From positions 1 through 63,925 of the forward strand of contig CAYSBR010000022.1 in the NCBI GenBank assembly GCA_964429385.1: a stretch of 63,925 bases of DNA, written 5' to 3'. Source of the DNA: an uncultured Opitutaceae bacterium (lineage in GTDB: Bacteria; Verrucomicrobiota; Verrucomicrobiia; Opitutales; Opitutaceae). The position numbers and the translations under genes are program-made. This document shows, piece by piece, positions 1 through 63,925 of this stretch (its first letter is position 1; every line of letters begins with the position of its first letter). Below the pieces are notes generated by a model. The model made no database searches and had not been told where the DNA came from. It saw nothing but the letters and a program-made list of their open reading frames with translations.

Positions 1-272
1 GCTTCTTCCAGATCGGCGGCGGCATTGCGGGCGACTTCCCCATCTGCGTCGTGCCGATGCTCCGGCTGGATCTCGGCTACGAGCGCACGCCGCTCTGGGG
101 GTATCACTGCCAGATCAGCGATTCCACCACGAGCTACGGCAGCTATTCCGGGGCCGTGCCGAACGAAAAGATCTCCTGGGGCAAACTGGGCGCCACCACG
201 CCGCGGTTCGTGATCGAGAGCGACGCCACTCTCGTGGCGCCGCTGGTTTTCTCCTGGGTGCTGGGCGATTGA
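1..272 (+). CDS. 3' end of a gene encoding a hypothetical (possibly outer-membrane/beta-barrel-like) protein; C-terminus ...LVAPLVFSWVLGD
   Basis: Open frame running from window start to TGA at 270-272; aromatic-rich C-terminus; no recognisable catalytic motif. Confidence 0.35.
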   Translation, partial: FFQIGGGIAGDFPICVVPMLRLDLGYERTPLWGYHCQISDSTTSYGSYSGAVPNEKISWGKLGATTPRFVIESDATLVAPLVFSWVLGD

Positions 273-347
273 ACCTCCTCCTGTCATGGGCGGAGATTCT
301 GTTTGCTCCCCCGGGGCGCGATCCGCTTGTCTGCCCCTTACGTCATC

Positions 348-2135
348 ATGAAGCGCACCCACCACTGTGCCCAACTCACCTCCGCCGATCTCGGGACTTC
401 CGTCTCGCTGCTCGGCTGGGTGGATTCCGTTCGCGACCACGGCGGCATCATCTTCATCGACCTGCGTGACCGCAAAGGCATCACGCAGGTGAAGTTCGAT
501 CCGCAGGATGACGCGAATCTGGGCGCGCAGGCCGCGCAACTGAAGCCGGAGTCGGTGATCGAGATCGCCGGCAAGGTGGTCGCGCGCCCGGCCGGCACGG
601 TCAATGCCACGCTCCCGACGGGTGAGGTGGAGGTCAACGCGAGCGGTCTCGTGGTCCACAATATTGCCGACACGCCGCCGTTCCCGCTCGACGACGCGGG
701 CGGCGACAAGGTCAACGAGGACCTGCGCCTGACCTACCGTTACCTCGACCTGCGCCGGCCGAAGATGCGCCGGAACCTGCAGGTGCGGCACCGCGTGGCG
801 AAGTCCATCCGCGACTATTTCGACGGCCAGGAATTCATCGAGGTGGAGACGCCGGCGCTCTTCAAGAGCACGCCCGAGGGCGCGCGCGAATACCTCGTGC
901 CCTCGCGCATCCACCCGGGGCAGTTTTACGCGCTTTCGCAGTCGCCGCAGCAGTTCAAGCAGATCCTGATGGTTGCGGGCGTGGAGAAGTATTTCCAGAT
1001 CGCGCGCTGCTTTCGCGACGAGGACTTGCGCGCCGACCGCCAGATGGAGTTCACCCAGGTGGACGTCGAGGCGTCGTTCATTGATCGCGAGGGCATCTAC
1101 GCGCTGTTCGAGGGCATGCTGAAGAAGGTGTGGAAGGACGTGCTCGACCACGACCTGCCGACCCCGTTCCCGCGCCTGGCCTACAAGGATGCGATGAACC
1201 GCTATGGCGTGGACAAGCCCGACGTGCGCTTCGGCCTGGAGCTGCAGGACTTCACCGAGCTGTTCAAGACCTCGGCCTTCAAGGTCTTCGCGGCCACCGC
1301 CACCGGCGGCGGCGCGGTGAAGGCGGTCAACGCCAAGGGTCTCGCCGATATCACGCAGGGTGAACTCAAGACGCTGGAAGACGCGGCCAAGTCGCTCGGC
1401 GCGAAGGGCCTCGCGTTCATCAAGGTCGAGGGCGGCGAGTGGAAATCGCCCATCGTGAAATTTTTCACCGACGTGGAAAAGGCCGAGCTCACCGCCCGTC
1501 TTGGTATCGAGGATGGAGACATCATCTTCTTTGCCGCCGCGCCGTGGGAGCAGGCCTGCGCCATTCTCGGCCGCGTCCGGCTCGATGCCGCGCAGCTGCT
1601 CGTGAAGCGAGGCAAGCTCACCCTGCGCCCCGATGACTGGAAGTTTCTCTGGGTCGTTGATTTCCCGCTCATGTCCTACGACGAGGAGCGCGGGGGCTAC
1701 GCGGCCACGCACCATCCGTTCACCGCACCGGTGCCGGAGGATGCGGCGCTGCTCGACACCGACCCGAAGGCCGTGCGCGGCCAGCACTATGATGTGGTGC
1801 TGAACGGCATGGAGCTAGGCGGCGGTTCGATCCGTATTCACCAGCCGGCGCTGCAGAAAAAAGTCTTCGAGGATGTGCTCAAGATTCCGGCCGACGTGGT
1901 CGAGAGCCGCTTCGGCTACATGCTCAAGGCCTTCACCTATGGCGCGCCGCCGCACGGCGGCATCGCCTTTGGTCTCGACCGCATGGCGGCGCTGCTCTGC
2001 GGCACGACGAGCATCCGCGATGTCATCGCTTTCCCGAAGACCCAGAAAGGCCAGTGCCTGATGACGCAGAGCCCGACGCCGGTGACGGAGAAGCAACTCA
2101 AGGAGCTGCACATCCAGACGGTGGTGCCGGAATAA
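348..2135 (+). CDS. aspS: Aspartyl-tRNA synthetase
   Basis: N-terminal OB-fold (SVRDHGGIIFIDLRDRKG), class II core motifs (FRDEDLRADRQ.EFTQVD, GGGSIRIH, GLDR), ~595 aa typical bacterial AspRS; ATG at 348 in frame of ORF 303..2135. Confidence 0.95.
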   Translation: MKRTHHCAQLTSADLGTSVSLLGWVDSVRDHGGIIFIDLRDRKGITQVKFDPQDDANLGAQAAQLKPESVIEIAGKVVARPAGTVNATLPTGEVEVNASGLVVHNIADTPPFPLDDAGGDKVNEDLRLTYRYLDLRRPKMRRNLQVRHRVAKSIRDYFDGQEFIEVETPALFKSTPEGAREYLVPSRIHPGQFYALSQSPQQFKQILMVAGVEKYFQIARCFRDEDLRADRQMEFTQVDVEASFIDREGIYALFEGMLKKVWKDVLDHDLPTPFPRLAYKDAMNRYGVDKPDVRFGLELQDFTELFKTSAFKVFAATATGGGAVKAVNAKGLADITQGELKTLEDAAKSLGAKGLAFIKVEGGEWKSPIVKFFTDVEKAELTARLGIEDGDIIFFAAAPWEQACAILGRVRLDAAQLLVKRGKLTLRPDDWKFLWVVDFPLMSYDEERGGYAATHHPFTAPVPEDAALLDTDPKAVRGQHYDVVLNGMELGGGSIRIHQPALQKKVFEDVLKIPADVVESRFGYMLKAFTYGAPPHGGIAFGLDRMAALLCGTTSIRDVIAFPKTQKGQCLMTQSPTPVTEKQLKELHIQTVVPE

Positions 2136-2145
2136 GCAGAGCTCC

Positions 2146-2195
2146 CGCCCCGGCCCTGCCTTGTGCCGGGCGGGGTGTGCGGGAGGTTTTATTAT
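2146..2195 (+). terminator. GC-rich hairpin (cccgccccgg...ccgggcgggg) followed by gttttatta, downstream of aspS
   Basis: Inverted repeat immediately after aspS stop, U-rich tail is weak. Confidence 0.35.
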
Positions 2196-2199
2196 CCTG

Positions 2200-2874
2200 A
2201 TGCCAACGGTTGTCACCCACGCGCCGGAATCCCCGGATGGCCCGGCCCTTTCCGAGGAGCTCGGCACGCTGTCGCAGCGCTACAGCGACCAGCCGGTGCC
2301 GCTGGGCGAGATTCTCGACACGCTCGGCGCGCGGGCTTCGGCGCTGCTGATGGTGATCTGCGCGCTGCCGTTTTCGACGCCGGTGAGCCTGCCCGGGCTC
2401 TCGACGCCGCTCGGGCTGGTGATCCTGTTCCTGTCGGTGCGCTATTTTCTTGGCCGGCCGCCCTGGCTGCCCGGCTGGTTGCGCAAGGTGGTGTTGCCGG
2501 CGTCCTTTTTTTCCAAGGTGCTGAAGGCGAGCAGCAAGCTCGTGGGCTGGCTGGAGCGGCGGCTGCGGCACCGGTTGCGCGTGCTCACCGACGCGGAGTG
2601 GAAGCTGCGGCTGCACACCGGCATCGTCATCCTCGCGGCCCTGCTGCTGATCCTGCCGCTGCCGCCGCTGCCACCGTTCACCAACACGCTGCCCGCGCTG
2701 GTCTCCGTGGTCATGACCTTCAGCGTGCTGAAGCGCGACGGCGCCGGCATCCTCGCCGGCTACGGCCTGTTCGCCTTCACCGTCGGCTATTTCATTTTCT
2801 GGGGCGCCGTGGTGGTGGAGATGTTCAACCGCTACGGAGGAAAGCTCGTCGGGCTGTTCGAACGTTTTTTCTGA
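2200..2874 (+). CDS. ExoD-family exopolysaccharide synthesis membrane protein
   Basis: ~225 aa, multi-TM, conserved ExoD-like blocks (LGEILDTLG..ALLMVICALPF, LKRDGAGILAGYGLF); GGGAGG RBS 14 nt upstream of ATG 2200. Confidence 0.65.
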   Translation: MPTVVTHAPESPDGPALSEELGTLSQRYSDQPVPLGEILDTLGARASALLMVICALPFSTPVSLPGLSTPLGLVILFLSVRYFLGRPPWLPGWLRKVVLPASFFSKVLKASSKLVGWLERRLRHRLRVLTDAEWKLRLHTGIVILAALLLILPLPPLPPFTNTLPALVSVVMTFSVLKRDGAGILAGYGLFAFTVGYFIFWGAVVVEMFNRYGGKLVGLFERFF

Positions 2875-2933
2875 GCTGAGCCGGACGGGATTTTTTGTTC
2901 GATTGCGGGAGCGGATTCCGCAAGGTGGCGCGC

Positions 2934-4295
2934 ATGCCGAAGGTGAACTTGAAATTCTGGCGCTGGCCGCTGGCCAACCAGATCCTGCTGGGCTTGGTGA
3001 TCGGTGTCATCGCCGGCCTCATCACCGGTGCGCTGGTGCAGACGGAAGCGGGCGGGGCGACGCTGCAGGCGTGGCTGACGCAGCTCATCCAGCCGCTGGG
3101 CCGGCTTTTCATCCGGATCATCTTCATGATCGTGATTCCGCTGATCTTCGCGGCGATCGTGCTCGGCGTGGCGGAGATGGGCGATGTGCGCAAGCTGGGG
3201 CGCGTCGGCCTGAAGGCGCTCAAGTTTACGCTGCTGCTGTCCGGCCTGAGCGTGGTCGTGGGTCTGACCCTCGTGAACGTCCTGAAGCCGGGCCAGCAGC
3301 TCTCCAGCGAGACCCGCGAGGAACTGTTGGTGAGCTACGGCGGCGATACCGCCAAGCGCGTCGTGGCGCAGGGTACGCGGGAATCCCCGCCGCTGGCGGA
3401 GACCCTGCTCAACCTGATCCCGCAGAATCCGCTGTTCGAGGCGGTCAACGCCTTCACGCCGAACTATACGGGCGGTGGGCTGATCTCGGTCATGGTCTTC
3501 AGCCTCTTCTTCGGCGTGGCGCTGGCGATGGTCCCGCGGGACAAGTCCGAAAGCCTGCTGACTGTGCTGCAAGGGGTCTTCGAGGTCTGCATGCGCGTGA
3601 TCGGCTTTGCGATGCGACTGGCCCCGATGGGCGTGGCCTGCCTCGGGTTCAGCCTGGCGGTGACCATGGGGGTGGATATGCTCAAGAGCCTGGGTTTCTA
3701 CGCCGGGGTGGTCATCCTCGGCCTGGCGTTCCAGCAGTTCGTCGTCTATTCGTTTTTTCTCCGGACCCTTGGCGGTTATTCGCCGCGGGATTTTTTCCGC
3801 CGGATCAGGGAGGTCATGATCACGGCCTTCAGCACTTCTTCCAGCAACGCGACTTTGCCGGTGGCGCTGCGGGTGGGCGAGGAGAACCTGGGGCTGCCGC
3901 GGCGGATCAGCCGTTTCGTACTCACGGTCGGCGCCAGCGCCAACCAGAACGGCACGGCGCTCTACGAGGGCGTCACCGTGCTGTTTCTCGCGCAGGTCTT
4001 CGGTGTGGACCTTTCAATCGGCCAGCAAATCGTGGTGGCGCTGATGTGCATCATGGCGGGACTGGGCACCGCCGGCGTGCCGGGCGGCTCTTTGCCATTG
4101 GTTGTGGGCGTGCTCGTGACCATCGGTGTGCCGGGTGAGAGCATCGCGATCATCCTCGGCATCGACCGTCTGCTCGACATGTGCCGCACCTGCCTGAACG
4201 TCACCGGCGACATGGTGTGCGCGGTGCTGGTGAGCAAGGGTGAGTCGGACGAGGCGCTGGACGCCGCCCCCGCCGGGGATGGTGCGCAAGGATGA
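2934..4295 (+). CDS. Dicarboxylate/amino acid:cation symporter (DAACS, GltP/DctA family)
   Basis: ~450 aa multi-TM; hallmark motifs of SDF family (TSSS..LP, NQNGTALYEGV, AGVPGGSL, GIDRLLDMCRT.LNVTGD). Confidence 0.85.
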   Translation: MPKVNLKFWRWPLANQILLGLVIGVIAGLITGALVQTEAGGATLQAWLTQLIQPLGRLFIRIIFMIVIPLIFAAIVLGVAEMGDVRKLGRVGLKALKFTLLLSGLSVVVGLTLVNVLKPGQQLSSETREELLVSYGGDTAKRVVAQGTRESPPLAETLLNLIPQNPLFEAVNAFTPNYTGGGLISVMVFSLFFGVALAMVPRDKSESLLTVLQGVFEVCMRVIGFAMRLAPMGVACLGFSLAVTMGVDMLKSLGFYAGVVILGLAFQQFVVYSFFLRTLGGYSPRDFFRRIREVMITAFSTSSSNATLPVALRVGEENLGLPRRISRFVLTVGASANQNGTALYEGVTVLFLAQVFGVDLSIGQQIVVALMCIMAGLGTAGVPGGSLPLVVGVLVTIGVPGESIAIILGIDRLLDMCRTCLNVTGDMVCAVLVSKGESDEALDAAPAGDGAQG

Positions 4296-4354
4296 TGCGG
4301 TTTCCTGAATAGGCTCGCCGGGCCGGCGACGGGCTGGCGAAGGTCATCAATCGC

Positions 4355-6184
4355 ATGAACCACGACCTGCTCACCGTTCTCATCCTGCTGGGCGCCTGCA
4401 TCGGGCTGTTCATGGCGAACAAGCCGCGGATGGATGTGGTGGCGCTGCTGGTCATCGTGGCGCTGCCGCTCTTCGGCATCCTGACGGTGCCGGAGGCGCT
4501 GGCGGGCTTTGGCGATCCGAGCGTGGTGATGATCGCCGCGCTGTTTGTGATCGGTGAAGGACTGGTGCGCACCGGCATCGCCTACCGGATGGGAGAGTGG
4601 CTGGTCCACCGGTCGGGCAACAGCGAGACGCGGCTGCTGGTGCTGCTCATGCTCTCGGTGGCGCTGCTCGGCTCGGTCATGAGCTCGACCGGGGTGGTGG
4701 CGATCTTCATCCCGGTGGTGCTGAGCATCGCCTCGCGTCTGCACGTGGCGCCGGGCCGGTTGATGATGCCGCTGAGTTTCGCGGGTCTCATCAGCGGCAT
4801 GCTCACCCTCGTGGCGACTCCGCCGAACCTGGTCATGGACAGCGCGCTGAAGCGGGAGGGCTTTGCCGGGTTTCAATTTTTCAGTTTCACCCCCATCGGA
4901 CTGGTGATCCTCGTCCTGGGCATCGGCTACATGCTCGTGGCGCGCCGCTGGCTGGCGGTGCGGACGGAGGATGCGCCCGCCGCCGGGGTGCGACGCACGT
5001 TCCAGCACCTGATCAGCGACTACAAATTGGCGGACCGCGCGCACCGCCTGCGCATCCGGCCCGGCTCGCCGTTGGTGGGCCGCACACTGCAGAACCTGAG
5101 CCTGCGCAGCGAATACCGCGCGAATGTCGTGGCGATCGAGCGTCCGGGGCGTTTCAGCCTGGATCTGCTGCCACCCAGCGCCACGGCCGAGCTGAAGTCC
5201 GGGGATGTTCTTTTGGTGGAGATATCCGGGGAAGGGACCGACCCCCAACCGCTCTGCCGCGACCTGGGGCTCGACCGGTTGGTTCTGGGCGACACCTATT
5301 TTGCGGATCAATCCCGAGCCATCGGCATGGCGGAGGTGGCGCTGCCGCCGGATTCCGGGTTGATCGCCAAGACTGTGCTGGAAACGGGTTTTCGCCGGAA
5401 GCACGGACTCAATGTCGTCGGTCTGCGCCGCGGGCGCAAAGCCCTGGAAGGCGCCATGCTGGAGGAGAAACTGCGGATGGGCGATACGTTGCTGGTGATC
5501 GGCCCGTGGAAGGCGGTTCGCCTGCTGCAATCGCAACCGCAGGATTTTCTCGTGCTGAGTCTGCCGGCGGAGGTGGATGAGGTGGCGCCCGTGCCCGGGC
5601 GGGCGCCGCATGCGTTGTTCAGCCTCGGGGTGATGGTCGTGCTGATGGTCACCGGCGTTGTGCCCAATGTCGTCGCCGTCCTGCTGGCCTGTCTGCTGAT
5701 GGGCGCTTTCCGCTGCATTGACCTGAGCAGCGCCTACAAGTCCATCCACTGGCAGAGTCTCGTGCTGATCGCGGGGATGATCCCGGTGGCCCTTTCGCTG
5801 GAGCGGACGGGAGGCGTCGAACTGGCGGTCGGCAGCCTGATGGAAACTTTCGGCGGCGCGGGCCCGCGGCTGTTGCTGGCCGGGTTGTTCCTGCTGACGG
5901 CGGTGACGGGCCTGTTCATTTCCAACACCGCGACGGCGGTGCTGATGGCGCCCATCGCGCTGAGCATCGCCCGGCATCTGGAGGCCTCGCCGCTGCCGTT
6001 TGCGATGACGGTCGCGCTGGCGGCCTCGGCGGCGTTCATGACGCCGGTGTCATCGCCGGTGAACACGCTGGTGCTCGGGCCGGGTCGCTACCGGTTCGGC
6101 GATTTCGTGAAGGTGGGCGTGCCGTTCGCGGCGCTGGTTTTAATCGTCACCGTGCTGCTGGTGCCGGTGCTGTTTCCGTTATAA
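4355..6184 (+). CDS. SLC13/DASS-family permease with two internal TrkA-C (RCK_C) domains
   Basis: 609 aa; N- and C-terminal TM-rich halves separated by two ~80-aa soluble RCK_C-like segments (LRIRPGSPLVGRTLQNL... and EVALPPDSGLIAKTV...GDTLLVIGP). Confidence 0.75.
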   Translation: MNHDLLTVLILLGACIGLFMANKPRMDVVALLVIVALPLFGILTVPEALAGFGDPSVVMIAALFVIGEGLVRTGIAYRMGEWLVHRSGNSETRLLVLLMLSVALLGSVMSSTGVVAIFIPVVLSIASRLHVAPGRLMMPLSFAGLISGMLTLVATPPNLVMDSALKREGFAGFQFFSFTPIGLVILVLGIGYMLVARRWLAVRTEDAPAAGVRRTFQHLISDYKLADRAHRLRIRPGSPLVGRTLQNLSLRSEYRANVVAIERPGRFSLDLLPPSATAELKSGDVLLVEISGEGTDPQPLCRDLGLDRLVLGDTYFADQSRAIGMAEVALPPDSGLIAKTVLETGFRRKHGLNVVGLRRGRKALEGAMLEEKLRMGDTLLVIGPWKAVRLLQSQPQDFLVLSLPAEVDEVAPVPGRAPHALFSLGVMVVLMVTGVVPNVVAVLLACLLMGAFRCIDLSSAYKSIHWQSLVLIAGMIPVALSLERTGGVELAVGSLMETFGGAGPRLLLAGLFLLTAVTGLFISNTATAVLMAPIALSIARHLEASPLPFAMTVALAASAAFMTPVSSPVNTLVLGPGRYRFGDFVKVGVPFAALVLIVTVLLVPVLFPL

Positions 6185-6246
6185 CCCGCCGCCAGGCCGC
6201 CGGTCGAATCGCGAAGGGGTTTCGCGCCTGCGCCTGCCCGGTTTGT

Positions 6247-6786
6247 TCAGTCGGCGTTGGGGGTTTGGGCTGACGGCCCAAGGGGTGGGCGGGGTGACCG
6301 GACGGGAAAGTTGCGGATGGCGGCGTAGCCGATGGCTCCGCCCAAGGCGCCGATGATGACGGCGCCGAGGTAGAGGGAAATCACGCTGTCACCGGAGAAG
6401 ACGGCGAGCGGGGTTTCATGGAGGTGCGCCCAGACGGTGGAGGGGGAGCGGCCGCGCACGAGTTCGCCCACGAAGTAGCAGGCGGGCAGCTGGACCGGCG
6501 CGGTCAGGGGCGAGGAAAGGAATTGCAGTGCGATGCACAGCAGGAGGTTGCCGCGCACGAAAAGTCCGGCGATCGTGGCGAAGACCGTCTGGAAGGGGAG
6601 GAACGGCACCATCGTGATGGGGAAACCCACCAGCCAGGCGCGCGCGACGGATTCGCGGGAGAACCGCCAGAGATCCTTGGCAAAGATCCGGTCGCCGAGC
6701 CGGTTGTGCAGCCAGCTGCCGCGCAGTTTTTGCCGCGACAGGTTGCGCTGGTGCAGCCAGCGCATGACCCAGAGGGGCAGTTTCAT
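6247..6786 (-). CDS. DUF2062-family membrane protein
   Basis: Start MKLPLWVMRWLHQRNLSRQKL..; ~180 aa with 3 TM, pattern typical of DUF2062; ATG at 6786. Confidence 0.45.
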   Translation of the reverse strand: MKLPLWVMRWLHQRNLSRQKLRGSWLHNRLGDRIFAKDLWRFSRESVARAWLVGFPITMVPFLPFQTVFATIAGLFVRGNLLLCIALQFLSSPLTAPVQLPACYFVGELVRGRSPSTVWAHLHETPLAVFSGDSVISLYLGAVIIGALGGAIGYAAIRNFPVRSPRPPLGPSAQTPNAD

Positions 6787-6939
6787 GCGTCGCCGCGCAG
6801 AGGGCGCGGAGAGGGAAGGCCGGAGAGACGAAGGACGGGACGCATGGGAAGGAAGACAGGTGCGGCCCGGCGCGAACCCTGTCAATGGCGGGCCGTTCCG
6901 CCCGGCTTTGTCGGGTCCGATTTCAAGCTCAGACCGGGT

Positions 6940-6955
6940 TGGCACAGGCTGTGCT
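6940..6955 (+). promoter_or_regulatory. Putative sigma-54 (-24/-12) promoter TGGCAC-aggct-GTGCT upstream of amt
   Basis: GG-N10-GC spacing correct; -12 element GTGC (3/4 of TTGC); ~70 bp upstream of amt ATG; amt-glnK are classic NtrC/sigma-54 targets. Confidence 0.55.
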
Positions 6956-7025
6956 AAATGGAGGGTACGGCCGCTTTGCCGACCGGAACTCATCCACTGC
7001 CTGTAAACCACCCAACCCACCTACC

Positions 7026-8825
<1,800 letters not shown>

Positions 8826-8862
8826 CGCGGCTCCAGTCACAGGCTACACCAAGCAACCACAA

Positions 8863-8906
8863 GCCGGCCCCACTGACCTGGGGCCGGCTTTGTTTTTGGG
8901 TTTTTC
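8863..8906 (+). terminator. Rho-independent terminator after glnK
   Basis: Perfect stem aagccggcccc/ggggccggctt followed by tttgtttttgggttttt. Confidence 0.85.
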
Positions 8907-9180
8907 AGGCCTGGCGGTCCGGCGGGCGCCGAGGATGGGAGGTACCAGCCCATCTGTTTTCAAAGTGAAGCACTCCCGTTCTGAGCGGGTGTTTTGTGCG
9001 AATCGCCGGATGCCTTTTAGGCTTCGGCTGATTATGCGGATGAGCCCAGGCAGGCGGCTGTTTAATCCGTGCCGATCCGTGTAGTCTGCGGCTGAAAATT
9101 TGGCGCCACCTATTCTGAAAACCCCAAAAAGGGGATGGGGCGTTCCGCCTGTGAGTTGGCGGAGTATTAAGGGGGCGGGT

Positions 9181-10002
9181 TTATTCGCGGGGATAAATCA
9201 TGGGATTCAGCGGCGTGGCCACCGGTTTGCCGATCTTGGCGCCGGGCATCCACGAGTCCCAATCCAACTGGTGGTTCTTGTGCTTCGGCGCGATGAGGCG
9301 GATGCCGTCCTCGATGTAGATGATGGTCATGACGGCGCGGGGACGGTCGGAGGTGTTGGGGCCGGCGCGGTGGAAGGTCCAGCCGTAGTGGAAGCTCACC
9401 TCGCCGAGATCGTAAGGGGTATCGAAGAGCGGGTAGTTGTGCTCTTTCATGGAGCGGCCGATCTCCTTTTCGCTTTGGTCGCTGATGCCGAGCTCGCGAC
9501 CGGCTTCAAATCTGTGACTGCCGACCGCAAAGGCGAGGGGCCCGAGTTCCATGGGCGTGGCCTGAAGGGGGATCCAGACGGTGACGGTGTTGGGGTTGCT
9601 GAGGGGCCAGTAGTATTGATCGGCGTGCCAGGGGGTGACGCCACCGCCGGGTTCCTTGTAGAGGGCCTGGTCGTGATACATGCGCACACCGGAGACCCCG
9701 AGCAGCTCGGCGGCCATGCGGGCGAGTTTTTGGCCGAAGCAGAATTCCTTCACCGTGTCGTTCTTGGTCCAGATGTTGATGACCTGAAGGAAGGCTTTGT
9801 TGTAGGTGTCGCGCTGTTCGATGGGCAGGTGCATCGTGTTCAGCCGGTGAACCTCGGCGGTGATGGTCCGGCCATAGTGGGCGAGGACTTCGGGCGAGAG
9901 CACTTGCTTGAGCTTGATGAAGCCATCGCGGCGAAACTGTGCGATCTGGTCCGCGGTGAGCGGGTGGTGCGAATCGATGTCGAGAGCGGTTGGGGTGGAC
10001 AT
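9181..10002 (-). CDS. Phytanoyl-CoA dioxygenase (PhyH) family Fe(II)/2-oxoglutarate oxygenase, paralog 1
   Basis: 273 aa; PhyH-like blocks (PWHADQYYWP, H..D facial triad, GEVSFHYGWTFHRAGPN). Confidence 0.75.
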   Translation of the reverse strand: MSTPTALDIDSHHPLTADQIAQFRRDGFIKLKQVLSPEVLAHYGRTITAEVHRLNTMHLPIEQRDTYNKAFLQVINIWTKNDTVKEFCFGQKLARMAAELLGVSGVRMYHDQALYKEPGGGVTPWHADQYYWPLSNPNTVTVWIPLQATPMELGPLAFAVGSHRFEAGRELGISDQSEKEIGRSMKEHNYPLFDTPYDLGEVSFHYGWTFHRAGPNTSDRPRAVMTIIYIEDGIRLIAPKHKNHQLDWDSWMPGAKIGKPVATPLNPMIYPRE

Positions 10003-10096
10003 GGGATGAAGACTGTCAGCATAGGGTTAAAGATCGGCTGCCGCCACGCCGCGTTTGACCAGGGCTGATACTTAATTAGCAACTTGTGGCGGAAAA

Positions 10097-10945
10097 ATGC
10101 GCGCACTGTTTGAAAAAGTAGCAATCGGGCCGGGGGAATCATTTGCCTGCCGGACCTATGCCCTGCCGCGGTTTGATTCTCCCTGGCACTTTCACCCGGA
10201 GTGTGAACTGACCCTGATTGAGTCCAGTCACGGGCTGCGCCTGGTGGGCGATAGCATCGAACGCTTTGAGCCGGGTGATCTTGTGCTGCTGGGGAGCAAC
10301 CTGCCTCATTGTTGGAGCAATCCGCCCGATTGGCGGGGCCGGGCGCGCTCGGTGGTGATCCAGTTCCAGGGCGGGGAGGTGAGCTGGCTGACCCCGCCGG
10401 AATTCACCGCGGTGCGGCGGTTGCTCGCCCGGGCGGAGCGTGGGCTGCATTTTTCAGGCCGGCCGGCGCGGCTGGCGGCGGCGCGTCTGCGGGCCATGAC
10501 GGGACTGGCGCCACTGCCCCGGTTGCTGGCCTTGCTGGAAGTGCTGCATGACCTGGCCCGCGTGGCCGCGGCGCGACCGCTGGCGAGCCCCGGGTTTGCG
10601 CCGCCCCTGAACACCGCGGACACCGGCCGGCTGGGCCGGGTGCTGGACTACGTCAACACCGCGGCCGCCGAAGGCGTGACCCAGCCGGAGGCGGCGCGGC
10701 GCGCAGGCTTGAGCCCGGCGGCCTTCAGCCGGTATTTCCGAAAAAAGATGGGCCGCACTTTCGAGGCCTTCGTCAACGAGGTGCGCGTGGGCCGCATCTG
10801 CCGGGCCTTGATCGAGGAGCCCGACCGCTCGGTCGCGGAGATCGCCTATGCCGCCGGCTACAACAACCTCGCCAATTTCAACCGCCAGTTCCTGCGGCGG
10901 ACGGGCCTGGCCCCGGTGGCTTACCGGACGCAGCACGGAAGTTGA
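10097..10945 (+). CDS. AraC-family transcriptional regulator (N-terminal cupin sensor + C-terminal HTH)
   Basis: N-term cupin (FDSPWHFHPECELTLI), C-term AraC HTH (AAEGVTQPEAARRAGLSPAAFSRYFRKKMG...IAYAAGYNNLANFNRQF). Confidence 0.85.
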   Translation: MRALFEKVAIGPGESFACRTYALPRFDSPWHFHPECELTLIESSHGLRLVGDSIERFEPGDLVLLGSNLPHCWSNPPDWRGRARSVVIQFQGGEVSWLTPPEFTAVRRLLARAERGLHFSGRPARLAAARLRAMTGLAPLPRLLALLEVLHDLARVAAARPLASPGFAPPLNTADTGRLGRVLDYVNTAAAEGVTQPEAARRAGLSPAAFSRYFRKKMGRTFEAFVNEVRVGRICRALIEEPDRSVAEIAYAAGYNNLANFNRQFLRRTGLAPVAYRTQHGS

Positions 10946-10964
10946 GCATTACGCTCTGCGGGGC

Positions 10965-11801
10965 TCACCGGGTCGAGTAGATCACCGGCGTCATTGGGCC
11001 GTTCATGATGCCGCCGACTTCGACGTCGGCGGCGAAGGCGGCGCGGTCGCCTTCGCGGTCCTTCGTCGTGGGTTCGATGAGGCGGATGTCCTCGTCCATG
11101 TAGATGATGGTCATGACGGCGCGGGGACGGTCGGAGGTGTTGGGGCCGGCACGGTGGAAGGTCCAGCCGTAGTGGAAGCTCACCTCGCCGAGATCGAAGG
11201 GGGTATCGTCGAGCGGGTAGTTATGGCTCTTCATGGAGCGGCCGATCTCCTTTTCGCTTTGGTCGCTGATGCCGAGTTCGCGACCGGCTTCAAACTTGTG
11301 GCTGCCCTTTGCAAAGGCGAGGGGCCCGAGTTCCATGGGCGTGGCCTGGAGGGGAATCCAGGCGGTGACGGTGTTGGGGTTGCTGAGGGGCCAGTAGTAT
11401 TGATCGGCGTGCCAGGGGGTGACGCCGCCACCGGGTTCCTTGTAGAGGGCCTGATCGTGATACATGCGCACGCCGGAAACGCCGAGCAACTCGGTGGCCA
11501 TGCGGGCGAGCCGCTGGCTCCAGCAGAGCTCTTTCACCGTGTCGTTCTTGGTCCAGATGTTGCCCACTTGAAGAAAGGCTTTGTGGTAGGTGTCACGCTG
11601 CTCGATGGGCAGGTGCATCGTGTTCAGCCGATGGACCTCGGAGGTGATGATGGGGCCGTAATGCGCGAGGACTTCAGGCGAGAGCACATGCTTGAGCTTG
11701 ATGTAGCCGTCGCGGCGGAACTGTGCGATCTGGTCGGCGGTGAGCGGATAAGGGGAATCGATGTCGAGGCTCATGGGGTTGCCGAGAGTCGTAGGCGGCA
11801 T
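10965..11801 (-). CDS. Phytanoyl-CoA dioxygenase (PhyH) family oxygenase, paralog 2 (near-identical to 9181..10002)
   Basis: ~85-90% aa identity and long stretches of nucleotide identity with paralog 1 (e.g. gatggtcatgacggcgcggggacggtcggaggtgttggggccggc); alternative start MSLDIDSPY at 11774. Confidence 0.75.
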   Translation of the reverse strand: MPPTTLGNPMSLDIDSPYPLTADQIAQFRRDGYIKLKHVLSPEVLAHYGPIITSEVHRLNTMHLPIEQRDTYHKAFLQVGNIWTKNDTVKELCWSQRLARMATELLGVSGVRMYHDQALYKEPGGGVTPWHADQYYWPLSNPNTVTAWIPLQATPMELGPLAFAKGSHKFEAGRELGISDQSEKEIGRSMKSHNYPLDDTPFDLGEVSFHYGWTFHRAGPNTSDRPRAVMTIIYMDEDIRLIEPTTKDREGDRAAFAADVEVGGIMNGPMTPVIYSTR

Positions 11802-11904
11802 TTGCAGTATCGCAAGTCCAAGGATGGCACTATTCTACGAGTAATTTACATTTTTTTAGCATGACGGCACTTGCCGGTCCCGCGAGCGCAAGAATGCTGA
11901 CACA

Positions 11905-12288
11905 GTGAACACGCGCCCGCGCCGCATCCTGATCGTGGATGATGAGGAATCCATCTGTGAGGTGACCAAACTCCTGGTCGAGATGGCGGGTCATACGGCC
12001 GTATGTGTCCACGACGGGCAGTCCGCGTTGCGGGAGCTGGATGCCGGGGGCTACGAGGTGATGATTGTGGACATGCTGATGCCGGAAATGGACGGGGTGG
12101 AGCTGATCAATGCCCTGCGCCGCCGCAGTTTCCCGGTGAGGCTCATTGCCATGTCGGGGGGCGGACACATTCCGAAGGAGAGTTATCTGAAGATCGCCCA
12201 GATGTCGGGCGCGCATGCGCTGCTGCCGAAGCCCTTCACGCGGGATCAACTGGTGCGCGCGCTCGAAGAGGCCCTCGCCGGCACCTAG
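11905..12288 (+). CDS. Single-domain response regulator (CheY-like receiver)
   Basis: 127 aa; ILIVDDEE, phospho-acceptor Asp in MIVDMLMP, conserved T/S and K (LLPKPF). Confidence 0.8.
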   Translation: MNTRPRRILIVDDEESICEVTKLLVEMAGHTAVCVHDGQSALRELDAGGYEVMIVDMLMPEMDGVELINALRRRSFPVRLIAMSGGGHIPKESYLKIAQMSGAHALLPKPFTRDQLVRALEEALAGT

Positions 12289-12388
12289 CGTGCGGAGGCT
12301 CCGGGCCGGTCTGGGTTCAATCCGCGATTTTCTTGCGGAATGGCCAGCCGGGCAGCGTCACGCAATGCGTGACACTGCGGGAGGGGGC

Positions 12389-13459
12389 TCACTTTGCGAA
12401 GAGGACGCAGACGGGCTGCGGCACGGTGGCGTCGCCGGCCACAGGTGAGAGTTGGCCGGTCTGCGGCTCCACCCGGAAGACGCGCAGCGAATCCGAATCC
12501 TGATGGGCGGAGACCAGCCAGGCGCCATCGGGGGAGAGGGCGAAGTTGCGCGGGTTGCGGCCTCCGCTCGGCGTGTGCCCGGCGGGGCTGAGCCGGCCGG
12601 TGGCGGAATCGAGGGCGAAAACCGCGATGCTGTCGTGGCCGCGGTTGGAACCGTAAACAAAGCGGCCGTTGGGATGCACCCGCACTTCAGCCGTGGTGCT
12701 CTCGCCGCTGAAACCGGCGGGCAGGGTGGGCTGGAGATCCACGAGGGTGAGCGCGCCGGTGGCGGTGGCGTAGCGATAGGAGGCGAGGGTGTTGGCGAGT
12801 TCGTTGATCACAAAGACGAACTGGCCGTCCGTGGAAAACGCGGCATGGCGCGGGCCGGCGCCGGGGGCGGTGGCGATCCACGGCGTGGCCGCGGGAGTGA
12901 GGCGCGCGGTGGCGGGATCGAGCGCGTAGGTGAAGATGCGATCGATCCCGAGGTCGCACACGATGACGAAACGGTTGTCGGGCGAGAGGGTCACCGAATG
13001 CACATGCGGCGCTTCCTGCCGCTGGGGATGCACCCCGCGGCCTTCGTGCCGGATGAGGCTGCCCGGAGCGCCGAGGGTGCCATCGGGGTTGATCGGCAGC
13101 GCCGCGACCACGCCGGAATGATAGTGCGCGAGGACGAGCGTCCGCCCGGTGCGGTCCACCACCAGATGGCAGGGGGCCTTGCCGCCGGCGTCCTGCGCTT
13201 GCAGCGGGGTCAGCCGGCCGGTCGCGGCCTCAACGGCGAAGGCGGCCGCCATCGTATCGCCTTCGCTCACGGCGTAGAGGTGGCGGTGATCGGGCGAGAG
13301 GGTGATGAAGGAGGGGTTGGCGGTGGTGGCAACGGGTTCGGGCGTGCCGAGTGCGCCGGTGCGCGCATCGAGCCGCACGGCGTAGATGCCTTTGCTCGTC
13401 GAGCGCGTGTAGGTGCCGAGGTAGAGAAGGTGTTCGGAGGTGGATTGGCTCATGGGCAT
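12389..13459 (-). CDS. Lactonase family 7-bladed beta-propeller protein (6-phosphogluconolactonase-like, Pgl/3-carboxymuconate cyclase family)
   Basis: 356 aa; repeated ...SPDG/PDNRF...beta-propeller blades, family-typical start LYLGTYT and HP.GRFVY motifs. Confidence 0.65.
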   Translation of the reverse strand: MPMSQSTSEHLLYLGTYTRSTSKGIYAVRLDARTGALGTPEPVATTANPSFITLSPDHRHLYAVSEGDTMAAAFAVEAATGRLTPLQAQDAGGKAPCHLVVDRTGRTLVLAHYHSGVVAALPINPDGTLGAPGSLIRHEGRGVHPQRQEAPHVHSVTLSPDNRFVIVCDLGIDRIFTYALDPATARLTPAATPWIATAPGAGPRHAAFSTDGQFVFVINELANTLASYRYATATGALTLVDLQPTLPAGFSGESTTAEVRVHPNGRFVYGSNRGHDSIAVFALDSATGRLSPAGHTPSGGRNPRNFALSPDGAWLVSAHQDSDSLRVFRVEPQTGQLSPVAGDATVPQPVCVLFAK

Positions 13460-13503
13460 GGGCGTTTCATGTCAGCTGCGGATGCGATGAAAAGGCAAGC
13501 GCG

Positions 13504-14085
13504 TCAGGCGGAGGCCAGCGCCTCCTTGTAGTGGCGCCGGCACATGGGCACGTAGCGTTCATTGCCACCGATCTCAACCTGCGCGCCTTCGCGGAGGGCC
13601 CGGCCGGCGGGATCGGTGCGCAGGTTCATCGTGGCCTTGCGCCCGCAGTGGCAGATGGTCTTCAGCTCGATCAGATCGTCGGCCAGGGCGAGCAGCGCGG
13701 CGCTGCCGGGGAAAAGCTTGCCCTGAAAGTCCGTGCGCAGCCCGTAGCAGAGCACGGGGATGTTCAGCGTGTCGGCGATGTCGGTGGCCTGCTCCACCTG
13801 CACGGGCGTGAGGAATTGCGCCTCATCCACCAGCACGCAGGCGACCGGGGCGAGGCCGTGCTCGCGCTGCGCGCGTTTGAAAAGATTGTCGGTGGCGGAC
13901 AGCACCTCGGCCTCCGCCTCCAGCCCGATGCGGGAGCGCACGCGGCCGAGCCCGGCCCGTGTGTCAATGGCCGGCGCGAAGACCAGGGTGCGCATGCCGC
14001 GCTCCTGATAGTTGTAGCTCGACTGGAGCAGCACGGTGGATTTGCCGGCGTTCATCGCCGAGTAGTAGAAATAGACCTTGGCCAT
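13504..14085 (-). CDS. tdk: Thymidine kinase
   Basis: 193 aa; P-loop [13 protein letters not shown], zinc-binding CxxC...C..H at C-terminus (CHCGRKAT...MCRRHY). Confidence 0.9.
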
Positions 14086-14216
14086 GCGGAGAAATGAGAA
14101 CCCTGAAGCGGGAACGGGGAAATCAGGAAAACAGGAAATCGGCCCGCGGGCGGGCCGCCCGCGCGACCTTGGGCCGACTTCCGGTTGGTCGGTTTTAGAC
14201 GCCTTCCGCGGCCGGG

Positions 14217-17200
14217 TCAGGCGAGGGCGGGTTCCGCGCCGAGGGTGCCCTGGAGTTCCTGGAGATAGGCGGGGTTCTCGACGTGGGCGAGGCGGCGGCG
14301 GGCGTTTTCCAGGCGTTGGGCGACGCCGAGGCGCGTGGCTTCGCCAGCGTAGTGATCGCGCTGGAGGAATTTTTCGAGATAGTCGCAGTGGCGCTGCCAC
14401 TGGGAGATGTCGATGGCCTGCTTGGCCTGCAGGCGGGCGCGATACCAGTCGCTCTTGATCACGCCTGCCGGTGCGAAGAGCGCGCGGAGGCCGGGATCGG
14501 CGAGGGTTTTGCCCTCGTAAACGCCGTCGCGCATGAGGTGGAGGAGAGCGCGGAGCGGCGGGCAGGCCTGGGCGATGCTGCCGTCGTTGAAGTAGTGCGC
14601 CGCGACACTGGCCTGGGTGGCGACGATGTTGTCGATGCCGTCGGCGAATTCATCGGGATCCTGCAATTCGGGCCGGAGCATCGCATCGGTGAAGACCACG
14701 TGGGGGTGGTTGAAGACGCGTCCGCAGAAATGCGTGATGAAGCGGCGGGTGATGCGGTAGCCGAGGCGGCTGGCGAGGACGGGTTTGCCGTCGTGGGTGA
14801 AATCCTCGCAGCGTTCGAGGTAGCCTTGCGCGATGAGGCTCTGCGGATCGCGTTCCTCGACGCCCATGCGGCACCAGACCTCGGGGATGAGCAGGCTGAT
14901 GTCGTGATCCACGCGCTCCTTCGGGCCGACGCAGCCGGCGGCGGAGATGAAACCGGCGTAGCCGGTGACGGCGTAGGAGACGAAGGCGGCGTTGAGATCG
15001 TAGATGGGCGGCAGCGCGTTGAAGGGGCCCTTGGTGAGCGCGCCCTCGGAGCCGGCGCCGGTGGTCGAGGGCGATTTGCCGGTGAGGCTGCAGATGAACT
15101 CCATGAAGAGTTCGGGCAGCTCCATGTAGTGCAGGGGATTGTGCACCGCGAGGGAGCGGATGCCTGCGGCGGCGTCGGCGGCGTTGTTGCGCCGCCCGGC
15201 GAGCACGGCGTTGACCGGGGTGGGGACGGGCTGCGTGGCGGGCACGCGGCGCATGAGGTGCAGGCCGATGCGGCCGAGGTAGCTGTCGCGCGGGTTGCGC
15301 AGGTTGGAGCGCACCTGGAGGTAGCGCGGGTTCTTGGAGGGTTTCCCGTCCACGATGCGCGGGTGCGCGGAGCAGACGAAATATTCGGGCCGGCCGTCGC
15401 AGGCGCGGCGGATGAGATCCTGCATCGGCGGGGTGAACTTGTCGAAGCCGATGGCATCCTCCAGCAATTCACGGGCCTGCGCGGCGGTCAGCGGCTCGTA
15501 GTTGGAGAAGAAGTTCCCGTCGCGGGCGAAGTCGCTCTCGGTCTGGTGGTCGTAGCCGCGGTGGATGGCGTCGTCGGGCCGCTGGAAGAGCCGGTATTCG
15601 CAATTGTGCACGAACTTCAGCGAGGGCTCGACCGCCGAGGCCCCGAGGCCCGTGAGCTGGTGCTTCGGCACGACGACGGAGGCGGTGATGTCGTCCTCCG
15701 TCTGGATCTTGAGCGCGGGGTGGAAATCCTTGCGCAGACCGAAGGTGCGCCAGGAGCCGTCGGCGCCGAAGCCGACGCGCAGGAAACTGGAATCAATGCG
15801 CTGGCCTTCAAAGCGCAGTTCGTTGGCCGGGGTGCCGTTGCGGACGTCCACGCCGAAGTGCGAGCGCCAGTCGTCGCCCCACTCCGCGCGGTGGAAGCGT
15901 TTCACGACGAAGACGAGTTCCTTGATGTGGGGCGGGATGGCGCCGAGCCAGGCGTTGTAGTCGTCGGAGTATTCGCTCTGCGAGGGGGTGAGCAGCTTGA
16001 TGACGGAGCCGAGCGAGCGATTGTCGCTCAGGATGGGGCGTTGGTCGGACCCGCGGCGCGCGGGATCGCGGAAACGCTGGCTGTGGTCGTGGGCGAGGAT
16101 GGCCGCGACCGCGTCGAAGTCGGTCTCGAAGCTGGCGACGAAGACCGGGCCGACGAGGATGGCGTCGGCGAGGCTCTTGGAGATTTCAGATTTGCCGCCG
16201 CCGGAGACGGTGCAGGGTTTGTGGGCGAGGGTGCACTCGGCGTGCGTGCCGACGAGGCGCCAGCTGCGGCTGCCGCGCGGTTTCTCCAGATGCACTTTGT
16301 AGCCGGAGGGCAGGATATAGGTGTGGTTGTGCCGGAGGGGATGCGTGACGGCGCGGCCGGCATGCGTCCAGCTGACGGTGGCGCCGGTGAGCTTGAAGTG
16401 CGCGTCGGCGGGCACGTAGAGGATGTCGGCATAGTTGCGGTCGGTCGCGCTGCCGTCGGGCTGCCGCTCGGCGTTGTCGCCGAGCAGGGCGAGCGCCTCG
16501 TCGAACGTATGCGGGTATTTGTGGGTGACGCGGGTCGAATCAAACTCCTCCGTGAGATCGTAGCGGGTGAAGAGCAGGGCGCCGCCGGCATGCTCCTCCT
16601 CGGCGAGGCCGTAGAGGTTGGTCGCATAGCTGATCTGCGTCTTCACCTCTTTTTTGCAGTAGCCGAAGTAGTTGTCGGAAATGAGCGTGACGATGACGCC
16701 GCGGGTGTCGCGGCTGGTGATCTTGAAGGCGCCGCCGTCGTTGTAGAGCTCGGCGGGGTCGCGCCAGCACATGCCGTCGCGCCGCTGGCGCTCGGTGGCG
16801 TCTTCCCAGCGGGGGAGGCCGAGCTCGCGCTTGGTCAGCGTTGTCAGGTGTGGGGCGAGGATGACGCAGCCGGTGTGGCCGCTCCAGTGCTCGGGATCGA
16901 GGGCGGCGTCGTTCTCGGGCAGGCGCGGGTCGCCGGCGTTGCCGAAGATGCTTTCCACGAAGTCGAGGTTGCTCACGAGACTGCCGGGCGCGAAGAAGCG
17001 GACTTCCATGCGCTTCTCCGCGGTGACGCCGGGCACACCGGGGCAGACCACGGGGCGAAGGAGGAGGGAGACAAAGCATTCGCCCGGCTCCGGCTGGGTG
17101 GAGAGGAAGGGCAGGCGTTTGAGCGCGGAGGGCGGCTGCAGCGCCCGGGCGAGCAGGCGGCCGAAAACGGCGGGGGGCACGGCTTTCTTGTCGTCGGGGA

Positions 17201-17675
17201 TGGGGAGGCCCTCCTCGGCCACGTGGAAAATGCCCTTGGTCGTGCGCCGGTCGCTGCGGGGGTTGTGCAGCACGCCCTGGCGCACGCGGTAGGAGGTGAT
17301 GATGTCGGACTCGAAGCGGTCCTGATCCGGCGGCAGCGAAAGCGTGCGGGCGAGTCCGTAGCGATCGAGCACGAAGCTGGTGGCGGGCAGGCGCGGGGCG
17401 TCGTGGCCGAGGACGGAGTCGAGGTAGTCCTGGATGCGCCGGTCCACCGGGCAGAGGTGGTGCGAGAGGAGGCGGTCTTTCTCGCGGCTGAGTGCGATGA
17501 GGCCGCTGGTGAGTTTGTCCAGCACGGCCGGTCCCTGGCGCAGCGGGAAGGTGGGCAGGCCGAGGTAGCGCAGCCGCAGATTGATGTAGAGCAACAGTTG
17601 GTGCTCTTCCTCGGCGGTGGGGCCGGAGGCAAGGCCGATGCGACTCAGTTGTTCGGAGGTGAGTGGGCCGGTCAT
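14217..17675 (-). CDS. Large (1153 aa) conserved hypothetical soluble protein, no recognised domain
   Basis: Uninterrupted frame with codon bias consistent with neighbours; start [10 protein letters not shown] at 17675; no TM or signal peptide; co-directional with tdk. Confidence 0.55.
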
Positions 17676-17711
17676 GAGGATCAAGGAAAAGTCGGATTCG
17701 GTAACGGGCAA

Positions 17712-17726
17712 GCATTGCCGGTGCCA
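17712..17726 (-). promoter_or_regulatory. Possible sigma-54 promoter (TGGCAC-cggca-ATGC on minus strand) upstream of the 1153-aa ORF
   Basis: Reverse complement of 17712..17726; correct GG/GC spacing, -12 ATGC (3/4); ~37 nt before ATG 17675. Confidence 0.35.
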
Positions 17727-17837
17727 AGGTTGGCCCGGCGGCGCATTTGGCTTCTCATGGCGGAACAAACCCGGCAAGAGGGTGCGCGAGTTTTCACCCC
17801 GTTCCCCCGCAATCGTCACCGGTTTGAGACCTTTGTC

Positions 17838-20120
17838 ATGCAACTGAGACTGTCCGCCCCGATCACTCTCTGGGATGAGGCCCTGCCTTTGGGCAACGGC
17901 CTCCAAGGCGCCCTGTTATGGGGCGAAGGCGGCACGCTCCGTTTTTCGCTCGACCGCGGCGATCTCTGGGACGAGCGCCCGGCGCCGGGCAATCCGCTCG
18001 CGGGTTTCACCTATGCGCGGATGGCGCGGATGGTCGCCGCGCAGGACAACGATGGCGTGGCCACCATCGTGGACGGGGCGTATTTTGCCGATCATCCGAC
18101 GAAGATCCCCGCCGGGCGCATCGAGCTCGATCTGACGGACGGTGCGCAGGTGCGGGCCTTTGTTCTCGATCTGCCCACGGCGACGGCGCGCGCGGATCTG
18201 ATGGCGGGCGGGGCGGTGGAGGCTTTTTTCAGCGCGACGGAGCCGGTCGCCCTGTTGCGTGTGCCCGGCGCCGCGCCGCGGTTGCGCCTGCTGGCGCCGG
18301 AGTCGGTCAGGAAACTCGGCTATGCGGAGCCGGCGCACGGGACGGATGACACGGCGCACTGGTTTGTGCAGACGACCGCCGAGGGCGCCGCCTACTGTCT
18401 CCTCGCACAGACGCGGGCGGTGGAAGGGGCCACGCTGATTGCGACGACGGTGGCCTATTCCGCGGGGGATGGCGCCGATGTGGTGGCGGCGGCGCGGGCG
18501 CGCACCGGGGCGGCGCTGGCGGCGGGCTATGCGGCGTTGCACGCGCGGCATGCCGCGTGGTGGCGCGAGTTCTGGGCGAAATCCTCGGTCAGCGTGCCCG
18601 ACGAGCAGGTGATGCTGCACTACCAGCTCGTGCAATATTTTCACGGCGCGGCTTCGCGGCGCGGCGCGCCGCCGATTCCGTTGCAGGGGGTGTGGACGGC
18701 CGATGCCGGTGAGCTGCCGCCGTGGAAGGGCGATTACCATCACGATCTCAACACGCAGATGACCTACATGGCCTATCAGGCGGCGGGGCACTTCGATGAA
18801 GGGCTGTCGTTCCTGGAGTTCATGCGGGAGCGACTGCCGGCCTTCCGGAAATTCGCGCGCGAGTTTCTTGAGGTTCCCGGTGCGGCGGTGCCGGCGGTCA
18901 TGACGTTTGCGGGCCAGGCGATCGGCGGATGGGCGCAATACAGCCTTTCGCCGGTGCACGGCGCATGGGTGGGGCACCTTTACTACCTGCATTGGCGGCA
19001 CACGCGCGATACGGCGTTTTTGCGCGCGGTGGCCTACCCTTGGTGCGCGGAGATCGGCGAGGCGTTGCGCGCGCTGCTCCGACCCGGCGCGGACGGCGTG
19101 TGGGTGATGCCGCTCTCGGCTTCGCCCGAGGCGTGGAATCGCGACCAGCGCGCGTGGGTGACGCCGAACTCGAATTACGACGTCATGTGTCTGCGCATGC
19201 TTTTCCTCGGCAATGCCGAGATGGCGGAGGTGTTGGGCGAACGCGACGCGGCGAAGGATTGGCGCCTGCTCGCCGACGGGCTCGGTCCGTATCACGTCAA
19301 CGCGGAGAAGCAGCTCAAGATTTCGCCGGATGAGGACCTGACGTTCAGCCACCGGCATCTTGCGACGGTCATGGCGATTTACCCGTTCAACTTGCTCACC
19401 ATCGAGGGCGCGCCGGCGGAGCGCGAAGTCATCCTAGCCTCGGTGCGCGAGCTTGACCGCCTGGGCGTGCTGGAATGGTGCGGCTACAGTTATACGTGGA
19501 TGGCGGCGCTGCGCGCCCGCATCGGTGAGCCCGAGTCGGCCTTGTGGTATCTGAAATCCTACCTGCGCGCCTTCATTCTGCCGAACGGCTTCCACGCCAA
19601 CGGCGATCAGACGAAGACCGGGTTTTCCTCGCTGCACTACCGGCCCTTCACGCTGGAGGGCAACTTCCTCGCCGCCGCCGCGGTGCACGAAATGCTGCTG
19701 CAGAGCTGGTCCGCGCAGCCCGGCACGGGCGGGTGGGGGGCGCTGCGGATTTTTCCGGCGATGCCGTGGGCGTGGTCCGGGGCGTCGTTCCGGGATCTGG
19801 TCGCCGAAGGCGGGCACCGGGTGTCGGCGCGGCGCGAGAATAATGCCACGACGTGGTTTCGCATCGTGGCGGGCGGCGCGGGCGAGCTGGGCATCCGCGA
19901 TAATTTCGAGGGCCGCGTCCCGCAGTGGAACCGGGCCGGTGTGACGAAGCGCGGTGACGACTATGTGTTGGCCGTGCAGCCAGGCGACGTGATCGAGGCG
20001 GCTTTGGAGAAGCCCGCCGCGCGGCCGCCGCGCCCGCCCGCGCCGCCGGCCCCGGCCGATCATTGGGAGGGCGGGGTGCCGCTCGCGCCAAAGCATCCGG
20101 GCTATCCGATGCATCCGTGA
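17838..20120 (+). CDS. Glycoside hydrolase family 95-like (alpha-L-fucosidase-type, six-hairpin) enzyme
   Basis: N-terminal LWDEALPLGNGLQGALLWGEGG and catalytic-region WKGDYHHDLNTQMTYMAYQ motif characteristic of GH95; 760 aa; only this 3' part of the giant ORF 14283..20120 is real. Confidence 0.7.
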   Translation: MQLRLSAPITLWDEALPLGNGLQGALLWGEGGTLRFSLDRGDLWDERPAPGNPLAGFTYARMARMVAAQDNDGVATIVDGAYFADHPTKIPAGRIELDLTDGAQVRAFVLDLPTATARADLMAGGAVEAFFSATEPVALLRVPGAAPRLRLLAPESVRKLGYAEPAHGTDDTAHWFVQTTAEGAAYCLLAQTRAVEGATLIATTVAYSAGDGADVVAAARARTGAALAAGYAALHARHAAWWREFWAKSSVSVPDEQVMLHYQLVQYFHGAASRRGAPPIPLQGVWTADAGELPPWKGDYHHDLNTQMTYMAYQAAGHFDEGLSFLEFMRERLPAFRKFAREFLEVPGAAVPAVMTFAGQAIGGWAQYSLSPVHGAWVGHLYYLHWRHTRDTAFLRAVAYPWCAEIGEALRALLRPGADGVWVMPLSASPEAWNRDQRAWVTPNSNYDVMCLRMLFLGNAEMAEVLGERDAAKDWRLLADGLGPYHVNAEKQLKISPDEDLTFSHRHLATVMAIYPFNLLTIEGAPAEREVILASVRELDRLGVLEWCGYSYTWMAALRARIGEPESALWYLKSYLRAFILPNGFHANGDQTKTGFSSLHYRPFTLEGNFLAAAAVHEMLLQSWSAQPGTGGWGALRIFPAMPWAWSGASFRDLVAEGGHRVSARRENNATTWFRIVAGGAGELGIRDNFEGRVPQWNRAGVTKRGDDYVLAVQPGDVIEAALEKPAARPPRPPAPPAPADHWEGGVPLAPKHPGYPMHP

Positions 20121-20354
20121 TTTTCGGCCGCGTCGCACCTCTCAGGTCGTCCCACAACGGCGGCCGCGGGTGTGGCCGCGGATAATTCAGGCGGGGTCTT
20201 CTTTGATGACACAAATCCGCCCGAATGGAAAATCCGGATCAGGGGAGCGTGAAGAGGTCGCCTCGGGCTTGGCGAGAGTGTCGGAACGATACGTTGGTTT
20301 CCGCTGTTCATTCGTGTCTCTTCGTGTCCACTCGTGGTTCACTGAATTTCCCTC

Positions 20355-21161
20355 ATGCAATCCGTGGCTTTTCATTTCATCCGCAGTCTGCTGTTTTTCC
20401 TGGGCATGACTGCGACTCTCTCCGCCGGACAGCAGGATGGCGTCACCCAATCCGAGTGGCACGGCTACGAACGGCTCGACTTCGTGGTCGCCGGCCAGCC
20501 GGCGATCCTGATTGTGCCGAAGGAAGTCGCGCCGGGCCGGCCGTGGGTCTGGCGGGCCGAGTGGTTCGGCGACCGGCACGGGCCGCAGGTGGCGCTGGCG
20601 TTGCTGAAGCGCGGCTGGCATTACGCCTATATCAATGCGAGCGACCGCTACGGTTCGCCGGAGGCGATGCGACTCTTCGATGCGTTCTACCGGAAACTGA
20701 CGGCGGAGCAGGGGTTGGCCGCGAAAGTGGTGATCGAGGGCTTCAGTCGCGGCGGGCTGTATGCCTTCAATTTTGCGGCGGATTATCCGGAGCGGGTGGC
20801 GGCGCTCTATCTGGATGCGCCGGCACTGGATTTGAAAAGCTGGCCGGGCTACAAAACGGTGCGCTGGCCGGAAGTCGCGGCCCGCTACGGGCTCACGCTG
20901 GAAGAGCTGGAGACGGCGAAAGTGAGCCCGCTCGACCGTATCGGACCGGTGGTGCAGGCGAGGATTCCGATCATCGGGGTGAGCGGCGATGCGGATGTCA
21001 GTGTGCCACTTGAGGAAAATCTCGCGATCCTGGCGCAGCGCTATCGCGCGGCGGGTGGTTTGATCGAGGTCATCATCAAGCCTGGCGCGGGGCATTCTCC
21101 GCACAGTCTGGAGGATCCCGCGCCGATTGTGGATTTTCTGCTGCGGCATGCGGGGAGATAA
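20355..21161 (+). CDS. Secreted alpha/beta-hydrolase (esterase/peptidase S9-like)
   Basis: Signal peptide, nucleophile elbow GFSRGG, C-terminal D and H (GAGHSPH) of catalytic triad. Confidence 0.65.
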   Translation: MQSVAFHFIRSLLFFLGMTATLSAGQQDGVTQSEWHGYERLDFVVAGQPAILIVPKEVAPGRPWVWRAEWFGDRHGPQVALALLKRGWHYAYINASDRYGSPEAMRLFDAFYRKLTAEQGLAAKVVIEGFSRGGLYAFNFAADYPERVAALYLDAPALDLKSWPGYKTVRWPEVAARYGLTLEELETAKVSPLDRIGPVVQARIPIIGVSGDADVSVPLEENLAILAQRYRAAGGLIEVIIKPGAGHSPHSLEDPAPIVDFLLRHAGR

Positions 21162-21210
21162 AGCCGCCCTGCCTTCTTGCCAGTGGCGGGAGATGTGGCA
21201 GAAGCCCTGC

Positions 21211-22587
21211 ATGTCATCGGTGTTTCGTCTGTTTTGGGTCGTTGTGCTGCTGGGTGCGGTGGCCGTTGTCGCGGCTCCGGTCGGGGCGGATTTGATCGAG
21301 GCGGGGGATGTCCGGACCGACTACGGGGTGTTCTCCGTGGTGTTCTATTATGCGCCCGACCCGATGGCACCGACGCGGAAAACGGTGGCGGAGCTGAGAA
21401 AAGAACATCTGCCCGACGTGCCTTTGATTCGGAATGATGAAGAATCACAGGAACTGATGTTCCTCGGTTTGGCGGAGGAAGCGGCGCCCTTGGCGGAGTT
21501 TGTCCTGCCGTCGGATGATTACTTCACCCACTCGGGGCCGGGGATGACCCCGGCGGATGTGGCGGCCCTGCGGGCGACTTCGGTGGCGACCAATCTCGTC
21601 TTCGTCGTGCCGGTGGAGGAGGTGTGGATCAAGGCGCAGGCGTTCGAGACGCTGGTCCATGCGTTCGCGGAGGCGACCGGGGCCTACATCTGGGACAGCG
21701 CCACGCGGGAATGCTTCACGCGCGACGCCTGGCAGGCGATCCGGCTGCCGGGGGCGGCGACGGCGGTGCCGGACATCACCCGGCATATCACAATTCATTT
21801 TTACCAGCCGGAAGAGGAGAGCCCCCTGCTGCGGGCGGTCACGCTGGGCATGGAAAAGTTTGCGCTGCCCAATGTGGTGGTCGAGCGACTGCGTCCCGGC
21901 GAGAGCCAGGCGGTGGGCACGCTGATCAATCTCGTCTGCCAATCATTGGTCGAGCGTCCCTTCGTGCCACACCCGGCCCGCCATGTGGTCCGGATTGAGG
22001 ACATTGACAGCGAGGCTTTCCGGCAGGGGATCGGGCGTTTCCAGGGGGCCCATGCCACCGGGGAAATCACGCTGGTGTTGACCCGGGGCGGGCGCGACGA
22101 GGGCGATCCTGCGGGGCCCTTGATCGAGCTGGGATTTGGCGAGGCGCCCGGCGAGACTCTGGACGGGCGGCGGCAGGCCGCGCTGGCGGCATTGTTCGGA
22201 GCAACGGAGTCGTTGATCGCGATCGAACACGATGAAGGGTTGCTGGAGGCTTCGCGGCGGGCGCGGGAACGGCTGCCGGAGTTGCAGGCGATGTTTGGGC
22301 AAGGCCTCGGCCCGGGCGGGCGTCTGCTGGTCAAGGCGCCGTTTGCCACGGATGACGGCGAGGGCAATGAATGGATGTGGGTGGAGGTGACGCATTGGCC
22401 GGAGTCGGGGCCGCTCGTCGGGATTCTGCAGAATGATCCCGCGGCCATCGCGGAACTGTACGCGGGCATGCGGGTCGCGGTCGGGCTGGAGGATGTTTTT
22501 GACTACATCCTGCTTCGCCCGGACGGCTCGATGGAGGGGAACGAAACCGGGCGCATCCTGGAAGAGCGGGCGGCCGCGGTGGAGTGA
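21211..22587 (+). CDS. Secreted hypothetical protein with C-terminal DUF2314-like domain
   Basis: Signal peptide MSSVFRLFWVVVLLGAVAVVAAPV; C-terminal ...EWMWVEVTHWPESGPLVGILQNDP... resembles DUF2314. Confidence 0.5.
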   Translation: MSSVFRLFWVVVLLGAVAVVAAPVGADLIEAGDVRTDYGVFSVVFYYAPDPMAPTRKTVAELRKEHLPDVPLIRNDEESQELMFLGLAEEAAPLAEFVLPSDDYFTHSGPGMTPADVAALRATSVATNLVFVVPVEEVWIKAQAFETLVHAFAEATGAYIWDSATRECFTRDAWQAIRLPGAATAVPDITRHITIHFYQPEEESPLLRAVTLGMEKFALPNVVVERLRPGESQAVGTLINLVCQSLVERPFVPHPARHVVRIEDIDSEAFRQGIGRFQGAHATGEITLVLTRGGRDEGDPAGPLIELGFGEAPGETLDGRRQAALAALFGATESLIAIEHDEGLLEASRRARERLPELQAMFGQGLGPGGRLLVKAPFATDDGEGNEWMWVEVTHWPESGPLVGILQNDPAAIAELYAGMRVAVGLEDVFDYILLRPDGSMEGNETGRILEERAAAVE

Positions 22588-22814
22588 GTCGCGTGGGTTG
22601 ATTGCCGGCGCGTCGGGCTCCGTACCGAGGAAGGACGCAGGCGAGGGCCGGCGTTACAGGAGGTGACGAAGAAAACGGAGCGAAGCGGGACGAAGGCTCG
22701 AACGGTTCCAGGCCACCCTCATGGAGCCGCACGCGGGTAGGTGAACCGATTGAGGAATGCCAAAAGAGGAGACCGCCGGCGGGGTAGAGGGAGGGCCGAT
22801 CTCCGAGCGGCCCT

Positions 22815-22899
22815 CCACGGATGCGTTGCAGGTGCACAGGGGCTTGCTCGCCTTTGGCGAGTCGGGCCCTGCCTTCCGTCACTGCTTCGGGTAATTCTC
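22815..22899 (+). repeat. Repeat module B, copy 1 (85 bp; internal hairpin gctcgcc-ttt-ggcgagt)
   Basis: ~90% identical to 34810..34893. Confidence 0.8.
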
Positions 22900-22942
22900 C
22901 ATAAATGAACCCAATTTGGAAACGTTCGCGTAAGCAGAGTGG

Positions 22943-23021
22943 GGGTGGGCCGTGCGCTCCGCGCGCGGCAGGGATGGCGCTAACTCTTTCAAACCGCCGC
23001 GCGCGGAGCGCACGGCCCACC
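22943..23021. repeat. REP/MITE-like palindromic element, copy 1 (arms GGTGGGCCGTGCGCTCCGCGCGCGG / CCGCGCGCGGAGCGCACGGCCCACC, asymmetric loop ...TCTTTCAAACCGC); conserved tail to ~23090
   Basis: Five related copies in window, all between convergent genes. Confidence 0.85.
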
Positions 23022-23338
23022 TCGGCAAAGCCGACTGGAGCGGTTTAAGAAAAACCGCAGCCGGATGCAGTGATGAAAGCGTTGGCCCCAAAAAGGCCCA
23101 AAAAAGGTCGGGTTTTAGGTTCTGATTTTCACGCCTCTTTGCGCATGTGCGGGGACATGATTCACTACAAATTGCCCTATGAAAAATTCCTGGGGCGTTA
23201 GGCGCTGAAGGGTGACGCGAGGGGCCGCCCGCGGGCCGGCGGATAGGGGCGAGGCACGCATGTCCATGACCCAGCTTGGCCGTTTGCTTTTCGACGCTCT
23301 CTCGGGCTGAGATAAGTTTTGTCAGACGTAAGTGCTCC

Positions 23339-24334
23339 TTACGCCAGTTGCGTGCCTGGGATGAAAGGTTCGCCGCGCTGGCCATGCGCGATGTTTTCCA
23401 CGGTGACGCGGGCGATTTCACACAGGGCTTCGGCCGTGAGAAAGGCTTGGTGCGAGGTGATGAGCACGTTGGGAAAGGTCAGCAGCCGCGTGAGTTCATC
23501 ATCCTCCAGCACAGTGCCGGAGAGGTCCTCAAAAAATACGCCTTCCTCCTCTTCATAGACATCGAGCGCAACCCCGCCAAGATGGCGCGACTTTAGCGCG
23601 CCGATGAGCGCAGTGGTGTCCACGAGCTTGCCGCGGCTGGTGTTCACGAGGAAGGCTCCGGGCTTCATGTGCGCGAGGGTGTCCGCGTTGATGAGGTGAT
23701 GGGTCTCCGGCGTCAGCGGAGTGTGGAGTGAGACGATGTCGGCGGTCGCAAGAATTTCGCTCATCGGCGCATAGGTGATGCCGTGGGCGGCGGCCCAGGC
23801 GGCATCGGGTAGAGGATCGGTGGCGAGGACACGCGCGCCGAAGCCGCGGAAGATCTGCGCCGTGAGCCGGCCGATCTTGCCGGTGCCGATGATACCGACG
23901 GTTTTGCCGTACACATCGAAGCCCACGAGTCCGGCGAGGGAGAAGTTATGCTCGCGCACGCGGTTGTAGGCCCGGTGGATCCGGCGGTTGAGCGTCAGCA
24001 GCAGCGCGACGGTGTGCTCGGCCACGGCGTGCGGCGAATAGGCGGGCACGCGGGTGACCGCGAGGCCGAGGGCCTGGGCGGCGGCCAGGTCAATGTGGTT
24101 GAATCCGGCGCTGCGCAGGGCGATGTGGCGCACGCCGCCGGCGGCGAGTTTTTCGAGGCAGGCCCGGTCGAGCCGGTCGTTGACAAAGGCGCACACGGCG
24201 GTGGCGCCGTCCGCCGTCGTGACGGTGTCGGCCGTCAGGCGGAAATCATGAAAGCGCCATGTCTCGGTCGCGCCGGCGGCGGGGAAGTATTCCCGATCAT
24301 AAGGCTTGGTGTCGTAGAAGGCCACGGTGCTCAT
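23339..24334 (-). CDS. ldhA: D-lactate dehydrogenase / D-isomer-specific 2-hydroxyacid dehydrogenase
   Basis: 331 aa; NAD-binding GxGxxG (GIIGTGKIG), catalytic R/E/H, strong similarity pattern to fermentative LdhA. Confidence 0.85.
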   Translation of the reverse strand: MSTVAFYDTKPYDREYFPAAGATETWRFHDFRLTADTVTTADGATAVCAFVNDRLDRACLEKLAAGGVRHIALRSAGFNHIDLAAAQALGLAVTRVPAYSPHAVAEHTVALLLTLNRRIHRAYNRVREHNFSLAGLVGFDVYGKTVGIIGTGKIGRLTAQIFRGFGARVLATDPLPDAAWAAAHGITYAPMSEILATADIVSLHTPLTPETHHLINADTLAHMKPGAFLVNTSRGKLVDTTALIGALKSRHLGGVALDVYEEEEGVFFEDLSGTVLEDDELTRLLTFPNVLITSHQAFLTAEALCEIARVTVENIAHGQRGEPFIPGTQLA

Positions 24335-24518
24335 GCGGCCAGCGTGGCGGAAATCCGCGCGCGCGTCAGCGCAGGATTTGGCAAAACCTGTGCAAATGTG
24401 GCTGCCGCGGACGGGTTAATAAATCATCGCGAAGGACACGAAGAACGCAAAGCCGGGCCTGCCCTTTGTGCTTTTCGCGCCCTTCGCGGTTAAAGCCGAC
24501 CGAGCGGGAGAGAAACAC

Positions 24519-25091
24519 TTACCGCAGCCTGGCGCAGTCGGCGTGGCGGGGGCAGGAGACGAGGTGGTCGTTGACCATGCCGCTGGCCTGCATGAAGGCA
24601 TAGCAGATGGTGGAGCCGACGAATTTGAAGCCTCGCTTCAGCAGGTCCTTGCTCAAGGCATCGCTTTCCGGCGTGCGCGCCGGCACATCGGTGGGCGACC
24701 GGCGGCGGTTGACGATGGGTTGGCCGCCGACGAAGCCCCACAGATAACGGTCAAAGGAACCGAACTCCTTCCGCACCGCGAGATAGGCGCGGGCATTGCC
24801 GAGGGTGGCAGCGATCTTGAGACGATTGCGCACGATGCCGGGGTCGGCGAGAAGCGCGGCGACCTTCCGGTCATTGTAGCGGATGATCTTGCGCGCGTCG
24901 AAGCCATCGAAGGCCCGCCGGTAGTTTTCGCGCTTGTTGAGGATCGTGCTCCAGCTCAGTCCGGCCTGGGCGCCTTCGAGAATAAGCAGCTCGAAGAGAG
25001 CGCGGTCGTCATGCAACGGCACACCCCACTCGTGGTCGTGGTAGGCGATGTCGAGTTCGGTCTTGGGCCAGGGGCAGCGGGCGGATTTCAT
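24519..25091 (-). CDS. tag: DNA-3-methyladenine glycosylase I
   Basis: 190 aa; RCPW...YHDHEWGVP, zinc-binding C..H...H..C pattern typical of Tag. Confidence 0.9.
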   Translation of the reverse strand: MKSARCPWPKTELDIAYHDHEWGVPLHDDRALFELLILEGAQAGLSWSTILNKRENYRRAFDGFDARKIIRYNDRKVAALLADPGIVRNRLKIAATLGNARAYLAVRKEFGSFDRYLWGFVGGQPIVNRRRSPTDVPARTPESDALSKDLLKRGFKFVGSTICYAFMQASGMVNDHLVSCPRHADCARLR

Positions 25092-25309
25092 AAGGGTGAT
25101 ACTCTACCTGCCGACCTGACAGCCTCCTGTCAGGAGCCTTTTGCAATCTCTCTGAGCCTTGATGGGAGCGGGGAGCAAGGAGCTTGGGGCAAGGAGAGGG
25201 GGAATTGCAGACGGTTTTAACCGTGTTTTGAGCGATACGATATTCCGACAGGGATACGTAGGCGCACAAAGGGGAAAGCCTGGTTGGTCATGGGTAACCG
25301 CCTGAAAGG

Positions 25310-25383
25310 GGGACCGGGCGCTCCGCGCGCGGCAGGGCTGCGTTTATCTTTTCAAACCGCCGCGCGCGGAGCGCCCGGCCCAC
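25310..25383. repeat. REP/MITE-like palindromic element, copy 2 (with compensatory arm changes gggcgctc/gagcgccc); tail to ~25430
   Basis: Same arms/loop as copy 1. Confidence 0.8.
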
Positions 25384-25578
25384 CTTGGCAAAGTCACCGA
25401 ACGGATTCCGCGATGAAATCGTTGGCCACAAGCAGGCTCTAAAATGCATCAAAAGATCGGATCTTTAAGGACTTATTTTTTGTGCCTTTGGGCGCCTCTT
25501 TGTGGCCAAACTCAATTGGCATCGCGCTGGCGGTGTTGCGTGCGGCTCACTCCGGATTGATCCTGATCGTCCCAAATG

Positions 25579-26076
25579 TTAATCGCGGGCGGAGAGCAGG
25601 TCTTTGAGATCGAGCGGCCGGGTGTGCATGGCGAGTTCGCCGGCGGGTGTGCGGGGCCATTGTTCCGGCGGGCGGTCGCGGTAGAGTTCGACGCCGTTTT
25701 CATCGGGATCGCGCAGGTAGAGCGCCTCGCTGACGCCGTGGTCGGAAGCCCCGTCGAGAGGGATTTTTGCCGCGATCAGCCGGCGGAGGGCATCGGCCAG
25801 GGCGGCACGGGTCGGGTAGAGAATGGCGGTGTGATAAAGTCCGGTGTGGCCGGGCGGGGGCGGCGTGCCGCCGAGGCTTTCCCACGTGTTGAGCCCGAGG
25901 TGATGATGATAGCCGCCGGCGGAGATAAACGCCGCCTGATCGCCGTATTTCTGCATCAACTGAAAGCCGAGCACGTCGCAGTAAAACTCCAGCGCACGAT
26001 CAAGGTCGGCGACCTTCAGATGAACATGCCCGATCCGGGTGCCGGGATGAAGGGAGGGTGAAGCGGACATGTCCAC
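25579..26076 (-). CDS. VOC-family (glyoxalase/extradiol dioxygenase fold) protein
   Basis: IGHVHLKVADLDRALEFYCDVLGF, metal ligands H/H/E pattern; ~160 aa. Confidence 0.7.
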   Translation of the reverse strand: MDMSASPSLHPGTRIGHVHLKVADLDRALEFYCDVLGFQLMQKYGDQAAFISAGGYHHHLGLNTWESLGGTPPPPGHTGLYHTAILYPTRAALADALRRLIAAKIPLDGASDHGVSEALYLRDPDENGVELYRDRPPEQWPRTPAGELAMHTRPLDLKDLLSARD

Positions 26077-26131
26077 AGCATGCGCCGAACGGCTGGAAAT
26101 GCAAAACCAGCCGTCGGTGGAAATGATGGCG

Positions 26132-27355
26132 CTACTTCGCCGCGTGCTCCGCTACGGTGCGGATGGCGCGGGCGACTTTTTCGATGTAGGCGTCGGACAT
26201 GGCTTCGTTGATCGGGAGGGTGACGCCGTCGGCGAGGATGGCTTCGGCGACGGGGCAGCTGACCCGGGTGTAGTCCATGGTGGTGAGGCCGAAGTCGCGG
26301 ACGGGCCAGGTGCCGCCGAAGAAGTTGTGGTTTTGGAACACCTTGTAGCGATACACGGGCATGGGAATGTAGCCGGCGTTGGCGGCGACGCCCTGGGCCT
26401 TGAGCGCGGCCACGAAGTCGGCGCGCGTGGTCTTGAGGACGGAGAGGTCGAGCCGCAGGAAGTAGAACCAGTAGCTGTGATAATCGCCCTCGCGGGTGAC
26501 GGGCGGGAGCACGCCGGGGAGGTTCTGGAGGCGTTCGGTGAGGAGCGAGCCGGCGCGGTGGCGACGGCTGACGATGTCTTCCAGTTTGCCGAGCTGGGCG
26601 GTGGCGACGGCGGACTGGGGCTCGCTCATGCGGTAGTTGGCGGCGAGTTCGTCGGGATCGCGTGAGCCGGTGACGCGGTCGTAGCATTTGTCGCCCCACT
26701 TGGAGAGGCCGGCGCCGAGGTCGTCGCGATTGGTGCCGACGAGGCCGCCGTCGCCGCAGGCGATGTGCTTGAAGTCGTTCAGGGAATAGCAGCCGAAATC
26801 ACCCATGAGGCCGACGGGGGTGCCGCGGTGCTTCGCGCCCCAGGCCTGCGCGCAGTCTTCGATGACGGCGAGGCCGTGCTCGCGGGCGAGGGCGGTGATC
26901 GCGGTCAGGTCGCAGGGGTTGCCGGTGAGGTGCACGACCATGATGGCGCGGGTCTTCGGCGTGAGGGCGCGGCGGATGGCGGCGGGATCGGAATTGTAGG
27001 TGCGCGGGTCGAGGTCGGTGAAGACGGGGACGCCCTGCTGGAAAAGAATGCCGATGACGGAGCCCATGTCGGTGATGGGCGAGACGATCACTTCCTCGCC
27101 GGGCTTGAGCCGCAGCGCGGCGACGGCGACGTGCAGCGCGGCGGAGCCGGAGGAGGTGGGGAAGAGGTGCTTGAGCGGATAGTGCCGGCGGAAGTCGGTG
27201 AGCAGCGCATTGGTCTGCGGTCCGTTCCAGTAAAACAGGGATTTTTGCCGGACCATCTCGATGAGCCGGGCGAGTTCGGCGTCGCCCCAGCGCACGGGCT
27301 GGGGAACGGGTTCATCAACGATGGGGCTCAGGACGGGAGGAGTGGAGGTGGACAT
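26132..27355 (-). CDS. DegT/DnrJ/EryC1/StrS-family PLP-dependent aminotransferase
   Basis: 407 aa; PLP-lysine context (SLNDFKHIACGDGGLV), family-wide N-terminal and ...EDCAQAWGA... blocks. Confidence 0.85.
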   Translation of the reverse strand: MSTSTPPVLSPIVDEPVPQPVRWGDAELARLIEMVRQKSLFYWNGPQTNALLTDFRRHYPLKHLFPTSSGSAALHVAVAALRLKPGEEVIVSPITDMGSVIGILFQQGVPVFTDLDPRTYNSDPAAIRRALTPKTRAIMVVHLTGNPCDLTAITALAREHGLAVIEDCAQAWGAKHRGTPVGLMGDFGCYSLNDFKHIACGDGGLVGTNRDDLGAGLSKWGDKCYDRVTGSRDPDELAANYRMSEPQSAVATAQLGKLEDIVSRRHRAGSLLTERLQNLPGVLPPVTREGDYHSYWFYFLRLDLSVLKTTRADFVAALKAQGVAANAGYIPMPVYRYKVFQNHNFFGGTWPVRDFGLTTMDYTRVSCPVAEAILADGVTLPINEAMSDAYIEKVARAIRTVAEHAAK

Positions 27356-27475
27356 GAGTGAAAAAGGTTTTTAGCCACAGAGGGCACGGATAATCGCAGA
27401 TGAGATAACAGCGGTGAGGCGGCGAAAGCGCAGGGCTAATCTGGGTCCTTTGTGCCCAGCTGTGGCTGAGTCTGA

Positions 27476-28231
27476 TTAGAGATTGAAGAAGCGGCGGGCG
27501 TTTTCCGCGCCGATCAGGGTTTTGGTTTTGGCGGGGATGGGCGCGAGGCGGAGTTTGTCGGCCTGGGCGCGGGTGGAAAGGAGGGGCGTATTGGTGCCGA
27601 GCATGAGGCGGCGGGCGGGTATCACGGTGAGCAGGTCGTTCACAGTGTCGGCCCACTCGCAAAAGGCGATGTCGGCGGAGAAGTTGGCGTGCTCGGCGGC
27701 GAGGGCCTTCAGGTCGGGGCGATACAAACCGGTGAGAAGAACGGAATGATCGGGGAAGCGGGCGAGGAAGCGGGCAATGTCGGGATTGGGCACGCCTTTG
27801 ATCCGCAGAGCGAAGTAGCGGTGGCGTTCGTCCTGCAGGCGGACGTTGACGATGAGCTTGAGGCCGGCCTGGGCGAGCGCGCTCATGAAGGGATCGAGGG
27901 CGCGCGCGGTGAGCCGGTAGTTGTGGTAGTTGGGGAAAATTTTGACGGCGCGGAGGGGAGCGGCGGCCTGGCAGGCGGCGAGTTGTTCCGCCCAGTTGGG
28001 CAGCGCGGGGTTGAGGACCGGGACGGGCAGGAGCGCGGGGGTGCGGCGGACCGCGGCGAAGAGCGCGATGTTGGCCGGCATGGGATCGGGCAGAAAAACC
28101 GCGCCGAGGGGCGAGACGAGCGCGCGGCGAATGCCGCTGGCCGCGAGGTGGGTGGCGAGGGCGGGGGCGGTGCGCGCCGGCAGCGGGGCGAAAGGCCAGG
28201 GGCCCAAGTGTGCGTTGGTGTCAATGAGCAT
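27476..28231 (-). CDS. Amidohydrolase-2 (TIM-barrel metal-dependent hydrolase) family protein
   Basis: MLIDTNAHLGPW... start typical of Amidohydro_2; 251 aa. Confidence 0.6.
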   Translation of the reverse strand: MLIDTNAHLGPWPFAPLPARTAPALATHLAASGIRRALVSPLGAVFLPDPMPANIALFAAVRRTPALLPVPVLNPALPNWAEQLAACQAAAPLRAVKIFPNYHNYRLTARALDPFMSALAQAGLKLIVNVRLQDERHRYFALRIKGVPNPDIARFLARFPDHSVLLTGLYRPDLKALAAEHANFSADIAFCEWADTVNDLLTVIPARRLMLGTNTPLLSTRAQADKLRLAPIPAKTKTLIGAENARRFFNL

Positions 28232-28239
28232 GGCGCGGT

Positions 28240-29016
28240 TCAGGCAAGCGGGAGGTTCAGGAGCCGGGCGGTGTTGGCGAAGAGGATTTTTTGCCGCACC
28301 GCGGCCGGGATGCCGGCGCCGAGGATACGGCCGATGGTCACGCTGTTTTCGCGGATGGGGAGATCGGAGCCGTAGAGGAGCCGGTCGGGGCCGAGGTGTT
28401 CGACGGCGTATTCGACGAGGCCTTCCTCCGGATAACCGCCGGAGGTGTCCACATAGAGATTGGGCAGGGCCTTGGCCTCCAGCACACCGCGGAAACCGAT
28501 GCCGGTGAGGTGGGCCATGATGATTTTCACATCGGGATGGCGGCGGGCGAAGCCTGCGGTGTCGGCGGGGTCGCTCTGCCGCCGCCGGTCGCGGATGACC
28601 GTGGTGCTCCAGCTGTGCTGGAGGACGACGAGGTTGAAGGCGCGCGCGGCCTTGGCGATGTGGCGCATGCAGGGGTGGGCGGCATTGTTGGCGATCTCGA
28701 GTTTGATGCCGCGGAAGCCGGGCAGGGCGGCGCAGCGTTCGGCCTCGGCCATGACCGCGCGTTCGCCGAGCAGGGGATTGAGATAGACGAAGGCGGTGAA
28801 GTAGTCCGGATGCTCGCGGGCGAGCCGGGCGTTTTCGTCGTTGAGGATGCGCAGCTGCGCGGCATCGGGCGCGTCGCCGTAGCGCAGGACGTCGCCGAGC
28901 GCGATCATGTGCTCGATGCCGAGGCGGCGGCCGGAGGCGATGAGGCGGCGGACTTCGCCGGGCTGACGGCCCGCTTCGAAAAACACGGGGTGGGTGTGGA
29001 CATCAATGATGCGCAT
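28240..29016 (-). CDS. Amidohydrolase-2 family protein (second paralog)
   Basis: MRIIDVHTHP... start, DTSGG/HxH metal-ligand pattern; ATG at 29016 preferred over upstream TTG at 29043. Confidence 0.65.
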   Translation of the reverse strand: MRIIDVHTHPVFFEAGRQPGEVRRLIASGRRLGIEHMIALGDVLRYGDAPDAAQLRILNDENARLAREHPDYFTAFVYLNPLLGERAVMAEAERCAALPGFRGIKLEIANNAAHPCMRHIAKAARAFNLVVLQHSWSTTVIRDRRRQSDPADTAGFARRHPDVKIIMAHLTGIGFRGVLEAKALPNLYVDTSGGYPEEGLVEYAVEHLGPDRLLYGSDLPIRENSVTIGRILGAGIPAAVRQKILFANTARLLNLPLA

Positions 29017-29081
29017 GGGGCGGGAAATCCGGAGTAGGCTCAAGGGAACGGAGTGACAAGCGCGGGGAATGCGCCTAACGG

Positions 29082-29729
29082 GTGGAGGCGATGGCCAAGA
29101 AGACCGCGAAAGCCCCCGTCCCGCGCCTCCCCGCGCGCGACCGTCTGTTGCGCGCGGCGATGACGCGCTTTGCGCGGGCCGGCTACGATGGCACGACGGT
29201 GGACGAGATCGTGGCGGCGGCGCGGGTCAACAAGCGCATGGTCTATCACTATTTTGGCGACAAGGAGCGGCTGTATCATGCGGTGCTGGCCGAGGCCTAC
29301 CGTTCGCTGGAGCTGGTGGAGATCGATGCGCTCGCGCACACGGCGGGCATTGATGCGCTGACCGCCGAGATCGTGCGTACGTATTTCGATTTCCTGGAGA
29401 ACCATCCCGAGTTCGTGCGGCTGCTGCTGTGGGAAAACCTCAACGACGGGCGGGGGCTGGCGAAGGCCGATTTCCGACTGAGCAAGGATCCGATGCTGAC
29501 GGCGCTCAACCGGTTGTTGCGCGACGGGATCGCGGCGGGGCAGATCCGCGCCGACATGGATGCGCGCTACCTGCTGATCAGCCTCATCGGGCTGTGTCTG
29601 GTTTACAGTTCCAACCGCTTCACGCTCTCGCAGTCGCTGCGGCTGGACCTCGGCTCCGCCGCGGTGCGCGCGACCGGCATCGCGCATATCACGCGTCTGC
29701 TGCTCGACGGGATCAAGGCGCGGCCCTGA
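29082..29729 (+). CDS. TetR/AcrR-family transcriptional regulator
   Basis: N-terminal HTH (RLLRAAMTRFARAGYDGTTVDEIVAAARVNKRMVYHYFGDKERLY). Confidence 0.85.
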   Translation: MEAMAKKTAKAPVPRLPARDRLLRAAMTRFARAGYDGTTVDEIVAAARVNKRMVYHYFGDKERLYHAVLAEAYRSLELVEIDALAHTAGIDALTAEIVRTYFDFLENHPEFVRLLLWENLNDGRGLAKADFRLSKDPMLTALNRLLRDGIAAGQIRADMDARYLLISLIGLCLVYSSNRFTLSQSLRLDLGSAAVRATGIAHITRLLLDGIKARP

Positions 29730-29911
29730 GCGGGCGGCGCGGAGCCGTCGCGGGCCGGGGGAAACGGGAGCTGCCGGGGTTGCCGCCACGCGGGGAATCC
29801 TGCGGCTGTCCGGAGGATGAAGCGAGCCGAAAGTAACTAAAGGGTTACTTGGGGTTTGACCTTGGGCCCGGCCCGGCCTGTATGCAGGGCAGGCCCGGCG
29901 CGGCCCCTCTT

Positions 29912-30955
29912 ATGAATCCCCTGCCTCCCCCCCAGACCGATCACGAGATTGAGACCCTGCTTTCGCAGCCCACGCCGGGCGCGATCGCGACCGCGCAACG
30001 TCTGGAGGGCGACTGCATGGTGCTGGGCGTGGGCGGCAAGATGGGCACGTCACTGGCGGTGATGCTGCGGCGCGCGCTGGATGCGGCGGGGAAGGGCGGC
30101 GTGAAGGTTTACGGGGTGTCGCGTTTCAGCCGGCCGTCGGCCAAGACCGAGCTGGAGAAATTCGGCATCACGCCGATCGCCTGCGATCTGGCCGATCCCG
30201 ATCAGGTGGCGCAACTGCCCGAGGTGCCCAATGTCGAATACCTCGCGGGGCAGAAGTTCGGCACCGATGGCGCGCCGGACGAGACCTGGATCCAGAACAC
30301 CGTGGTGCCCTCGCTGGTCGCGCGGAAGTTCCGCGCGTCGCGCATCGTCGTCTTTTCCACCGGGTGCGTCTATCCCTTCATGCCGACGGCGGGCGTCCAT
30401 CGCGGGGCGACGGAGCAGACGCCGGTGACCTTTCTTGGCGAATACGCCAGCACCTGCGTGGGGCGCGAGCGCGTCTTCACGCACTATGCGCGCAAATACG
30501 GCACCCCGCAGCTGATCTACCGGCTCAACTATTCGGTCGAGCTGCGCTATGGCGTGCTGGTGGACATCGCGACGCGCATCCTCGCGGGGGAGCCGGTGGA
30601 TGTGACCATGGGTTACTTTAACCTCATCTGGCAGGGCGATGCCTGCGCGCGTGCCATCCAGTGCCTTGAGCACACGGCGAATCCGCCAAAAATTCTGAAC
30701 ATCACCGGGCCGGAAAAACTTTCCATCCGCATGATCGCGGAGAATTTCGGCCGCCTGCTCGACCGGCCGGTGACGCTCACGGGGCAGGAGGCCGAGGCGG
30801 CCTGGATCGCCGATGCCAGCGAGTCGATCCGCCTGTTTGGTCCGGTGACCGTGTCGCTGGAGGCCATGATGCGGATGGTGGCCGGTTATCTGCAGGCCGG
30901 CGGCAAGCTGCTCGGCAAACCCACTCATTTCGAAACCCGCGACGGCAAATTCTGA
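29912..30955 (+). CDS. NAD-dependent epimerase/dehydratase (SDR-extended) family protein
   Basis: Rossmann GVGGKMG, extended-SDR layout, ~345 aa. Confidence 0.65.
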   Translation: MNPLPPPQTDHEIETLLSQPTPGAIATAQRLEGDCMVLGVGGKMGTSLAVMLRRALDAAGKGGVKVYGVSRFSRPSAKTELEKFGITPIACDLADPDQVAQLPEVPNVEYLAGQKFGTDGAPDETWIQNTVVPSLVARKFRASRIVVFSTGCVYPFMPTAGVHRGATEQTPVTFLGEYASTCVGRERVFTHYARKYGTPQLIYRLNYSVELRYGVLVDIATRILAGEPVDVTMGYFNLIWQGDACARAIQCLEHTANPPKILNITGPEKLSIRMIAENFGRLLDRPVTLTGQEAEAAWIADASESIRLFGPVTVSLEAMMRMVAGYLQAGGKLLGKPTHFETRDGKF

Positions 30956-30957
30956 CC

Positions 30958-32004
30958 ATGGACCTCCGCTCCCACCTCCACGCCGGCCACGTCATCCCCG
31001 CCCAGCCGCTCGCGCTGGACGCCCGGCGCACGTTCTCCGAGCGCCATCAACGCGCCATCACGCGCTACTACCTCGACGCCGGGGTGGGCGGGCTGGCGGT
31101 GGGGGTGCACTCCACGCAGTTCGAGATCCGCGAGCCGCGGCACGGTCTGTTCAAGCCGGTGCTTGAGCTGGCCGCGCGCACCATTGACGAGGAGCTGGCG
31201 CGGCGGCCGCGCCCCTTCATCAAGATCGCCGGCATCTGCGGCCCCACCGCGCAGGCGCTGCAGGAGGCGGAGACGGCGCTCGGTTACGGTTATCAGGCCG
31301 GTCTGCTTAGCCTGTCGGCGTTCAAGAACGACACCGAAGAGGCGATGATCGCGCATTGCCGCCGCGTGGCGGAGGTGATTCCGGTGATCGGCTTTTATCT
31401 GCAACCCGCGGCGGGCGGGCGCCTGCTCGGCTATTCCTTCTGGCGGCGCTTCGCCGAGATTCCGAACGTCATTGCGATCAAGCTCGCGCCCTTCAACCGC
31501 TACCAGACGATTGATGTGGTGCGCGCGGTGGCCGAGGCGGGGCGGGATGACATCATCCTCTACACGGGCAACGACGACAGCATCGTCGTGGATCTCTTCA
31601 CGCCGTTCACCTTCGATGTGGGCGGCAAAAAAGTCACGCGGCGCATCGCCGGCGGCCTGCTCGGCCACTGGGGTGTATGGACGCGCGCGGCGGTGCGGTT
31701 GCTCGATGAGATCAAGACCGCGCGGCAGAGTGCGCAACTCGACGCGCGGTGGCTCGACACGGCGATCGCCGTGACCGACATGAACGCGGCGCTGTTCGAT
31801 GCGGCGAACAAGTTTGCCGGCTGCATCCCCGGGATTCTGGAAATCCTGCGCCGGCAGGGGCTGGTGCCCTCCGTCCATTGTCTGAACCCGCACGAAGTGC
31901 TGTCACCGGGGCAGGCGGAGGAGCTCGACCGGGTGTGCCGGGCCTATCCGCATCTGATTGACGATGATTTCGTGGCGGCCAACCGCGACAAGTGGCTGAA
32001 TTAA
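30958..32004 (+). CDS. DHDPS/NanA-family (class I aldolase) protein
   Basis: 348 aa; (beta/alpha)8 pattern, candidate Schiff-base Lys in VIAIKLAPF; start overlaps the previous stop by 1 nt spacing. Confidence 0.55.
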   Translation: MDLRSHLHAGHVIPAQPLALDARRTFSERHQRAITRYYLDAGVGGLAVGVHSTQFEIREPRHGLFKPVLELAARTIDEELARRPRPFIKIAGICGPTAQALQEAETALGYGYQAGLLSLSAFKNDTEEAMIAHCRRVAEVIPVIGFYLQPAAGGRLLGYSFWRRFAEIPNVIAIKLAPFNRYQTIDVVRAVAEAGRDDIILYTGNDDSIVVDLFTPFTFDVGGKKVTRRIAGGLLGHWGVWTRAAVRLLDEIKTARQSAQLDARWLDTAIAVTDMNAALFDAANKFAGCIPGILEILRRQGLVPSVHCLNPHEVLSPGQAEELDRVCRAYPHLIDDDFVAANRDKWLN

Positions 32005-32080
32005 GCCATGAGTCTTATAATCGGCCATTCCGATCGGGGCGAAACTGCTGAACTGCAGGCGGCTGGATTCGAACTGGTAG

Positions 32081-32146
32081 GGCCCGACCTCCGGGCGGGC
32101 CGATCATGGGTGCGTTGCGTTTTCCGGTCCGCCCGGAGGTCGGACC
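32081..32146. other. Long near-perfect inverted repeat (21-bp arms ggcccgacctccgggcgggcc / ggtccgcccggaggtcggacc, 24-nt loop) in intergenic region
   Basis: Seen directly; between DHDPS-like and M20 genes; possible terminator/attenuator or REP. Confidence 0.6.
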
Positions 32147-32208
32147 TTACCCAAAACGGTTTTGGAGCGTTCCGGTGACGCTGTAATTCAAAATCATCTT
32201 AGCCTCGA

Positions 32209-33363
32209 ATGACAGCCGCCCATAATTTCCCCGCGCCAACCTCCTGCGAGGAGTTGCTCACGCAGATGGTGGCGCACGACACGGTGAACCCGCTGTTCGG
32301 CGGCCCAGCCGGCGGTGAGGCGGCCTTGGTCGCGCATCTGGAAAAACTCGCGCTGGGCTGGGGCTTGCAGGCGCGCCGCTGCCCCGTGCCGGCGGGCGGG
32401 GAGAACCTGCTCATCACCTGCGCGGTGTCGGCGTCGGCGCCCTGGCTGATCTTTGAGAGCCACCTCGATACGGTGAGCGTGGCCGGAATGACGGTGGATC
32501 CGTTCCGCGCGACCATGGCGGAAGGCCGCCTCCACGGTCGCGGCACCTGCGATACCAAGGGCTCGGGCGCGGCGATGTTCTGGGCCTTGCGGGAATACGC
32601 GCGCGGCGCGGCGCGTCCGCACAATGTCGGGTTGCTGTTCGCCCTGGATGAGGAGGCCCGGATGACGGGCGCGCAGGCCTTTGCCGCGCGGGAGCTGAAG
32701 GAGTTTCTGCCGCGGTTGCGCGGCCTGATCGTGGGCGAGCCGACGATGCTCCGGCCGGTGACCGCTTCCAACGGAGTCATCCGCTGGAAAACCATCACGC
32801 GCGGCCGGGCGGCCCATTCATCCGTCCCCGCCAACGGGCAGTCCGCCCTCTCGGCGATGCTGCGGGTGGTGTCGGCGCTGGAGTCTCGCTATGTGCCGAC
32901 GGTCACGAAGAGTCATCCGATGACCGGGCGCGCGGCGATGAGTGTGAATGTCATCCGCGGTGGCGCGCAGGTGAACATCATCCCCGATTATTGCGAGATC
33001 GAGTGCGACCGGCGCACGGTGCCGGGTGAGACGACGGCGCAGGTGCTGGCGGAGCGCGATGCCGTGCTGGCGGGGCTGACGGTCGAGCACAGCGACCTGT
33101 ATGTGGCCCCGGCGATGGGGGACGAACTTTCCCGCGGGGTGCTGGCCCGTTTGCAACAGGTGTTGCAGGCGCACGGACTCGACGGCACCGCGCAAGGGGC
33201 GCCCTATGTCACCGATGCGAGCCACTACGGCGCGGCGGGCGCGCCGACCATTGTGCTCGGCCCCGGCGACATCGCGCAGGCCCACACGAAGGACGAGTGG
33301 GTGGCGTGCGAACAGCTGGCGCTGGCGGTTGCCGTTTATGGCGGGCTGATGCGCGCGGAATGA
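32209..33363 (+). CDS. M20-family metallopeptidase / deacylase (ArgE/DapE-like)
   Basis: 384 aa; HLDTV, GTCDTKG, EE...GEPT metal-binding blocks of M20/ArgE. Confidence 0.8.
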   Translation: MTAAHNFPAPTSCEELLTQMVAHDTVNPLFGGPAGGEAALVAHLEKLALGWGLQARRCPVPAGGENLLITCAVSASAPWLIFESHLDTVSVAGMTVDPFRATMAEGRLHGRGTCDTKGSGAAMFWALREYARGAARPHNVGLLFALDEEARMTGAQAFAARELKEFLPRLRGLIVGEPTMLRPVTASNGVIRWKTITRGRAAHSSVPANGQSALSAMLRVVSALESRYVPTVTKSHPMTGRAAMSVNVIRGGAQVNIIPDYCEIECDRRTVPGETTAQVLAERDAVLAGLTVEHSDLYVAPAMGDELSRGVLARLQQVLQAHGLDGTAQGAPYVTDASHYGAAGAPTIVLGPGDIAQAHTKDEWVACEQLALAVAVYGGLMRAE

Positions 33364-33367
33364 GCGG

Positions 33368-34618
33368 GTGTCGTGGCCGATGAATCCCGCCGTCTCCGCC
33401 CAACGCGATCTGGATACCGCCCTGGCGGCTTTGCGCGTTGGAGAAAAGGGTGACCTGGCCGCCTGGTTGCGCGCGCATCTTTTCGGTCATGTGCTGCCTT
33501 TCTGGGAGCGGCATGCCTTCGATCCGCAGGGCGGACTCTGCACCTGCATCAGCGATGCCGGGGAAATTCTGAGCCACGACAAGTGGCTCTGGAGCCAGTG
33601 GCGGGCGGTGTGGGTTTTTGCCCGCATCTACAATACGCTGGACCGCAATCCCGTCTGGCTGGAGCGCGCCCGGGGGCTGGCGGAATTCTGTCTGCGTCAT
33701 GGCTGGGATGAGGACGCGCAGGCCTGGTCGCTCCTGCTGGCGCGCGACGGTCGCGTGCTGCGCGGCTGCGAGAGCATCTATGTGGACGCCTTTGCGGTGT
33801 ATGGCCTCGGCGAACTTTATCGCGCGACCGGGGAGCCCGCCTTCCGGCAGTGGGCGGTGCGCACGGCGGATGCGGTGTACACGCGGCTTGGGCAGCCTTA
33901 CGACCGGTTGCCGCATTTTCCCTATCCGATCCCCGCGGGAGCCAAGCCGCAGGGCATCCCGATGATGTGGTCGCTGAAGTTTGCCGAACTCGGGACGATC
34001 CTTGGCGAGGCGCGCTACCTGGAGGCGGCGCGGCGGCTGGCGGACGAGATCTTTACGCATCACTACGATCCCGGGGCGGATCTGGTGCGGGAATTCGTGC
34101 GGCAGGAGGGCGGGCGTTACGCCGGACCGGAAGGCAAGGTCGTGGTGCCGGGGCATGTCATCGAGAACATGTGGTTTCAGCTCGATGTGCTGGCGCAGGC
34201 GGGTGGTGATCCGGCGCGGGGCGCGGCCGCGCACCGGCTGACGCTGCGTCATCTCGACCTCGGCTGGGACCACGCGCACGGCGGCCTGCGGCTGGCGGTA
34301 AACGACGATGGCAGCGAGCCGGTGGCGTGGAACTTCGCCGACACGAAACTCTGGTGGCCGCACACGGAGATTCTCATTTCCGTCCTGCGCGGCTGGAAGG
34401 ACACCGGGCGCGCGGAGTTTCTGGGCTGGTATGAAAAGGTGTGGCGGCTCTGTCTCGGGCATTACGTGGACTGGACGCACGGCGAGTGGCGGCAAAAACT
34501 GAACCGCGATCTCACGCCGATGAGCGGCGTCGTGGCGCTGCCGGTGAAAGATCCTTTCCACCTGCCGCGCAGCCTCATCCTGCAGATCGAGCTGCTGGAG
34601 CGTCGACCCCCGGCCTGA
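33368..34618 (+). CDS. N-acylglucosamine 2-epimerase (AGE)-family (alpha/alpha)6 isomerase
   Basis: 416 aa; AGE-family blocks (LWSQWRAVWVFARIY, HVIENMWFQLD, WWPHTE). Confidence 0.75.
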   Translation: MSWPMNPAVSAQRDLDTALAALRVGEKGDLAAWLRAHLFGHVLPFWERHAFDPQGGLCTCISDAGEILSHDKWLWSQWRAVWVFARIYNTLDRNPVWLERARGLAEFCLRHGWDEDAQAWSLLLARDGRVLRGCESIYVDAFAVYGLGELYRATGEPAFRQWAVRTADAVYTRLGQPYDRLPHFPYPIPAGAKPQGIPMMWSLKFAELGTILGEARYLEAARRLADEIFTHHYDPGADLVREFVRQEGGRYAGPEGKVVVPGHVIENMWFQLDVLAQAGGDPARGAAAHRLTLRHLDLGWDHAHGGLRLAVNDDGSEPVAWNFADTKLWWPHTEILISVLRGWKDTGRAEFLGWYEKVWRLCLGHYVDWTHGEWRQKLNRDLTPMSGVVALPVKDPFHLPRSLILQIELLERRPPA

Positions 34619-34682
34619 GCAAAGGGCTGTCCTCCCGTTCTTCCTGTTGGATGGAGTGAGTCAAAAACAGAATGAAGAACAA

Positions 34683-34760
34683 GGTGGGCCGTGCGCTCCG
34701 CGCGCGGCAGGGAGGTGGTCCCCTCTTTCAAACCGCCGCGCGCGGAGCGCACGGCCCACC
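34683..34760. repeat. REP/MITE-like palindromic element, copy 3
   Basis: Same arms/loop as copies 1, 2, 5. Confidence 0.85.
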
Positions 34761-34809
34761 CTGAAAAGCGTTTCATGCCGATGGCCCGATTTAGCCACCG
34801 ATCGCTCCG

Positions 34810-34893
34810 CCACGGATGCGCCGCGGTGCACAGGGGCTTGCTCGCCTTTGGCGAGTCGGGCCCTGCCTTCCGTCACTGCTTCGGGTGATTCTC
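34810..34893 (+). repeat. Repeat module B, copy 2
   Basis: ~90% identical to 22815..22899. Confidence 0.8.
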
Positions 34894-35010
34894 AATAATC
34901 CGTGCCTAGCGGTGTAATCCGCGGCAGAAAATTCAGCGCCTCCTGTCCACGCGGTTTCAATCCCAAGCGGGGGCGGCCTCGGAGAATTCAAACTGTCGCC
35001 GACGGCAGGA

Positions 35011-36309
35011 TCAGTCGCGGGGGTAGTCGGGCCAGATGTCGCGGAGGATGTCCACGCGCTGGGCGAAATTGACCATCACGCTGGAGGGGGCGCGGACGAT
35101 TTTGCCGGTGTCGAAGGAGACGGTGCCGATGATGTTGCCCGCGTTGAGGATAGCGACGATCTCTCCCTTGGCGTTGAAGATGGGGCTGCCGCTGGCGCCG
35201 CCGGTGGCGCCCAGGCTGTGCTGCACGAGCAGGCGTTTTTCGTAGGAGGCCTGGGCCAGCCAGAAGTCGGTGGCGGAGGTGACGATGCCGGACTGCATCG
35301 TGGCGACGGGGCTGCGCACTTCCACGCCGCCGCCGGCCATGCCTTCCATCGGGAAGCCGAGGTAGCCGATGCGATAGCCTGAATCGAGCTTCTCCAGTTC
35401 GGCGCGTTTCGCGACCTTGAAGATCCGGGGCGCGCTTTCATCCGTGTGCAGCAGGCCGACATCGTAGGCTGCGACGGCGGGCTGCTTGCCCTCGAAGTTC
35501 AGCTCCGTCTTTTCATAACGCGGATGCACGACCGCCCGGGTGATGCGGATTTTTTTGTCGGGGTTGCGGTTGATGACGATGTAGGCGGAGCCGCCGTTCT
35601 GGATCACCTCAAGGACCGGTTTGGAGACGTGGGAATTGGTGGCGAAGACGCGCGGCCCCACGGCCCAGGCGGTGGCCATCGGCGTGGGCTGGCCGTTGGA
35701 GATATTGGGATGCACGATGACGACCAGGCCGACGGCGTCGGAGTAATCCTGCGCGACCTGGGCGAGGGCTTTTTCAGGCGCGGGTTGGAGGAAGCTGAGT
35801 TTGTCGCGGAAGAACCAGCCGGCGGCGGCGAGCAGCACGACGAGCACGGCGACGATGGCGATCACCGGGCCGGCTCCGCCGGACTTCGGGGCGGGGGCCG
35901 CGGGTGATTCCACGGGTGCGGGGGCGGGCTGGGCGGCGACGGGAGGAGGCGCGGCCCGGGTGGCGGCCGGGGCGGGGGTGGCCGTCGCGACGGGCGCGGC
36001 GGGGCCCGCAAAATCCACCCGGACCTTCGGGCCGCCGCGGCCCAGCTCCAGCACGGCGCCGGGGGCGAGTTTTTCCTGCGCGACCTTGCGGTCAGCAATG
36101 AAGAGGCCGGCCTTGCTCTGGTCCTTGATCCACCAGGCGCCGCCGCGGTGCTCCATCACGAGATGCCGGCCGGACACGGTCTTGTCCCACGTGGCGTCGA
36201 AGCGCAGGTCGCAGCCGGCTTCGGTGCCGAGCGCGATGCTGTCCTGATCGAGGGTGAGCGTCTTGTTGCGGTCGAAACCGGTGAGGCGGGTCAGGGTGAT
36301 GGAGGGCAT
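35011..36309 (-). CDS. FHA domain - single TM - trypsin-like (S1/DegP-type) serine protease fusion protein
   Basis: N-terminal FHA (IALGTEAGCDLRF...VSGRHLVMEHRGGAWWIKDQSKAGLF), Pro/Ala-rich linker, TM (VIAIVAVLVVLLAAAGWFF), protease domain with His (TNSHV), Asp (DVGLL) and Ser (GASGSPIF); ATG 36309. Confidence 0.75.
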   Translation of the reverse strand: MPSITLTRLTGFDRNKTLTLDQDSIALGTEAGCDLRFDATWDKTVSGRHLVMEHRGGAWWIKDQSKAGLFIADRKVAQEKLAPGAVLELGRGGPKVRVDFAGPAAPVATATPAPAATRAAPPPVAAQPAPAPVESPAAPAPKSGGAGPVIAIVAVLVVLLAAAGWFFRDKLSFLQPAPEKALAQVAQDYSDAVGLVVIVHPNISNGQPTPMATAWAVGPRVFATNSHVSKPVLEVIQNGGSAYIVINRNPDKKIRITRAVVHPRYEKTELNFEGKQPAVAAYDVGLLHTDESAPRIFKVAKRAELEKLDSGYRIGYLGFPMEGMAGGGVEVRSPVATMQSGIVTSATDFWLAQASYEKRLLVQHSLGATGGASGSPIFNAKGEIVAILNAGNIIGTVSFDTGKIVRAPSSVMVNFAQRVDILRDIWPDYPRD

Positions 36310-36335
36310 AAGGAAAAGATGGACTCCGATTGTCG

Positions 36336-36350
36336 GCAGGATACGTGCCA
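36336..36350 (-). promoter_or_regulatory. Putative sigma-54 promoter (TGGCAC-gtatc-CTGC, minus strand) for the FHA-protease gene
   Basis: Reverse complement of 36336..36350; correct spacing; -12 CTGC (3/4); ~27 nt before ATG 36309. Confidence 0.45.
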
Positions 36351-36413
36351 GAAGCAAATTGGGCACGCAAGTCTCTTGCCCTCGGAATGTAGCGCAGAGA
36401 ATAGCCTTTTCGC

Positions 36414-36428
36414 TGGCACGAGATTTGC
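36414..36428 (+). promoter_or_regulatory. Sigma-54 promoter, perfect consensus TGGCAC-gagat-TTGC(CA), 50 bp upstream of STK1
   Basis: Exact match to -24/-12 consensus. Confidence 0.75.
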
Positions 36429-36477
36429 CACAACGAAGGCAGCCAGTGGTACTGTCCCAGCTTTCATTTCTTTCCGC

Positions 36478-38322
36478 ATGAACGATCTCGATTTTGGTGA
36501 AACCCTCAAAGGCTTCAGCCCCGGCCAGAAAGCTTTCAATCGCTACACGCTGAAGAAAATCCTGGGTCGCGGCGGGATGGGGATCGTGTGGCTGGGGCGG
36601 GACGAGGAGTTGGAGCGCGACGTGGCGCTGAAGTTCCTGCCGGAAGTGGTGGCCTTGGACAAAGAGGCGATCCGCGACCTCAAGCGAGAGACGCGGCGCT
36701 CGCTGGAGCTGACACACCCGCACATCGTGCGGATCTACGACTTTGTGCAGGATGCCCGCATGGCGGCGATCTCGATGGAATACGTGGCCGGGGATACCTT
36801 GGCCTCGCGGAAGGTGGATCACCCGGAAGGCCGGTTTGAAGTGGAGGAGCTGAAAGCATGGACGGGGCAGTTGCTGGAAGCGCTGGCCTACGCGCACGGG
36901 AAGGCGGAAGTGGTGCACCGGGACCTGAAACCGGCGAACCTGATGGTGGACGCACGGGGCGACCTTAAAGTGGCGGACTTCGGGATCGCGGCGAGTGTGA
37001 GCGACTCGGCCTCACGGGTCTCGGCGCAGGCGGGGACGAGCGGGACGCCGGTGTATATGAGCCCGCAGCAGATGATGGGGGAGAAACCGGCGGTGACGGA
37101 TGACATTTATGCGCTGGGGGCGACACTCTACGACCTGCTGACGGGGAAGCCGCCGTTCCACGCGGGAAATATCATTTTGCAGGTGCAGAACAAAGTGCCG
37201 CCGACGCTCACGGAGCGGCGGGCGGAGCTAGGGGTGAAGGCGGGAGCGATTCCGGCGGAGTGGGAAGAGACAATCGTGGCGTGCCTAGCAAAGGAGCCGG
37301 GCGCCCGCCCGCAGAGCGCGGCCGAAATGGCGGAGCGATTGGGGTTAACCACGAAGGATACAAAGAGCGCGAAGCGCATACAAGTTGAAGCAGGAGAATC
37401 GGGGGCCGAAGGCAGGGCGAAGCCGCCGGCTGAGCCGGTTCCCCAAGCCAAAATCGAAAAGCCAAAATCGAAGATTTCACCGCTGGCGCTCGCTGCCGGC
37501 GTGCTGCTGCTTGCGGGGGCGGGCTATTACTTCGGTTATTATGCACCCGCGCAGAAGCGTCAGACTCCGGAGGTGATTGAGCGGGAGAAAATGGAGGTGA
37601 GCGGTGGTCGTGCGGCCTACGATGTGACGCCTGATTTGATCAAGGGCCTCGGCCCCGGCGATGACATCACGCCCGTGCCAGTGGACGAGCGTCATGCGAC
37701 GGATGATGGCGGTCTTTATTATGCCGTGGCCATCAACGACCGCGCGCTCATGGCCCAGCGGCTGGCCGCCGGGGCCAACCCGCTGGAGGGCGGATTCATT
37801 AGCTCCATTTACGGCATCGGCATCGGTGCTCCGCTGCAAGCGGCCTTGCGGGATGGTCGCTTCCTGCTCGTCCGCGAATTGCTGCGGCGCAGCCCCAAGC
37901 CTGACCCGCAGGAGTGGAGGACGGTGGATGGGTACCGGATGAGCTTTGCGACGGCCTGCGGCACCGGCAACTGGGATATGATCCAGTTGTTCCTTGATTT
38001 TCACCCGGTCGAGTGGGAACTCGATGCCTGGCTTGGGCTGCTTGAGACCAAGAAGCCGGAACTGCTTGAGCGCGCTGTGAGGGCAGGCGCCGATCCTAAT
38101 TACCGTGACAATCGTTCAGGTGCGACGCCCCTGCATAAAGCAGCGGCGGATGGGTTTAATGATGCGGCCATGCTTCGCGCATTCATAAACTTGGGCGCGG
38201 ATATTAAAGCGAAAGACAAGAGCGGCAAACTCCCGTTCGACTTGCTGAGCGCCGATGCTCCCGCCGAGATCCGGCGGCTGCTCACACCGGCCGGTGGTCA
38301 AACAATGGGGGCTGGCCGTTAA
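36478..38322 (+). CDS. Hanks-type Ser/Thr protein kinase with TM segment and C-terminal ankyrin repeats (STK1)
   Basis: Kinase subdomains: GRGGMGIVW, VALKFLP, HRDLKPANLM, DFGIA, SPQQ(APE-like); TM ISPLALAAGVLLLAGAGYYF; C-term ANK (GATPLHKAAADGFNDAAMLRAFINLGADIKAKDKSGKLP). Confidence 0.9.
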   Translation: MNDLDFGETLKGFSPGQKAFNRYTLKKILGRGGMGIVWLGRDEELERDVALKFLPEVVALDKEAIRDLKRETRRSLELTHPHIVRIYDFVQDARMAAISMEYVAGDTLASRKVDHPEGRFEVEELKAWTGQLLEALAYAHGKAEVVHRDLKPANLMVDARGDLKVADFGIAASVSDSASRVSAQAGTSGTPVYMSPQQMMGEKPAVTDDIYALGATLYDLLTGKPPFHAGNIILQVQNKVPPTLTERRAELGVKAGAIPAEWEETIVACLAKEPGARPQSAAEMAERLGLTTKDTKSAKRIQVEAGESGAEGRAKPPAEPVPQAKIEKPKSKISPLALAAGVLLLAGAGYYFGYYAPAQKRQTPEVIEREKMEVSGGRAAYDVTPDLIKGLGPGDDITPVPVDERHATDDGGLYYAVAINDRALMAQRLAAGANPLEGGFISSIYGIGIGAPLQAALRDGRFLLVRELLRRSPKPDPQEWRTVDGYRMSFATACGTGNWDMIQLFLDFHPVEWELDAWLGLLETKKPELLERAVRAGADPNYRDNRSGATPLHKAAADGFNDAAMLRAFINLGADIKAKDKSGKLPFDLLSADAPAEIRRLLTPAGGQTMGAGR

Positions 38323-38339
38323 TGCTAGTTTGGATGAAG

Positions 38340-38386
38340 CGCCCGGAATGCCCTTCATCTTCTCCAACCGCCACGCGCGGAGCGCA
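38340..38386. repeat. Truncated copy (loop + right arm only) of the REP/MITE-like element, copy 4
   Basis: cttcatcttctccaaccgccacgcgcggagcgcacggtccac matches loop/right arm of copy 5. Confidence 0.6.
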
Positions 38387-38415
38387 CGGTCCACTTGTTG
38401 AGCAAGGAACAGGGG

Positions 38416-40059
38416 TTATGGTTCCAGCTTCACGCGCCAGGTGCGGGCGCCGAGGCGGAGTTGCTGGCCGGTGGCGAGGGGGGCGATCTCGCCGGGGCGG
38501 AGGGTGAGGCGATCCACTTGCACGGCACTGTTGGCGACAAGGGTCTCGATCCAGAAACAGCCGCGGTAGTGGTGGAAGCGGCCCTGGACTTCGGCCAGGG
38601 TCGGGTCGGAGGTCATTACAATGGCGTTGGAGCGGCTGGTGCCGAAGGTGCCGTCGGTGTGCAGCCAGACGGCGTTGAGCGGCTGGGCCTCCGGGGGGAC
38701 GACCTCGAAGCGCACGGCGCCGCGCAAGAGCGGGGGCGTCGCGGGCGGGCCGGCCCATTGCCGGGCGTTGCTGATCACGGGGTCGCTTTCCACGCCGGGG
38801 GGCACGCGGTCGAAATCCACCTCGATGGCGCCGGCGAGCAGCAGCCGCCCCTGGCGCGGCAGCTGGGTGCCGTTTTCATCGAGCGGCACGCCGTCGAAGA
38901 GGCTGCCGTTGGCGCTGGCGTTGTCGCGGAGGAGGATGCCGTCGGGGGTGATCTCGGCGATGGCGTGGACTTTGCTCACGCGTTTGGTCTTGTCGTCGTT
39001 GGCCGGGTTGCGCGGGAGCAGCCAGGAGACGAAGTCGGCCTCGGCCCGGCCGCGGCCGAGGCTGAAGCGGGGCCGGGCGACGAGGCGGAAGGGCAGCGGA
39101 GAGACGTAGGCGCCGACCGCCTCCAGCGTGCAAAGCCCGGCGGGCTGCACGGTGGCGAGCAGGGCGGAAGGCAGGTGCAGGCTGGAGGCGTGCGTGGCGG
39201 CGCGGAAACCGGAGTCGTGGCGGCTCACCTCGTAGTCGAGATCGAGGGCGATGCGCTGGAAATTCTCCGGCAGGTCGAGGTCGAGCAGGTCGTTGACGGA
39301 CTTGATCGCACCCTTGGCGATGAGATTGCTGATCTGCACATCGCCGTATTCCGCGCCGAGGGCCTGGTTGGCGCCGCCGCCGGTGTTGCTCTGAATATCG
39401 CTGATGTTGATGACGATGTTGGAATTGTCGGGCGCCTTGTAGAGGCGGAGCGGGTGCTGGCCGCGGTAGGCCAGTCGCTGGCCAGCCTGGTCCCAGGCGG
39501 CGGCGATCTGGATGACAAAATGACCGGCGCGCGCAGCCTCGACTTCGAGGAGGAGATCGGTGCGGCTGCCGGCGCCGAGCCGGCGGACGCGGGAGAGGGC
39601 TTCGCCGGCCAGTCCGCGCGAGCTGACATACAGCTCCAGGTTTTCGATGGCGGCGGCGGATTCGTTTTCCGCGCGGAAGACGAGGGTGCCGGCGTGGCCG
39701 GCCACGAGGGCGTGCGGGAGGTTGAGTTCCAGCACGAGCGGGCTCGGGTCGTCGTTGCCGGTTGGTTGCGACGGCGCAGACGCAGGGGGGCGGACGATGG
39801 GCGGCGGCGGAGCCGGGGGCGCTTCAGGGACCGCAGGAGTAGGCGGCGCCGGATGGGCCGGCGTGCTCAGGGTGGCGGGGGGCGGGTTGGCCTCCGCCTC
39901 CGTTTCAGAATGCGGCCGGCTGGAGCTGCGCGACACCGCAGTCGCCTGCAAGGGGGAGGTTTCCTCCACCGGGTCAACCGGGGTGGCGGTGCCGCAGGCC
40001 GGGCAGAAGCGGCTTTTGGGGGTGAGGGGAGTCTGGCAGGCGGGACAGAAGCGTGGCAT
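38416..40059 (-). CDS. Zinc-ribbon - Pro-rich linker - central domain - tandem FHA-domain protein
   Basis: N-term MPRFCPACQTPLTPKSRFCPACG (double Zn ribbon); C-terminal region with two FHA-like modules (FSLGRGRAEADFV...ITPDGILLRDNASANGSLFDGVPL and GTSRSNAIVMTSDP...GCFWIETLVANSAVQVD); alternative start 40083. Confidence 0.65.
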   Translation of the reverse strand: MPRFCPACQTPLTPKSRFCPACGTATPVDPVEETSPLQATAVSRSSSRPHSETEAEANPPPATLSTPAHPAPPTPAVPEAPPAPPPPIVRPPASAPSQPTGNDDPSPLVLELNLPHALVAGHAGTLVFRAENESAAAIENLELYVSSRGLAGEALSRVRRLGAGSRTDLLLEVEAARAGHFVIQIAAAWDQAGQRLAYRGQHPLRLYKAPDNSNIVINISDIQSNTGGGANQALGAEYGDVQISNLIAKGAIKSVNDLLDLDLPENFQRIALDLDYEVSRHDSGFRAATHASSLHLPSALLATVQPAGLCTLEAVGAYVSPLPFRLVARPRFSLGRGRAEADFVSWLLPRNPANDDKTKRVSKVHAIAEITPDGILLRDNASANGSLFDGVPLDENGTQLPRQGRLLLAGAIEVDFDRVPPGVESDPVISNARQWAGPPATPPLLRGAVRFEVVPPEAQPLNAVWLHTDGTFGTSRSNAIVMTSDPTLAEVQGRFHHYRGCFWIETLVANSAVQVDRLTLRPGEIAPLATGQQLRLGARTWRVKLEP

Positions 40060-40146
40060 GGCGGTCTCTCCGGCATAAGCCATACCAGTTGGGGAGAAAA
40101 TTCCAGCATCCTTTCCACCAATGATTTTTGGATTTCGGCTCGCGGT

Positions 40147-40161
40147 TGGCACAGCAATTGC
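40147..40161 (+). promoter_or_regulatory. Sigma-54 promoter, perfect TGGCAC-agcaa-TTGC, ending 12 nt before ATG 40174
   Basis: Exact consensus; implies a leaderless or near-leaderless transcript. Confidence 0.7.
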
Positions 40162-40173
40162 CGATATCCGCCC

Positions 40174-41019
40174 ATGATGATTCCAAATCGCTTTCTTACC
40201 TGCAAGCGGCTGGGGACGGCCGCCGTGGCCCTGTTTTTTTCCTGCCTGCTTGCCGCCCAGGGACCGGAGGATTCCCGCGAAGACCAGCAGGTGCGCGTGC
40301 AGATCACCGAGCTCGGCCTGCTCCGCACGCTCATCCTCATGGCGCCCGATTCGCAGGATCTCGCCGGGCAGGTGCGGCAACAGTTTGTGGACCGCGACTA
40401 TGAGGTTTACACCGACGCCCAGCGCATCTCGGGCCGCGTGACCTCGGCGCAGATGCGCGAGGCGGGCGAGTCGGAAAACGCCGACCTCGTCGTCTATGCG
40501 CGCATCGTCGGCGACCGCCGCCGCAGCAATGCCTCGGGGTTCAAGCTCTATGAGGCGACGGCGGGGGTGCAGGTCTTCAACCGGCTCACCGGCCGCGAGG
40601 TCGTGAGCAAGGAGGTGCGCGTGAGCGGCACCCGCCATCCCGATGAAATCGAGGCCCGGCGCTCGGCACGGGAGAAGGCGATGGAGCGGGCGACGCGCGA
40701 AGCCATCGAGGGCACGCTCGCCACGGCGCACAAGATCCTCGTGCACCATGCCGTCATCGTGAACGTCTTCAGCGAAAGCGGACTGCTCGCCCTCATGGAA
40801 TACATGGGGAAGATGGAAGGCGTCTATCACGTGAAGCGACTGGAGTTCGACCGGCAGACCAACGAGGCGCTCATCGAGATCATCGGCGAGCCGCGCTCGC
40901 AGACCTTCTGGCGCGCCTATCTGGAAAAGCTGCCCAAGACCAAGGTGAACGTGCAGGTGACGCCCAACGACAGCCTGCACAACAAGTATCCCGACTGGTT
41001 CCTGCCGCCCGCGCAGTGA
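40174..41019 (+). CDS. Secreted hypothetical protein (signal peptide MMIPNRFLTCKRLGTAAVALFFSCLLAAQG)
   Basis: In-frame ATG pair at 40174/40177 followed by a canonical signal peptide; 281 aa. Confidence 0.55.
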   Translation: MMIPNRFLTCKRLGTAAVALFFSCLLAAQGPEDSREDQQVRVQITELGLLRTLILMAPDSQDLAGQVRQQFVDRDYEVYTDAQRISGRVTSAQMREAGESENADLVVYARIVGDRRRSNASGFKLYEATAGVQVFNRLTGREVVSKEVRVSGTRHPDEIEARRSAREKAMERATREAIEGTLATAHKILVHHAVIVNVFSESGLLALMEYMGKMEGVYHVKRLEFDRQTNEALIEIIGEPRSQTFWRAYLEKLPKTKVNVQVTPNDSLHNKYPDWFLPPAQ

Positions 41020-41047
41020 ACTCCGTTTCCTTCCCCCTTCTTTCCAC

Positions 41048-41806
41048 ATGAAAACGCTCTTCATCCTTCTCGCCGCCCTGGCCGGTGCCGTTTCACTCGC
41101 CGCCCAATCCGCCACCACGCCCGCGCCCGCCGCCCCGCCGGTGGCCGTCACCCCGGCGCTCAAGCCCGTGGACTGGAAGGCCGATCCCACGATGACGGAA
41201 TACGCCAAGCAGGCGGGCACGCTCGCCATCCAGGAATGGGTGCAGGAATTCCTCGGCAAGCAATTCGACGCGAAGCGCTATGCGATCTTCCCCGTCGGCA
41301 GCGACCTCGACGACGGGTATTTCACGCTGCAAATCCGCAATCTTTTCGCCAGCGGCGCGCTGGGTTCGGACTACTCGCTCTACACGCGCGAGGATCCGGC
41401 CTGGGACGCCATTGTGGAAAAGGAGATGCGGATGGGCTTCGACCGCGAGGGCATGATGGACGAGGAAACCATCGCGCGGTGGGGTCGGGAGAACGGCGTG
41501 CAGGGCGCGATCCGCGGCCGCATCTCCGGCGTGTTCCTCGGCCAGGGCCCGGGCACGGGCGGCATCCGCATGGCGGACGACGCCCGCATCCTGCAGGTGC
41601 GCGTGCTGCTCCAGGTTTTTGAAATCGAGACCGGCCGCCTCCTGTGGGGGGCCGAGCGCGTGGCCGCCGTGCAATTGCCCGACGAGTCACTGATCATCCC
41701 CGGGACCAAGCGCCAGTGGATCCTCTATGGCGGGGCCGGCCTCCTCGGCCTGATCGTGATCATCTTCATCCTGCGCGCGCTCAAGTCGGCCAACCGTCCC
41801 CGCTGA
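41048..41806 (+). CDS. Exported hypothetical protein with signal peptide and C-terminal TM anchor
   Basis: MKTLFILLAALAGAVSLAAQ signal; C-terminal WILYGGAGLLGLIVIIFIL TM. Confidence 0.55.
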   Translation: MKTLFILLAALAGAVSLAAQSATTPAPAAPPVAVTPALKPVDWKADPTMTEYAKQAGTLAIQEWVQEFLGKQFDAKRYAIFPVGSDLDDGYFTLQIRNLFASGALGSDYSLYTREDPAWDAIVEKEMRMGFDREGMMDEETIARWGRENGVQGAIRGRISGVFLGQGPGTGGIRMADDARILQVRVLLQVFEIETGRLLWGAERVAAVQLPDESLIIPGTKRQWILYGGAGLLGLIVIIFILRALKSANRPR

Positions 41807-41843
41807 ACGCATGTTCCTCCGGTCCAAAGGACGGAAGCGCCCG

Positions 41844-42404
41844 ATGAAAATGGCGGCCATCCGCTTGCTGCTGGTTTTCGCTGTTAGCGGGCTGTCCGCC
41901 TCCGAAATTTTTGCCGCCCCGGTGACAGTGATGGCGCAGGCGCGGCAAGACCCCGCGGCGCTCGCGGAGTTAAATGCGGTGCTTTGGCAGCCCCTGGAAT
42001 CTGCCTTTGCCGCGGGCGATGCCGCGGCTTGGCGCGCTTTGTTCAAGCCCGGTGCACTGCTGGCCAGTGGCGATATGCCAACCCTCAACCTGGTTGAAAC
42101 GCAGGCTCTCGGCGTGGAACGCCGGTTCAAGCTTCGGCATGGCCGCGAGGGATTCGGCTTGGTGGTTCGATTTACGGAGCGTGCTGTGGCGGGAGGGCTG
42201 GCGTCGGAGCGCGGGATTATCGAGGAAACAAACTGGAGCGTGCGGGACCGCTGGGAAAAGGTTTACCGCGAATTCCATGCGTTTGCGCGCAAGGTGGACG
42301 GCGTGTGGCAGTTCGAGGTCTTTTACCAAAAAACGCTGTCGGGTGATTATGCGAGCCGGGCCTTTGCCGCGGCGTCGGCGATGGCGGATCTCAAACGGTT
42401 TTAA
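41844..42404 (+). CDS. Exported hypothetical protein (NTF2/SnoaL-like fold suspected)
   Basis: Signal peptide MKMAAIRLLLVFAVSGLSASEIFAAP; ~185 aa. Confidence 0.45.
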   Translation: MKMAAIRLLLVFAVSGLSASEIFAAPVTVMAQARQDPAALAELNAVLWQPLESAFAAGDAAAWRALFKPGALLASGDMPTLNLVETQALGVERRFKLRHGREGFGLVVRFTERAVAGGLASERGIIEETNWSVRDRWEKVYREFHAFARKVDGVWQFEVFYQKTLSGDYASRAFAAASAMADLKRF

Positions 42405-42434
42405 ACCATCACGACAACAAGCCGCACAGACTGC

Positions 42435-44273
42435 ATGGACGACCTCGACTTCGGCGCCACGATCAAGGGGTTTTCCCCGGGACAGAAGGTTTTCAACCGC
42501 TACACGCTGACGCGCATCTTGGGGCGCGGCGGCATGGGTGTCGTCTGGCTGGCGCGGGACGAGGAACTGGAGCGCAATGTCGCCCTGAAGTTTCTGCCCG
42601 AAGTAGTCGTGCTTGACCGCGAGGCGGTGGACGAACTCAAGCGCGAGACGCGGCGCAATCTGGAGCTGACGCATCCGCACATCGTGCGGATCTACGATTT
42701 TGTGTCGGATGGTCGCGCGGCGGCGATCTCGATGGAGTATGTGGAGGGAGCCTCGCTCTCGGCCCTGAAGGTGGAGCAGCCGGAGAAGGTCTTTCCGGTG
42801 GAGAAACTCCGTCGCTGGGTGGCGCAGGTGGGCGAGGCGCTGGAGTATGCGCACACGCGGGCCAAGGTGGTGCACCGCGACATCAAGCCAGCCAACCTGA
42901 TGATTGACGCGCAGGGCGACGTGAAGGTGACGGACTTCGGGATTGCGCGTTCGATTGCCGACAGCGTCAGCCGCGTCAGCGCGCAACTGGCGGGCAGCAG
43001 CGGGACGCCGGTGTATATGAGCCCGCAGCAGATGATGGGGGAGAACCCGGCGGTGGCGGACGATGTGTATGCCCTGGGGGCGACGCTGTATGAATTGCTG
43101 ACGGGGAAGCCGCCTTTCTACACGGGCAACGTGGTTTTGCAGGTGCAGCACAAGGTGCCGCCGACGCTGGCCGCGCGCCGCGAAGAGCTGGGCCTCAAGG
43201 CCGGGCCGGTGCCGGAGCATTGGGAGAAGACCATCGCCGCGTGTCTGGCGAAGGAGCCGGCGGAGCGGCCGAAAAGCATGGCGGAGGTGGTGCGGTTGCT
43301 TGACGGGCCGGGCCCCGGAGCGGACACGGCGAAGGATCCCTCCGCGCTATTCGAGGAGGTTTTTGGAAAGGCGCCTTTTACCAAGCTCTTTGATGAGGTT
43401 CCCGGATCATCACCAGTCGGCGGGTGTGAACGCGGGACCGATCTGCACAGTGAACTGAGCCTGACGGCGGACGAGCTGGCGAAGGGTGGTGAGCGCCACG
43501 TCCACTTTCCGCGGGCGGGTCAGACGGTCCGGCTCGTATTGACGATCCCCCCGCAATCGCGGGCAGGGCAGAAACTGCGCATCCGGGGACAGGGTGGGCC
43601 GGGGGTGAATGGTGGCGAGGCGGGGGATTTATATATCGTCCTGCAACTGGCCGCCGAGCCGGCGGTGCCGCCCTCTGGTCGGCGGGGGTTGGCTGCCTCT
43701 GTTCCGCGGTTGCTCGCCGCCTTGGTCGGCTCGGCGATCTTGCTGGGCGTGGCGATTCGCTGGCTTCTGGGGGTGTGGAGCAACGAATTGGCGTGGGACT
43801 GGCGTTGGTATGATTACTCCACCTTGCTGGGCTGGAGCATAATCACCGCGCTTTTCGGAGGCTGGGCAACCTCAGGCCGGCTGGGCCGGGGATGCTGGAC
43901 GATCTTTGCCGCGGGCGTGGGGCTGACGGGTATCCTGTATATGGAGACGGGGGAATTGCTTTTGTATGGCGGCTCGTATGATAGCGCGGCCCTGGCCTTC
44001 AATCTCACGGGCGCATCGGTGGCGGGCATGATCCTGGGCGGGGTGGGCGGTTTCGCTCTGAGCCGGGTCGCGGGCCTGCGGCCAAGGCTGGGGCTGGAAA
44101 TATTCTGGGGGATCGTGGGTGGAGTGATCGTAACCGCGGGCGCACTGGTCGCCCAGCCGCCCCGTTTTTCGGATTTTGATTTCAGCCTCTTCTCCTGGTG
44201 CGTGATCGGCGGGCTCGGCTGGCTGCAGGCCCTCCGCTTGATGCTCGTGCGCGCACCGGCTCCGTCCGCTTAA
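42435..44273 (+). CDS. Ser/Thr protein kinase with DnaJ C-terminal-domain-like segment and ~8-TM C-terminal region (STK2)
   Basis: Kinase head ~85% identical to STK1/3/4; middle GQKLRIRGQGGPGVNGGEAGDLYIVLQ resembles DnaJ CTD; C-terminus with Gly-rich TM helices. Confidence 0.9.
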   Translation: MDDLDFGATIKGFSPGQKVFNRYTLTRILGRGGMGVVWLARDEELERNVALKFLPEVVVLDREAVDELKRETRRNLELTHPHIVRIYDFVSDGRAAAISMEYVEGASLSALKVEQPEKVFPVEKLRRWVAQVGEALEYAHTRAKVVHRDIKPANLMIDAQGDVKVTDFGIARSIADSVSRVSAQLAGSSGTPVYMSPQQMMGENPAVADDVYALGATLYELLTGKPPFYTGNVVLQVQHKVPPTLAARREELGLKAGPVPEHWEKTIAACLAKEPAERPKSMAEVVRLLDGPGPGADTAKDPSALFEEVFGKAPFTKLFDEVPGSSPVGGCERGTDLHSELSLTADELAKGGERHVHFPRAGQTVRLVLTIPPQSRAGQKLRIRGQGGPGVNGGEAGDLYIVLQLAAEPAVPPSGRRGLAASVPRLLAALVGSAILLGVAIRWLLGVWSNELAWDWRWYDYSTLLGWSIITALFGGWATSGRLGRGCWTIFAAGVGLTGILYMETGELLLYGGSYDSAALAFNLTGASVAGMILGGVGGFALSRVAGLRPRLGLEIFWGIVGGVIVTAGALVAQPPRFSDFDFSLFSWCVIGGLGWLQALRLMLVRAPAPSA

Positions 44274-44324
44274 CCGGACCGGGGCGGATGAATCATAGAG
44301 GAGTCGTTGATCTTGCCGGTTGAA

Positions 44325-44404
44325 GGGTGGGCCGTGCGCTCCGCGCGCGGCCCGGATGTGCTTCATCTTCTCAAAACCGCCGTGCGCGGAGCGCCCGGCC
44401 CACC
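44325..44404. repeat. REP/MITE-like palindromic element, copy 5
   Basis: Between convergent STK2 and bEBP stops. Confidence 0.85.
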
Positions 44405-44479
44405 TATGAGCGGGGAGCGCGGAGATTGGGTTGCTCGGAGGGCGGCGGGCGCGAGTGCGCGCGAGACATTGGCGCTGAC

Positions 44480-46138
44480 TCACCGCAGAGCGGCTTTCAC
44501 GCTGGCGGCGGCGAGCACCGGGTCGTCGGTCTCCATGGCGAGGCGCTGGATGACGTTGCGGAGTTCGCGGACGTTGCCGGGCCAGCGGTGTTTTTGCAGG
44601 GCGGCGAGGGCGTCGGGGGCGAAGCGGATGGCGGCGAGTCCGTTCTCGGCGCAGAACTGGTCGAGGAAGTGGCGGGCGAGGAGGGGGATGTCGCCGGGGT
44701 GCTCGCGCAGCGGGGGCACGGCGACGGTGGCGACTTCGAGGCGGTAGAGCAGATCTTCGCGGAAGTTGCCGGCTTTCACCTCGGCGCGCAGGTCGCGGTT
44801 GGTGGCGGCGAGGATGCGCACGTCCACCTTGGTCACGCGTTCGCTGCCGAGACGTTCGACTTCGCCGGATTCAAGGGCGCGCAGGAGTTTGGACTGGACG
44901 GGGAGAGGCAGTTCGCCGACTTCGTCGAGAAAGAGCGTGCCGCCGTGCGCGAGCTGGAACTTGCCCTGATGGTCGCTCTTCGCGTCGGTGAACGCGCCTT
45001 TCACATGGCCGAAGAGTTCGCTCTCCATGAGCGGGGCGGGAATGGCGGCGCAGTTGACCTTCACGAAGCGTTGCTTCGCGCGCGGGCTGTGGTCGTGAAG
45101 GAACTGGGCGACGACTTCCTTGCCGCTGCCGGTCTCGCCGGTGATGAGGGCGGTGGCCTTGGTGCGGGCGATGCGTTCAAGGCGCGTGCGCAGCGCGGCG
45201 AGCACGGGGCTGTCGCCGAGGAGGCCGGAGGCCGCGGCGGTGCGCTTGCGCAGGGTGTCGTTTTCTCGGCGGAGGGTGGTGAGCTCGCGGTTGCGCTGGC
45301 GGCCGCGGGGCCAGAGGCGCAGTGCGGCGTTGAGGAGGAGGCGGTCGGCGGCGGAGAACTCCTCCCAGCCGGCGGCGCGCAGGAGGACGACGACGGCGGC
45401 GCCGTCGCCGGTCGCGGTGGGCAGGGGGCAGGCGAGGAAATGCCAGTCGCCGAGCTTTTGCTGGAAGCGCGCGAGGTCGCGGGCGGTGTAGGTGGCGGCT
45501 TCGGGGAGGTGCCGGAATTTGTCGAGCAGGTAGGGCGCGAACTTCGGCACGCCTTTCACCTTCTCGGCCGCGGCGCTGAACTGGAGCTGGTCGTCGGGGG
45601 AATAATACTGGGCGACGGCGGCGCGCACGCCTTCGAGGAGCAGGTCGAGCAGGAGCGGTTCGGCGTCCTCGACGGGCTCGCCCTCGGTCACGCGGAAGCA
45701 GAGGTGGTAGAGCGCGGCGAGGTGGCGTTCCTGCCGGGGGTCGGGCAGGGCGGGGCGGGCGTGCCGCGTTTCGAGCAGGGCCTTTTCATCGTCGGGCTCG
45801 GGGTGAAGTCCGGGGGTGACGGGGCGGACAAAGCCGGCGGCGAACTCCAGTTCGACGGTGCCGATCCGGATGCGGTCGCCGGGTTGCAGGACGGCTTCGC
45901 GTCGCGGGGCGCCGTTGACCTGCACGCCGTTGCGGCTGCGGAGGTCGCGCAGCAGGAAGCCGCTGTCGGCCGGCATGATCTCGGCGTGGCGGCGGGAGAC
46001 GGAGGGATCGTCGAGCACGATCGCGTTGTCGGAAGCGCGGCCGATGTCCGTGGCGGTGGCAGGGGCGAGGGCAAAGTTCGCGACCGGCCGGCCGTGGCGG
46101 AGCAATACCAGCGTGGGATTTTGCAGAGCGCGCAGCAT
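44480..46138 (-). CDS. Sigma-54-dependent transcriptional activator (bEBP) with N-terminal FHA domain in place of a receiver domain
   Basis: FHA ([34 protein letters not shown]...[10 protein letters not shown]), central AAA+ sigma54-interaction domain ([18 protein letters not shown]-like [15 protein letters not shown]), C-terminal Fis-type HTH ([14 protein letters not shown]). Confidence 0.9.
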
Positions 46139-46291
46139 GAGGGCAGATGTAGGCGTTCCGCGTGCCAAAACGGAAGGATTTTTCCCGGAGGCGGATGTTT
46201 TACGTGTTGCCCAATCCCATGGTGTGCACTGCATTGGCGCGCACAGCCCGTGACAGGTCGTCGGGAAGATAATGCAGAATTTCGGCGGACT

Positions 46292-46306
46292 TGGCACGGA
46301 CTTTGC
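46292..46306 (+). promoter_or_regulatory. Sigma-54 promoter, perfect TGGCAC-ggact-TTGC, ~60 bp upstream of the lipoprotein gene heading the 46366..55873 gene string
   Basis: Exact consensus; divergent from the FHA-bEBP gene. Confidence 0.8.
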
Positions 46307-46365
46307 CGGAATGGAGCCGACCACTTGTTCCGGTATCCTCTTCCTCCCTTCAACCCTCACTCTGC

Positions 46366-46899
46366 ATGAATATCCGAATCCTCACCCCGTTTGTGTTCGG
46401 CCTGGCGGCGCTGCTGCTGGCCGGCTGTGAAACCACCCAAGGCCCGTCGCCTGCGCTCAACAACCAGCCGGCCGTGCAGACGGGCAAGCGGCTCGACCCC
46501 GCGCCGGTGTCCCAGTCCTTTGCCGGCAAGAAGGATGTGTTCCAGGGAGCGGAATATGATCCCGGCGTGGGCGTGCCGCTCGATGGCGCGCGGCAGATCC
46601 GCCTGAGCCCGGGCCAGATCATGGAGGTTTACCGCGGCAGCTTCGCGCCCGGCGACGGGCAGCGCGAGATGGCTTTCTATTTGCCGGTCGAGGCGCGGTC
46701 GGTGGTGCAACTGGTCGTGGAGACCCGCGGGTTCACCAAGACCTATTTCCTGCGCGCGCTCGGCCCGGGCAACACCGTGGGCGGCGTGGTGGAGCGCCGC
46801 TGGCTCAACTCAGAAGGTTACGATCCACGCAACGCGGCGGACGAGGCGCGCATCCAGGCGGCCGTCCGCGCCGCTCCCTACCTGATCAACGTTTACTGA
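46366..46899 (+). CDS. Lipoprotein (lipobox LLAGC), hypothetical
   Basis: [21 protein letters not shown]... signal peptidase II motif. Confidence 0.6.
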
Positions 46900-46907
46900 T
46901 GTCCGCC

Positions 46908-47138
46908 ATGAAATCGCCGTTTTTTCCCCGTCTGCGCGCCGGCCTTGTCGCGGTGTGCGCCACCCTTTCCCTCACCGCGTGCTGGACGGTTGAAACCGGA
47001 CCGGGCGTGACGCCCGATCCCGATCAGCGCGGCACGGTTTACGGAGTCGAGCCGGAGCATGCGCCCATCCCGCAGAAAGAGGTGCCCGCCGGCGAGTCTT
47101 CCCTGCGCAAGCGGGGCCCGGACCAGCGGATCGACTGA
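46908..47138 (+). CDS. Small lipoprotein (lipobox LTAC), hypothetical
   Basis: MKSPFFPRLRAGLVAVCATLSLTAC; 76 aa; start could be 46899. Confidence 0.4.
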   Translation: MKSPFFPRLRAGLVAVCATLSLTACWTVETGPGVTPDPDQRGTVYGVEPEHAPIPQKEVPAGESSLRKRGPDQRID

Positions 47139-47174
47139 ACCGCGCGCACACCCCTCACCGAGGAGCATATCACC

Positions 47175-48731
47175 ATGGGATTCTACAACCAACGCTGCCC
47201 GAACTGCGGCAAGGCCGTCTCGAAGGAAGCCGAATTTTGCAATGGCTGCGGCTGCCCGACCGCCAGTGCCTGGTCCAGTTGCCACCGCTGCGGCTCGGCC
47301 GTCGGCGCGGAGTCGAAGTTCTGCTGGAAGTGCGGCACCGAGCAGGATCCCGCCAAGCGCCAGCAGTTTTATGGCGATCGCTGGCAGCGTTCGCCGGAGG
47401 ACTTCGCCGTGCGGGTGGAGCTGAAGACGCCCGCCGCCGTGCTGCACCGCGGCCTGCAGGTGGACGATGGCACGATCGCGCTGGTGTTTCAGAATGGAAA
47501 ATTCCAGGGCCTGCTGGAGGCCGGCTACCATTCCTTCGACAATTTCTTCTCGCGGCTGCTCGGCTTCGACAAGGGCAAGGAGGCGCATGCCGTGCTCATC
47601 GACACGCGCGCGGCCGAGGTGGATTTCATGCTGGAGGACATCCGGCTGAGGAACCAGATCCCGGTGGATGCGCGGTTGCGGCTGCTCTTCCAGGTGCGCG
47701 AGCCCCGGCTTTTCGCCGAGCGCGTGCTCGATGGCGCGGGCGACTTTCAGACCAGCGACCTGACCGGCCGTTTCCAGGGCGAGGTGCGCGCCGCGGTGCA
47801 GGCCGTGGCGCAGGAGCGCACGCTGGACGAGGTGCTGCTTGCCGCCACCGCCCGCGAATTGCTGGAGCGCGATCTCATGGCGCGGCTGGAGCCGGCGCTG
47901 GCGCCCTTCGGCCTCGTGATCGAGGGCGTGCGGCTGGCTGAGTTCGGCGGCCCGGCCGTGGCCGAGATGCGCGCCAAGCTCGGGGAGATCGACCGGCTCA
48001 ACCGTGAGCTGGAGGCGAACCGCCGCCTGCAGGATGCGGTGCGCGCCGGCAAGATCGACGCCTATCGCGACGAGCAGCAGCTCAAGGATGCCTATGACCG
48101 CGTCACGCATGAATACGGGTTGAACACCGTGGCCCGCGAGGAGGACCGGAAGCGCTTTGTGCAGGTGCTGGAGCAGCAGACACAGGTCGAGGGCCTGCGG
48201 CTGGACTACGAGGCGCGCCGGGCCGAGATTCTCAACCGGCTGGATGAGCAGAAGCTGCGGCACCAATCGGAAATCGCCGATGCGGTGCATGGCGTGGAGC
48301 TGCGCAAGGTCGAGTTTGCCGAGGACATGCGCCAGCAGCGCGAGCGGTTCGGCACCGGGCAGGAGCAGCAGGTGACGCAGGCGAAGACGGATCTTGAGGT
48401 CGCGCGGCAGGGCGTCGAGGCGCTGAAGCTGGTGAAGCAGGCGAAATTCGAGGCGAAGAAAACCGAGGATGAGCACGAACTGGCGATGGAGGCGCAGCGC
48501 CTGCAGCTGCGCGGCAGTGCCGACATCAAGGCGCTGCTTGCCACGCTCGACGGCGAGAAGGCCGACCGCATCCTCAAGCTCGCCGAGCTGGAGATGCGCA
48601 AGGGGCTGGATGTCGAGCAGGCGCTGGCTCTGGTCGTCGAGAAATCCCCCGAGATCGCCCCGGCCGTGGCCGAGGCGATGCGGGCACGCTATGCCCGGCA
48701 GGGTGAGGCGGGCAATCCGGGCGGCGCCTGA
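47175..48731 (+). CDS. Zinc-ribbon - SPFH/band-7 (flotillin-like) - long coiled-coil protein
   Basis: N-term multiple CxxC (CPNCGKAV...CNGCGC...CHRCGSAV...CWKCGTE); SPFH-like core (GTIALVFQNGKFQGLLEAGYHSF...); ~250-aa EA/Q-rich coiled coil like flotillin. Confidence 0.6.
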   Translation: MGFYNQRCPNCGKAVSKEAEFCNGCGCPTASAWSSCHRCGSAVGAESKFCWKCGTEQDPAKRQQFYGDRWQRSPEDFAVRVELKTPAAVLHRGLQVDDGTIALVFQNGKFQGLLEAGYHSFDNFFSRLLGFDKGKEAHAVLIDTRAAEVDFMLEDIRLRNQIPVDARLRLLFQVREPRLFAERVLDGAGDFQTSDLTGRFQGEVRAAVQAVAQERTLDEVLLAATARELLERDLMARLEPALAPFGLVIEGVRLAEFGGPAVAEMRAKLGEIDRLNRELEANRRLQDAVRAGKIDAYRDEQQLKDAYDRVTHEYGLNTVAREEDRKRFVQVLEQQTQVEGLRLDYEARRAEILNRLDEQKLRHQSEIADAVHGVELRKVEFAEDMRQQRERFGTGQEQQVTQAKTDLEVARQGVEALKLVKQAKFEAKKTEDEHELAMEAQRLQLRGSADIKALLATLDGEKADRILKLAELEMRKGLDVEQALALVVEKSPEIAPAVAEAMRARYARQGEAGNPGGA

Positions 48732-48742
48732 GGCGGAATTTC

Positions 48743-51364
48743 ATGGAAGATCTCGATCTAGGCGCGACGTTGCGGGGATTCACCCCCGGGCAAAAAGTAT
48801 TCAACCGCTACAAGCTGACGCGGATCCTGGGCCGCGGCGGCATGGGCGTCGTCTGGCTGGCGCGGGATGAGGAGCTGGAGCGCGACGTGGCGTTGAAATT
48901 CCTGCCGGAGATCGTGGCGCTCGACCCCGAGGCGCTGGCCGATCTCAAGCGGGAGACCCGGCGCAACCTGGAGCTGACACATCCGCACATCGTGCGGATC
49001 TACGATTTTGTGTCGGATGGCCGCACGGCGGCGATCTCGATGGAATACGTCAACGGCGCATCGCTGTCGGCGCTCAAGCTGGAGCGGCCGGGCCGGGTGT
49101 TTGATCCGGCCGAATTGAAGCCCTGGGTGGAGCAGCTGTGCACGGCGCTGACCTATGCGCATACGCGGGCGAAGATCGTGCACCGCGATCTGAAGCCGGC
49201 GAACCTCATGGTGACGACGGAGGGCGAGCTGAAGATCACCGATTTCGGCATCGCGCGCGGTATCTCCGACAGTGTCAGCCGCGTCAGCGCGCAGCTGACC
49301 GGCAGCAGCGGGACGCCGGTTTATATGAGCCCGCAGCAGATGATGGGGGACAAGCCGGCGGTGGCGGACGATGTGTATGCGGTGGGCGCGACGCTGTATG
49401 AACTGCTGACCGGAAAGCCGCCTTTTTACTCCGGCAACATCATCCTGCAGGTGCAGAACAAGGCCCCCGATCCCATCAATGCGCGTCGGGGCGAGCACGG
49501 CATCACGGGAGCGCCGGTGCCGCGCGCCTGGGAGGAAACCATCGCGGCCTGTCTGGCGAAGGAGCCGGGTGAACGGCCCGCGAGCATGCAGGAACTGGCC
49601 GCGCGCCTGATGGAGAAATCCGGGGCTACCGGTCCGGCGGTCTCCGTGGGGGCGCCGTCCGCGCCGGTCGCAGCTCCGCCGAAACTGGAGACGCCGCTTC
49701 CGCCGAAGACACAGGGAGGGGATGGTATTTCCGGCGTGCGCCGCTGGCTGCTGGCTCCGTTGCTGGCGTCGTTGTTGCCGGCGCTGGCCGGAGTGATGTT
49801 CCTGATCACATGGCGGGGCACGGGGGGCTATCTCCTGTATTGGCCGCAGCTGCTGCGCGAAGTGGGAGTGGTGTTTTTGGCGGGGGTTCTTTTCGCCTAT
49901 GCGGCGTTTGTGGCGGTGCTCGGCGTGCGGCGTCTTTTCCAGGGCCGGGTGCGGCCGTTTTTGGTGGGGGGCGGCGCCGTGCTGGGCGGGTTGAGCGCGG
50001 CGGGGTGGGTTTTCCTGCTCGCCGGCAATCGGGCGCAATGGCTGGCGGACACAGTCGGACACGTCCTGTTTCGGGAGGAAATCGTCCTGGGCGGGCTGTT
50101 CGGAATCCTGACCGGTGCGGTCAGCGGCTTAATTCTGAAGCGAGTGGCGTTTGGTGTGCCGGCCGGCCGGCCCTGGTTGCTGGCGGGCGGCATTGCCGGC
50201 GGGGTTTTCGCCGGCATGGCGGGCTTTGGTTTTCTGTTGCCGCACCAGTTCAATCGGACGCTGCAGGACGAAAGCAGCCGGCAGGTGCAGGCCTGGGAAG
50301 AGACCGAGCGGAGCACGCGCGAGGCGGCGGAGCTGGAGGAGAAGCGCCGGGCGCAGCAGCATGCGCTGGTGCTGGAGGCGGCCCGGCAGCAGACGGCGGC
50401 GCAGCGCGCCGTGCGCGAGCAGGAGGTGCTCGGGCTGATCCGCGAGGCGCACCGCATGGTCTTTGACCGGGCGCCCAGTCAGGAGGTCATCACTCATTTT
50501 ACCGGATTGATGCTGGAGGATCCCAGCTGGGATGCGGCGCGGCTGCGGCAGGAACTGCGGTCCACGCCGGCGGGGCGCGATGGCGGCCGGTTGCTGGTGC
50601 CCGAGGAATTCCCCACGATCTCCGCGGCGGTGGAGGCGGCCCTGCCGGGCAACGCGGTGCATGTCGCACCGGGCACTTACCGGGAGAAGATCCGCATCGA
50701 GCAGGCCATCCGCCTCATTGGCGCGGGCCGCGATCGCGTGACGGTCGAGGTGCCGGCCGATCGCAACGCCTTGCAGATTATAAAGGCCGATGGCGTGGTG
50801 GTGCGCGGTTTCACCTTCCGCCACACCTCCACGGCCGATACCGAGCGGCGTTCCTACCTGGTCAGCTTCGAGACGAGCCGGGTGGATTTCGAGGACAACG
50901 CCGTGCTCCAGGGCAACGGGGCGGGCATCGGGCTTGGCACGGATTCCAAGGTGAACATCCGGCGCACGCTCGTGCGCGGCCACCGCTGGGCGGCGATTTC
51001 GGTGCTGGAGAATGCCAGCGGCCTGATTGCCGACAGTGTGATTGAGAACAGCCAGCTCGGCCTTTCCGTGCGCCACACGGTGCGCGCGCTGGAAGTCACC
51101 GGCAGCCAGTTTTCCGGCAATCAATGGCAGGGCCTCTGGCTGGCGGAGGGGGACAATATCACGCTGACGGACAACCGTATCTCCGGCAACGGCACCCCGG
51201 GGTCGAACTACGGCGGCCTGGGGGTCGGCAAGGGCCGGCCGGTGCTGCAGGGCAACGTGTCCCGCGACAACATCGGTCCGGGCATCTGGTGGCAGGAAAC
51301 GGCTCAGCCGGTCATCCGCTCCGGCAACCTCAACGACGGCACGGCGCTGGCGGTGACGCAGTAG
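48743..51364 (+). CDS. Ser/Thr protein kinase with multi-TM region, coiled coil, DUF4214-like segment and C-terminal right-handed parallel beta-helix repeats (STK3)
   Basis: Kinase head as other STKs; 6+ TM helices (aa ~330-540); C-term repeats ...NAVLQGNGAGIGLGTDSKVNIRRTLVRGHRWAAISVLENASGLIADSVIENSQLGLSV... typical PbH1. Confidence 0.9.
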   Translation: MEDLDLGATLRGFTPGQKVFNRYKLTRILGRGGMGVVWLARDEELERDVALKFLPEIVALDPEALADLKRETRRNLELTHPHIVRIYDFVSDGRTAAISMEYVNGASLSALKLERPGRVFDPAELKPWVEQLCTALTYAHTRAKIVHRDLKPANLMVTTEGELKITDFGIARGISDSVSRVSAQLTGSSGTPVYMSPQQMMGDKPAVADDVYAVGATLYELLTGKPPFYSGNIILQVQNKAPDPINARRGEHGITGAPVPRAWEETIAACLAKEPGERPASMQELAARLMEKSGATGPAVSVGAPSAPVAAPPKLETPLPPKTQGGDGISGVRRWLLAPLLASLLPALAGVMFLITWRGTGGYLLYWPQLLREVGVVFLAGVLFAYAAFVAVLGVRRLFQGRVRPFLVGGGAVLGGLSAAGWVFLLAGNRAQWLADTVGHVLFREEIVLGGLFGILTGAVSGLILKRVAFGVPAGRPWLLAGGIAGGVFAGMAGFGFLLPHQFNRTLQDESSRQVQAWEETERSTREAAELEEKRRAQQHALVLEAARQQTAAQRAVREQEVLGLIREAHRMVFDRAPSQEVITHFTGLMLEDPSWDAARLRQELRSTPAGRDGGRLLVPEEFPTISAAVEAALPGNAVHVAPGTYREKIRIEQAIRLIGAGRDRVTVEVPADRNALQIIKADGVVVRGFTFRHTSTADTERRSYLVSFETSRVDFEDNAVLQGNGAGIGLGTDSKVNIRRTLVRGHRWAAISVLENASGLIADSVIENSQLGLSVRHTVRALEVTGSQFSGNQWQGLWLAEGDNITLTDNRISGNGTPGSNYGGLGVGKGRPVLQGNVSRDNIGPGIWWQETAQPVIRSGNLNDGTALAVTQ

Positions 51365-51420
51365 GCGCAGCATGATCACAGCGGCAAAAAATCCCCCGCG
51401 CGCAGGCGCGTAAAACTTCC

Positions 51421-52236
51421 ATGAATACGCCGGGTAGCACGCTTTTCGAATGGACCGCCTTTTCCGACCTGGGGAAGCGGCGCAAGAACAACGAGGATGC
51501 GTGGGCGGCGTGGGCGCTCGGGGAGATCGTGGCCTGGATGCCGGCCGCGCCGCAGGTCTGGCCTGCCGCCGGTTTTTTGCTGGTGGTGAGCGATGGCATG
51601 GGCGGCGCGCTGGCCGGCGAGGTGGCGAGTGCGTTCTGCGCCAGCCGGATTGCCCGGGATTTGCATGTCCGGCGGAAGGAGCCGGATCGGGAAAAGGCCA
51701 TGCGCGAAGCATTTCTGGCCACGCATGAGGCGCTGATCGCGGAGGCGAGTGCCGATCCCACCCAGCATGGCATGGGAGCGACTCTGACCGTCCTGTGGCT
51801 GCTGGCGGACGGCGAGCTGATCTTCGGCCATATCGGGGACAGTCGTCTCTATGCGCGGCAGGACGGGGCGTGGCGGCTTCTGAGCGAGGATCAAAACGTG
51901 GGCGCCGGCATGATCCGGCGGGGCGAGATGACGGCGGCGGAGGTCAACCGGTTGCGTTATCGCTCGATGCTGGAGCAGGTGATGGGCGGCACCGGCGTGC
52001 CGTTATCGCCGCAGATCGGCCGCGGACGCTGGCAGCCGGGGGCGGCCTTTGCCCTTTGCTCGGACGGGTTGCACGGTCCTTTGGAACAGGGGTTGGAGGC
52101 GCGCTGGGAAACGGCCTGCTCCCGTGAGTCGCTGGAGGCGGGCGCCCGCGGGCTGGTGGACGAGGCGAACGAGGTGGGCGGTCCCGATAATATCACCGTG
52201 TTGCTGGCACGCTTCATGCCGGAAGCCCGGTTATGA
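51421..52236 (+). CDS. PP2C-family Ser/Thr protein phosphatase
   Basis: SDLGKRRKNNEDAW, VSDGMGGALAGEVAS, GHIGDSRLY, DNITVLLARF motifs (PPM metal-binding Asp residues). Confidence 0.85.
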   Translation: MNTPGSTLFEWTAFSDLGKRRKNNEDAWAAWALGEIVAWMPAAPQVWPAAGFLLVVSDGMGGALAGEVASAFCASRIARDLHVRRKEPDREKAMREAFLATHEALIAEASADPTQHGMGATLTVLWLLADGELIFGHIGDSRLYARQDGAWRLLSEDQNVGAGMIRRGEMTAAEVNRLRYRSMLEQVMGGTGVPLSPQIGRGRWQPGAAFALCSDGLHGPLEQGLEARWETACSRESLEAGARGLVDEANEVGGPDNITVLLARFMPEARL

Positions 52237-52610
52237 AAAACGACACTCTGCCCCGCGAACATCCGGCCGGCTCCGACTGGGAGCGGTTCCTGCGCGAGCG
52301 CAGTGCGCTGGGGTTGCCGGAGCTTGATCTGGCGATGCTCGGTCCGGGCGACCGTCTCGTGGTCGAGACCCTGCACACGCGCTACGGTTTTGAATGGAGC
52401 GAAGCCGACCGGGTGGAATTGACGACGAACCGCGCCGACCGCCCGAGAGGGCCGGTGCGTATTCAAGGGTGCGCATTTGGCCGCTCCAGCAGCATCAAGC
52501 CGCGGCATCTTTTTTGTGGCGGCAACCTGGAGTATCTTTCCGACAACGGGCGCCTAGTCCACCGCACCACGGCCATCCTCTCTCTCGTCCTGCTGCGCCG
52601 CAGCCGATGA
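52233..52610 (+). CDS. Small hypothetical protein translationally coupled between PP2C and STK4
   Basis: ATGA overlaps at both ends (52233-52236 and 52607-52610); 125 aa; no known domain. Confidence 0.4.
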   Translation: MKNDTLPREHPAGSDWERFLRERSALGLPELDLAMLGPGDRLVVETLHTRYGFEWSEADRVELTTNRADRPRGPVRIQGCAFGRSSSIKPRHLFCGGNLEYLSDNGRLVHRTTAILSLVLLRRSR

Positions 52611-52642
52611 ACCGAGAAAAACCACCGCCTCTCATCCCGCAC

Positions 52643-55600
52643 ATGGACGATCTCGATCTCGGCGTCACCCTCAAGGGCTTCAGTCCCGGCCAGGTGGTTT
52701 TCAAACGCTTCACGCTTCAGCGCATTCTCGGTCGCGGGGGCATGGGCGTGGTGTGGCTGGCGCGGGATGAGGATCTGGAGCGCAACGTGGCGCTGAAGTT
52801 CCTGCCCGAGGTCGTGGCGCTCGATCGGGAGTCCGTGGCCGAGCTTAAACGCGAGACCCGGCGGAATCTCGACCTCACGCACCCGCACATCGTGCGCATT
52901 TACGATTTCATGCAGGATGCCGTCGCCGCGGCGATCTCAATGGAGTATGTCAACGGAGCTTCGCTCTCGGCATTGAAGGTGGATCAGGCCGCCGGCTTTT
53001 TTCCGCTGGCCGATGTGGTGCGGTGGGCGACCCAGCTCTGCGAGGCGCTGAGTTATGCGCATGGTTCGGCGAGGGTCGTGCATCGCGACCTCAAGCCCGC
53101 CAACCTCATGATTGATGCCGCCGGGGATCTGAAGGTCACGGATTTCGGCATTGCCTGCAGCATTGCGGACAGCGTCTCGCGGGTCTCGAAAGACATCGGC
53201 TCCTCCGGCACGCCGCTCTACATGTCGCCGCAGCAGATGATGGGCGAGCGCCCTACGCCGGCGGATGACATCTATTCACTGGGCGCCACGCTCTACGAAT
53301 TACTGGCGGGGAAACCGCCGTTCTACACGGGTAACATCATCCTGCAGGTGCAGAGCAAGACTCCGCCTTCGCTGGCCGAGCGTCGGCGGGAGTTGCAATT
53401 GCAAGCCGGGGAGGTGATCCCGGCCGAGTGGGAGATGGTGCTGGCCGCCTGTCTGGCCAAGGACCCGGCGGCGCGCCCGCCCTCCATCGCCGCGGTGGCG
53501 GCGCGCTTGAATCTGGCGGGCTCCTTTACGGCCTTTGTTCCCGCCGCGCCGGTGGCGTCTGCGGTCCCGCCCGAGCATCCGGTGGCGATCGCCGATGCGG
53601 CGCCGGTCAAGACGGCTGCGCCCGTGGCGGCGACGTCCGCACCGCGCCGGCCCAAGGGCGTGGTTTTCTGGGCCGGTCTGGCGGCGGGCATCCTCGTCGT
53701 TGCCGGGGCGGCCTACTGGCTCGGTGACGGCCCCAATCGTCTCAAGGCGGCGCAACGCATGAAGACGGCGCAGCAAGCGCTCTTCGCCGCGGATTGGCCC
53801 GCCGCCCTTATGGCCCTGCGCGATGCGGCATCACTGCGCCCGACGGATGCTGAATATCGCCGTGAGTTTGACGAGGCCCAGCGTCGTTGGGTCGAAATGG
53901 TGGAGCGGGAAATCCGCGACCTGGCGCCGCGGGCGGCGCATGACCGGCTGGTCAGCCGGGCCGAGGCCGCCATCGCTCTCGTCGAGCCGTACGCCGAAAC
54001 CTTTCGCCGGATGAGCACCCAGGCCGCGCACGCTGCGCGCGCCCTGGTGCAGAAGGCGGTGGACGAGGCGCGGGCATTGGGCGAGGAGTGGGAGCATGAC
54101 GCCGCCCTGGCGCGCCTGGACGAAGTGCGGGCTCATGCCGCCCTGCTGCCGGGTTTTGCCGATATTGAGCAGGGGTTGCGGCGGGATCGCGTGCGGGGTG
54201 GGATCGCCCAGGCGTGGGAGCAGGTGTATGAATGGAAATTTGCCGAGGCTTATGCGACGCTGGAGCCACTTCGCGCGGATGCCGCTCTCGCGGGGGATGA
54301 GTATGCCACCGTCTGGCAACAGGCCAGGGAGGTGGAGGTATTGGCCCGACTGGAAGAGGTGGAGCTGCTGGCCGGGTCACATCGCTACGGCGAGGCCCTG
54401 ATTGTGCTGACGCAGCTGCGGGCAGGAGATATTCTCCTGCACGAAGTGGAACGTAGCACGGCGTCGGTCAAGGCACTCGCCCAGGCTTTCAGTGTGGACC
54501 GGTTGTCGCGCGCCCTGATCGCGGGGCAGGCCGCCGAGGTGGAGGCGGCGTTGCAGGATTATGCGCGCTTCATCGAATCCCGTTTCGCGGTGACCGGGGC
54601 GGAGTTGACCGGCAGCCGGGATCTCCAGACTTTCCTGCGTTTCCTGGAAGAATTGCGCATGCGGCCGAAGGCCGGCGAGCCGCGGACGGATGGCCGGGAT
54701 ATCGCGCTGGTGTCGGCGGTGCGCGCGCGGTTTGCCGATGACGGAGCGGTGGCGCAATTTCTGCGCGAGGAGTTGTCCGGTTGGAGCCAAGTGGAGGAGC
54801 AGGCGGGCCGTCCGGGGCTGGCGCTTTATTTGCAAGCGGAGGCCGTTCGCGAAGGCGCCCCGGCGGATGCGGCGCGTGAAAACCGGTTGCGGGCGGCGCT
54901 CGCGGCCGATGTGGGCCTGCGGCTTTCCTGGGCGGCGGCCGACATCGAAGGCAAGGCCGCGGGTCCGTTGCGCACCGATGTCATCAAAGTCCTGCAGACA
55001 CGGGTGGAGCAGCGCCTCGCCCCGATCGCCCGGTTTGTATCCGCCAGCGACGGGCCGCGCACGTTGATGATCGCGACGGCGTTAAGCGGGCCGGCGGAGT
55101 CCGACAAACCCACGCGCCAACAGCGCACGGTGCGATACCAAAGCGGCACGCGGAATGTGACGAATCCCGATTATCAACAGCTTCAGGCGCAGTTGCGCTC
55201 CGCCGAGGACGAGGTGGCCCGGATGCAGAACGGCCTCGCGGCCGTGCGGGCGGAGGCCCAGCGGCAGGCGCAGCAGGCGGCGAACAGCGGCAATACCAAC
55301 TCGGCCATGGCGGCTTCGCTGTCGGGCGGCATTGGGATTACTCTGGCCCAGAACAATCTCAACCGGGCGGTCAACCACCGGAACGCGGTGCGCAATAATC
55401 TGCGCGACACCTCACGGACCCTGAGTGAGCCGACCTATGCCGACGAGCCTTACGATGTGGTCACCCATAATGTCACGTATTCCGCCGCGCTGACGGCCAT
55501 GCCGCAGGGCGCCCGCAGTCCCGCCCGGTGGACCGCGCAATTCGCGCACCAGACCACCGAGATCACAGGCAACGCCGCGCGCGGCGTTCCGGTGCAGGCG

Positions 55601-55873
55601 CCCGTGTATCCCGGCGCGGCGGAGATCAACCGGCGGCTGGCGGAACAACTGGTGGCACGCGTGGGCGATCTGGCGTCTTTGGAACGGAGCCTGGCGACGG
55701 CGGGCTTTGCCCTGATCAAGGAACAGGCGCCGTGGGGCAACGCGTCCGCTTTGGATCTGGCCGACGATCAGTGGGGGCTGCTCCTGCTTTGGCGCTCGCT
55801 CACGATTGAGCCGGGGGAAGCCGCCGAAATCGAGCAGGGGGTGAGGCTTGCGCTCGGGTTGCCGTCACGGTGA
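52643..55873 (+). CDS. Ser/Thr protein kinase with one TM and ~750-aa alpha-helical C-terminal region (STK4)
   Basis: Kinase head as other STKs (MDDLDLGVTLKGFSPGQ...); TM VVFWAGLAAGILVVAGAAYWL; alternative upstream start 52607 (MNREK...). Confidence 0.9.
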   Translation: MDDLDLGVTLKGFSPGQVVFKRFTLQRILGRGGMGVVWLARDEDLERNVALKFLPEVVALDRESVAELKRETRRNLDLTHPHIVRIYDFMQDAVAAAISMEYVNGASLSALKVDQAAGFFPLADVVRWATQLCEALSYAHGSARVVHRDLKPANLMIDAAGDLKVTDFGIACSIADSVSRVSKDIGSSGTPLYMSPQQMMGERPTPADDIYSLGATLYELLAGKPPFYTGNIILQVQSKTPPSLAERRRELQLQAGEVIPAEWEMVLAACLAKDPAARPPSIAAVAARLNLAGSFTAFVPAAPVASAVPPEHPVAIADAAPVKTAAPVAATSAPRRPKGVVFWAGLAAGILVVAGAAYWLGDGPNRLKAAQRMKTAQQALFAADWPAALMALRDAASLRPTDAEYRREFDEAQRRWVEMVEREIRDLAPRAAHDRLVSRAEAAIALVEPYAETFRRMSTQAAHAARALVQKAVDEARALGEEWEHDAALARLDEVRAHAALLPGFADIEQGLRRDRVRGGIAQAWEQVYEWKFAEAYATLEPLRADAALAGDEYATVWQQAREVEVLARLEEVELLAGSHRYGEALIVLTQLRAGDILLHEVERSTASVKALAQAFSVDRLSRALIAGQAAEVEAALQDYARFIESRFAVTGAELTGSRDLQTFLRFLEELRMRPKAGEPRTDGRDIALVSAVRARFADDGAVAQFLREELSGWSQVEEQAGRPGLALYLQAEAVREGAPADAARENRLRAALAADVGLRLSWAAADIEGKAAGPLRTDVIKVLQTRVEQRLAPIARFVSASDGPRTLMIATALSGPAESDKPTRQQRTVRYQSGTRNVTNPDYQQLQAQLRSAEDEVARMQNGLAAVRAEAQRQAQQAANSGNTNSAMAASLSGGIGITLAQNNLNRAVNHRNAVRNNLRDTSRTLSEPTYADEPYDVVTHNVTYSAALTAMPQGARSPARWTAQFAHQTTEITGNAARGVPVQAPVYPGAAEINRRLAEQLVARVGDLASLERSLATAGFALIKEQAPWGNASALDLADDQWGLLLLWRSLTIEPGEAAEIEQGVRLALGLPSR

Positions 55874-55999
55874 GCCTTGCGCCGCATTCCGTGCGAAGCT
55901 TCGGTGTTTCCCTTCGTGACTCCGGCGCAGTACGTGGAGCGCCGGCATTTTTCCGGCTGCGCGCTTGACGGCGGGGCGGATTGCGGGAGGCCTTGGCTC

Positions 56000-56242
56000 A
56001 TGGCCACGCCCACCGAGGAAAACTTCAAGGATTACAAGAAAGCCGAGCAGAAGGCGATTGAGCTGATGCGCGCGATGCAGGAGACGAGCGCGAGGAAGAC
56101 GGATATCGAGCTGGCGTTGCTCGTGGCCGTCTTCGAGCTGCACAAGGGTGTGGTGCCGCCCGAGACCGTGGGGGCGATCGTGCAGGGTCATCTGAAGCAG
56201 ATCATCCCGTTCTACACGGCGAAGATGTCGCCGGCGGGATGA
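56000..56242 (+). CDS. Small hypothetical protein
   Basis: MATPTEENFKDYKKAEQKAIELMRAM...; 80 aa; weak evidence. Confidence 0.3.
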   Translation: MATPTEENFKDYKKAEQKAIELMRAMQETSARKTDIELALLVAVFELHKGVVPPETVGAIVQGHLKQIIPFYTAKMSPAG

Positions 56243-56246
56243 ACCT

Positions 56247-58070
56247 TCATCCGGCCAGGGGATGGGGGAGGGTCAGGACAAAGCAGGCGCCGCCGCCGGG
56301 AGCGTCTTCGTAGCGGAGGTCGCCCCCCGTTTGCTGGGCGCAGCAGCGGGCGAGATAAAGCCCGAGGCCGTGGGCCGCCTCGCCGCCGGTGGGCGGTGTG
56401 CCGAGCGTGGTGAATTTTTCAAACATGCGGTCGCGCCGCGCGGGCGGGATGCCCGGGCCGGTGTCGGCGACCCGGAGTTCGACCCCGTCGGGAGTCGTTG
56501 CCGCCGCGAGGGTGATCCGCCCGCCCCGCGGGGTGTATTTCAATGCGTTGGAGAAAAGATTCTCGAAGGCGCGTTCGACGTAGAGCACGGGGCCCAGCCA
56601 GTCTTCGTTGCCGATGATGGGCGTGACTTCGACTTCGATGCCCTTCGCCGTCAGGGTGCTGGCATGGGTTTCCTGGGTGGAGGCAAAGAGAGCGGCGAAA
56701 TCCACATGTCCGGGCCGGGCCTGCAAGGTGCCGCTTTCGATGGCCTCCAGATCGAGAAGCGTGCGGGTGAGATCAAGCATCTGGCGTTGATTCACAATCA
56801 AGGCGCGGGTGCCCGCCGTGACGTTGTCGGCGTCCTGCGGGGCGGCGGCGATGTCCTCGATCAGGGCCAGCGCCGAGGAGAGGGGGGAGCGCAGATCGTG
56901 GGCGATGAGTCCGATGATGTCGGACTTTTCCTTGTTGAGGGCTTCCAGCCGGCGGTTCTGTTCCTGGATCCGGTTGGTGAAGGCTTCCGCTTCCTCGCGG
57001 CGCTGCCGTTCATGCAAGGCGTCGCGCCGGGCCTGCTCCGCCTCAAACACCACCTGCAGGCGTTCGATCCGCCGGCGGGATTCCTCCTTTTGCAGATCCT
57101 GGAGCAGGGTGGAGGAGCGTTTGAGTTCCTGATAAGCCTCGGCGTGCTGCCCGGCGGCGTGCCGGACTTGGGCGAGATACTCGCGCGCGCGGATTTCCAC
57201 CTCGGGCGCCTTGGTTTCAAGCGCGGCCGCCAGGGCGGATTCGAGTTCGGTCTGGGCGGCCGTCAGGTCCCGGGCGGAGTTGGCTTCGGCGGCCAGCCAC
57301 ATGCCGAGATTGAGCCGGTGGTAGAAACGCAGTTCGGGTGAAGGGTGCGCCTGGATGAGCGCGGCGATTTCATCCAGCGTCTGCCGGGCGGCTTCGAACT
57401 GGCCCAGATCGCGTTGCACGCCGGAAAGACTGCAGAGGCTGAGTGCGAGGCTCCAGCTGTCGCCCAACTGGCGCTTGCCCGCGGCGGCCTGGGTGAAGAG
57501 TTCGGCGCATTGCGGCAGGTCGCGGCCGAGATCCCAGCTGGTCTGGGCAAGATTGTGGCGGGTCTGGGCGAGGGCCTGGGCGTTGGTCTGGATGCCCGGG
57601 TGCGCGAGCACGTCGCGGTAGATTTTCAAGGCGCCCTCGCGATCGCCTTGCGAGTGCATGACCATGGCGAGATTCCCGCTGGCCCGGATCCGGCCGTCCT
57701 CGTCCCCCTGCGCTTCGGCCTGGCGGATCGAGGTGTGAAACTGCTCCAGGGCGGCGCGGTCATCGCCCAAGGCGTGATACTGCAGGCCGAGGAGATTGTG
57801 GCATTGGGTGACGATATTTTGGTGATCAGCGACCCGGGCGAGGGCGAGGCTGGCCTGGATATCCCGGATGCTGTCCCCGTGGCGGGAATCGCGTTGGGCG
57901 AGGGTGGCCCGGGAAAGCAGGGCCTGGGCGTGGGCGGCCGGCTCCGCGGACGTCACCTCGCCCAACACCTCCTCGACGAGCTTGCGGGCGGTCGCGGGGT
58001 CGCGGCGCACCAGCAGGTGGGCCTGCCGGGCGCGTTCCAGCAGCGGGGAGGAAGGGGGATTTGCGGACAT
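56247..58070 (-). CDS. Cytoplasmic sensor histidine kinase with N-terminal TPR repeats
   Basis: TPR-like repeats in N-terminal 330 aa, coiled coil, HisKA (IAHDLRSPL), HATPase_c (N-box NLFSNALKYT, G1 DTGPGI, G2 GLGLYLAR); no TM. Confidence 0.85.
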   Translation of the reverse strand: MSANPPSSPLLERARQAHLLVRRDPATARKLVEEVLGEVTSAEPAAHAQALLSRATLAQRDSRHGDSIRDIQASLALARVADHQNIVTQCHNLLGLQYHALGDDRAALEQFHTSIRQAEAQGDEDGRIRASGNLAMVMHSQGDREGALKIYRDVLAHPGIQTNAQALAQTRHNLAQTSWDLGRDLPQCAELFTQAAAGKRQLGDSWSLALSLCSLSGVQRDLGQFEAARQTLDEIAALIQAHPSPELRFYHRLNLGMWLAAEANSARDLTAAQTELESALAAALETKAPEVEIRAREYLAQVRHAAGQHAEAYQELKRSSTLLQDLQKEESRRRIERLQVVFEAEQARRDALHERQRREEAEAFTNRIQEQNRRLEALNKEKSDIIGLIAHDLRSPLSSALALIEDIAAAPQDADNVTAGTRALIVNQRQMLDLTRTLLDLEAIESGTLQARPGHVDFAALFASTQETHASTLTAKGIEVEVTPIIGNEDWLGPVLYVERAFENLFSNALKYTPRGGRITLAAATTPDGVELRVADTGPGIPPARRDRMFEKFTTLGTPPTGGEAAHGLGLYLARCCAQQTGGDLRYEDAPGGGACFVLTLPHPLAG

Positions 58071-58135
58071 GCGGGAACTCCTTCATTCAGGAGTTCCCGT
58101 CCCGGTTCAAGCGGGTCTTTGGCCGATCTGCTGAT

Positions 58136-58345
58136 TCAAGCCGGCACCCGGCCTCCGAGCAGCCGGGCGGGGAGGTAGAGCAGGGCCTTGACGAAGGCAA
58201 AAAGCGCGCCGAGGCACACGCCGGCCAGACGGAAGGGCAGGGCGAGGAGCCAGACCAGCGGGGCGAGGAGCAGAAAAAGCAGCGCCAGCGGCCAGCAGAG
58301 GACCAGGAGCAGACACCAGAGGAGAAAAACGCCGAAGGAATTCAT
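58136..58345 (-). CDS. Possible small hydrophobic membrane protein
   Basis: MNSFGVFLLWCLLLVLCWPLALLFLLLAPLVWLLALPF...; low complexity, weak. Confidence 0.25.
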   Translation of the reverse strand: MNSFGVFLLWCLLLVLCWPLALLFLLLAPLVWLLALPFRLAGVCLGALFAFVKALLYLPARLLGGRVPA

Positions 58346-58400
58346 GGTTATAATGCAATAACCCATCTCCGGCCGGAAAGTTACAGCGGCGCGCCCGCTT

Positions 58401-59801
58401 TTACCAATCAAGCACGGTTACCCCGAGGGCGAGGAAGCCGGCGCCGGCGGCGATCAGTTGCACCAGCAGCCAGCCGAGCCAGCGCAGCCAGCGGCCGAAG
58501 GGGATGCCGGCGATGCCGAGGATGCCCATGAGGATGCCGCTGGTGGGGGTCACGAAATTGCCGAGGCCGTCGCCCAGTTGGAAGGCCAGCACCGCGGTCT
58601 GCCGCGAGATGCCCAGCAGGTCGGAGAGCGGGGCCATGATCGGCATGGTGAGCGCCGCCTGGCCGCTGCCGCTGGGCACGAGAAAATTGAAACAGAACTG
58701 CACGGCGAACATGACCTGCACCGAGACGAAGGCCGGCAGATCGCCGGCCGCCTGGCTGAGGACGTGCAGCACGGTGTCCACGATGCCGCCCTGCTGCATG
58801 ACGAGGAGGATGCTCTTGCTCAGGGCGATGAGGACGGCGGCGCCGACCATCTCGCGCGTCCCGGCGGTGAAGGCGCGGGCGGTCTCGTTGGGCCGCAGGC
58901 CGCCGATGAGGGCGGCGGCGAAACCGAGGCCGATGAACAGCGCGGCGATTTCCTCGATATACCAGTCCCACTTGGTTACGCCGACGACCAGGGCGACCAA
59001 GCCGGCGATGAAAAGCGAGAGCACGCCGAGCCGCCGGCCGGTGAGTTCCTCCTGCGCGTGGCTGACGGCATCCGCGCCGGGGGCGGGCGTGTGGCCGGGC
59101 AGGAGACTGTGCGCGGGGTTGCGTTCCACCCGGGCGGCGTAGCGCATCACATAGAGAATGGCGATGAGCGTGAGGACGGCCCAGACGATCATGCGAAAGC
59201 CCCAGCCGCTGAAGATGGGCAGACCGCTGAGGCCCTGCGCGATGCCGACAGTGAAGGGATTGAAGGCCGCGCCGGTGAAGCCCACGCCCGCGCCGATCAA
59301 AGGGATGGCGACGCCGACAATCGCATCCCAGCCCAGGCGCCGGGCGAGCGGAAGGGTGATCATCAGGAACACCAGCACCTCCTCGCTCATGCCGAAGGTG
59401 TTTCCGCCGATGGAAAAGGCGGTCATCAACGCCGGGATGACGAAGCGCTTGCGGGCGGGGTTGTCGCCCACCGTCCGCACGACCCAGAACAGCAGCGCGG
59501 GGATGGCGCCGGTGGCGTTGATGACGGCGAAGACGCCGCCGATCAGCAGGACGAAGCCCATGATCAGCGCGGCGTGGTGATCGGTGAAACCCTTGAGCGG
59601 CGCGGTGAAGAAACCGTGCCACGGCACGGGCGTCGCCTCCACCGTCTGGTAGGTGCCGGGCACCACGACGGTGCGCGTGCCCTCCTGCCGCCGCTCGAAC
59701 TCACCCGCCGGGATGATCCAGGTGAGGACCACGGCCAGCAGCAGCACCGCGAGGATGATCAGCAGCGCATCGGGCGCGCGGGAGGCGGGCGTGGCGGTCA
59801 T
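58401..59801 (-). CDS. YfcC-family (C4-dicarboxylate anaerobic carrier-like) permease
   Basis: 466 aa, ~12 TM, YfcC-like blocks (GAIPALLFW, ALMTAFSIGGNTFGMSEE). Confidence 0.7.
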   Translation of the reverse strand: MTATPASRAPDALLIILAVLLLAVVLTWIIPAGEFERRQEGTRTVVVPGTYQTVEATPVPWHGFFTAPLKGFTDHHAALIMGFVLLIGGVFAVINATGAIPALLFWVVRTVGDNPARKRFVIPALMTAFSIGGNTFGMSEEVLVFLMITLPLARRLGWDAIVGVAIPLIGAGVGFTGAAFNPFTVGIAQGLSGLPIFSGWGFRMIVWAVLTLIAILYVMRYAARVERNPAHSLLPGHTPAPGADAVSHAQEELTGRRLGVLSLFIAGLVALVVGVTKWDWYIEEIAALFIGLGFAAALIGGLRPNETARAFTAGTREMVGAAVLIALSKSILLVMQQGGIVDTVLHVLSQAAGDLPAFVSVQVMFAVQFCFNFLVPSGSGQAALTMPIMAPLSDLLGISRQTAVLAFQLGDGLGNFVTPTSGILMGILGIAGIPFGRWLRWLGWLLVQLIAAGAGFLALGVTVLDW

Positions 59802-59809
59802 GACGAATC

Positions 59810-61444
59810 TCAGTCGGTGGCGAAGTGGACGCCCTTCAGCGGATGGATGTCGAGCAGGGTGTCGTGCCAGCCGCGCACGCGCGGATCGACGAGATTTTTC
59901 GACGTGTAATAGTAAATGGGCATCACGGGCATTTCCTCGGCGAGGATGGCGCCGAGCTGGTGGAAGAGGTCCACCCGCGTCGCCCGGTCGCCTTCGCGGG
60001 CGACGGCGGCGGCGATCTCATCGTAGCGGGCGTTGGCAAAGCCGGAGTTGTTGTTGCCCGCGTGGCTGAGCAGCAGGTTGGAGAAAACCGTGCCGTCGTT
60101 GTAGGAGGCGACCCAGCCGGCGCGGGCGATGTCGTAATTGCCCTGGCGGCGGTTGCCGAGATAGACCTGCCACTCCTGGTTCGCCAGGCGGATGTCCACG
60201 CCGAGGTGGGTGCGCCACATCTGCTGGATGGCCTCGGCGATGGCGCGGTGCGTCTCCAGGGTGTTGTAGAGAATCTCCAGGCGCGGGAAGCCGCGACCTT
60301 CCGGGAAACCCGCCTCGGCGAGCAGGCGGCGGGCCTCGGCGAGATCCTCTGTAAACCCGGGGGCGGGCCGGTCATCCAGCGTGCCGGGGTGCAGGAGGCT
60401 GAAAGCCGGGGTTTCGTTGGCCTGCGTGACGCTGCGCGCCAGCGCGGCGCGGTCGATCGCCATGCTCAGGGCGCGCCGCACGCGCGGGTCGTTGAGCGGG
60501 GGACGGTTGACGTTGAATTCGTAGTAATAGACCGCGAGGAACGGCGCGAGCCGCAGCTCGGGCGCGGCCGCCGCCTGCATGCGCGGGATGACGTGCGAGG
60601 GCACGGTGTTGGTGACGTGCAACTGGCCGCTGCGGAAGGCGCGTTCCTCGGTGTCGGCCGACTCGATGGGAAACCAGCGGATGGCATTCAGCTTCACGGC
60701 GGCGCGGTCCCAGTAGTGGGGGTTCGGCTCCATCTCGATGAGACTGTTGCTGCGCCATTGGGTGAGGATGAAGGGGCCGTTGCCCACGAGGTTGCCGGGG
60801 CGGGTCCAGGCGGTGCCGCGCTGGTCCATGGCGCCGTGCTTCTCGATGGTGGCGCGGTGGACGGGATTGAAGGTGTTGTGCGTCAGCAGGCCGGCCAGGT
60901 GCGGCACCGGATGGTCGAGCTCGATGCGAAAAGTGAAATCATCGAGGGCGCGGATGCCGACTTCCGACCACGGCTGGTCGCCGGCGTGGAAGGCGAGCGC
61001 GTGCCGGATCGGCTCGAAGAGATAGGTGTAGCGGTTGCCCAGGGCGGGGGAGAGCACGCGGCGCCAGCCGTATTCGAAGTCGTGGGCGGTGACCGGGTCG
61101 CCGTTGGACCAGCGCGCGTTGCGCCGGAGGAAAAAAGTGTAGGTCCGCCCGTCCTCGGAAACCTCCCAGCGCTCGGCCACACCGGGAGAAACCGCGAGAT
61201 CCTCGGGCGCGTAAACTGTCAGGCCCTCGAACAGCGCGCTGGTGAGCCGGTATTCCGGCATCCCTGTGGTAATATGCGGATCGAGATCCTCCGGCTCGGT
61301 GCCGTTGCCGATGAGCAGAATGCCGTCCCGCAGCGCCCGATCGGCAGGGGACTCCTTGCGCGAGCAGCCGGTGAACAAAAGCGCGGCGGTGAGCGCCGAC
61401 GTTAACAGGAAAAGAAAACGGGTCCGGCGCGGCAGGATTTGCAT
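59810..61444 (-). CDS. ABC transporter substrate-binding lipoprotein, family 5 (oligopeptide/dipeptide OppA/DppA-like)
   Basis: Lipobox LFTGC; SBP_bac_5 signature blocks (RWSNGDPVTAHDF, AVYYYEFNVNRPPLNDPRVRRAL). Confidence 0.85.
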   Translation of the reverse strand: MQILPRRTRFLFLLTSALTAALLFTGCSRKESPADRALRDGILLIGNGTEPEDLDPHITTGMPEYRLTSALFEGLTVYAPEDLAVSPGVAERWEVSEDGRTYTFFLRRNARWSNGDPVTAHDFEYGWRRVLSPALGNRYTYLFEPIRHALAFHAGDQPWSEVGIRALDDFTFRIELDHPVPHLAGLLTHNTFNPVHRATIEKHGAMDQRGTAWTRPGNLVGNGPFILTQWRSNSLIEMEPNPHYWDRAAVKLNAIRWFPIESADTEERAFRSGQLHVTNTVPSHVIPRMQAAAAPELRLAPFLAVYYYEFNVNRPPLNDPRVRRALSMAIDRAALARSVTQANETPAFSLLHPGTLDDRPAPGFTEDLAEARRLLAEAGFPEGRGFPRLEILYNTLETHRAIAEAIQQMWRTHLGVDIRLANQEWQVYLGNRRQGNYDIARAGWVASYNDGTVFSNLLLSHAGNNNSGFANARYDEIAAAVAREGDRATRVDLFHQLGAILAEEMPVMPIYYYTSKNLVDPRVRGWHDTLLDIHPLKGVHFATD

Positions 61445-61538
61445 GCCGCCAGTGGATTGGCCGGCGGCGTTGCTGGCAATCCGCAACGCGTGCAACCTGT
61501 CGCGCCCGGTGCCGTGGCGCGCTGGGCGAACCGTGAAT

Positions 61539-61805
61539 TCAGGTGGGAAAGCTCCGGTCAAAATCTCTGTGGCTGCCGATCCATACCCAAGTCCAATTGT
61601 CGCCATGGCGCAGGGCCACTGCGCGATAATTGAGCGTCACCCGTGCTGACCAGGCCCGGGGATCACCTCGCAGGCGTTCGAGATGAAGGCTGGGGTGGGC
61701 CGGGTTTTCACGAAACCGGGTGAAGGCCTTGCGGGCGGCGGTTTTGATTTCGGACGGCAGTCCGGCGTAGAGATTCCAGAATCGCTCGGTGCCCCGGGAG
61801 GTCAC
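61539..61805 (-). CDS. Type II toxin-antitoxin system toxin, RelE/ParE superfamily
   Basis: 88 aa; ...NPAHPSLHLERLRGDPRAWSARVTLNYRAVAL... typical RelE/ParE core; overlaps upstream small gene by ATGA. Confidence 0.55.
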   Translation of the reverse strand: MTSRGTERFWNLYAGLPSEIKTAARKAFTRFRENPAHPSLHLERLRGDPRAWSARVTLNYRAVALRHGDNWTWVWIGSHRDFDRSFPT

Positions 61806-62050
61806 GACCGGCGTTTAAACTCGTCGTCCGCGGTCTCAGGGTAAGCCGCCGGGTCCTCGGCTGCGGTGGCTTCGGCTTCATCCAGCAATTTTGAAAGTGC
61901 CGGCCGGGGCCGCGTATCCTGGATGAGTCGTTCCCAAGCCGCATCACCGTCGAATTCGGGAAAGAGCTGCGGCAAATCCATCGCCAGACGCCTCCGTTCA
62001 CCGGCGGGCAGCGCACGGATGGCAGCCTGAATCTGTTCGACCGTGGACAT
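61802..62050 (-). CDS. Putative cognate antitoxin (small acidic protein)
   Basis: 82 aa, acidic C-terminus, directly upstream and 4-nt overlapping with toxin gene. Confidence 0.45.
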   Translation of the reverse strand: MSTVEQIQAAIRALPAGERRRLAMDLPQLFPEFDGDAAWERLIQDTRPRPALSKLLDEAEATAAEDPAAYPETADDEFKRRS

Positions 62051-62089
62051 GCCGACACCCTGCGCAGAATCAAAGTCCGGTCAACCCAG

Positions 62090-63925
62090 TTACCCGACCC
62101 ACTCGCGGGCGTTGTAGAAGAGTTTCATCCACGGCGAATCCTCGCCCCATTCGCGAGGTGACCAGCTCATGCAGGCTGAACGGAAGACGCGCTCCGGGTG
62201 CGGCATCATGATGGTGACGCGGCCCGTGGTGGTGGTGAGGGCGGTCATGCCGAGGGGGGAGCCGTTCGGGTTGAGCGGATAGACTTCGGTTGGCTGGTGG
62301 TGGTTATCCACGTAGCGGGCGGAAACGAGGCCGGAGCCGCTGAAAGCCTGCGCGGCCGCGGCGTCGGGGAACTCGGCGTAGCCTTCGCCATGGGCGACGG
62401 CGATGGGGAGGACGGCGCCTTCCATGCCACGGAGGAGCACGCTCGGGCTCGACTCGATCTGCAGCGAGACGAAGCGGCCTTCGTAGCGTTCGGATTTGTT
62501 CTGCACGAAGCGCGGCCAGTGTTCCGCGCCGGGGATGATGGACTTGAGGTTGCTGACCATCTGGCAGCCGTTGCAGACGCCAAGGGCGAAGGCATCCTCG
62601 CGGGCGAAGAAGGCGGCGAACTCGGCGCGGGCGCGTTCGTTGAAGAGGATGCTCTTGGCCCAACCTTCGCCGGCGCCGAGGACGTCGCCGTAGCTGAAGC
62701 CGCCGCAGGCCGCGAGGCCGCGGAAATCCTGGAGGGAAACGCGCCCGGCGAGGATATCCGTCATGTGGACATCAACGGCGCGGAAGCCGGCCCGATCGAA
62801 GGCGGCGGCCATCTCGACTTCGCCGTTCACGCCCTGCTCGCGGAGGATCGCGACCTTGGGTCGCGAAGCTGAGCGTTGAGGGCTGGGCGTTGAGAGCTTG
62901 AACGTGAGCTTCGGCGTGATGCCGGGGTTATTCGGGTCGAGCCGGACTTGATGTTCCTGCGCGGCGCAGGCGGGATTGTCGCGCAGGGCGGCGATGCGGT
63001 GGGTGACATCGGACCAGATGGCGCGGAGGGCAAAGAGATCTTCCTCGATGAGGACCTGGCCGTTTTGGGTGACGCGGAAGGTGTGGCCGGGGTTGAGCGT
63101 GCCGAGCCGCGAGACGCAGGCCTTGAGGCCGTGGGAACGGAAGGCGAGCAACACGTCATCGAGGTCGGACGCCCGGATTTGGATGACGGCGCCAAGCTCC
63201 TCGTTGAAGAGGGCGGCGAAGGGCTCGTGCAGGTGGGGAATCTCGATGCTCACACCGGTGTGGCCGGCGAAGGCCATTTCGACCGCGGTGGCGAGCAGGC
63301 CGCCGTCCGAGCGGTCGTGGTAGGCGAGGAGTTTTTGTTCGCGGCCAAGCTGCTGGATGGCGTTCCAGAAATTCTTCAGGTCCGTGGCGCTGTCCACATC
63401 GGGCGTGGCTGCGCCCATCTGGGAGACGACCTGCGCGAGGATGGAGCCGCCGAGGCGGTTCTTCCCTCGGCCGAGGTCAATGAGGAGCAGGATTGTGTCT
63501 TGCTCCGGTTGAGCGTTGAGGGTTGAGGGCTGCGAGCCAGTCTGAAGCTGCGGCGTGAGCGTGAGCCGGATGTCGGTGACGGGTGAGAAGGCTGAAACGA
63601 TGAGTGAGATGGGGGCGGTGACGCGCTTCCGCCGGTCGCCGTCCTGCCAGACGGTGCTCATGCTCATGGAGTCCTTGCCGACGGGGATCGTGATGCCGAG
63701 GGCGGGGCAGAGTTCCAGGCCCACGGCCTGCACGGCGGCGTAGAGATCGGCGGCGTCACCGGGCACGGCGGGCGCGGCCATCCAGTTGGCGGAGAGGTTG
63801 ACCTTGCCGAGATCGCCGATCTGGGCGGCGGCCAGATTGGTGAGCGCCTCACCGACGGCGAGGCGGGCCGAAGCGGCGGCGTTGTTGACGGCGACGGGGG
63901 TGCGCTCGCCCATGGCCATGGCCTC
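62090..63925 (-). CDS. purL: Phosphoribosylformylglycinamidine synthase (large single-chain FGAM synthase), C-terminal two-thirds; 5' end beyond window
   Basis: C-terminal type-1 glutamine amidotransferase domain (GVCNGCQM catalytic Cys, HPERV), PurM-like domains upstream; frame open to window end. Confidence 0.9.

Follow-up and report, generated by a model that had tools for sequence, protein, structure and literature searches.

The palindromic elements distributed along the 63,925-nt window, the whole stretch of Opitutaceae DNA analyzed here, most probably belong to a REP family of the GTAG/GTGG-tagged superfamily, arranged mainly as REPIN-like inverted doublets and likely spread by a RayT transposase. 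The observation is real but ordinary, as REPs of this kind have already been described in Opitutus terrae; the palindromes fit the REP/REPIN class documented there and need no new mechanism. What is gained is a defined unit, together with its covariance model, for a family whose copies fragment metagenome assemblies of Opitutaceae and the PVC group, as well as a clean case in which covariation separates a small unit hairpin from a long doublet hairpin.

The 26-nt unit and its copies in the window

The basic unit is a short hairpin of 26 nt, which consists of an unpaired 5'-GGTGG tag, a 9-bp stem (GCCGTGCGC/GCGCGCGGC) containing one wobble or mismatch, and a 3-nt TCC loop. It is this hairpin, rather than the long palindrome, that represents the functional unit. 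Its dimensions lie within those given for REPs (20-40 bp, with a stem usually of 6-9 bp; Di Nocera 2013), and the (G)GTGG tag is retained in 38 of 41 units that were free of search-pattern constraint. The initial annotation had described five copies with arms of about 25 bp, and both points were borne out: the sequences are present at all five sites, and the 25-mer arm gave nine matches with at most three mismatches in the window, compared with 0.00 expected from 100 shuffles. A covariance model of the 26-nt unit (model R1), run on the window with filters off, detected exactly nine units, and the next best score was noise. Eight of these nine are paired in four inverted doublets and the ninth stands alone, giving five sites in the 64 kb window, and several MAGs also carry multiple sites. 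Rfam 15 at gathering thresholds gave no match to the window elements and at permissive thresholds returned just sub-threshold matches to generic miRNA-precursor hairpins, while a literature search for the exact unit sequence, and for Opitutaceae together with REP, also gave no match.

Copy 1 (full doublet span 22944-23021) begins with a left unit on the plus strand (22944-22969, 49.2 bits with R1), in which GGTGG is followed by GCCGTGCGC-TCC-GCGCGCGGC, continues with the asymmetric spacer AGGGATGGCGCTAACTCTTTCAAACC (22970-22995, plus strand), which is conserved among the window copies, and ends with a right unit on the minus strand that is identical to the left one (22996-23021, 51.3 bits). 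Because its arms are identical, the doublet is a perfect 26-bp palindrome, and its predicted RNA fold has an energy of -79.1 kcal/mol (z = -9.7). The two units of copy 3 (34683-34760) are likewise identical, lying at 34683-34708 on the plus strand (51.9 bits) and 34735-34760 on the minus strand (50.1 bits), and the element folds at -74.8 kcal/mol (z = -10.8). In copy 2 (25308-25384), the left unit (25308-25333, plus strand, 33.9 bits) carries the degenerate tag GGGGGA, and the right unit (25359-25384, minus strand, 49.9 bits) has a G at stem position 4. The arms of copy 5 (44326-44404), located at 44326-44351 on the plus strand (51.1 bits) and 44379-44404 on the minus strand (46.7 bits), differ at two positions, which makes this doublet a heterodimer. 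Copy 4 is represented by the single unit AGTGGACCGTGCGCTCCGCGCGTGGC, a right arm only (38370-38395, minus strand, 37.4 bits), adjoining a spacer-like segment (38339-38369, plus strand) that is homologous to the spacer of copy 5. Its left unit is missing or degenerate, and the stop codon of a kinase gene (38320-38322) occupies the expected place.

At four of the five window sites, two inverted REPs enclose a short spacer that is conserved within the genome, which is the arrangement of a REPIN. These spacers measure 25-27 nt, share AGGG...TCTTTCAAACCGC, and end in TCTTTCAAACCGC or close variants, in agreement with the asymmetric loop and common ending described at the outset. The tail reported as common to copies 1 and 2 (GGCAAAG...CGGATGCAGTGATGAAAGCGTTGGCCCCAA) is also present, at 23022-23097 and 25385-25437, both on the plus strand. 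In local alignment it scores 38.5, compared with an average of 13.6 for shuffled sequences (sd 2.3, maximum 26), and a 30-nt tail pattern with 24 specified bases matches at copies 1 and 2 only. The tail was absent from 210 other loci, and GGCAAAG stands next to the tag in just 4 of 162 units. A second repeat of 105 nt occurs at 22795-22904 and 34790-34898, with no significant fold, no Rfam match, and no copies elsewhere.

Covariation and distribution of the family

The unit was found by a collection-wide scan in many MAGs of Opitutaceae and other Verrucomicrobiota, and also in those of Kiritimatiellales and Victivallales. In related loci, model R1 identified 162 units from 84 sources, and this GTGG-tagged family occurs, as the REP class does, in the form of singles, inverted dimers, and clusters: 46 tag-outward doublets, 35 internal singles, one 6-unit tandem array, and a few clusters were counted. 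Across the family, doublet spacers are mostly 20-36 nt long, and tag-inward pairs are essentially absent.

Pairing was assessed in an alignment of 137 distinct units that was fitted to the model and in which the search pattern accounts for part of the invariance (core GCGCTCCGCGC, GTGG). In this alignment, the unit hairpin is 94.7% paired and shows double changes at six of the nine pairs (pair 9-30 is GC in 92 units, CG in 24, AU in 11, and UA in 2), whereas slid controls are at most 49% paired. Among 41 pattern-unconstrained units, two fully compensatory switches were observed, G-C to A-T 17 times and G-C to C-G 15 times, with zero half-changed intermediates, and the tag and TCC loop remain fixed. 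Doublet arms, in contrast, carry two to four differences in 31 of 41 cases and are identical in just 5 of 41, and where they differ, each arm retains its own stem. The covariation check proposed in the initial annotation thus uncovered compensatory changes in the 9-bp stem of the unit but did not extend them to the long hairpin; what selection maintains is the 9-bp hairpin of the individual unit rather than the long hairpin of the doublet. The substitutions in copy 2 that had been taken as evidence of selection for the hairpin do exist (G/C versus T/A in copies 1 and 3). However, the argument drawn from them is weak: in copy 5 just one arm carries this substitution, and throughout the family the position forms a U-G wobble or a mismatch within the stem of the unit itself.

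The elements had also been labeled REP/MITE-like, a description that is apt in its REP sense (tag plus hairpin; singles, doublets, and tandems; no target-site duplications; dispersal in many genomes) but not in the sense of a DDE-type MITE. A classical MITE would be a deletion derivative of a DDE-transposase IS, bounded by terminal inverted repeats and moved by cut-and-paste, and a doublet does resemble two 26-bp terminal inverted repeats around a short core. However, target-site duplications flank no copy, and the flanks of the four doublets show no direct repeats. In addition, half elements, that is, single units, are common and conserved as hairpins, the two arms of a doublet often come from different stem haplotypes, and a related IS was seen in no locus, so we give this origin hardly any credence.

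The high conservation of the motif across distant PVC genomes would also be expected of duplex palindromes that serve chromosome organization as sites for a host DNA-binding protein, such as a nucleoid-associated protein, gyrase, or a regulator, and the REP/BIME elements of Escherichia coli bind gyrase and IHF. Yet the covariation preserves intrastrand pairing in each unit, which duplex recognition does not require, and in-frame insertions in coding sequence are hard to explain in this way. Such sites are very improbable as the primary identity of the elements, although host-protein binding could be a secondary property of the units.

The orientation of single units relative to GC skew was 22 versus 10 overall (p = 0.05) and, when counted per genome, 10 versus 7, which is not significant. 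In a hand tally of singles in regions with an absolute GC skew of at least 0.1, 19 of 24 were on the C-rich strand, as were 13 of 13 in three MAGs. The overall count is suggestive, and single units may be oriented relative to the replication strand. Should vertical descent account for the wide PVC distribution, the family could mark very long-lived REP-transposase associations. A bolder and, in our judgment, unlikely proposal is that the REP with a GTGG tag and a TCC loop is an ancient lineage common to Verrucomicrobiota, Kiritimatiellota, and Lentisphaerota, sustained by a RayT clade yet to be found or by none; it would then be an unusually old and widespread REP-transposase partnership or a domesticated structural element.

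Placement relative to genes

The exclusively convergent placement claimed for the copies had to be abandoned. Copy 2 lies at a co-directional junction, between the start of a methyladenine glycosylase gene (24519-25091, minus strand, Pfam E = 7e-81) and the stop of a glyoxalase gene (25579-26076, minus strand, E = 2e-16), whereas copies 1, 3, 4, and 5 are at convergent junctions and none is at a divergent one. Occupancy in the window is four of nine convergent junctions versus 1 of 37 others (p = 0.0035). In related loci, where the convergent bias was checked, elements occupy 25% of convergent junctions versus 10% of others (p = 0.002), or 25% of convergent, 11% of co-directional, and 7% of divergent ones, and the family-wide sites comprise 17 convergent, 24 co-directional, 5 divergent, and about 20 intragenic cases, these orientation counts and occupancies resting on rough GC3-based gene calls. 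The bias is thus upheld, but the exclusivity is not. The roughly threefold enrichment at convergent junctions is genuine and of a kind common among REPs, and the unit family shows the REP pattern in which convergent and unidirectional positions are preferred and divergent ones are rare; convergent placement reflects the bias usual for REPs and does not amount to a rule. Unit copies are also found in frame inside HrpB and HrpA helicase genes (Pfam-verified).

The junction of copy 2 can be compared with that of a relative in which the glyoxalase-to-tag gene order is kept and a neighboring 2-hydroxyacid dehydrogenase is 82% identical. There, the gap between the two genes is 145 nt and contains no unit, whereas here it is 487 nt with a doublet; the gap of the relative is an empty orthologous site.

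Convergent gaps hold four of the five window copies, a significant enrichment that would suit purpose-built bidirectional terminators or stabilizers of mRNA 3' ends, for which the RNA hairpin, and not a mobile DNA, would be the conserved entity. As RNA, the doublets have very stable folds on both strands (-67 to -79 kcal/mol, z of -7 to -10.8), and the REPs of E. coli stabilize upstream mRNA. However, a T/U run after the hairpin is absent on either strand of any copy, which leaves the bidirectional terminator function suggested in the initial annotation unsupported by the sequence and led us to reject a canonical intrinsic (Rho-independent) terminator; the sole terminator-scan match overlapping an element is a minor internal stem in the spacer of copy 2. 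Moreover, the elements lie at distances between 21 and 357 nt from the flanking stop codons, copy 2 sits upstream of the start of a gene, and the family also includes single units, tandem arrays, and units placed in frame within genes. Conservation is seen in the small unit hairpin, whereas the long one is usually imperfect, and the orthologous junction lacks the element altogether. A dedicated terminator or stabilizer is accordingly an improbable explanation, and a putative mRNA-stabilizing role of the elements is possible.

For a REP family spread by RayT, the placement would arise as follows. In single-stranded DNA, each unit would fold into its own small hairpin, and a RayT-type HUH/Y1 transposase would recognize the tag and hairpin, cut the strand, and rejoin it, so that single units or whole doublets would be copied to new sites without target-site duplications. 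Selection would remove insertions in promoters and most coding sequence, and since convergent gaps hold no promoter, copies would accumulate downstream of genes and especially in those gaps. We infer a probable mobilization of the units by a RayT in the source genome. Doublets, if they are transcribed at all, would form RNA hairpins of 26-28 bp, which might hinder 3' exonucleases or read-through; any effect on RNA that we infer from this would be a by-product or secondary use.

RayT genes and comparison with known REP systems

To look for a RayT/Y1 transposase gene, the window and about 120 REP-bearing loci were screened with a regex, with 25 RayTs as tblastn queries, and with a broad RayT/TIRYT HMM run at full sensitivity, for which a positive control worked; all of these screens were negative. 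Eighty metagenomic RayT loci gave no match to unit model R1, and none of them is flanked by the exact unit. The O. terrae-type RayT loci are not flanked by the exact window unit either. The Oter_2468-type RayTs (L121, L123, L125-L131) were rejected as cognates, being flanked by a different REP with a GTAG-GG...CTTG-loop structure. Elsewhere, GTGG-tagged REPs do flank the RayT genes of one clade, and a further gain of the analysis is the observation that REPs have a GTAG or a GTGG tag according to the RayT clade. Three further RayTs of the L157 clade were also rejected, as their REPs are GTGG-tagged but have other stems.

Comparing the window family with the REP/BIME elements of E. coli and their RayT (TnpA-REP, YafM), both combine a tetranucleotide tag with an imperfect palindrome and are located at gene 3' ends and between convergent genes, rarely between divergent ones. 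However, the E. coli elements carry a GTAG tag and have longer, bulged stems, and their host belongs to another phylum. The REPIN system of Pseudomonas fluorescens was reportedly defined by Bertels & Rainey in 2011 by a single-copy RAYT flanked by the same REPINs. Similar to REPINs, the window elements contain two inverted REPs and a short spacer conserved within the genome, and they are extragenic and multicopy, with more doublets than singles and with long hairpins formed by the doublets. They differ in sequence and tag, family doublets are mostly heterodimers with imperfect long hairpins, and a RAYT flanked by the same REPINs was not found in the window, the roughly 120 REP-bearing loci, or the 80 RayT loci.

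The GTGG-tagged REPtrons of metagenomic contigs L157, L208, L209, and L210 likewise contain GTGG-tagged hairpins, which there lie on both sides of RayT genes that encode proteins at most 47% identical to each other. The L157 unit, AGGTGG-CACGACGC-TCC-GCGTCGTG, has the tag, the loop, and a similar stem length (8-9 bp) in common with the window unit. However, the stems of the GTGG REPtrons differ from that of the window unit and give no score with model R1.

In the parts of the published survey that concern O. terrae, this species is described as highly enriched in tagged REPs, which lie mainly between unidirectional and convergent ORFs, and one REP is placed in frame within HrpA (Di Nocera et al. 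2013, PMC3733652). One O. terrae family has GTGG in place of GTAG; it is named GTAG-20 in the text, but its label in Additional file 3 is apparently GTAG-19 (Di Nocera, De Gregorio & Rocco 2013, BMC Genomics 14:522). As far as those parts describe it, this family resembles that of the window in its Opitutaceae host, its GTGG tag, its short GC-rich stem, and its occurrence as singles, inverted dimers, and in-frame genic copies, including one in an HrpA helicase gene. The REP peptides published there for O. terrae (GTGVPPV, WHGRPAR, and HGRDARAT) back-translate to GTGG-CACGGGCG-TCC-CGCCCGTG, suggesting that the O. terrae GTGG REP would have the tag and TCC loop of the window unit. The stem reconstructed from these peptides differs from the GCCGTGCGC/GCGCGCGGC stem of the window, and the window REPs would therefore constitute a distinct family or subfamily.

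Repeat units in the window and beyond

Direct reading of the sequence confirmed that palindromes are present at all five places described. The 25-nt arm has nine matches at ≤3 mismatches, against 0.00 expected from shuffles, and the unit covariance model, applied to the whole window without filters, returned exactly nine units scoring 34–52 bits, with the next match at 17 bits. Copies 1 (22944–23021), 2 (25308–25384), 3 (34683–34760), and 5 (44326–44404) are doublets, in which two inverted units surround a spacer. Copy 4 (38370–38395) is a single unit that has lost its left partner and still carries a spacer homologous to the one in copy 5. The spacers of all five copies have the same orientation on the plus strand. 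The window has a G+C content of 66% and a GC skew that is strongly and uniformly positive irrespective of gene strand (0.05–0.17, measured over 8 kb at a time), and therefore lies on one replichore; the skew is similarly high in related PVC loci (mean absolute value of 0.09). The kinase gene next to copy 4 ends in codons and a stop (38306–38322, GGGGCTGGCCGTTAA) similar to the initial 12 nt of a REP left unit, and decay of a REP arm may have given this C terminus its form.

A scan with a 20-nt core, using one genome per species, detected at least 119 stretches. Among the matches listed, about 85 are true copies. Most of these come from MAGs of Opitutaceae and other Verrucomicrobiota, and some from Kiritimatiellales, Victivallales, and two MAGs without classification; the remaining matches, from actinomycetes and others, were rejected as chance coding matches in which the other parts of the unit are missing. 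Single and paired occurrences of the 26-nt sequence are equally frequent in these genomes, and every copy is able to form its own hairpin (GGTGG, GCCGTGCGC, TCC, GCGCGCGGC). The model built from 87 distinct units identified 162 units in 84 sources, arranged as 46 tag-outward doublets with spacers of mostly 20–36 nt, 35 internal singles, and a few clusters, with tag-inward pairs essentially absent. At one contig end (L103, 2608–2819), six units of the same orientation follow in tandem with a 36-nt period, which is made up of one unit plus CCGGAGCCAAG.

The unit hairpin as the conserved structure

The small hairpin of the unit is 94.7% paired in the aligned units, compared with ≤49% after sliding of the 3' partners, and changes on both sides are seen in six of the nine stem pairs. 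At the outermost pair, 92 units have G-C, 24 have C-G, 11 have A-U, and 2 have U-A, and the fourth pair is a U-G wobble in 70 units and a mismatch in 55. Because this alignment was fitted to the model and part of its invariance was imposed by the search pattern, a second look was limited to 41 units outside that constraint. These fall into four stem haplotypes linked by two switches, both fully compensatory: 17 units show G-C to A-T and 15 show G-C to C-G. Half-changed intermediates are absent, and the tag and TCC loop are unaltered. Arm sequences match completely in just 5 of 41 doublets; typically the two arms differ at 2–4 of the 26 positions, and often they are of different haplotypes. Since each arm nevertheless keeps its own stem, the conserved structure is the small hairpin of the unit and not the long hairpin of the doublet. 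The initial annotation had taken a compensatory pair in copy 2 as a sign of selection for the long hairpin. This pair falls on the wobble/mismatch position, at which the family commonly has either allele, and only one arm of copy 5 bears the change, so that the pair provides no evidence of such selection.

As RNA, the doublets are predicted to fold at −67 to −79 kcal/mol on either strand (z of −7 to −10.8). A role as canonical intrinsic terminators was rejected, because no T-run follows the hairpins at any copy in the window and the distance from element to flanking stop codon varies from 21 to 357 nt. REPs of Escherichia coli are known to protect upstream mRNA or attenuate read-through, and a similar putative function is possible for the doublets in the window.

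Gene junctions and neighboring repeats

The genes flanking each copy were fixed by Pfam scans. Copy 1 lies between a DUF2314 protein (+) and a 2-hydroxyacid dehydrogenase (−), copy 3 between a GlcNAc 2-epimerase (+) and an FHA/trypsin-like protein (−), copy 4 between a Ser/Thr kinase with ankyrin repeats (+) and an FHA/zinc-ribbon protein (−), and copy 5 between a Ser/Thr kinase (+) and an FHA-sigma54 activator (−). These four junctions are convergent. The proposal that placement is exclusively convergent fails at copy 2, where the methyladenine glycosylase gene (tag, 24519–25091, −) has its start toward the element and the glyoxalase gene (25579–26076, −) its stop, which makes the junction co-directional. 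On a gene map curated by hand with Pfam scans, the window has about 46 junctions, and elements occupy 4 of 9 convergent, 0 of 8 divergent, and 1 of 29 co-directional ones (hypergeometric p = 0.0035). In related loci, for which gene calls were rough and GC3-based, 17 sites lie at convergent, 24 at co-directional, and 5 at divergent junctions, and about 20 lie within ORFs; elements occupy 25% of convergent, 11% of co-directional, and 7% of divergent junctions (convergent versus rest, p = 0.002). The region at 35011–55873 is a dense signaling cluster, in which four paralogous Ser/Thr kinase genes (36148–38322, 42435–44273, 48743–51364, and 52394–55873; DNA blocks 60–84% identical) are interleaved with three FHA-domain proteins (trypsin-like, 35011–36918; zinc ribbon, 38416–41259; sigma54 activator, 44480–46360).

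No direct repeats were found in the flanks of any doublet. In a relative whose neighboring dehydrogenase is 82% identical to that of the window, the orthologous gap from glyoxalase to tag measures 145 nt and has no unit, whereas in the window it measures 487 nt and holds a doublet and a tail. An operator-like palindrome upstream of tag is kept in both. This palindrome (CTCCTGACAGGAGGCTGTCAG, 25116–25136, minus strand) looks like a putative operator, because it is kept in two relatives (L206 and L207) in which the gap is otherwise not conserved. The further tail of 45–75 nt is common to copies 1 and 2 and had no other occurrence in the window or other loci, which suggests that the dehydrogenase and tag genes are bracketed by a composite repeat or that a local duplication took place. 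Another repeat, about 105 nt long and unrelated to the REP, occurs at 22795–22904 and 34790–34898 (90–97% identical), 35–65 nt from copies 1 and 3 but to opposite sides. The sequence that continues this repeat (34896–34944) recurs in another convergent gap near 9.1 kb (9063–9111), and the repeat showed no significant fold, Rfam match, or copy in the other loci.

Possible RayT association and relation to published REPs

No RayT-like ORF is present in the window or in any REP-bearing locus, an uninformative result given that a RayT usually has one copy per genome. The REPs flanking genes homologous to the Opitutus terrae RayT Oter_2468 (sequence from Additional file 5, PMC3733652) are of a GTAG-GG-stem-CTTG-loop type whose stems vary, and they form arrays beside the genes at L121 9790–10640 and L125 2040–2450; the window-type unit is absent beside these genes. 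The TAG stop codon of the L121 RayT falls within a GTAG tag, and in L125, seven tandemly spaced copies lie upstream. The unit model gave zero matches in 80 metagenomic RayT loci. A structural scan of the same loci revealed AGGTGG-CACGACGC-TCC-GCGTCGTG on both sides of the L157 RayT, and three more RayTs of its clade have GTGG-tagged hairpins of different stems alongside. Tag type thus appears to follow RayT clade. Mobilization of the window repeats by a RayT is moderately probable, and the putative mobilizer is most likely one of the GTGG-associated clade. L157 (metagenome contig Ga0272442_10031237) also holds a complete REPtron at 1289–3097, in frame within a leucyl-tRNA synthetase ORF and free of stop codons over 603 codons, in the order GTGG-tagged REP, RayT domain, and inverted REP (...REWIGRSEGAEVDFPLE / RayT / EYLRVYTTRPDTL). 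Either a mobile element has inserted in frame into an essential gene, or the assembly is chimeric at this place.

GTAG- and CGTC-tagged REPs were defined by Di Nocera et al. 2013 (PMC3733652), who found that REP units form dimers, that they are located mostly between ORFs of unidirectional or convergent orientation, and that O. terrae is highly enriched in tagged REPs, with one family carrying GTGG in most members. The window repeats favor convergent gaps and the 3' ends of genes, a preference that is usual for this class and not exclusive. Back-translation of the published REP-encoded peptides gives a reconstructed GTGG-CACGGGCG-TCC-CGCCCGTG, which would share tag and loop with the window unit but differ in its stem, and a literature search did not find the exact window sequence. 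Overall, the window repeats are a genuine repeat family and very probably a previously undescribed member of the known tagged-REP/REPIN class. Intragenic REPs are most numerous in O. terrae, two of them in HrpA (PMC3733652). These insertions are paralleled by a doublet that adds 24 codons in frame to the HA2 region of an HrpB-type helicase (L055, 5099–5171) and by a doublet and a single unit in frame in an HrpA-type helicase ORF (L082, 3783–3836 and 5515–5540).

Follow-up and report, generated by a model that had tools for sequence, protein, structure and literature searches.

A cluster of approximately 21 kb (positions 35011-56242) in the DNA of an Opitutaceae bacterium, a soil or freshwater Verrucomicrobium, was found to encode four Hanks kinases, a PP2C phosphatase, an FHA-AAA+ sigma-54 activator, a Zn-ribbon-FHA protein, an FHA-like-TM-trypsin protease, and a Zn-ribbon-SPFH protein, as well as six or seven small secreted or unknown proteins. 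The whole stretch of DNA analyzed, 63,925 nucleotides in length, is called the window here. Genes were called from GC3 frame plots and inspection of start codons, and domains were assigned by Pfam profile searches supplemented with NCBIfam models. Independent gene calling gave kinase starts (36478, 42435, 48743, and 52643) identical to those of an earlier interpretation made without database searches (the sequence-only reading), and two small operon genes, at 46908-47138 and 52233-52610, were added to its description. The profile searches of the ORFs returned Pfam matches for the domain types it had named: kinase, FHA, PP2C, Sigma54_activat, Trypsin_2, Band_7, and Zn ribbon. The genes are listed below with their E-values and, for some, the related loci (L numbers) that carry orthologs.

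35011-36309, minus strand: G1, FHA-like domain, one TM segment (149-167), and periplasmic trypsin-like protease domain (Yop-YscD_cpl, 2.7e-8; Trypsin_2, 3.8e-12)
36478-38322, plus strand: STK1, Hanks kinase with one TM segment and C-terminal ankyrin repeats (Pkinase, 2e-46; Ank, 1.8e-9)
38416-40083, minus strand: G3, Zn ribbon, Pro-rich linker, and canonical FHA domain at approximately residues 340-415 (FHA, 1.6e-6; Zn_Ribbon_1, 1.4e-5)
40174-41019, plus strand: G3b, secreted protein or lipoprotein with a signal peptide (orthologs in L001-L003 and L019)
41048-41806, plus strand: G4, periplasmic protein with a signal peptide and a C-terminal TM segment (orthologs in L001-L003 and L019)
41844-42404, plus strand: G5, secreted protein, alternative start at 41811 (ortholog in L001)
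42435-44273, plus strand: STK2, Hanks kinase with a DnaJ_C-like domain and three TM segments (Pkinase, 8e-49; DnaJ_C, 5e-11)
44480-46138, minus strand: G7, sigma-54 activator with FHA, GAF-like, and AAA+ domains and a GAFTDA loop (Sigma54_activat, 8e-68; FHA, 2e-19)
46366-46899, plus strand: G8, lipoprotein (LAGC lipobox) comprising a disordered tether and an Ig-like beta-sandwich
46908-47138, plus strand: G8b, 76-aa lipoprotein (LTAC lipobox), conserved in L001-L006 and L011, where it likewise separates G8 from the SPFH gene
47175-48731, plus strand: G9, two Zn ribbons, SPFH/Band_7 domain, and long charged helical region (Band_7, 1e-13)
48743-51364, plus strand: STK3, Hanks kinase with five TM segments and a periplasmic right-handed beta-helix, NosD/CASH-like (Pkinase, 4e-46; Beta_helix, 8e-22)
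51421-52236, plus strand: G11, PP2C/PPM Ser/Thr phosphatase (PP2C_2, 3e-17)
52233-52610, plus strand: G11b, 125-aa protein whose orthologs immediately follow the FHA-trypsin gene in L015 (49% identity) and L018 (52%)
52643-55873, plus strand: STK4, Hanks kinase with one TM segment and a helical ectodomain of roughly 720 aa (Pkinase, 7e-48)
55877-56242, plus strand: G13, 121-aa protein called from GC3, last gene of its operon, membership uncertain

All four kinases proposed earlier matched Pkinase (PF00069), with E-values from 1e-46 to 1e-49 and scores of 159 to 167 bits (cutoff, 31.7). The catalytic motifs VALKF, HRD[LI]KPANL, and DFGIA aligned in each of the four and, judged by these retained motifs, the kinases look active. 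Their kinase domains were 70 to 75% identical and their C-termini unrelated, and the shared kinase module bears a signature N-terminal peptide. The C-terminus of STK4 matched no family in Pfam or NCBIfam. Full-length orthologs of STK2 were present in L001 and L002, and an ortholog of STK3 was present in L002; STK1 and STK4 had no full-length orthologs among six relatives. The number of kinases per locus ranged from 2 to 7 or more, with rapid turnover of both number and ectodomains, the latter differing even among close relatives, and the sensor domains of the relatives' kinases included PEGA, Sel1, FGE-sulfatase, and TonB_C.

Three FHA proteins had been claimed for the locus. A canonical FHA domain was present in the activator G7 and in the Zn-ribbon protein G3, but the domain of the protease G1 was non-canonical. 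It matched only Yop-YscD_cpl, a family of FHA fold, at 34 bits compared to a cutoff of 33.2, and its best NCBIfam match, the T6SS FHA protein TagH, was far below cutoff; G1 orthologs in L011 and L015 had precomputed FHA matches. The domain was conserved yet non-canonical in five of five orthologs, with the Arg after Gly28 replaced by Thr, Ser, or Ala and the Asn replaced by Lys, and because the main phosphate-binding Arg is missing, it may not read phosphothreonine (pThr). The His, Asp, and Ser of the G1 trypsin-like domain were present. The Zn-ribbon-2xFHA architecture given to G3 stood in part: its first FHA domain was solid (28.9 bits versus a cutoff of 20.7, with LGRG, SKVH, and ANG present), but the second, C-terminal stretch was weak (a Pfam stretch that appeared only at E<=5 and no PDB sequence match). 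The central region of G3 had no family match and the protein no TM segment, and its orthologs were found in L001 and L002 (68% identity), L018 (37%), and L019 (32%).

The assignment of G7 as an FHA-AAA+ sigma-54 activator was borne out by matches to Sigma54_activat at 228 bits and to FHA (PF00498) at 70 bits. G7 retains the Walker A and B motifs, the R-fingers, and sensor II, and the phosphate-binding residues of its FHA domain (R34, S48, H51, and N70) were invariant or nearly so in 39 sequences. In an AF2 model (pLDDT 88), the FHA domain was joined by a disordered linker to a GAF-like alpha/beta domain, and a long helix preceded the AAA+ domain; in the family alignment, Thr124 of the otherwise variable linker was conserved in at least 90%. 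The loop at the position of the sigma-54-contacting GAFTGA reads GAFTDA, is near-invariant in the family, and retains the core F and T. The protein ends approximately 20 residues past sensor II. No HTH DNA-binding domain was found in G7, nor PF02954 in roughly 110 top homologues, and HTH_8 was missing from 37 of 37 aligned family members, whereas delta-proteobacterial outgroups (FHA-GAF-AAA-HTH_8) possess it. The lack of any DNA-binding domain in the activator family and its GAFTDA loop are additions to the sequence-only reading.

The description of G9 as a Zn-ribbon-SPFH protein was supported by a Band_7 score of 51.8 bits (cutoff, 23.6). No hydrophobic segment that would anchor it in the membrane was found, the N-terminus consisting of the two Zn ribbons, and 64% of residues 265-500 were E, K, R, Q, A, or L. 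The G9 family gave 116 matches, and all of those named by source were labelled Verrucomicrobiota. Two remote homologues, P0232 and P0235, were Zn-SPFH::Trypsin_2 fusions, which link two of the proposed outputs of the locus, SPFH and proteolysis, and the SPFH gene adjoined the FHA-trypsin gene in L011, L015, and L018. The PP2C phosphatase was likewise recovered in G11 (PP2C_2, 63 bits versus 24; motifs DGMGG, GDSR, SDG, and DN(I)T), the NCBIfam match being Stp1-like and below cutoff. The interleaved secreted proteins and lipoproteins were present as G3b, G4, G5, and G8, along with the newly called 76-aa G8b. G3b had no match in Pfam or NCBIfam, and G13 had neither a family match nor an ortholog in the fetched related loci.

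The kinase operons had been placed directly behind consensus sigma-54 promoters, and perfect boxes were located at 36414, 40147, and 46292, all on the plus strand, all intergenic, and all just upstream of operon starts. The promoter features of the locus are as follows.

36336-36350, minus strand: sigma-54 -24/-12 box TGGCACGTATCCTGC with one mismatch, 27 nt upstream of the G1 start
36414-36428, plus strand: perfect sigma-54 box before STK1, with equivalents before kinase genes in L001, L004, L005, and L006
40147-40161, plus strand: perfect sigma-54 box before the G3b-G4-G5-STK2 operon
46196-46237, no strand assigned: conserved intergenic block containing the inverted repeat CCAAT-N17-ATTGG (TTGCCCAAT...), 55 to 95 bp upstream of the -24 element in a seven-genome alignment
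46292-46306, plus strand: perfect sigma-54 box before the G8-G8b-SPFH-STK3-PP2C-G11b-STK4-G13 operon
52205-52219, plus strand: sigma-54-like box (one mismatch) that overlaps the end of the PP2C coding sequence and lies 13 nt ahead of the G11b ATG

Perfect TGGCAC-N5-TTGC boxes occurred 3 times in the 64-kb window compared to 0.21 expected, and none of 100 shuffles reached 3. Over the window and the related loci (approximately 270 kb), 19 perfect boxes were counted compared to an expectation of approximately 0.6, extrapolated from 0.044 per 20 kb. Promoter boxes lay at orthologous positions in relatives, and all aligned boxes were 12 to 75 nt upstream of a gene start. At 40147, 12 nt separate the -12 GC from the ATG, and both box and spacing were conserved in L001-L003. 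The sequence TTGGCA(C/T)GG(A/G)CTTTGCC before the G8 operon was identical in four of seven genomes, with one base differing in each of L003 and L006. The box TGGCACGCATCCTGC, the counterpart of that at 36336, precedes the G1 orthologs in L001 and L002. The inverted repeat was not found before the other promoters; its presence upstream of one hints at a DNA-binding partner. The genes for G7 and G3 had no sigma-54 boxes in the window and are probably expressed constitutively, and in L011 the activator gene itself lies behind a perfect box. Opitutia possess sigma-54 regulons (PMC12316311). A sigma-54-like box was also seen ahead of amtB-glnK in the window.

The locus was syntenic, not scattered, in six Opitutaceae/Lacunisphaera genomes, as a functional unit had been expected to be. 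The core order in these relatives was activator, divergent sigma-54 promoter, lipoprotein, small lipoprotein, Zn-SPFH, and kinases, and in L011, L018, and L019, whose activators were 50 to 54% identical, the same gene set recurred in rearranged form behind perfect sigma-54 boxes. The recurring set consisted of the FHA-activator, paralogous kinases, Zn-SPFH, PP2C, FHA-trypsin, and Zn-FHA genes and the small genes G3b, G4, G8, G8b, and G11b. No kinase gene was near the distant activator homologue in L013, and no activator gene was within 10 kb of the Zn-SPFH gene in L017. The identities of all components drop together from L001 to L019, so the locus appears to be vertically inherited. Distant versions carried FHA::Peptidase_C14 (caspase-like), standalone FGE-sulfatase proteins, and LysM, and distant activator homologues adjoined glycoside hydrolases, a sulfatase, and a FecR/TonB-dependent receptor (L012, L013, and L011). 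In the remaining 43 kb of the window, profile searches of the ORFs found no kinase, FHA, PP2C, or T6SS gene. The surroundings of the locus were housekeeping genes with no mobile-element genes among them, and the flanking metabolic genes of the window were not kept at the relatives' loci. The domain content, the motifs, the conserved promoters, the conserved gene set, and the fusion are directly established.

We favor, with moderate confidence, the reading that the locus constitutes a single regulatory system, conserved in Opitutaceae and related Verrucomicrobiota, and is a self-amplifying circuit running from kinases through pThr and FHA to sigma-54, with PP2C as its reset; within it, we infer who phosphorylates whom, the logic of activation, and the physiological signal. 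Paralogous membrane receptor kinases with differing sensors would detect periplasmic or envelope cues and would phosphorylate threonines, either their own or those of partners. The soluble FHA-GAF-like-AAA+ activator would read this phosphorylation with its canonical FHA domain, either on the kinases themselves or on the activator's own Thr124, and the AAA+ ring would thereby be released. GarA/OdhI, in which a pThr in a flexible segment binds the protein's own FHA domain, is a precedent for the latter, and we hypothesize that Thr124 may be such a GarA-like switch. Lacking a DNA-binding domain, the activator would engage, from solution, the sigma-54 holoenzyme bound at the strong TGGCACG-N4-yTGCC promoters that precede almost all operons of the locus. 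The kinases, the protease, the SPFH protein, and the periplasmic proteins would consequently be induced together, amounting to positive feedback. The co-transcribed PP2C would remove the phosphorylation, giving delayed negative feedback. At the envelope, the putative actors would be the membrane-tethered trypsin-like protease, whose FHA-like domain faces the cytoplasm, a scaffold formed by the soluble, YdjI-like Zn-ribbon-SPFH protein, and four or five lipoproteins or other periplasmic proteins, with proteolysis or quality control and membrane organization as the likely effect. Proteolysis and the SPFH scaffold are placed here as outputs and may alternatively be regulators. Several points count against this circuit. 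The GAFTDA loop deviates from the sigma-54-contacting GAFTGA and may not be competent; an activator that cannot bind DNA would be expected to act on all sigma-54 promoters alike, so the circuit does not account for its own specificity; and if all of the kinases depend on the activator, some primer of the circuit is required. The missing Arg of the G1 FHA-like domain, the inverted repeat before one promoter, and the incomplete loci L013 and L017 also weigh against it, and rpoN was not seen in the 64-kb contig.

Each type of component is already known, and literature searches gave no account of such a locus, so the suggestion that the module as a unit had not been described held. The FHA-domain enhancer-binding proteins of Myxococcus xanthus, reportedly described by Jelsbak, Givskov, and Kaiser in 2005, resemble G7 in being sigma-54 AAA+ activators that begin with an FHA domain, in belonging to a kinase-rich genome, and in implying a Ser/Thr-kinase input to sigma-54 transcription. 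In contrast, the G7 family has a GAF-like middle domain, GAFTDA, and no HTH, and the kinases, phosphatase, and target promoters presumed to work with G7 lie in the same locus. The claimed resemblance to myxobacterial networks thus extends to the type of FHA activator but not to DNA binding. Helicobacter FlgR, Chlamydia CtcC, and Rhodobacter FleT are sigma-54 activators without a DNA-binding domain, and Chlamydiae, like Verrucomicrobiota, belong to the PVC superphylum. These three resemble G7 in that the AAA+ protein terminates beyond the lid/sensor II region and has to work from solution, but they are under two-component receiver control and are sole activators in small genomes, whereas G7 would be under FHA/GAF control. 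PpkA-PppA-Fha1 of the Pseudomonas aeruginosa H1-T6SS likewise encodes a membrane Hanks kinase, a PP2C, and an FHA reader together; unlike it, the island has no T6SS gene, several kinases instead of one, and sigma-54 transcription, a protease, and SPFH as proposed output. Membership in a T6SS threonine-phosphorylation pathway was rejected, as no T6SS core genes were found in the window or related loci, in line with the earlier statement that no T6SS or other machine is attached. The mycobacterial PknA/PknB-PstP-FhaA/FhaB cluster is also a conserved, envelope-linked set of kinase, PP2C, and FHA genes, but there is no orthology beyond shared domains and the island is without division or cell-wall genes. 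To our knowledge, mycobacteria have no sigma-54.

Bacillus subtilis YdjI, a soluble Zn-finger SPFH protein encoded in the envelope-stress operon pspA-ydjGHI (PMC8581546), resembles G9 in having no membrane anchor of its own, a zinc finger, and a stress-induced operon with membrane partners. Compared to YdjI, the Zn ribbons of G9 are N-terminal, the island has no PspA/IM30 gene, and it has sigma-54 and kinases, not sigma-W. A phage-shock (Psp) response was rejected: no island protein matched PspA_IM30 in Pfam, and the PspF NCBIfam models were far below cutoff. In HflK/C-FtsH and stomatin-NfeD/STOPP, an SPFH scaffold is genetically coupled to a membrane protease, as it is here by adjacency and fusions; G1, however, combines a periplasm-facing trypsin fold with a cytoplasmic FHA-like domain and is neither an AAA protease nor NfeD, and HflK/C, stomatin, and flotillin have an N-terminal membrane anchor (TM or hairpin), whereas G9 has none.

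Duplicated single-pass receptor Ser/Thr kinases with periplasmic FGE-sulfatase, TPR, and other domains occur in Planctomycetota and myxobacteria (PMC11032199); in the island, by contrast, the paralogs surround a single dedicated FHA-activator, and many of them have a sigma-54 promoter to themselves. Lineage-specific tandem expansions of kinases that carry periplasmic sensors are common in the PVC superphylum and myxobacteria (PMC11032199), and the four kinases here are clear paralogs; the genes could be chance neighbors in a kinase-rich genome, where many such genes have been expanded by tandem duplication, and form no functional unit. We consider this very improbable: the non-kinase partners stay together across rearrangements, the shared promoters are far above chance, an SPFH-protease fusion exists, and the rest of the window (43 kb) contains no gene of these types. 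A role in sensing glycans or nutrients is unlikely. In this reading, the beta-helix, PEGA, FGE-sulfatase, and Sel1 ectodomains would let the kinases recognize polysaccharides or fragments of the cell wall, and the real targets of the activator would be distant catabolic or transport operons, the local promoters serving autoregulation. The ectodomain types are indeed carbohydrate-associated, distant activator homologues lie beside the glycoside hydrolases, sulfatase, and FecR/TonB-dependent receptor mentioned above (L012, L013, and L011), and an activator without a DNA-binding domain could in principle reach any sigma-54 promoter. However, no catabolic genes are conserved beside the locus, whose conserved partners are protease, SPFH, PP2C, and small periplasmic proteins, and the flanking metabolic genes of the window are not conserved in the relatives.

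The turnover of the kinases could also mark surveillance or defense, with variable ectodomains as pattern-recognition devices for invaders or competitors, sigma-54 as amplifier, and the proteases and SPFH protein as effectors of an envelope-level or suicidal response, the FHA-tethered proteases being trypsin-like here and caspase-like (Peptidase_C14) in relatives. The 2 to 7 or more kinase copies, the ectodomains that differ between close relatives, the lack of full-length orthologs of STK1 and STK4 in six relatives, and the FHA::Peptidase_C14, standalone FGE-sulfatase, and LysM proteins of distant loci all agree with such a role, and FHA was counted among the effector-associated domains in a survey of conflict systems (PMC7159879). 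Against it, the locus keeps one chromosomal position amid housekeeping genes with no mobile-element genes, its inheritance appears vertical, with component identities declining together from L001 to L019, and its ectodomains are typical of carbohydrate or peptidoglycan binding. PADLOC gave only generic kinase-domain (PD-T4-6 and mad6), AAA+ (RtcR), and protease-domain matches and zero matches for the SPFH protein, PP2C, G3, and G3b; a known anti-phage system was rejected, no specific defense-protein model of PADLOC-DB having been matched. We therefore regard a defense role as improbable and retain the self-amplifying envelope circuit as the preferred reading.

A broader reading, which we consider doubtful, treats the locus as a bacterial equivalent of immunity or surveillance by receptor kinases. 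A rapidly evolving kinase array would act through pThr on three kinds of reader, among them the sigma-54 activator without a DNA-binding domain, which would amplify the entire locus, and FHA-tethered proteases (trypsin-like, and caspase-like in relatives), which would cooperate with a soluble SPFH cage, and the outcome would be envelope remodeling or a cell-fate decision. If true, this signaling logic would be new to bacteria, and the locus would be the first case in which cis-encoded targets reveal direct control of sigma-54 transcription by Ser/Thr kinases.

Since the window is 66% G+C and raw ORF lists are therefore unreliable, genes were called from third-position GC, frame plots and start-codon context. 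The island at 35011-56242 was found to contain 18 genes in six transcription units.

Transcription units of the island
Unit 1, minus strand: G1, a protease (FHA-like, transmembrane [TM] and trypsin parts)
Unit 2, plus strand: STK1, a Hanks kinase
Unit 3, minus strand: G3, a Zn-ribbon-FHA protein
Unit 4, plus strand: G3b-G4-G5-STK2, small proteins followed by the second kinase
Unit 5, minus strand: G7, the activator (FHA-GAF-like-AAA+)
Unit 6, plus strand: G8-G8b-G9-STK3-PP2C-G11b-STK4-G13, with lipoprotein G8, Zn-SPFH protein G9, the phosphatase and two kinases

Every domain named in the sequence-only reading was found by Pfam: four Pkinase domains (E 1e-46 to 1e-49), PP2C_2 in the phosphatase, FHA, Sigma54_activat and AAA_lid_14 in the activator, a Zn ribbon and FHA in G3, an FHA-fold domain and Trypsin_2 in G1, and two Zn ribbons and Band_7 in G9. 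No family match was obtained for G3b, G4, G5, G8b, G11b or G13, NCBIfam held no equivalog for any protein of the island, and Rfam detected no RNA family in the window. Hydropathy indicated that G3, G7, G9 and PP2C are soluble and that all four kinases are membrane receptors. Housekeeping or metabolic genes (AspRS, ExoD, transporters, amtB-glnK, enzymes of sugar and amino-acid metabolism, DcuC, SBP and PurL) make up the other 43 kb of the window. This part has no additional gene for a kinase, FHA protein, PP2C or secretion system, which agrees with the earlier statement that no T6SS is attached.

Four other features of the window were recorded. Four large ORFs in a row at 14217-21212 on the minus strand (1229, 480, 234 and 341 aa) have coding-type GC3 and no Pfam family. 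A soluble TPR-HisKA-HATPase histidine kinase (56247-58070, minus strand) is convergent with the end of the island; it was weighed as a candidate member of the unit, and the relatives' loci stop short of this point. Most island start codons are preceded by little or no Shine-Dalgarno sequence (e.g., 36478, 41048, 46366 and 47175). A REP-like palindromic intergenic repeat, GGCCGTGCGCTCCGCGCG, occurs in inverted pairs approximately 52 nt apart, with 9 matches to its arms in the window versus 1.3 expected; three copies lie between convergent genes at or within the island borders and may act as terminators.

Promoter boxes and repeats
36414, 40147 and 46292, coding strand: perfect sigma-54 boxes, intergenic, 12-60 nt ahead of the first gene of the operon
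36336, minus strand: one-mismatch box ahead of G1
52205: one-mismatch box, 13 nt from the G11b ATG
L001 10854-10868, L002 18375-18389 and L003 9403-9417: orthologous G3b boxes in three relatives
22948-23017, 25312-25380, 34687-34756, 38374-38391 and 44330-44400: REP-like repeat copies

The -24/-12 sequence TGGCAC-N5-TTGC occurs exactly three times in the 64-kb window compared to 0.21 expected, and none of 100 shuffles reached three. The boxes are kept at orthologous positions in relatives, as is illustrated by the 17-mer before G8, TTGGCACGGACTTTGCC, which is identical in four of seven genomes and differs by one base each in L003 and L006. Across the window and all related loci, 19 perfect boxes were counted in approximately 270 kb, versus approximately 0.6 expected by extrapolation from 0.044 per 20 kb. 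The 21 sigma-54 promoters of the window and the six Opitutaceae/Lacunisphaera loci (L001 to L006) share the extended consensus yTGGCACG-N4-yTGCC and, 12-16 nt upstream of TGGCAC, an AT-rich patch with the consensus AAATT that is 57-90% A+T in a genome of 34% A+T. Judged from sequence, the predicted sigma-54 promoters of the island are real, and the earlier claim that consensus promoters precede its kinase operons held. At the G3b promoter (40147-40176), exactly 12 nt separate the -12 GC from the ATG in four genomes, and the G3b mRNA is therefore predicted to be leaderless or nearly so. A leaderless mRNA is unusual for a sigma-54 promoter.

When the stretches ahead of the individual sigma-54 promoters were searched for a shared enhancer motif, only the AT-rich patch emerged. 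A block at 46196-46237, in the gap that separates the activator gene from the G8 promoter, is conserved in six to seven genomes and includes the inverted repeat CCAAT-N17-ATTGG (46207-46237), which is missing from the other sigma-54 promoters and confined to that of G8. This block might serve as an operator, as the promoter of the activator gene or as an enhancer bound by a further factor. A two-mismatch site at 46153 on the minus strand was considered as the activator's box and rejected for lack of conservation in relatives; the more distant locus L011 has a perfect one. No sigma-54 box was found for the activator or G3 genes in the Opitutaceae loci, and both are probably constitutive. A scan for sigma-70 promoters, which is uninformative for Verrucomicrobiota, gave 0 sites in the island versus 1.7 expected. 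Elsewhere in the window, a one-mismatch sigma-54 box, TGGCACAGGCTGTGC (6940-6954, plus strand), lies upstream of the ammonium transporter/PII pair amtB-glnK (6768-8825), consistent with a functioning sigma-54 nitrogen regulon in the source organism.

Synteny extended well beyond this contig. Activator orthologs are 69-84% identical in six Opitutaceae/Lacunisphaera MAGs, and in all six the core consists of the activator, the divergent sigma-54 promoter, the G8 lipoprotein, G8b, the Zn-SPFH protein and then kinases. The other flank carries G3/G3b/G4/G5/STK2 and G1 in L001 to L003 and more kinases in L004 to L006. When the activator is 50-54% identical, the same components recur in different gene orders. 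In L011 it lies divergent from a group made up of two kinases, G8-like, G8b-like, Zn-SPFH and PP2C genes and two FHA-trypsin genes, with perfect boxes ahead of the kinases and of the activator gene itself. The order in L018 is kinase, box, Zn-SPFH, FHA::Peptidase_C14, FHA::Trypsin_2, G11b ortholog, activator, box and G3 ortholog, and in L019 five kinases flank the activator, at a locus that also has two perfect boxes and orthologs of G8, G3, G3b and G4. Neighborhoods of more distant homologues (50% identity or less) vary, with kinases and PP2C in L012 and L014 and none in L013. Caspase-like Peptidase_C14 proteins are encoded in distant loci (L018 3369-5315, L015 12257-13633 and L016 13816-17475), in L018 fused to an FHA domain and adjoining the FHA-trypsin gene; no Peptidase_C14 gene occurs in the window.

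The four kinases are 70-75% identical over their first ~290 residues and unrelated thereafter, with the catalytic Lys, HRD and DFG intact. STK1 has 1 TM and ankyrin repeats, STK2 a DnaJ_C-like domain and 3 TM, STK3 5 TM and a beta-helix, and STK4 1 TM and a 720-aa domain without a family match. They share the N-terminal peptide M-[DEN]-D-L-D-[LF]-G-x-T-[IL]-[KR]-G-F-[ST]-P-G-Q, and a somewhat wider version of this peptide is present in 29 of 29 kinases at the locus in eight genomes. The four are true paralogs with swapped sensors. Within 21 kb there are six kinases in L005 and seven in L006, and the ectodomains of the relatives' kinases include PEGA, Sel1, FGE-sulfatase, TonB_C and multi-TM NMN-transporter-like types. 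Since the ectodomains vary and no full-length orthologs of STK1 or STK4 were found in L001 to L006, kinase content turns over while the non-kinase partners stay.

The activator was compared by family alignment and with an FHA-GAF-AAA-HTH_8 protein of Deltaproteobacteria. Its FHA domain is canonical (R34, S48, H51 and N70), its middle domain is GAF-like, its AAA+ module is intact, and nearly all family members have GAFTDA as their sigma-54 contact loop. The protein ends ~20 residues past sensor II, and HTH_8 was found in none of the ~110 best database matches. In an AF2 model (pLDDT 88), the FHA domain (8-101) is followed by a disordered linker and a short helix, then by a GAF-like alpha/beta domain (135-255), and finally by a long helix (263-303) and AAA+. 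The linker is otherwise variable, but its T124, part of the motif [EQ]-T-x-x-x-R, shows at least 90% conservation in the family alignment, and from this we infer only a candidate phospho-acceptor.

Two proteins described earlier required revision. For G1, read as an FHA-TM-trypsin protease, the FHA fold, TM and Trypsin_2 domain stood, and hydropathy indicates a single TM, with the FHA-like domain in the cytoplasm and the protease domain outside; its protease triad is present, as are the PP2C metal motifs of the phosphatase. Its FHA-like domain is strongly conserved but non-canonical, with the key Arg replaced by T/S/A and Asn by Lys in five of five orthologs. G3 had been assigned two FHA domains; one is canonical, and the second, weak in Pfam, is unconfirmed, since a PDB sequence search with the C-terminus returned nothing useful. 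The same was true of a PDB search with G9, which has no membrane anchor and a charged helical tail of 236 residues. The Zn-SPFH family is small (116 hits, with all source-named hits labeled Verrucomicrobiota) and keeps kinase neighbors in L015, L016 and L017, where no activator lies within 10 kb; a perfect box is directly upstream of the Zn-SPFH gene in L017. Two remote members are Zn-SPFH::Trypsin_2 fusions, classical fusion evidence which argues that the SPFH protein and protease work together. No informative structural neighbor was obtained for G8, which is a tethered Ig-like sandwich.

Each part is of a known kind. The activator part is known from FHA-activators of Myxococcus, the kinase-phosphatase-FHA parts from the PpkA/PppA/Fha1 and PknB/PstP/FhaA modules, and G9 plus the protease from SPFH-protease pairs; like G7, FlgR and CtcC are activators without a DNA-binding domain. 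Receptor-kinase expansions are known in the PVC superphylum (PMC11032199). Bacillus subtilis YdjI, of the pspA operon, is a soluble Zn-finger SPFH protein recruited by membrane partners (PMC8581546); G9 resembles it as an anchor-less SPFH protein with Zn, but no PspA gene is present at the G9 locus. Assignment to a known defense system was rejected, as PADLOC gave only generic domain matches. Full-text searches found no description of this combination of parts, as had been proposed, and neither NCBIfam nor PADLOC has a model for it. The island is a conserved, lineage-specific system joining several kinases, an FHA activator and sigma-54, and its unusual features are an activator with GAFTDA and no DNA-binding domain, per-kinase sigma-54 promoters, an anchor-less Zn-SPFH protein and a non-canonical FHA domain on a protease. 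The original observation is confirmed and its interpretation supported.

In the mechanism that we infer throughout, receptor kinases would generate phosphothreonine read by the FHA-activator, which would fire the sigma-54 promoters of the locus. This would give positive feedback, braked by the co-induced PP2C, and the site of action of the induced proteins (protease, SPFH protein and periplasmic proteins) would be the envelope. It demonstrates no new principle.

To our knowledge, the route from Hanks-type kinases to transcription in Gram-negative bacteria is largely not worked out, and we know of no defined kinase, phospho-site or target promoter for the myxobacterial FHA-bearing sigma-54 activators, listed since 2005. 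Here, candidate kinases, phosphatase, reader and target promoters lie side by side, conserved across the family, and the full path (which kinase, threonine and promoter) is therefore directly testable. Because sigma-54 is also used elsewhere in the genome, an activator family that works with no DNA-binding domain poses a specificity problem. The locus also ties SPFH scaffolds genetically to FHA-tethered proteases and includes several conserved Verrucomicrobiota-specific proteins without assigned function. Most of the organisms are uncultured, and all parts belong to domain types already known. What the locus offers is a well-posed model system, and no new principle unless a surveillance reading is true. 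As a testable case of sigma-54 transcription under Ser/Thr-kinase control, the locus is unusually clean.

Follow-up and report, generated by a model that had tools for sequence, protein, structure and literature searches.

Conserved sigma-54 promoters around a predicted phospho-threonine-reading activator suggest a self-activating kinase network in an Opitutaceae bacterium

In a soil/freshwater Opitutaceae (Verrucomicrobiota) bacterium, conserved sigma-54 promoters surround an activator predicted to read phospho-threonine, an arrangement that suggests a kinase network switching on its own genes. The explanation we favor, and hold to be probable, is that these promoters are activated without an enhancer by a phospho-threonine-sensing activator (EBP), forming a self-regulating circuit from kinases to sigma-54. 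Sigma-54 regulons are known to occur in the class Opitutia (PMC12316311). One point against our explanation is that the rpoN gene is absent from the window, as we call the whole 63,925-bp stretch of DNA analyzed here.

We scanned both strands of the window for TGGCACNNNNNTTGC (TGGCAC-N5-TTGC). There are three exact matches, all on the plus strand, at 36414, 40147 and 46292; these are the sites that a first-pass annotation had listed, and no others were found. That annotation had put the chance rate at about 0.1 per 64 kb, which is the right order of magnitude, and had called three sites non-random, which dinucleotide-preserving shuffles bear out: 0.21 sites are expected, the maximum is 2, and none of 100 shuffles reaches 3. 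The three also hold the promoter positions ascribed to them. All fall in intergenic DNA on a gene map drawn from sequence, GC3 and Pfam, with about 13.5% of the window non-coding, and they are aimed at STK1, at the operon running from a secreted-protein gene to STK2, and at the lipoprotein/SPFH/STK3/PP2C/STK4 operon. These and further sites are given below, with promoter gaps counted from the C of the -12 GC to the ATG.

36414-36428, plus strand: P1, sigma-54 -24/-12 element (TGGCACGAGATTTGC / cgcTGGCACgagatTTGCC), exact, intergenic, 49 nt from the STK1 ATG (36478)
40147-40161, plus strand: P2, sigma-54 element (TGGCACAGCAATTGC / gtTGGCACagcaaTTGCC), exact match, only 12 nt from the ATG of the secreted-protein gene (40174)
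46292-46306, plus strand: P3, sigma-54 element (TGGCACGGACTTTGC / ctTGGCACggactTTGCC), exact match, 59 nt from the ATG of the lipoprotein gene (46366) and divergent from the EBP gene
36336-36350, minus strand: P4, sigma-54 element (TGGCACGTATCCTGC / tcTGGCACgtatcCTGCC) whose -12 box is CTGC, 26 nt upstream of the start of the FHA-trypsin gene (36309) and divergent from P1
52205-52219, plus strand: P5, a candidate only (TGGCACgcttcATGCC), in the 3'-terminal part of the PP2C gene and 13 nt short of the orf125 ATG
6940-6954, plus strand: weaker sigma-54-type site (TTGGCACaggctGTGCT) ahead of amtB (ATG 7027, 72 nt away), with glnB/PII as the next gene

The amtB-glnB pair is a classical sigma-54 target, and its site is an internal positive control outside the kinase regulon. 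P5, which has C at position 16 and the short-gap geometry, could drive orf125-STK4-hypC from within the operon, but it has no conserved counterpart in the related locus L011, where PP2C and orf126 are likewise adjacent; this is a point against our explanation. The genes around the sites are these.

35011-36309, minus strand: FHA and trypsin-like serine protease gene (Pfam Trypsin_2, Yop-YscD_cpl/FHA), downstream of P4
36478-38322, plus strand: STK1, Hanks-type kinase with ankyrin repeats (Pfam Pkinase 1.5e-46, Ank), downstream of P1
38416-40059, minus strand: zinc-ribbon and FHA protein (ZnR-FHA; Pfam), divergent from P2
40174-44273, plus strand: whole P2 operon, syntenic in L001, L002 and L003
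40174-41019, plus strand: secreted-protein gene, first of the P2 operon
41048-41806, plus strand: hypA, P2 operon
41811-42404, plus strand: hypB, P2 operon
42435-44273, plus strand: STK2, Pkinase and DnaJ_C, P2 operon
44480-46138, minus strand: FHA-domain sigma-54 activator (bEBP), 552 aa (Pfam, NCBIfam)
46366-56242, plus strand: whole P3 operon, syntenic in L001-L006, L011 and L012
46366-46899, plus strand: lipoprotein gene, first of the P3 operon
46899-47138, plus strand: small lipoprotein gene, P3 operon (GC3 analysis and homologs)
47175-48731, plus strand: ZnR-SPFH gene, P3 operon (Pfam)
48743-51364, plus strand: STK3, with beta-helix, P3 operon (Pfam)
51421-52236, plus strand: PP2C gene, P3 operon (Pfam)
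52233-52610, plus strand: orf125, P3 operon (GC3 analysis and homologs)
About 52607 or 52643 to 55873, plus strand: STK4, start revised from GC3 and homologs
55877-56242, plus strand: hypC, last of the P3 operon

Intergenic gaps within the P2 operon are 28, 4 and 30 nt. The P3 gene string had been read correctly in the first-pass annotation, except that the small lipoprotein gene and orf125 were overlooked. With the four kinase genes, the PP2C phosphatase gene and the FHA-protease gene all placed downstream of sigma-54-type sites, its proposal that the kinase network would be under RpoN control is a fair reading, and every independent computational test we ran favors real sigma-54 promoters. 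No convincing sigma-54 site was found before the EBP gene or the ZnR-FHA gene in this genome, and 40060-40173 holds no minus-strand site with <=2 mismatches for the latter; this, too, counts against our explanation. At P2, the 12-nt spacing puts the predicted TSS on the ATG or 1 nt before it, so that the secreted-hypA-hypB-STK2 mRNA is predicted to have little or no leader. This is another point against our explanation, as such a TSS would force leaderless translation.

Related loci carry the same element. Across the window and 10 such loci (256 kb), the pattern TGGCA[CT]-N5-[TC]TGC matches 31 times where 2.1 +/- 1.4 would be expected (200 shuffles gave at most 6); the 31 include orthologous sites and so are not statistically independent, representing about 12 or more independent promoter lineages. 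Gene calls and tblastn maps place 30 of them in intergenic DNA; the remaining one lies within a called ORF, in its first 61 nt. All 31 are aimed at a downstream gene. The idea that the matches are a chance or compositional artefact of a 66% GC genome is effectively refuted by these results. GC-rich genomes do produce GGC/GCC-rich words, and the shuffles number only 100-200, but both counts exceed every shuffle, the sites are intergenic though about 86% of the DNA is coding, and they are kept at orthologous positions.

This conservation is sharply localized. In a 7-genome alignment the P3 block, TTGGCAYGGrCTTTGCC, is the clearest conserved island, and an equivalent site occurs in L011, L012 and probably L015. 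The P2 block is conserved in a diverged orthologous spacer in four genomes, and the element with its 12-nt spacing to ATGATG is kept in L001, L002 and L003. P4 had been put forward as a fourth, weaker site facing the FHA-protease gene, and it is real, since CTGGCAC-N4-CCTGCC stands alone as a conserved island before the orthologous gene in four genomes (this one, L001, L002 and L011). The P1 core also stands before STK paralogs of L001, L004, L005, L006 and L011, and in a set of eight STK paralog promoters no block upstream of the ATG is invariant except the -24/-12 block. In 13 related loci, with EBP identities of 40-84%, a common motif, YTGGCAYG-N4-YTGCC, lies close upstream of kinase, FHA, PP2C and SPFH operons. 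Positions outside the search pattern are constrained as well: position 0, before TGGCAC, is Y in 29/31 sites, position 7, after it, is G in 27/31, and position 16 is C in 31/31. These bases fit the canonical consensus and thus support real sigma-54 promoters.

The same motif could be viewed as the operator of a dimeric transcription factor reading the partial palindrome GGCA-N7-TGCC, with no promoter involved. GGCA (positions 2-5) is the perfect reverse complement of TGCC (13-16), the invariant position-16 C adds symmetry beyond the canonical TTGCW, and L004 has a fully palindromic version, TGGCACGCGGCGTGCCA. We nevertheless regard an operator as very improbable. The motif is asymmetric in its flanks, with CG at positions 6-7 against T and T/C at 11-12, and T at position 1 is invariant while its partner, position 17, is A in just 7/31. 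Moreover, the TGGCAC half is always distal and the TTGC half proximal to a gene at a promoter-like distance of 12-60 nt, and the motif is the sigma-54 consensus, with a sigma-54 activator gene adjoining.

That activator gene, on the minus strand at 44480-46138, was overlooked in the first-pass annotation. Its product has the following architecture.

Residues 8-101: FHA domain, N-terminal
Residues 102-117: disordered linker
Residues 118-125: helix with invariant T124
Residues 135-255: alpha/beta middle domain, with no GAF match by Pfam
Residues 263-303: long helix
Residues 307-476: AAA+ core with GAFTDA loop
Residues 478-551: lid

Pfam scores are 6.8e-68 for PF00158 and 1.8e-19 for the FHA domain, and in an AlphaFold2 model (pLDDT 89.9) Foldseek superposes the AAA+ core on NtrC1, FleQ and FlrC at 1.4-1.9 A. 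Across 37 family members of 40-84% identity, Walker A, Walker B, the GAFT.A loop and the FHA residues R34, S48, H51 and N70 are invariant or nearly so, and Thr124 is invariant in an otherwise variable linker beside the FHA domain. The sigma-54-contact loop reads GAFTDA, not GAFTGA, as in 92/120 family members surveyed. GAFTDA is given as a functional variant in DVU2106 (PMC4641369) and may be tolerated in this family too; the departure from GAFTGA nevertheless counts against our explanation. According to Pfam, NCBIfam and the model, the protein stops at the AAA lid: none of the 37 members has HTH_8 at E<=0.1, and 176-181 residues separate the loop motif from the C-terminus, against 231-251 in HTH-bearing relatives.

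Since the local EBP lacks a DNA-binding domain, nothing tethers it to the promoters, and the sites could be real sigma-54 promoters activated by an HTH-bearing EBP encoded elsewhere, with the local protein serving other targets or being loosely associated. A candidate enhancer for such an activator exists about 80 bp upstream of the -24 box of P3, between it and the EBP gene:

46196-46236: conserved block TTGCCCAAT...CACTGnATTGG, a CCAAT-N17-ATTGG inverted repeat

This is the second conserved island in the 7-genome alignment of the EBP-lipoprotein spacer, and L016 shows that the EBP family can occur apart from kinase genes. We consider another activator unlikely, however. Within the window and L001-L005 the repeat is confined to that spacer and is therefore not common to P1, P2 and P4; it may serve the EBP gene as promoter or operator, or it may bind another regulator. 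The eight kinase-gene promoters share no element upstream of the -24 box. The EBP gene is itself part of the cluster and moves with it throughout the family. Over the whole range of EBP identity, from 84% to 40%, it remains linked to the sites and to genes for kinases, FHA proteins and PP2C: 13 of the 14 loci encoding this EBP family have STK genes and sites (L016 has neither), and in L012 the EBP gene itself is preceded by a perfect site.

We therefore return to enhancer-independent activation by the local EBP. From sequence and comparative data we infer that the sites depend on sigma-54 and that the EBP is paired with these promoters. P1-P4, and perhaps P5, would be functional -24/-12 promoters from which STK1, the FHA-protease gene, secreted-hypA-hypB-STK2 and lipoprotein-SPFH-STK3-PP2C-(orf125)-STK4 are transcribed, and the bEBP encoded within the cluster would be their cognate activator. 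Because it has no DNA-binding domain and the promoters have no upstream element in common, it most likely acts from solution on promoter-bound sigma-54 holoenzyme. As the FHA domain keeps its phospho-threonine-binding residues, EBP activity is probably set by the balance between the Hanks-type kinases of the cluster and the PP2C phosphatase; we infer such phospho-threonine control and, likewise, its sign. The FHA domain might bind a phosphorylated kinase or partner protein, or it might bind the EBP's own linker Thr124, whose phosphorylation is hypothetical, in a GarA/OdhI-like switch. Either route would control assembly of the AAA+ ring, and the circuit would be auto-regulatory because the regulated genes are the kinases and phosphatase themselves.

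Several known systems share parts of this design. Myxococcus xanthus reportedly has sigma-54 activators in which an FHA domain, and not a receiver, forms the N-terminal sensory domain. These FHA-domain enhancer-binding proteins (Jelsbak, Givskov & Kaiser 2005, PNAS 102:3010, as cited in PMC12288465 and PMC4320627) resemble the Opitutaceae family in their FHA input domain and in a host rich in Hanks-type kinases, which implies Ser/Thr phosphorylation feeding into sigma-54 transcription. Distant deltaproteobacterial relatives (P0117-P0119, 38-39% identity) are FHA-GAF-AAA+-HTH_8 proteins. By comparison with the M. xanthus proteins, the Opitutaceae family has lost HTH_8, has mostly a GAFTDA loop and has a middle domain that Pfam does not recognize as GAF, and its predicted targets are the adjoining kinase, phosphatase and FHA genes.

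The nearest solved relatives of the EBP FHA domain in a PDB sequence search are Rv1747, OdhI and GarA. In these proteins a Hanks-type kinase phosphorylates a Thr that is then bound by the protein's own FHA domain. The invariant Thr124 beside the EBP FHA domain parallels the actinobacterial GarA and OdhI, although those control metabolic enzymes, not transcription. The threonine-phosphorylation pathway of T6SS (PpkA/PppA/Fha1, with the sigma-54 activators VasH and Sfa2; reviewed in PMC10482370) likewise combines a Hanks-type kinase, a PP2C phosphatase, an FHA protein and sigma-54/EBP control in one gene cluster. There, however, the FHA protein and EBP are separate, acting post-translationally and transcriptionally, respectively. 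The FHA-protease (TagH-like and FhaB-like in NCBIfam) and ZnR-FHA proteins give weak TagH-like FHA matches, and no T6SS structural genes are present.

The PVC superphylum includes Chlamydiae as well as Verrucomicrobiota. Enhancer-independent sigma-54 activators without a DNA-binding domain have been described in Chlamydia trachomatis (CtcC; PMC7482065) and Helicobacter pylori (FlgR; Brahmachary et al. 2004, as cited in PMC3162934). Like the Opitutaceae EBP, these AAA+ activators lack an HTH and end with the ATPase/lid; they are presumed to activate from solution, and their target promoters need no common upstream site. They differ in being response regulators, in which a histidine kinase phosphorylates the receiver domain, whereas the Opitutaceae EBP has an FHA domain and an alpha/beta middle domain for its input. 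Specificity is no issue for FlgR and CtcC because their hosts have one or very few EBPs, whereas an Opitutaceae genome has promoters of the nitrogen type, such as that of amtB, to serve as well. Lacking a DNA-binding domain, the EBP would have no obvious way to prefer the kinase promoters over others such as that of amtB, a further point against our explanation. If the proposed circuit is true, it would be a variant of known themes, joining the FHA-EBPs of M. xanthus with the DNA-binding-domain-less activators FlgR and CtcC.

The pattern TGGCAC-N5-TTGC occurs exactly three times in the window, each time on the forward strand and facing the forward-strand gene downstream of it. Dinucleotide-preserving shuffles of the window give an expectation of 0.21, and not one of the 100 contains three matches, which bears out the rarity estimate of the first-pass annotation. 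That annotation had claimed three perfect sigma-54 promoters at the kinase operons, plus a weaker divergent fourth, and pattern search does recover the three as exact, intergenic matches. On a gene map built from third-position GC content and Pfam domains, the non-coding share of the window (GC 63-70%) is ~13.5%, and it holds all three perfect sites. The GG and GC doublets lie exactly 10 bp apart in these three 10/10 sites, and relaxing the -12 box to NTGC adds four further sites. Gaps in the list are the nucleotides between the final C of the -12 box and the ATG; STK denotes a Hanks-type kinase.

Sigma-54-type sites and the activator gene in the window
36414-36428, forward strand: site 1 (P1), perfect, 49 nt ahead of STK1
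40147-40161, forward strand: site 2 (P2), perfect, 12 nt ahead of the secreted-protein gene that opens the secreted-hypA-hypB-STK2 operon
46292-46306, forward strand: site 3 (P3), perfect, 59 nt ahead of the lipoprotein gene that opens the lipoprotein-SPFH-STK3-PP2C-orf125-STK4-hypC string
36336-36350, minus strand: site 4 (P4), CTGC, one mismatch to consensus, 26 nt ahead of the FHA-trypsin gene
6940-6954, forward strand: GTGC site, TTGGCACaggctGTGCT, 72 nt upstream of amtB (true ATG 7027)
52205, forward strand: ATGC site at orf125, a candidate only, with no counterpart conserved in the related locus L011
17712, minus strand: ATGC site, TGGCACCGGCAATGC, a chance match deep within a 1229-aa gene
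44480-46138, minus strand: gene for EBP, an FHA-domain sigma-54 activator (bEBP), between the STK2 operon and site 3 and divergent from site 3

Six orthologous loci were fetched with EBP from Opitutaceae and Lacunisphaera MAGs (69-84% identity), and seven further family loci through homolog look-ups (EBP identity 40-66%). Each of the six close loci has a counterpart of site 3 that faces the lipoprotein gene and lies ~154 bp ahead of the EBP start. Of the conserved islands between the divergent start codons in a seven-genome alignment, TTGGCAYGGrCTTTGCC stands out most clearly. Site 2 is kept in L001-L003 with an identical gap of 12 nt to ATGATG. Upstream of the FHA-trypsin gene, CTGGCAC-N4-CCTGCC is the sole conserved block in four genomes, and the C at the first -12 position is conserved as well; the supposedly weak site 4 is thus genuine. 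Other STK paralogs, in L001, L004, L005, L006 and L011, have sites 25-33 nt upstream. Among the more distant loci, L011 (66% identity) carries five sites, ahead of the FHA-trypsin gene, two STKs, the lipoprotein gene and a small ORF; L012 (54%) has sites ahead of a hyp181-SPFH-PP2C-FHA-trypsin operon, an STK and the EBP gene itself; L015 (50%) and L017 (49%) have exact sites ahead of STK-containing operons; and L014 (40%) has CTGC-type sites ahead of PEGA and LpoB-like genes, beside STKs. L016 (45%) is an informative negative, with neither kinase genes nor sites in its 21.6-kb locus (the EBP gene and 10 kb on each side). Kinases and sites therefore occur together in 13 of 14 loci and are both absent from the other.

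Across the window and ten loci (256 kb), TGGCA[CT]-N5-[TC]TGC has 31 matches against 2.1 +/- 1.4 expected, and the maximum in 200 shuffles was 6. All but one of these matches are intergenic (30/31), the exception sitting 61 nt inside a called 5' end, and the sites lie 12-60 nt upstream of start codons, facing the downstream genes. Coding status was taken from gene calls and tblastn maps. An ORF-based mask, in which ORFs were over-extended upstream, was dropped for L001-L006, and its coding/non-coding split was discarded because it labels the window's own intergenic sites as coding.

The consensus of the 31 kinase-cluster sites is (G)Y-TGGCA(C/T)-G-(G/C)NN-T-(T/C)TGC-C. The extended sigma-54 consensus is reportedly YTGGCACG-N4-TTGCW, a form said to go back to Barrios et al. 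in 1999. Three positions that our searches left unconstrained can be compared with this canonical form: the Y ahead of TGGCAC (29/31 sites) and the G behind it (27/31) agree with it, while the base after the -12 GC is C in 31/31 sites in place of W (A/T). These sites represent at least ~12 independent promoter lineages, so the invariant C is not only a matter of shared ancestry. The motif also contains a partial palindrome, GGCA-N7-TGCC, as might be expected of a symmetric transcription-factor operator, but its conserved flanks are asymmetric and its orientation toward the gene is constant, which argues against such an operator.

The pair amtB-glnB (PII) is a classical target of sigma-54 and NtrC, and the site ahead of amtB, which is followed by glnB (8487-8825), is an internal control; it has T after the -12 GC, unlike all 31 kinase-cluster sites. 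The gene for sigma-54 itself, rpoN, is not among the genes of the 63,925-bp window; indirect support for it in this genome comes from the intact EBP and from sigma-54 regulons described for the class Opitutia (PMC12316311). Every promoter feature testable in silico is present, with the C in place of W as the one deviation, and these features support the earlier reading of sigma-54 control; the kinase-cluster sites are very likely real sigma-54 promoters. Our literature search found no paper joining Opitutaceae with sigma-54. A 2025 comparative study describes sigma-54 regulons in the class Opitutia for nitrogen fixation, motility and ABC transporters, and neither FHA nor threonine appears as a term in its main text (PMC12316311).

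Eight STK-proximal promoters aligned over ~200 bp have no upstream activating sequence in common, TGGCA.G...TGCC alone being shared upstream of the ATG, and this fits an activator without a DNA-binding domain. Between the EBP gene and site 3 there is a conserved block, TTGCCCAAT...CACTGnATTGG (46196-46236), with a CCAAT-N17-ATTGG inverted repeat. It recurs at the equivalent position in L001-L005, and neither these loci nor the window holds a second copy. We considered this block as a common enhancer and rejected it, as it is confined to the EBP-lipoprotein spacer and the eight STK promoters share nothing upstream; it may instead be the promoter or operator of EBP or the binding site of another regulator. 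A separate inverted repeat, GGGCAcGCAAG-tct-CTTGCCC (36361-36381), lies midway between the divergent P4 and P1. In the other loci STK1 does not occupy this position, so this repeat has no orthologous spacer for comparison.

The EBP gene was overlooked by the first-pass annotation. Its 552-aa product has an FHA domain at residues 31-93 (Pfam, 1.8e-19) and a sigma-54 interaction AAA+ domain (PF00158, 6.8e-68), whose lid reaches the final residue. The AAA+ domain identifies EBP as a bEBP. The C-terminal Fis-type HTH (PF02954) of that class is absent by Pfam, NCBIfam and an AlphaFold2 model, the protein stopping at the AAA lid, and alignments to the NtrC, NifA, NorR and PspF models of NCBIfam end 80-100 model positions short of the C-terminal HTH. 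No Response_reg match was found in EBP, whose N-terminus is the FHA domain. A database search returned more than 100 sequence clusters of EBP-like proteins (43-85% identity, ~550 aa), which, where a source is named, come mostly from Opitutaceae, Lacunisphaera or Verrucomicrobia; HTH_8 occurs in none of them. In 37 diverse family members, Pfam found neither HTH_8 nor GAF at E<=0.1. By contrast, three deltaproteobacterial relatives (P0117-P0119, 38-39% identity, ~610 aa) have the order FHA-GAF-AAA+-HTH_8. From the sigma-54-contact loop to the C-terminus, the family has 176-181 residues against 231-251 in these HTH-bearing relatives, which run about 55-75 residues longer past the loop.

This contact loop reads GAFTDA rather than GAFTGA in EBP, and across 120 homologs GAFTDA is found in 92 and GAFTGA in 6; GAFTDA is listed among the loop variants compatible with activation (D. 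vulgaris DVU2106; PMC4641369), and may be tolerated here as well. An alignment of 37 members (40-84% identity) shows the phospho-threonine-binding residues R34, S48 and H51 of the FHA domain to be invariant, N70 nearly so, and G71 invariant or nearly so. Walker A (GETGSGKE) and Walker B (DE) are invariant too, G381, A382, F383, T384 and A386 of the contact loop are invariant or nearly so, and Thr124 is invariant in an otherwise variable linker. The AlphaFold2 model (mean pLDDT 89.9) comprises an FHA beta-sandwich (residues 8-101), a disordered linker (102-117), a short helix with Thr124 (118-125), an alpha/beta middle domain (135-255), a long helix (263-303) and, up to residue 551, an AAA+ core and lid, after which no HTH follows. 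Foldseek superposes the AAA+ core on NtrC1, FleQ, FlrC and LuxO at 1.4-1.9 A, and the closest solved relatives of the FHA domain by sequence are Rv1747 and OdhI/GarA. For the middle domain, Foldseek with full-length EBP gives AAA+ matches only; the domain has alpha/beta topology in the model and is collinear with the GAF region of P0118, and is GAF-like by position only. EBP is probably the activator of the adjacent kinase-cluster promoters.

A possible promoter for EBP itself at 46153 (minus strand, TGGCACGCGGAACGC) was rejected, having 2 mismatches and no conservation in orthologs. In L012, back-to-back perfect sites (9847-9861, minus strand; 9890-9904, forward strand) face an STK gene and the EBP gene, from which we infer that EBP directly autoregulates there, an arrangement not seen in the window. 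Two other family loci have distinctive neighbors: in L017 (1179-9819) EBP lies beside genes for a caspase-like C14 peptidase and for an STK that has a peptidoglycan-binding domain, and in L015 (5968-9110) an ECF-type sigma factor gene is directly upstream of an STK-PEGA-FGE gene.

We propose that sigma-54 holoenzyme would form closed complexes at P1-P4 and that the HTH-less EBP would act on them from solution. Such activation is established for H. pylori FlgR, as cited in PMC3162934, and Chlamydia CtcC is likewise without a DNA-binding domain (PMC7482065). The activity of EBP would be tied through its FHA domain to a phospho-threonine state set by the four Hanks-type kinases of the cluster against its one PP2C. 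Two kinases carry non-kinase domains recognized by Pfam, STK1 having ankyrin repeats and STK3 a beta-helix region. The ligand of the FHA domain might be a kinase or partner protein in phosphorylated form, or else a putative phospho-Thr124 of the same or a neighboring protomer, in the manner of GarA/OdhI, and this binding would gate assembly of the AAA+ ring. Control could be of either sign, activation or inhibition. We lean slightly towards the view that the cluster's own kinases and phosphatase control EBP. The promoters precede the genes for all four kinases, the phosphatase and the FHA-protease, but in this genome not those for EBP and ZnR-FHA; the circuit would thus be auto-regulatory, with sensor and regulator presumably expressed constitutively.

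EBP combines features of known kinds and is not categorically new. It shares with the Myxococcus FHA-EBPs an N-terminal FHA domain fused to a sigma-54 AAA+ domain, although those proteins have a C-terminal HTH and EBP does not. Like the enhancer-independent FlgR and CtcC, it is an AAA+ activator without a DNA-binding domain, but their N-terminal domain is a receiver, the phosphorylation target of a cognate histidine kinase, and that of EBP is FHA. In the GarA/OdhI switch, a Hanks-type kinase phosphorylates a Thr adjacent to the FHA domain, which then binds it; the candidate for this residue in EBP is Thr124.

The spacing at P2 deserves separate consideration. With the transcription start predicted 11-12 nt past the GC, transcripts would begin at the ATG or immediately ahead of it, so the mRNA would be leaderless. 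The start codon of the secreted-protein gene is probably right, since the encoded N-terminus is a typical signal peptide, and the gap is kept in four genomes. Gaps of 12-14 nt from the -12 GC to the start codon recur at the orf125 site and at two L017 sites, and a second gap class of 25-33 nt is found at most STK paralogs and FHA-trypsin genes.

Short gaps (12-14 nt) from -12 GC to start codon
Window: 40161-40174; 52219-52233
L001: 10841-10854
L002: 18362-18375
L003: ~9390-9403
L017: 412-427; 7899-7912

Either leaderless sigma-54 transcripts occur in this lineage, as the short gap would support, or the promoter reading is weak at P2. Leaders upstream of the ATGs at 7027, 36309 and 46366, and of the STK genes of L001-L011, are C/A-rich (e.g. 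CACCCACC directly ahead of the start codon), and none of them contains a Shine-Dalgarno-like GGAGG, which suggests SD-independent translation initiation in the lineage.

The gene string behind site 3 stands as first listed, except that two genes were missing from it:
46899-47138, forward strand: gene for a small lipoprotein of 79 aa (lipobox LTAC); it separates the lipoprotein gene from ZnR-SPFH and is kept in L001-L006, L011 and L012
52233-52610, forward strand: orf125 (125 aa, coding-type GC3), overlapping the PP2C stop codon (ATGA); L011 has a homolog at 56% identity behind its own PP2C gene

An N-terminal extension of STK4 from 52394 (52394-52650) has non-coding GC3; the STK4 start is therefore most likely at 52607 (MNREK, with an ATGA overlap with the orf125 stop) or 52643 (MDDLDL) and not at 52394.

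Other scans added little. In 36000-55990, sigma-70-like sites number 0 against 2.0 expected, with a consensus that may not apply to this phylum, and terminator-like sites number 22 against 15.8, which is uninformative for operon boundaries. Rfam has no match at the gathering threshold across the whole window, so the conserved blocks are not a known RNA. PADLOC gave no specific match, only generic kinase-domain (PD-T4-6), protease and AAA+ (RtcR-like) ones. Elsewhere in the window, two large adjacent minus-strand genes (14217-17906 and 17916-19358; 1229 and 480 aa) have clear coding GC3 and no Pfam match, and at 9181-11801 two minus-strand PhyH-family dioxygenase genes flank a forward-strand AraC-type regulator gene, in what looks like a small catabolic module.

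The most complete version of this picture is a self-contained circuit from phospho-threonine to sigma-54, in which EBP would read a set of paralogous membrane Hanks-type kinases and activate its own subclass of sigma-54 promoters, a TTGCC core promoter would give specificity, some mRNAs would be leaderless, and a GAFTDA/TTGCC pair would insulate the circuit from amtB (GTGCT). We offer this whole only tentatively, and regard it as unlikely to hold in full. If it did, specificity would come from the invariant C that follows the -12 GC and not from an enhancer, and the GAFTDA loop and the TTGCC -12 signature would be a matched activator/promoter pair. The kinase regulon would then be insulated from NtrC-type promoters such as that of amtB, and some promoters would yield leaderless mRNAs, given the conserved 12-14-nt gap from GC to ATG.

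To our knowledge, little is understood, beyond Actinobacteria and Myxococcus, of the route that leads from eukaryote-like Ser/Thr kinases to the transcription machinery, and we know of almost nothing on gene regulation in Verrucomicrobiota. These bacteria are abundant in soil, freshwater and the gut. The locus would be a compact, conserved module of sensor kinases, a PP2C phosphatase, an FHA-EBP and sigma-54 promoters on the kinase genes, and such a module predicts feedback-controlled, all-or-none induction. The short list of sigma-54 activators without a DNA-binding domain would gain a large family (>100 sequence clusters) with a non-receiver input, and promoter specificity in such an activator then calls for an explanation. 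The motif YTGGCAYG-N4-YTGCC may be used to annotate the regulon in Opitutaceae genomes. Overall, the cluster would connect Hanks-type kinase signaling to sigma-54 transcription in a poorly studied phylum, by a link that is clean, conserved and accessible to experiment.
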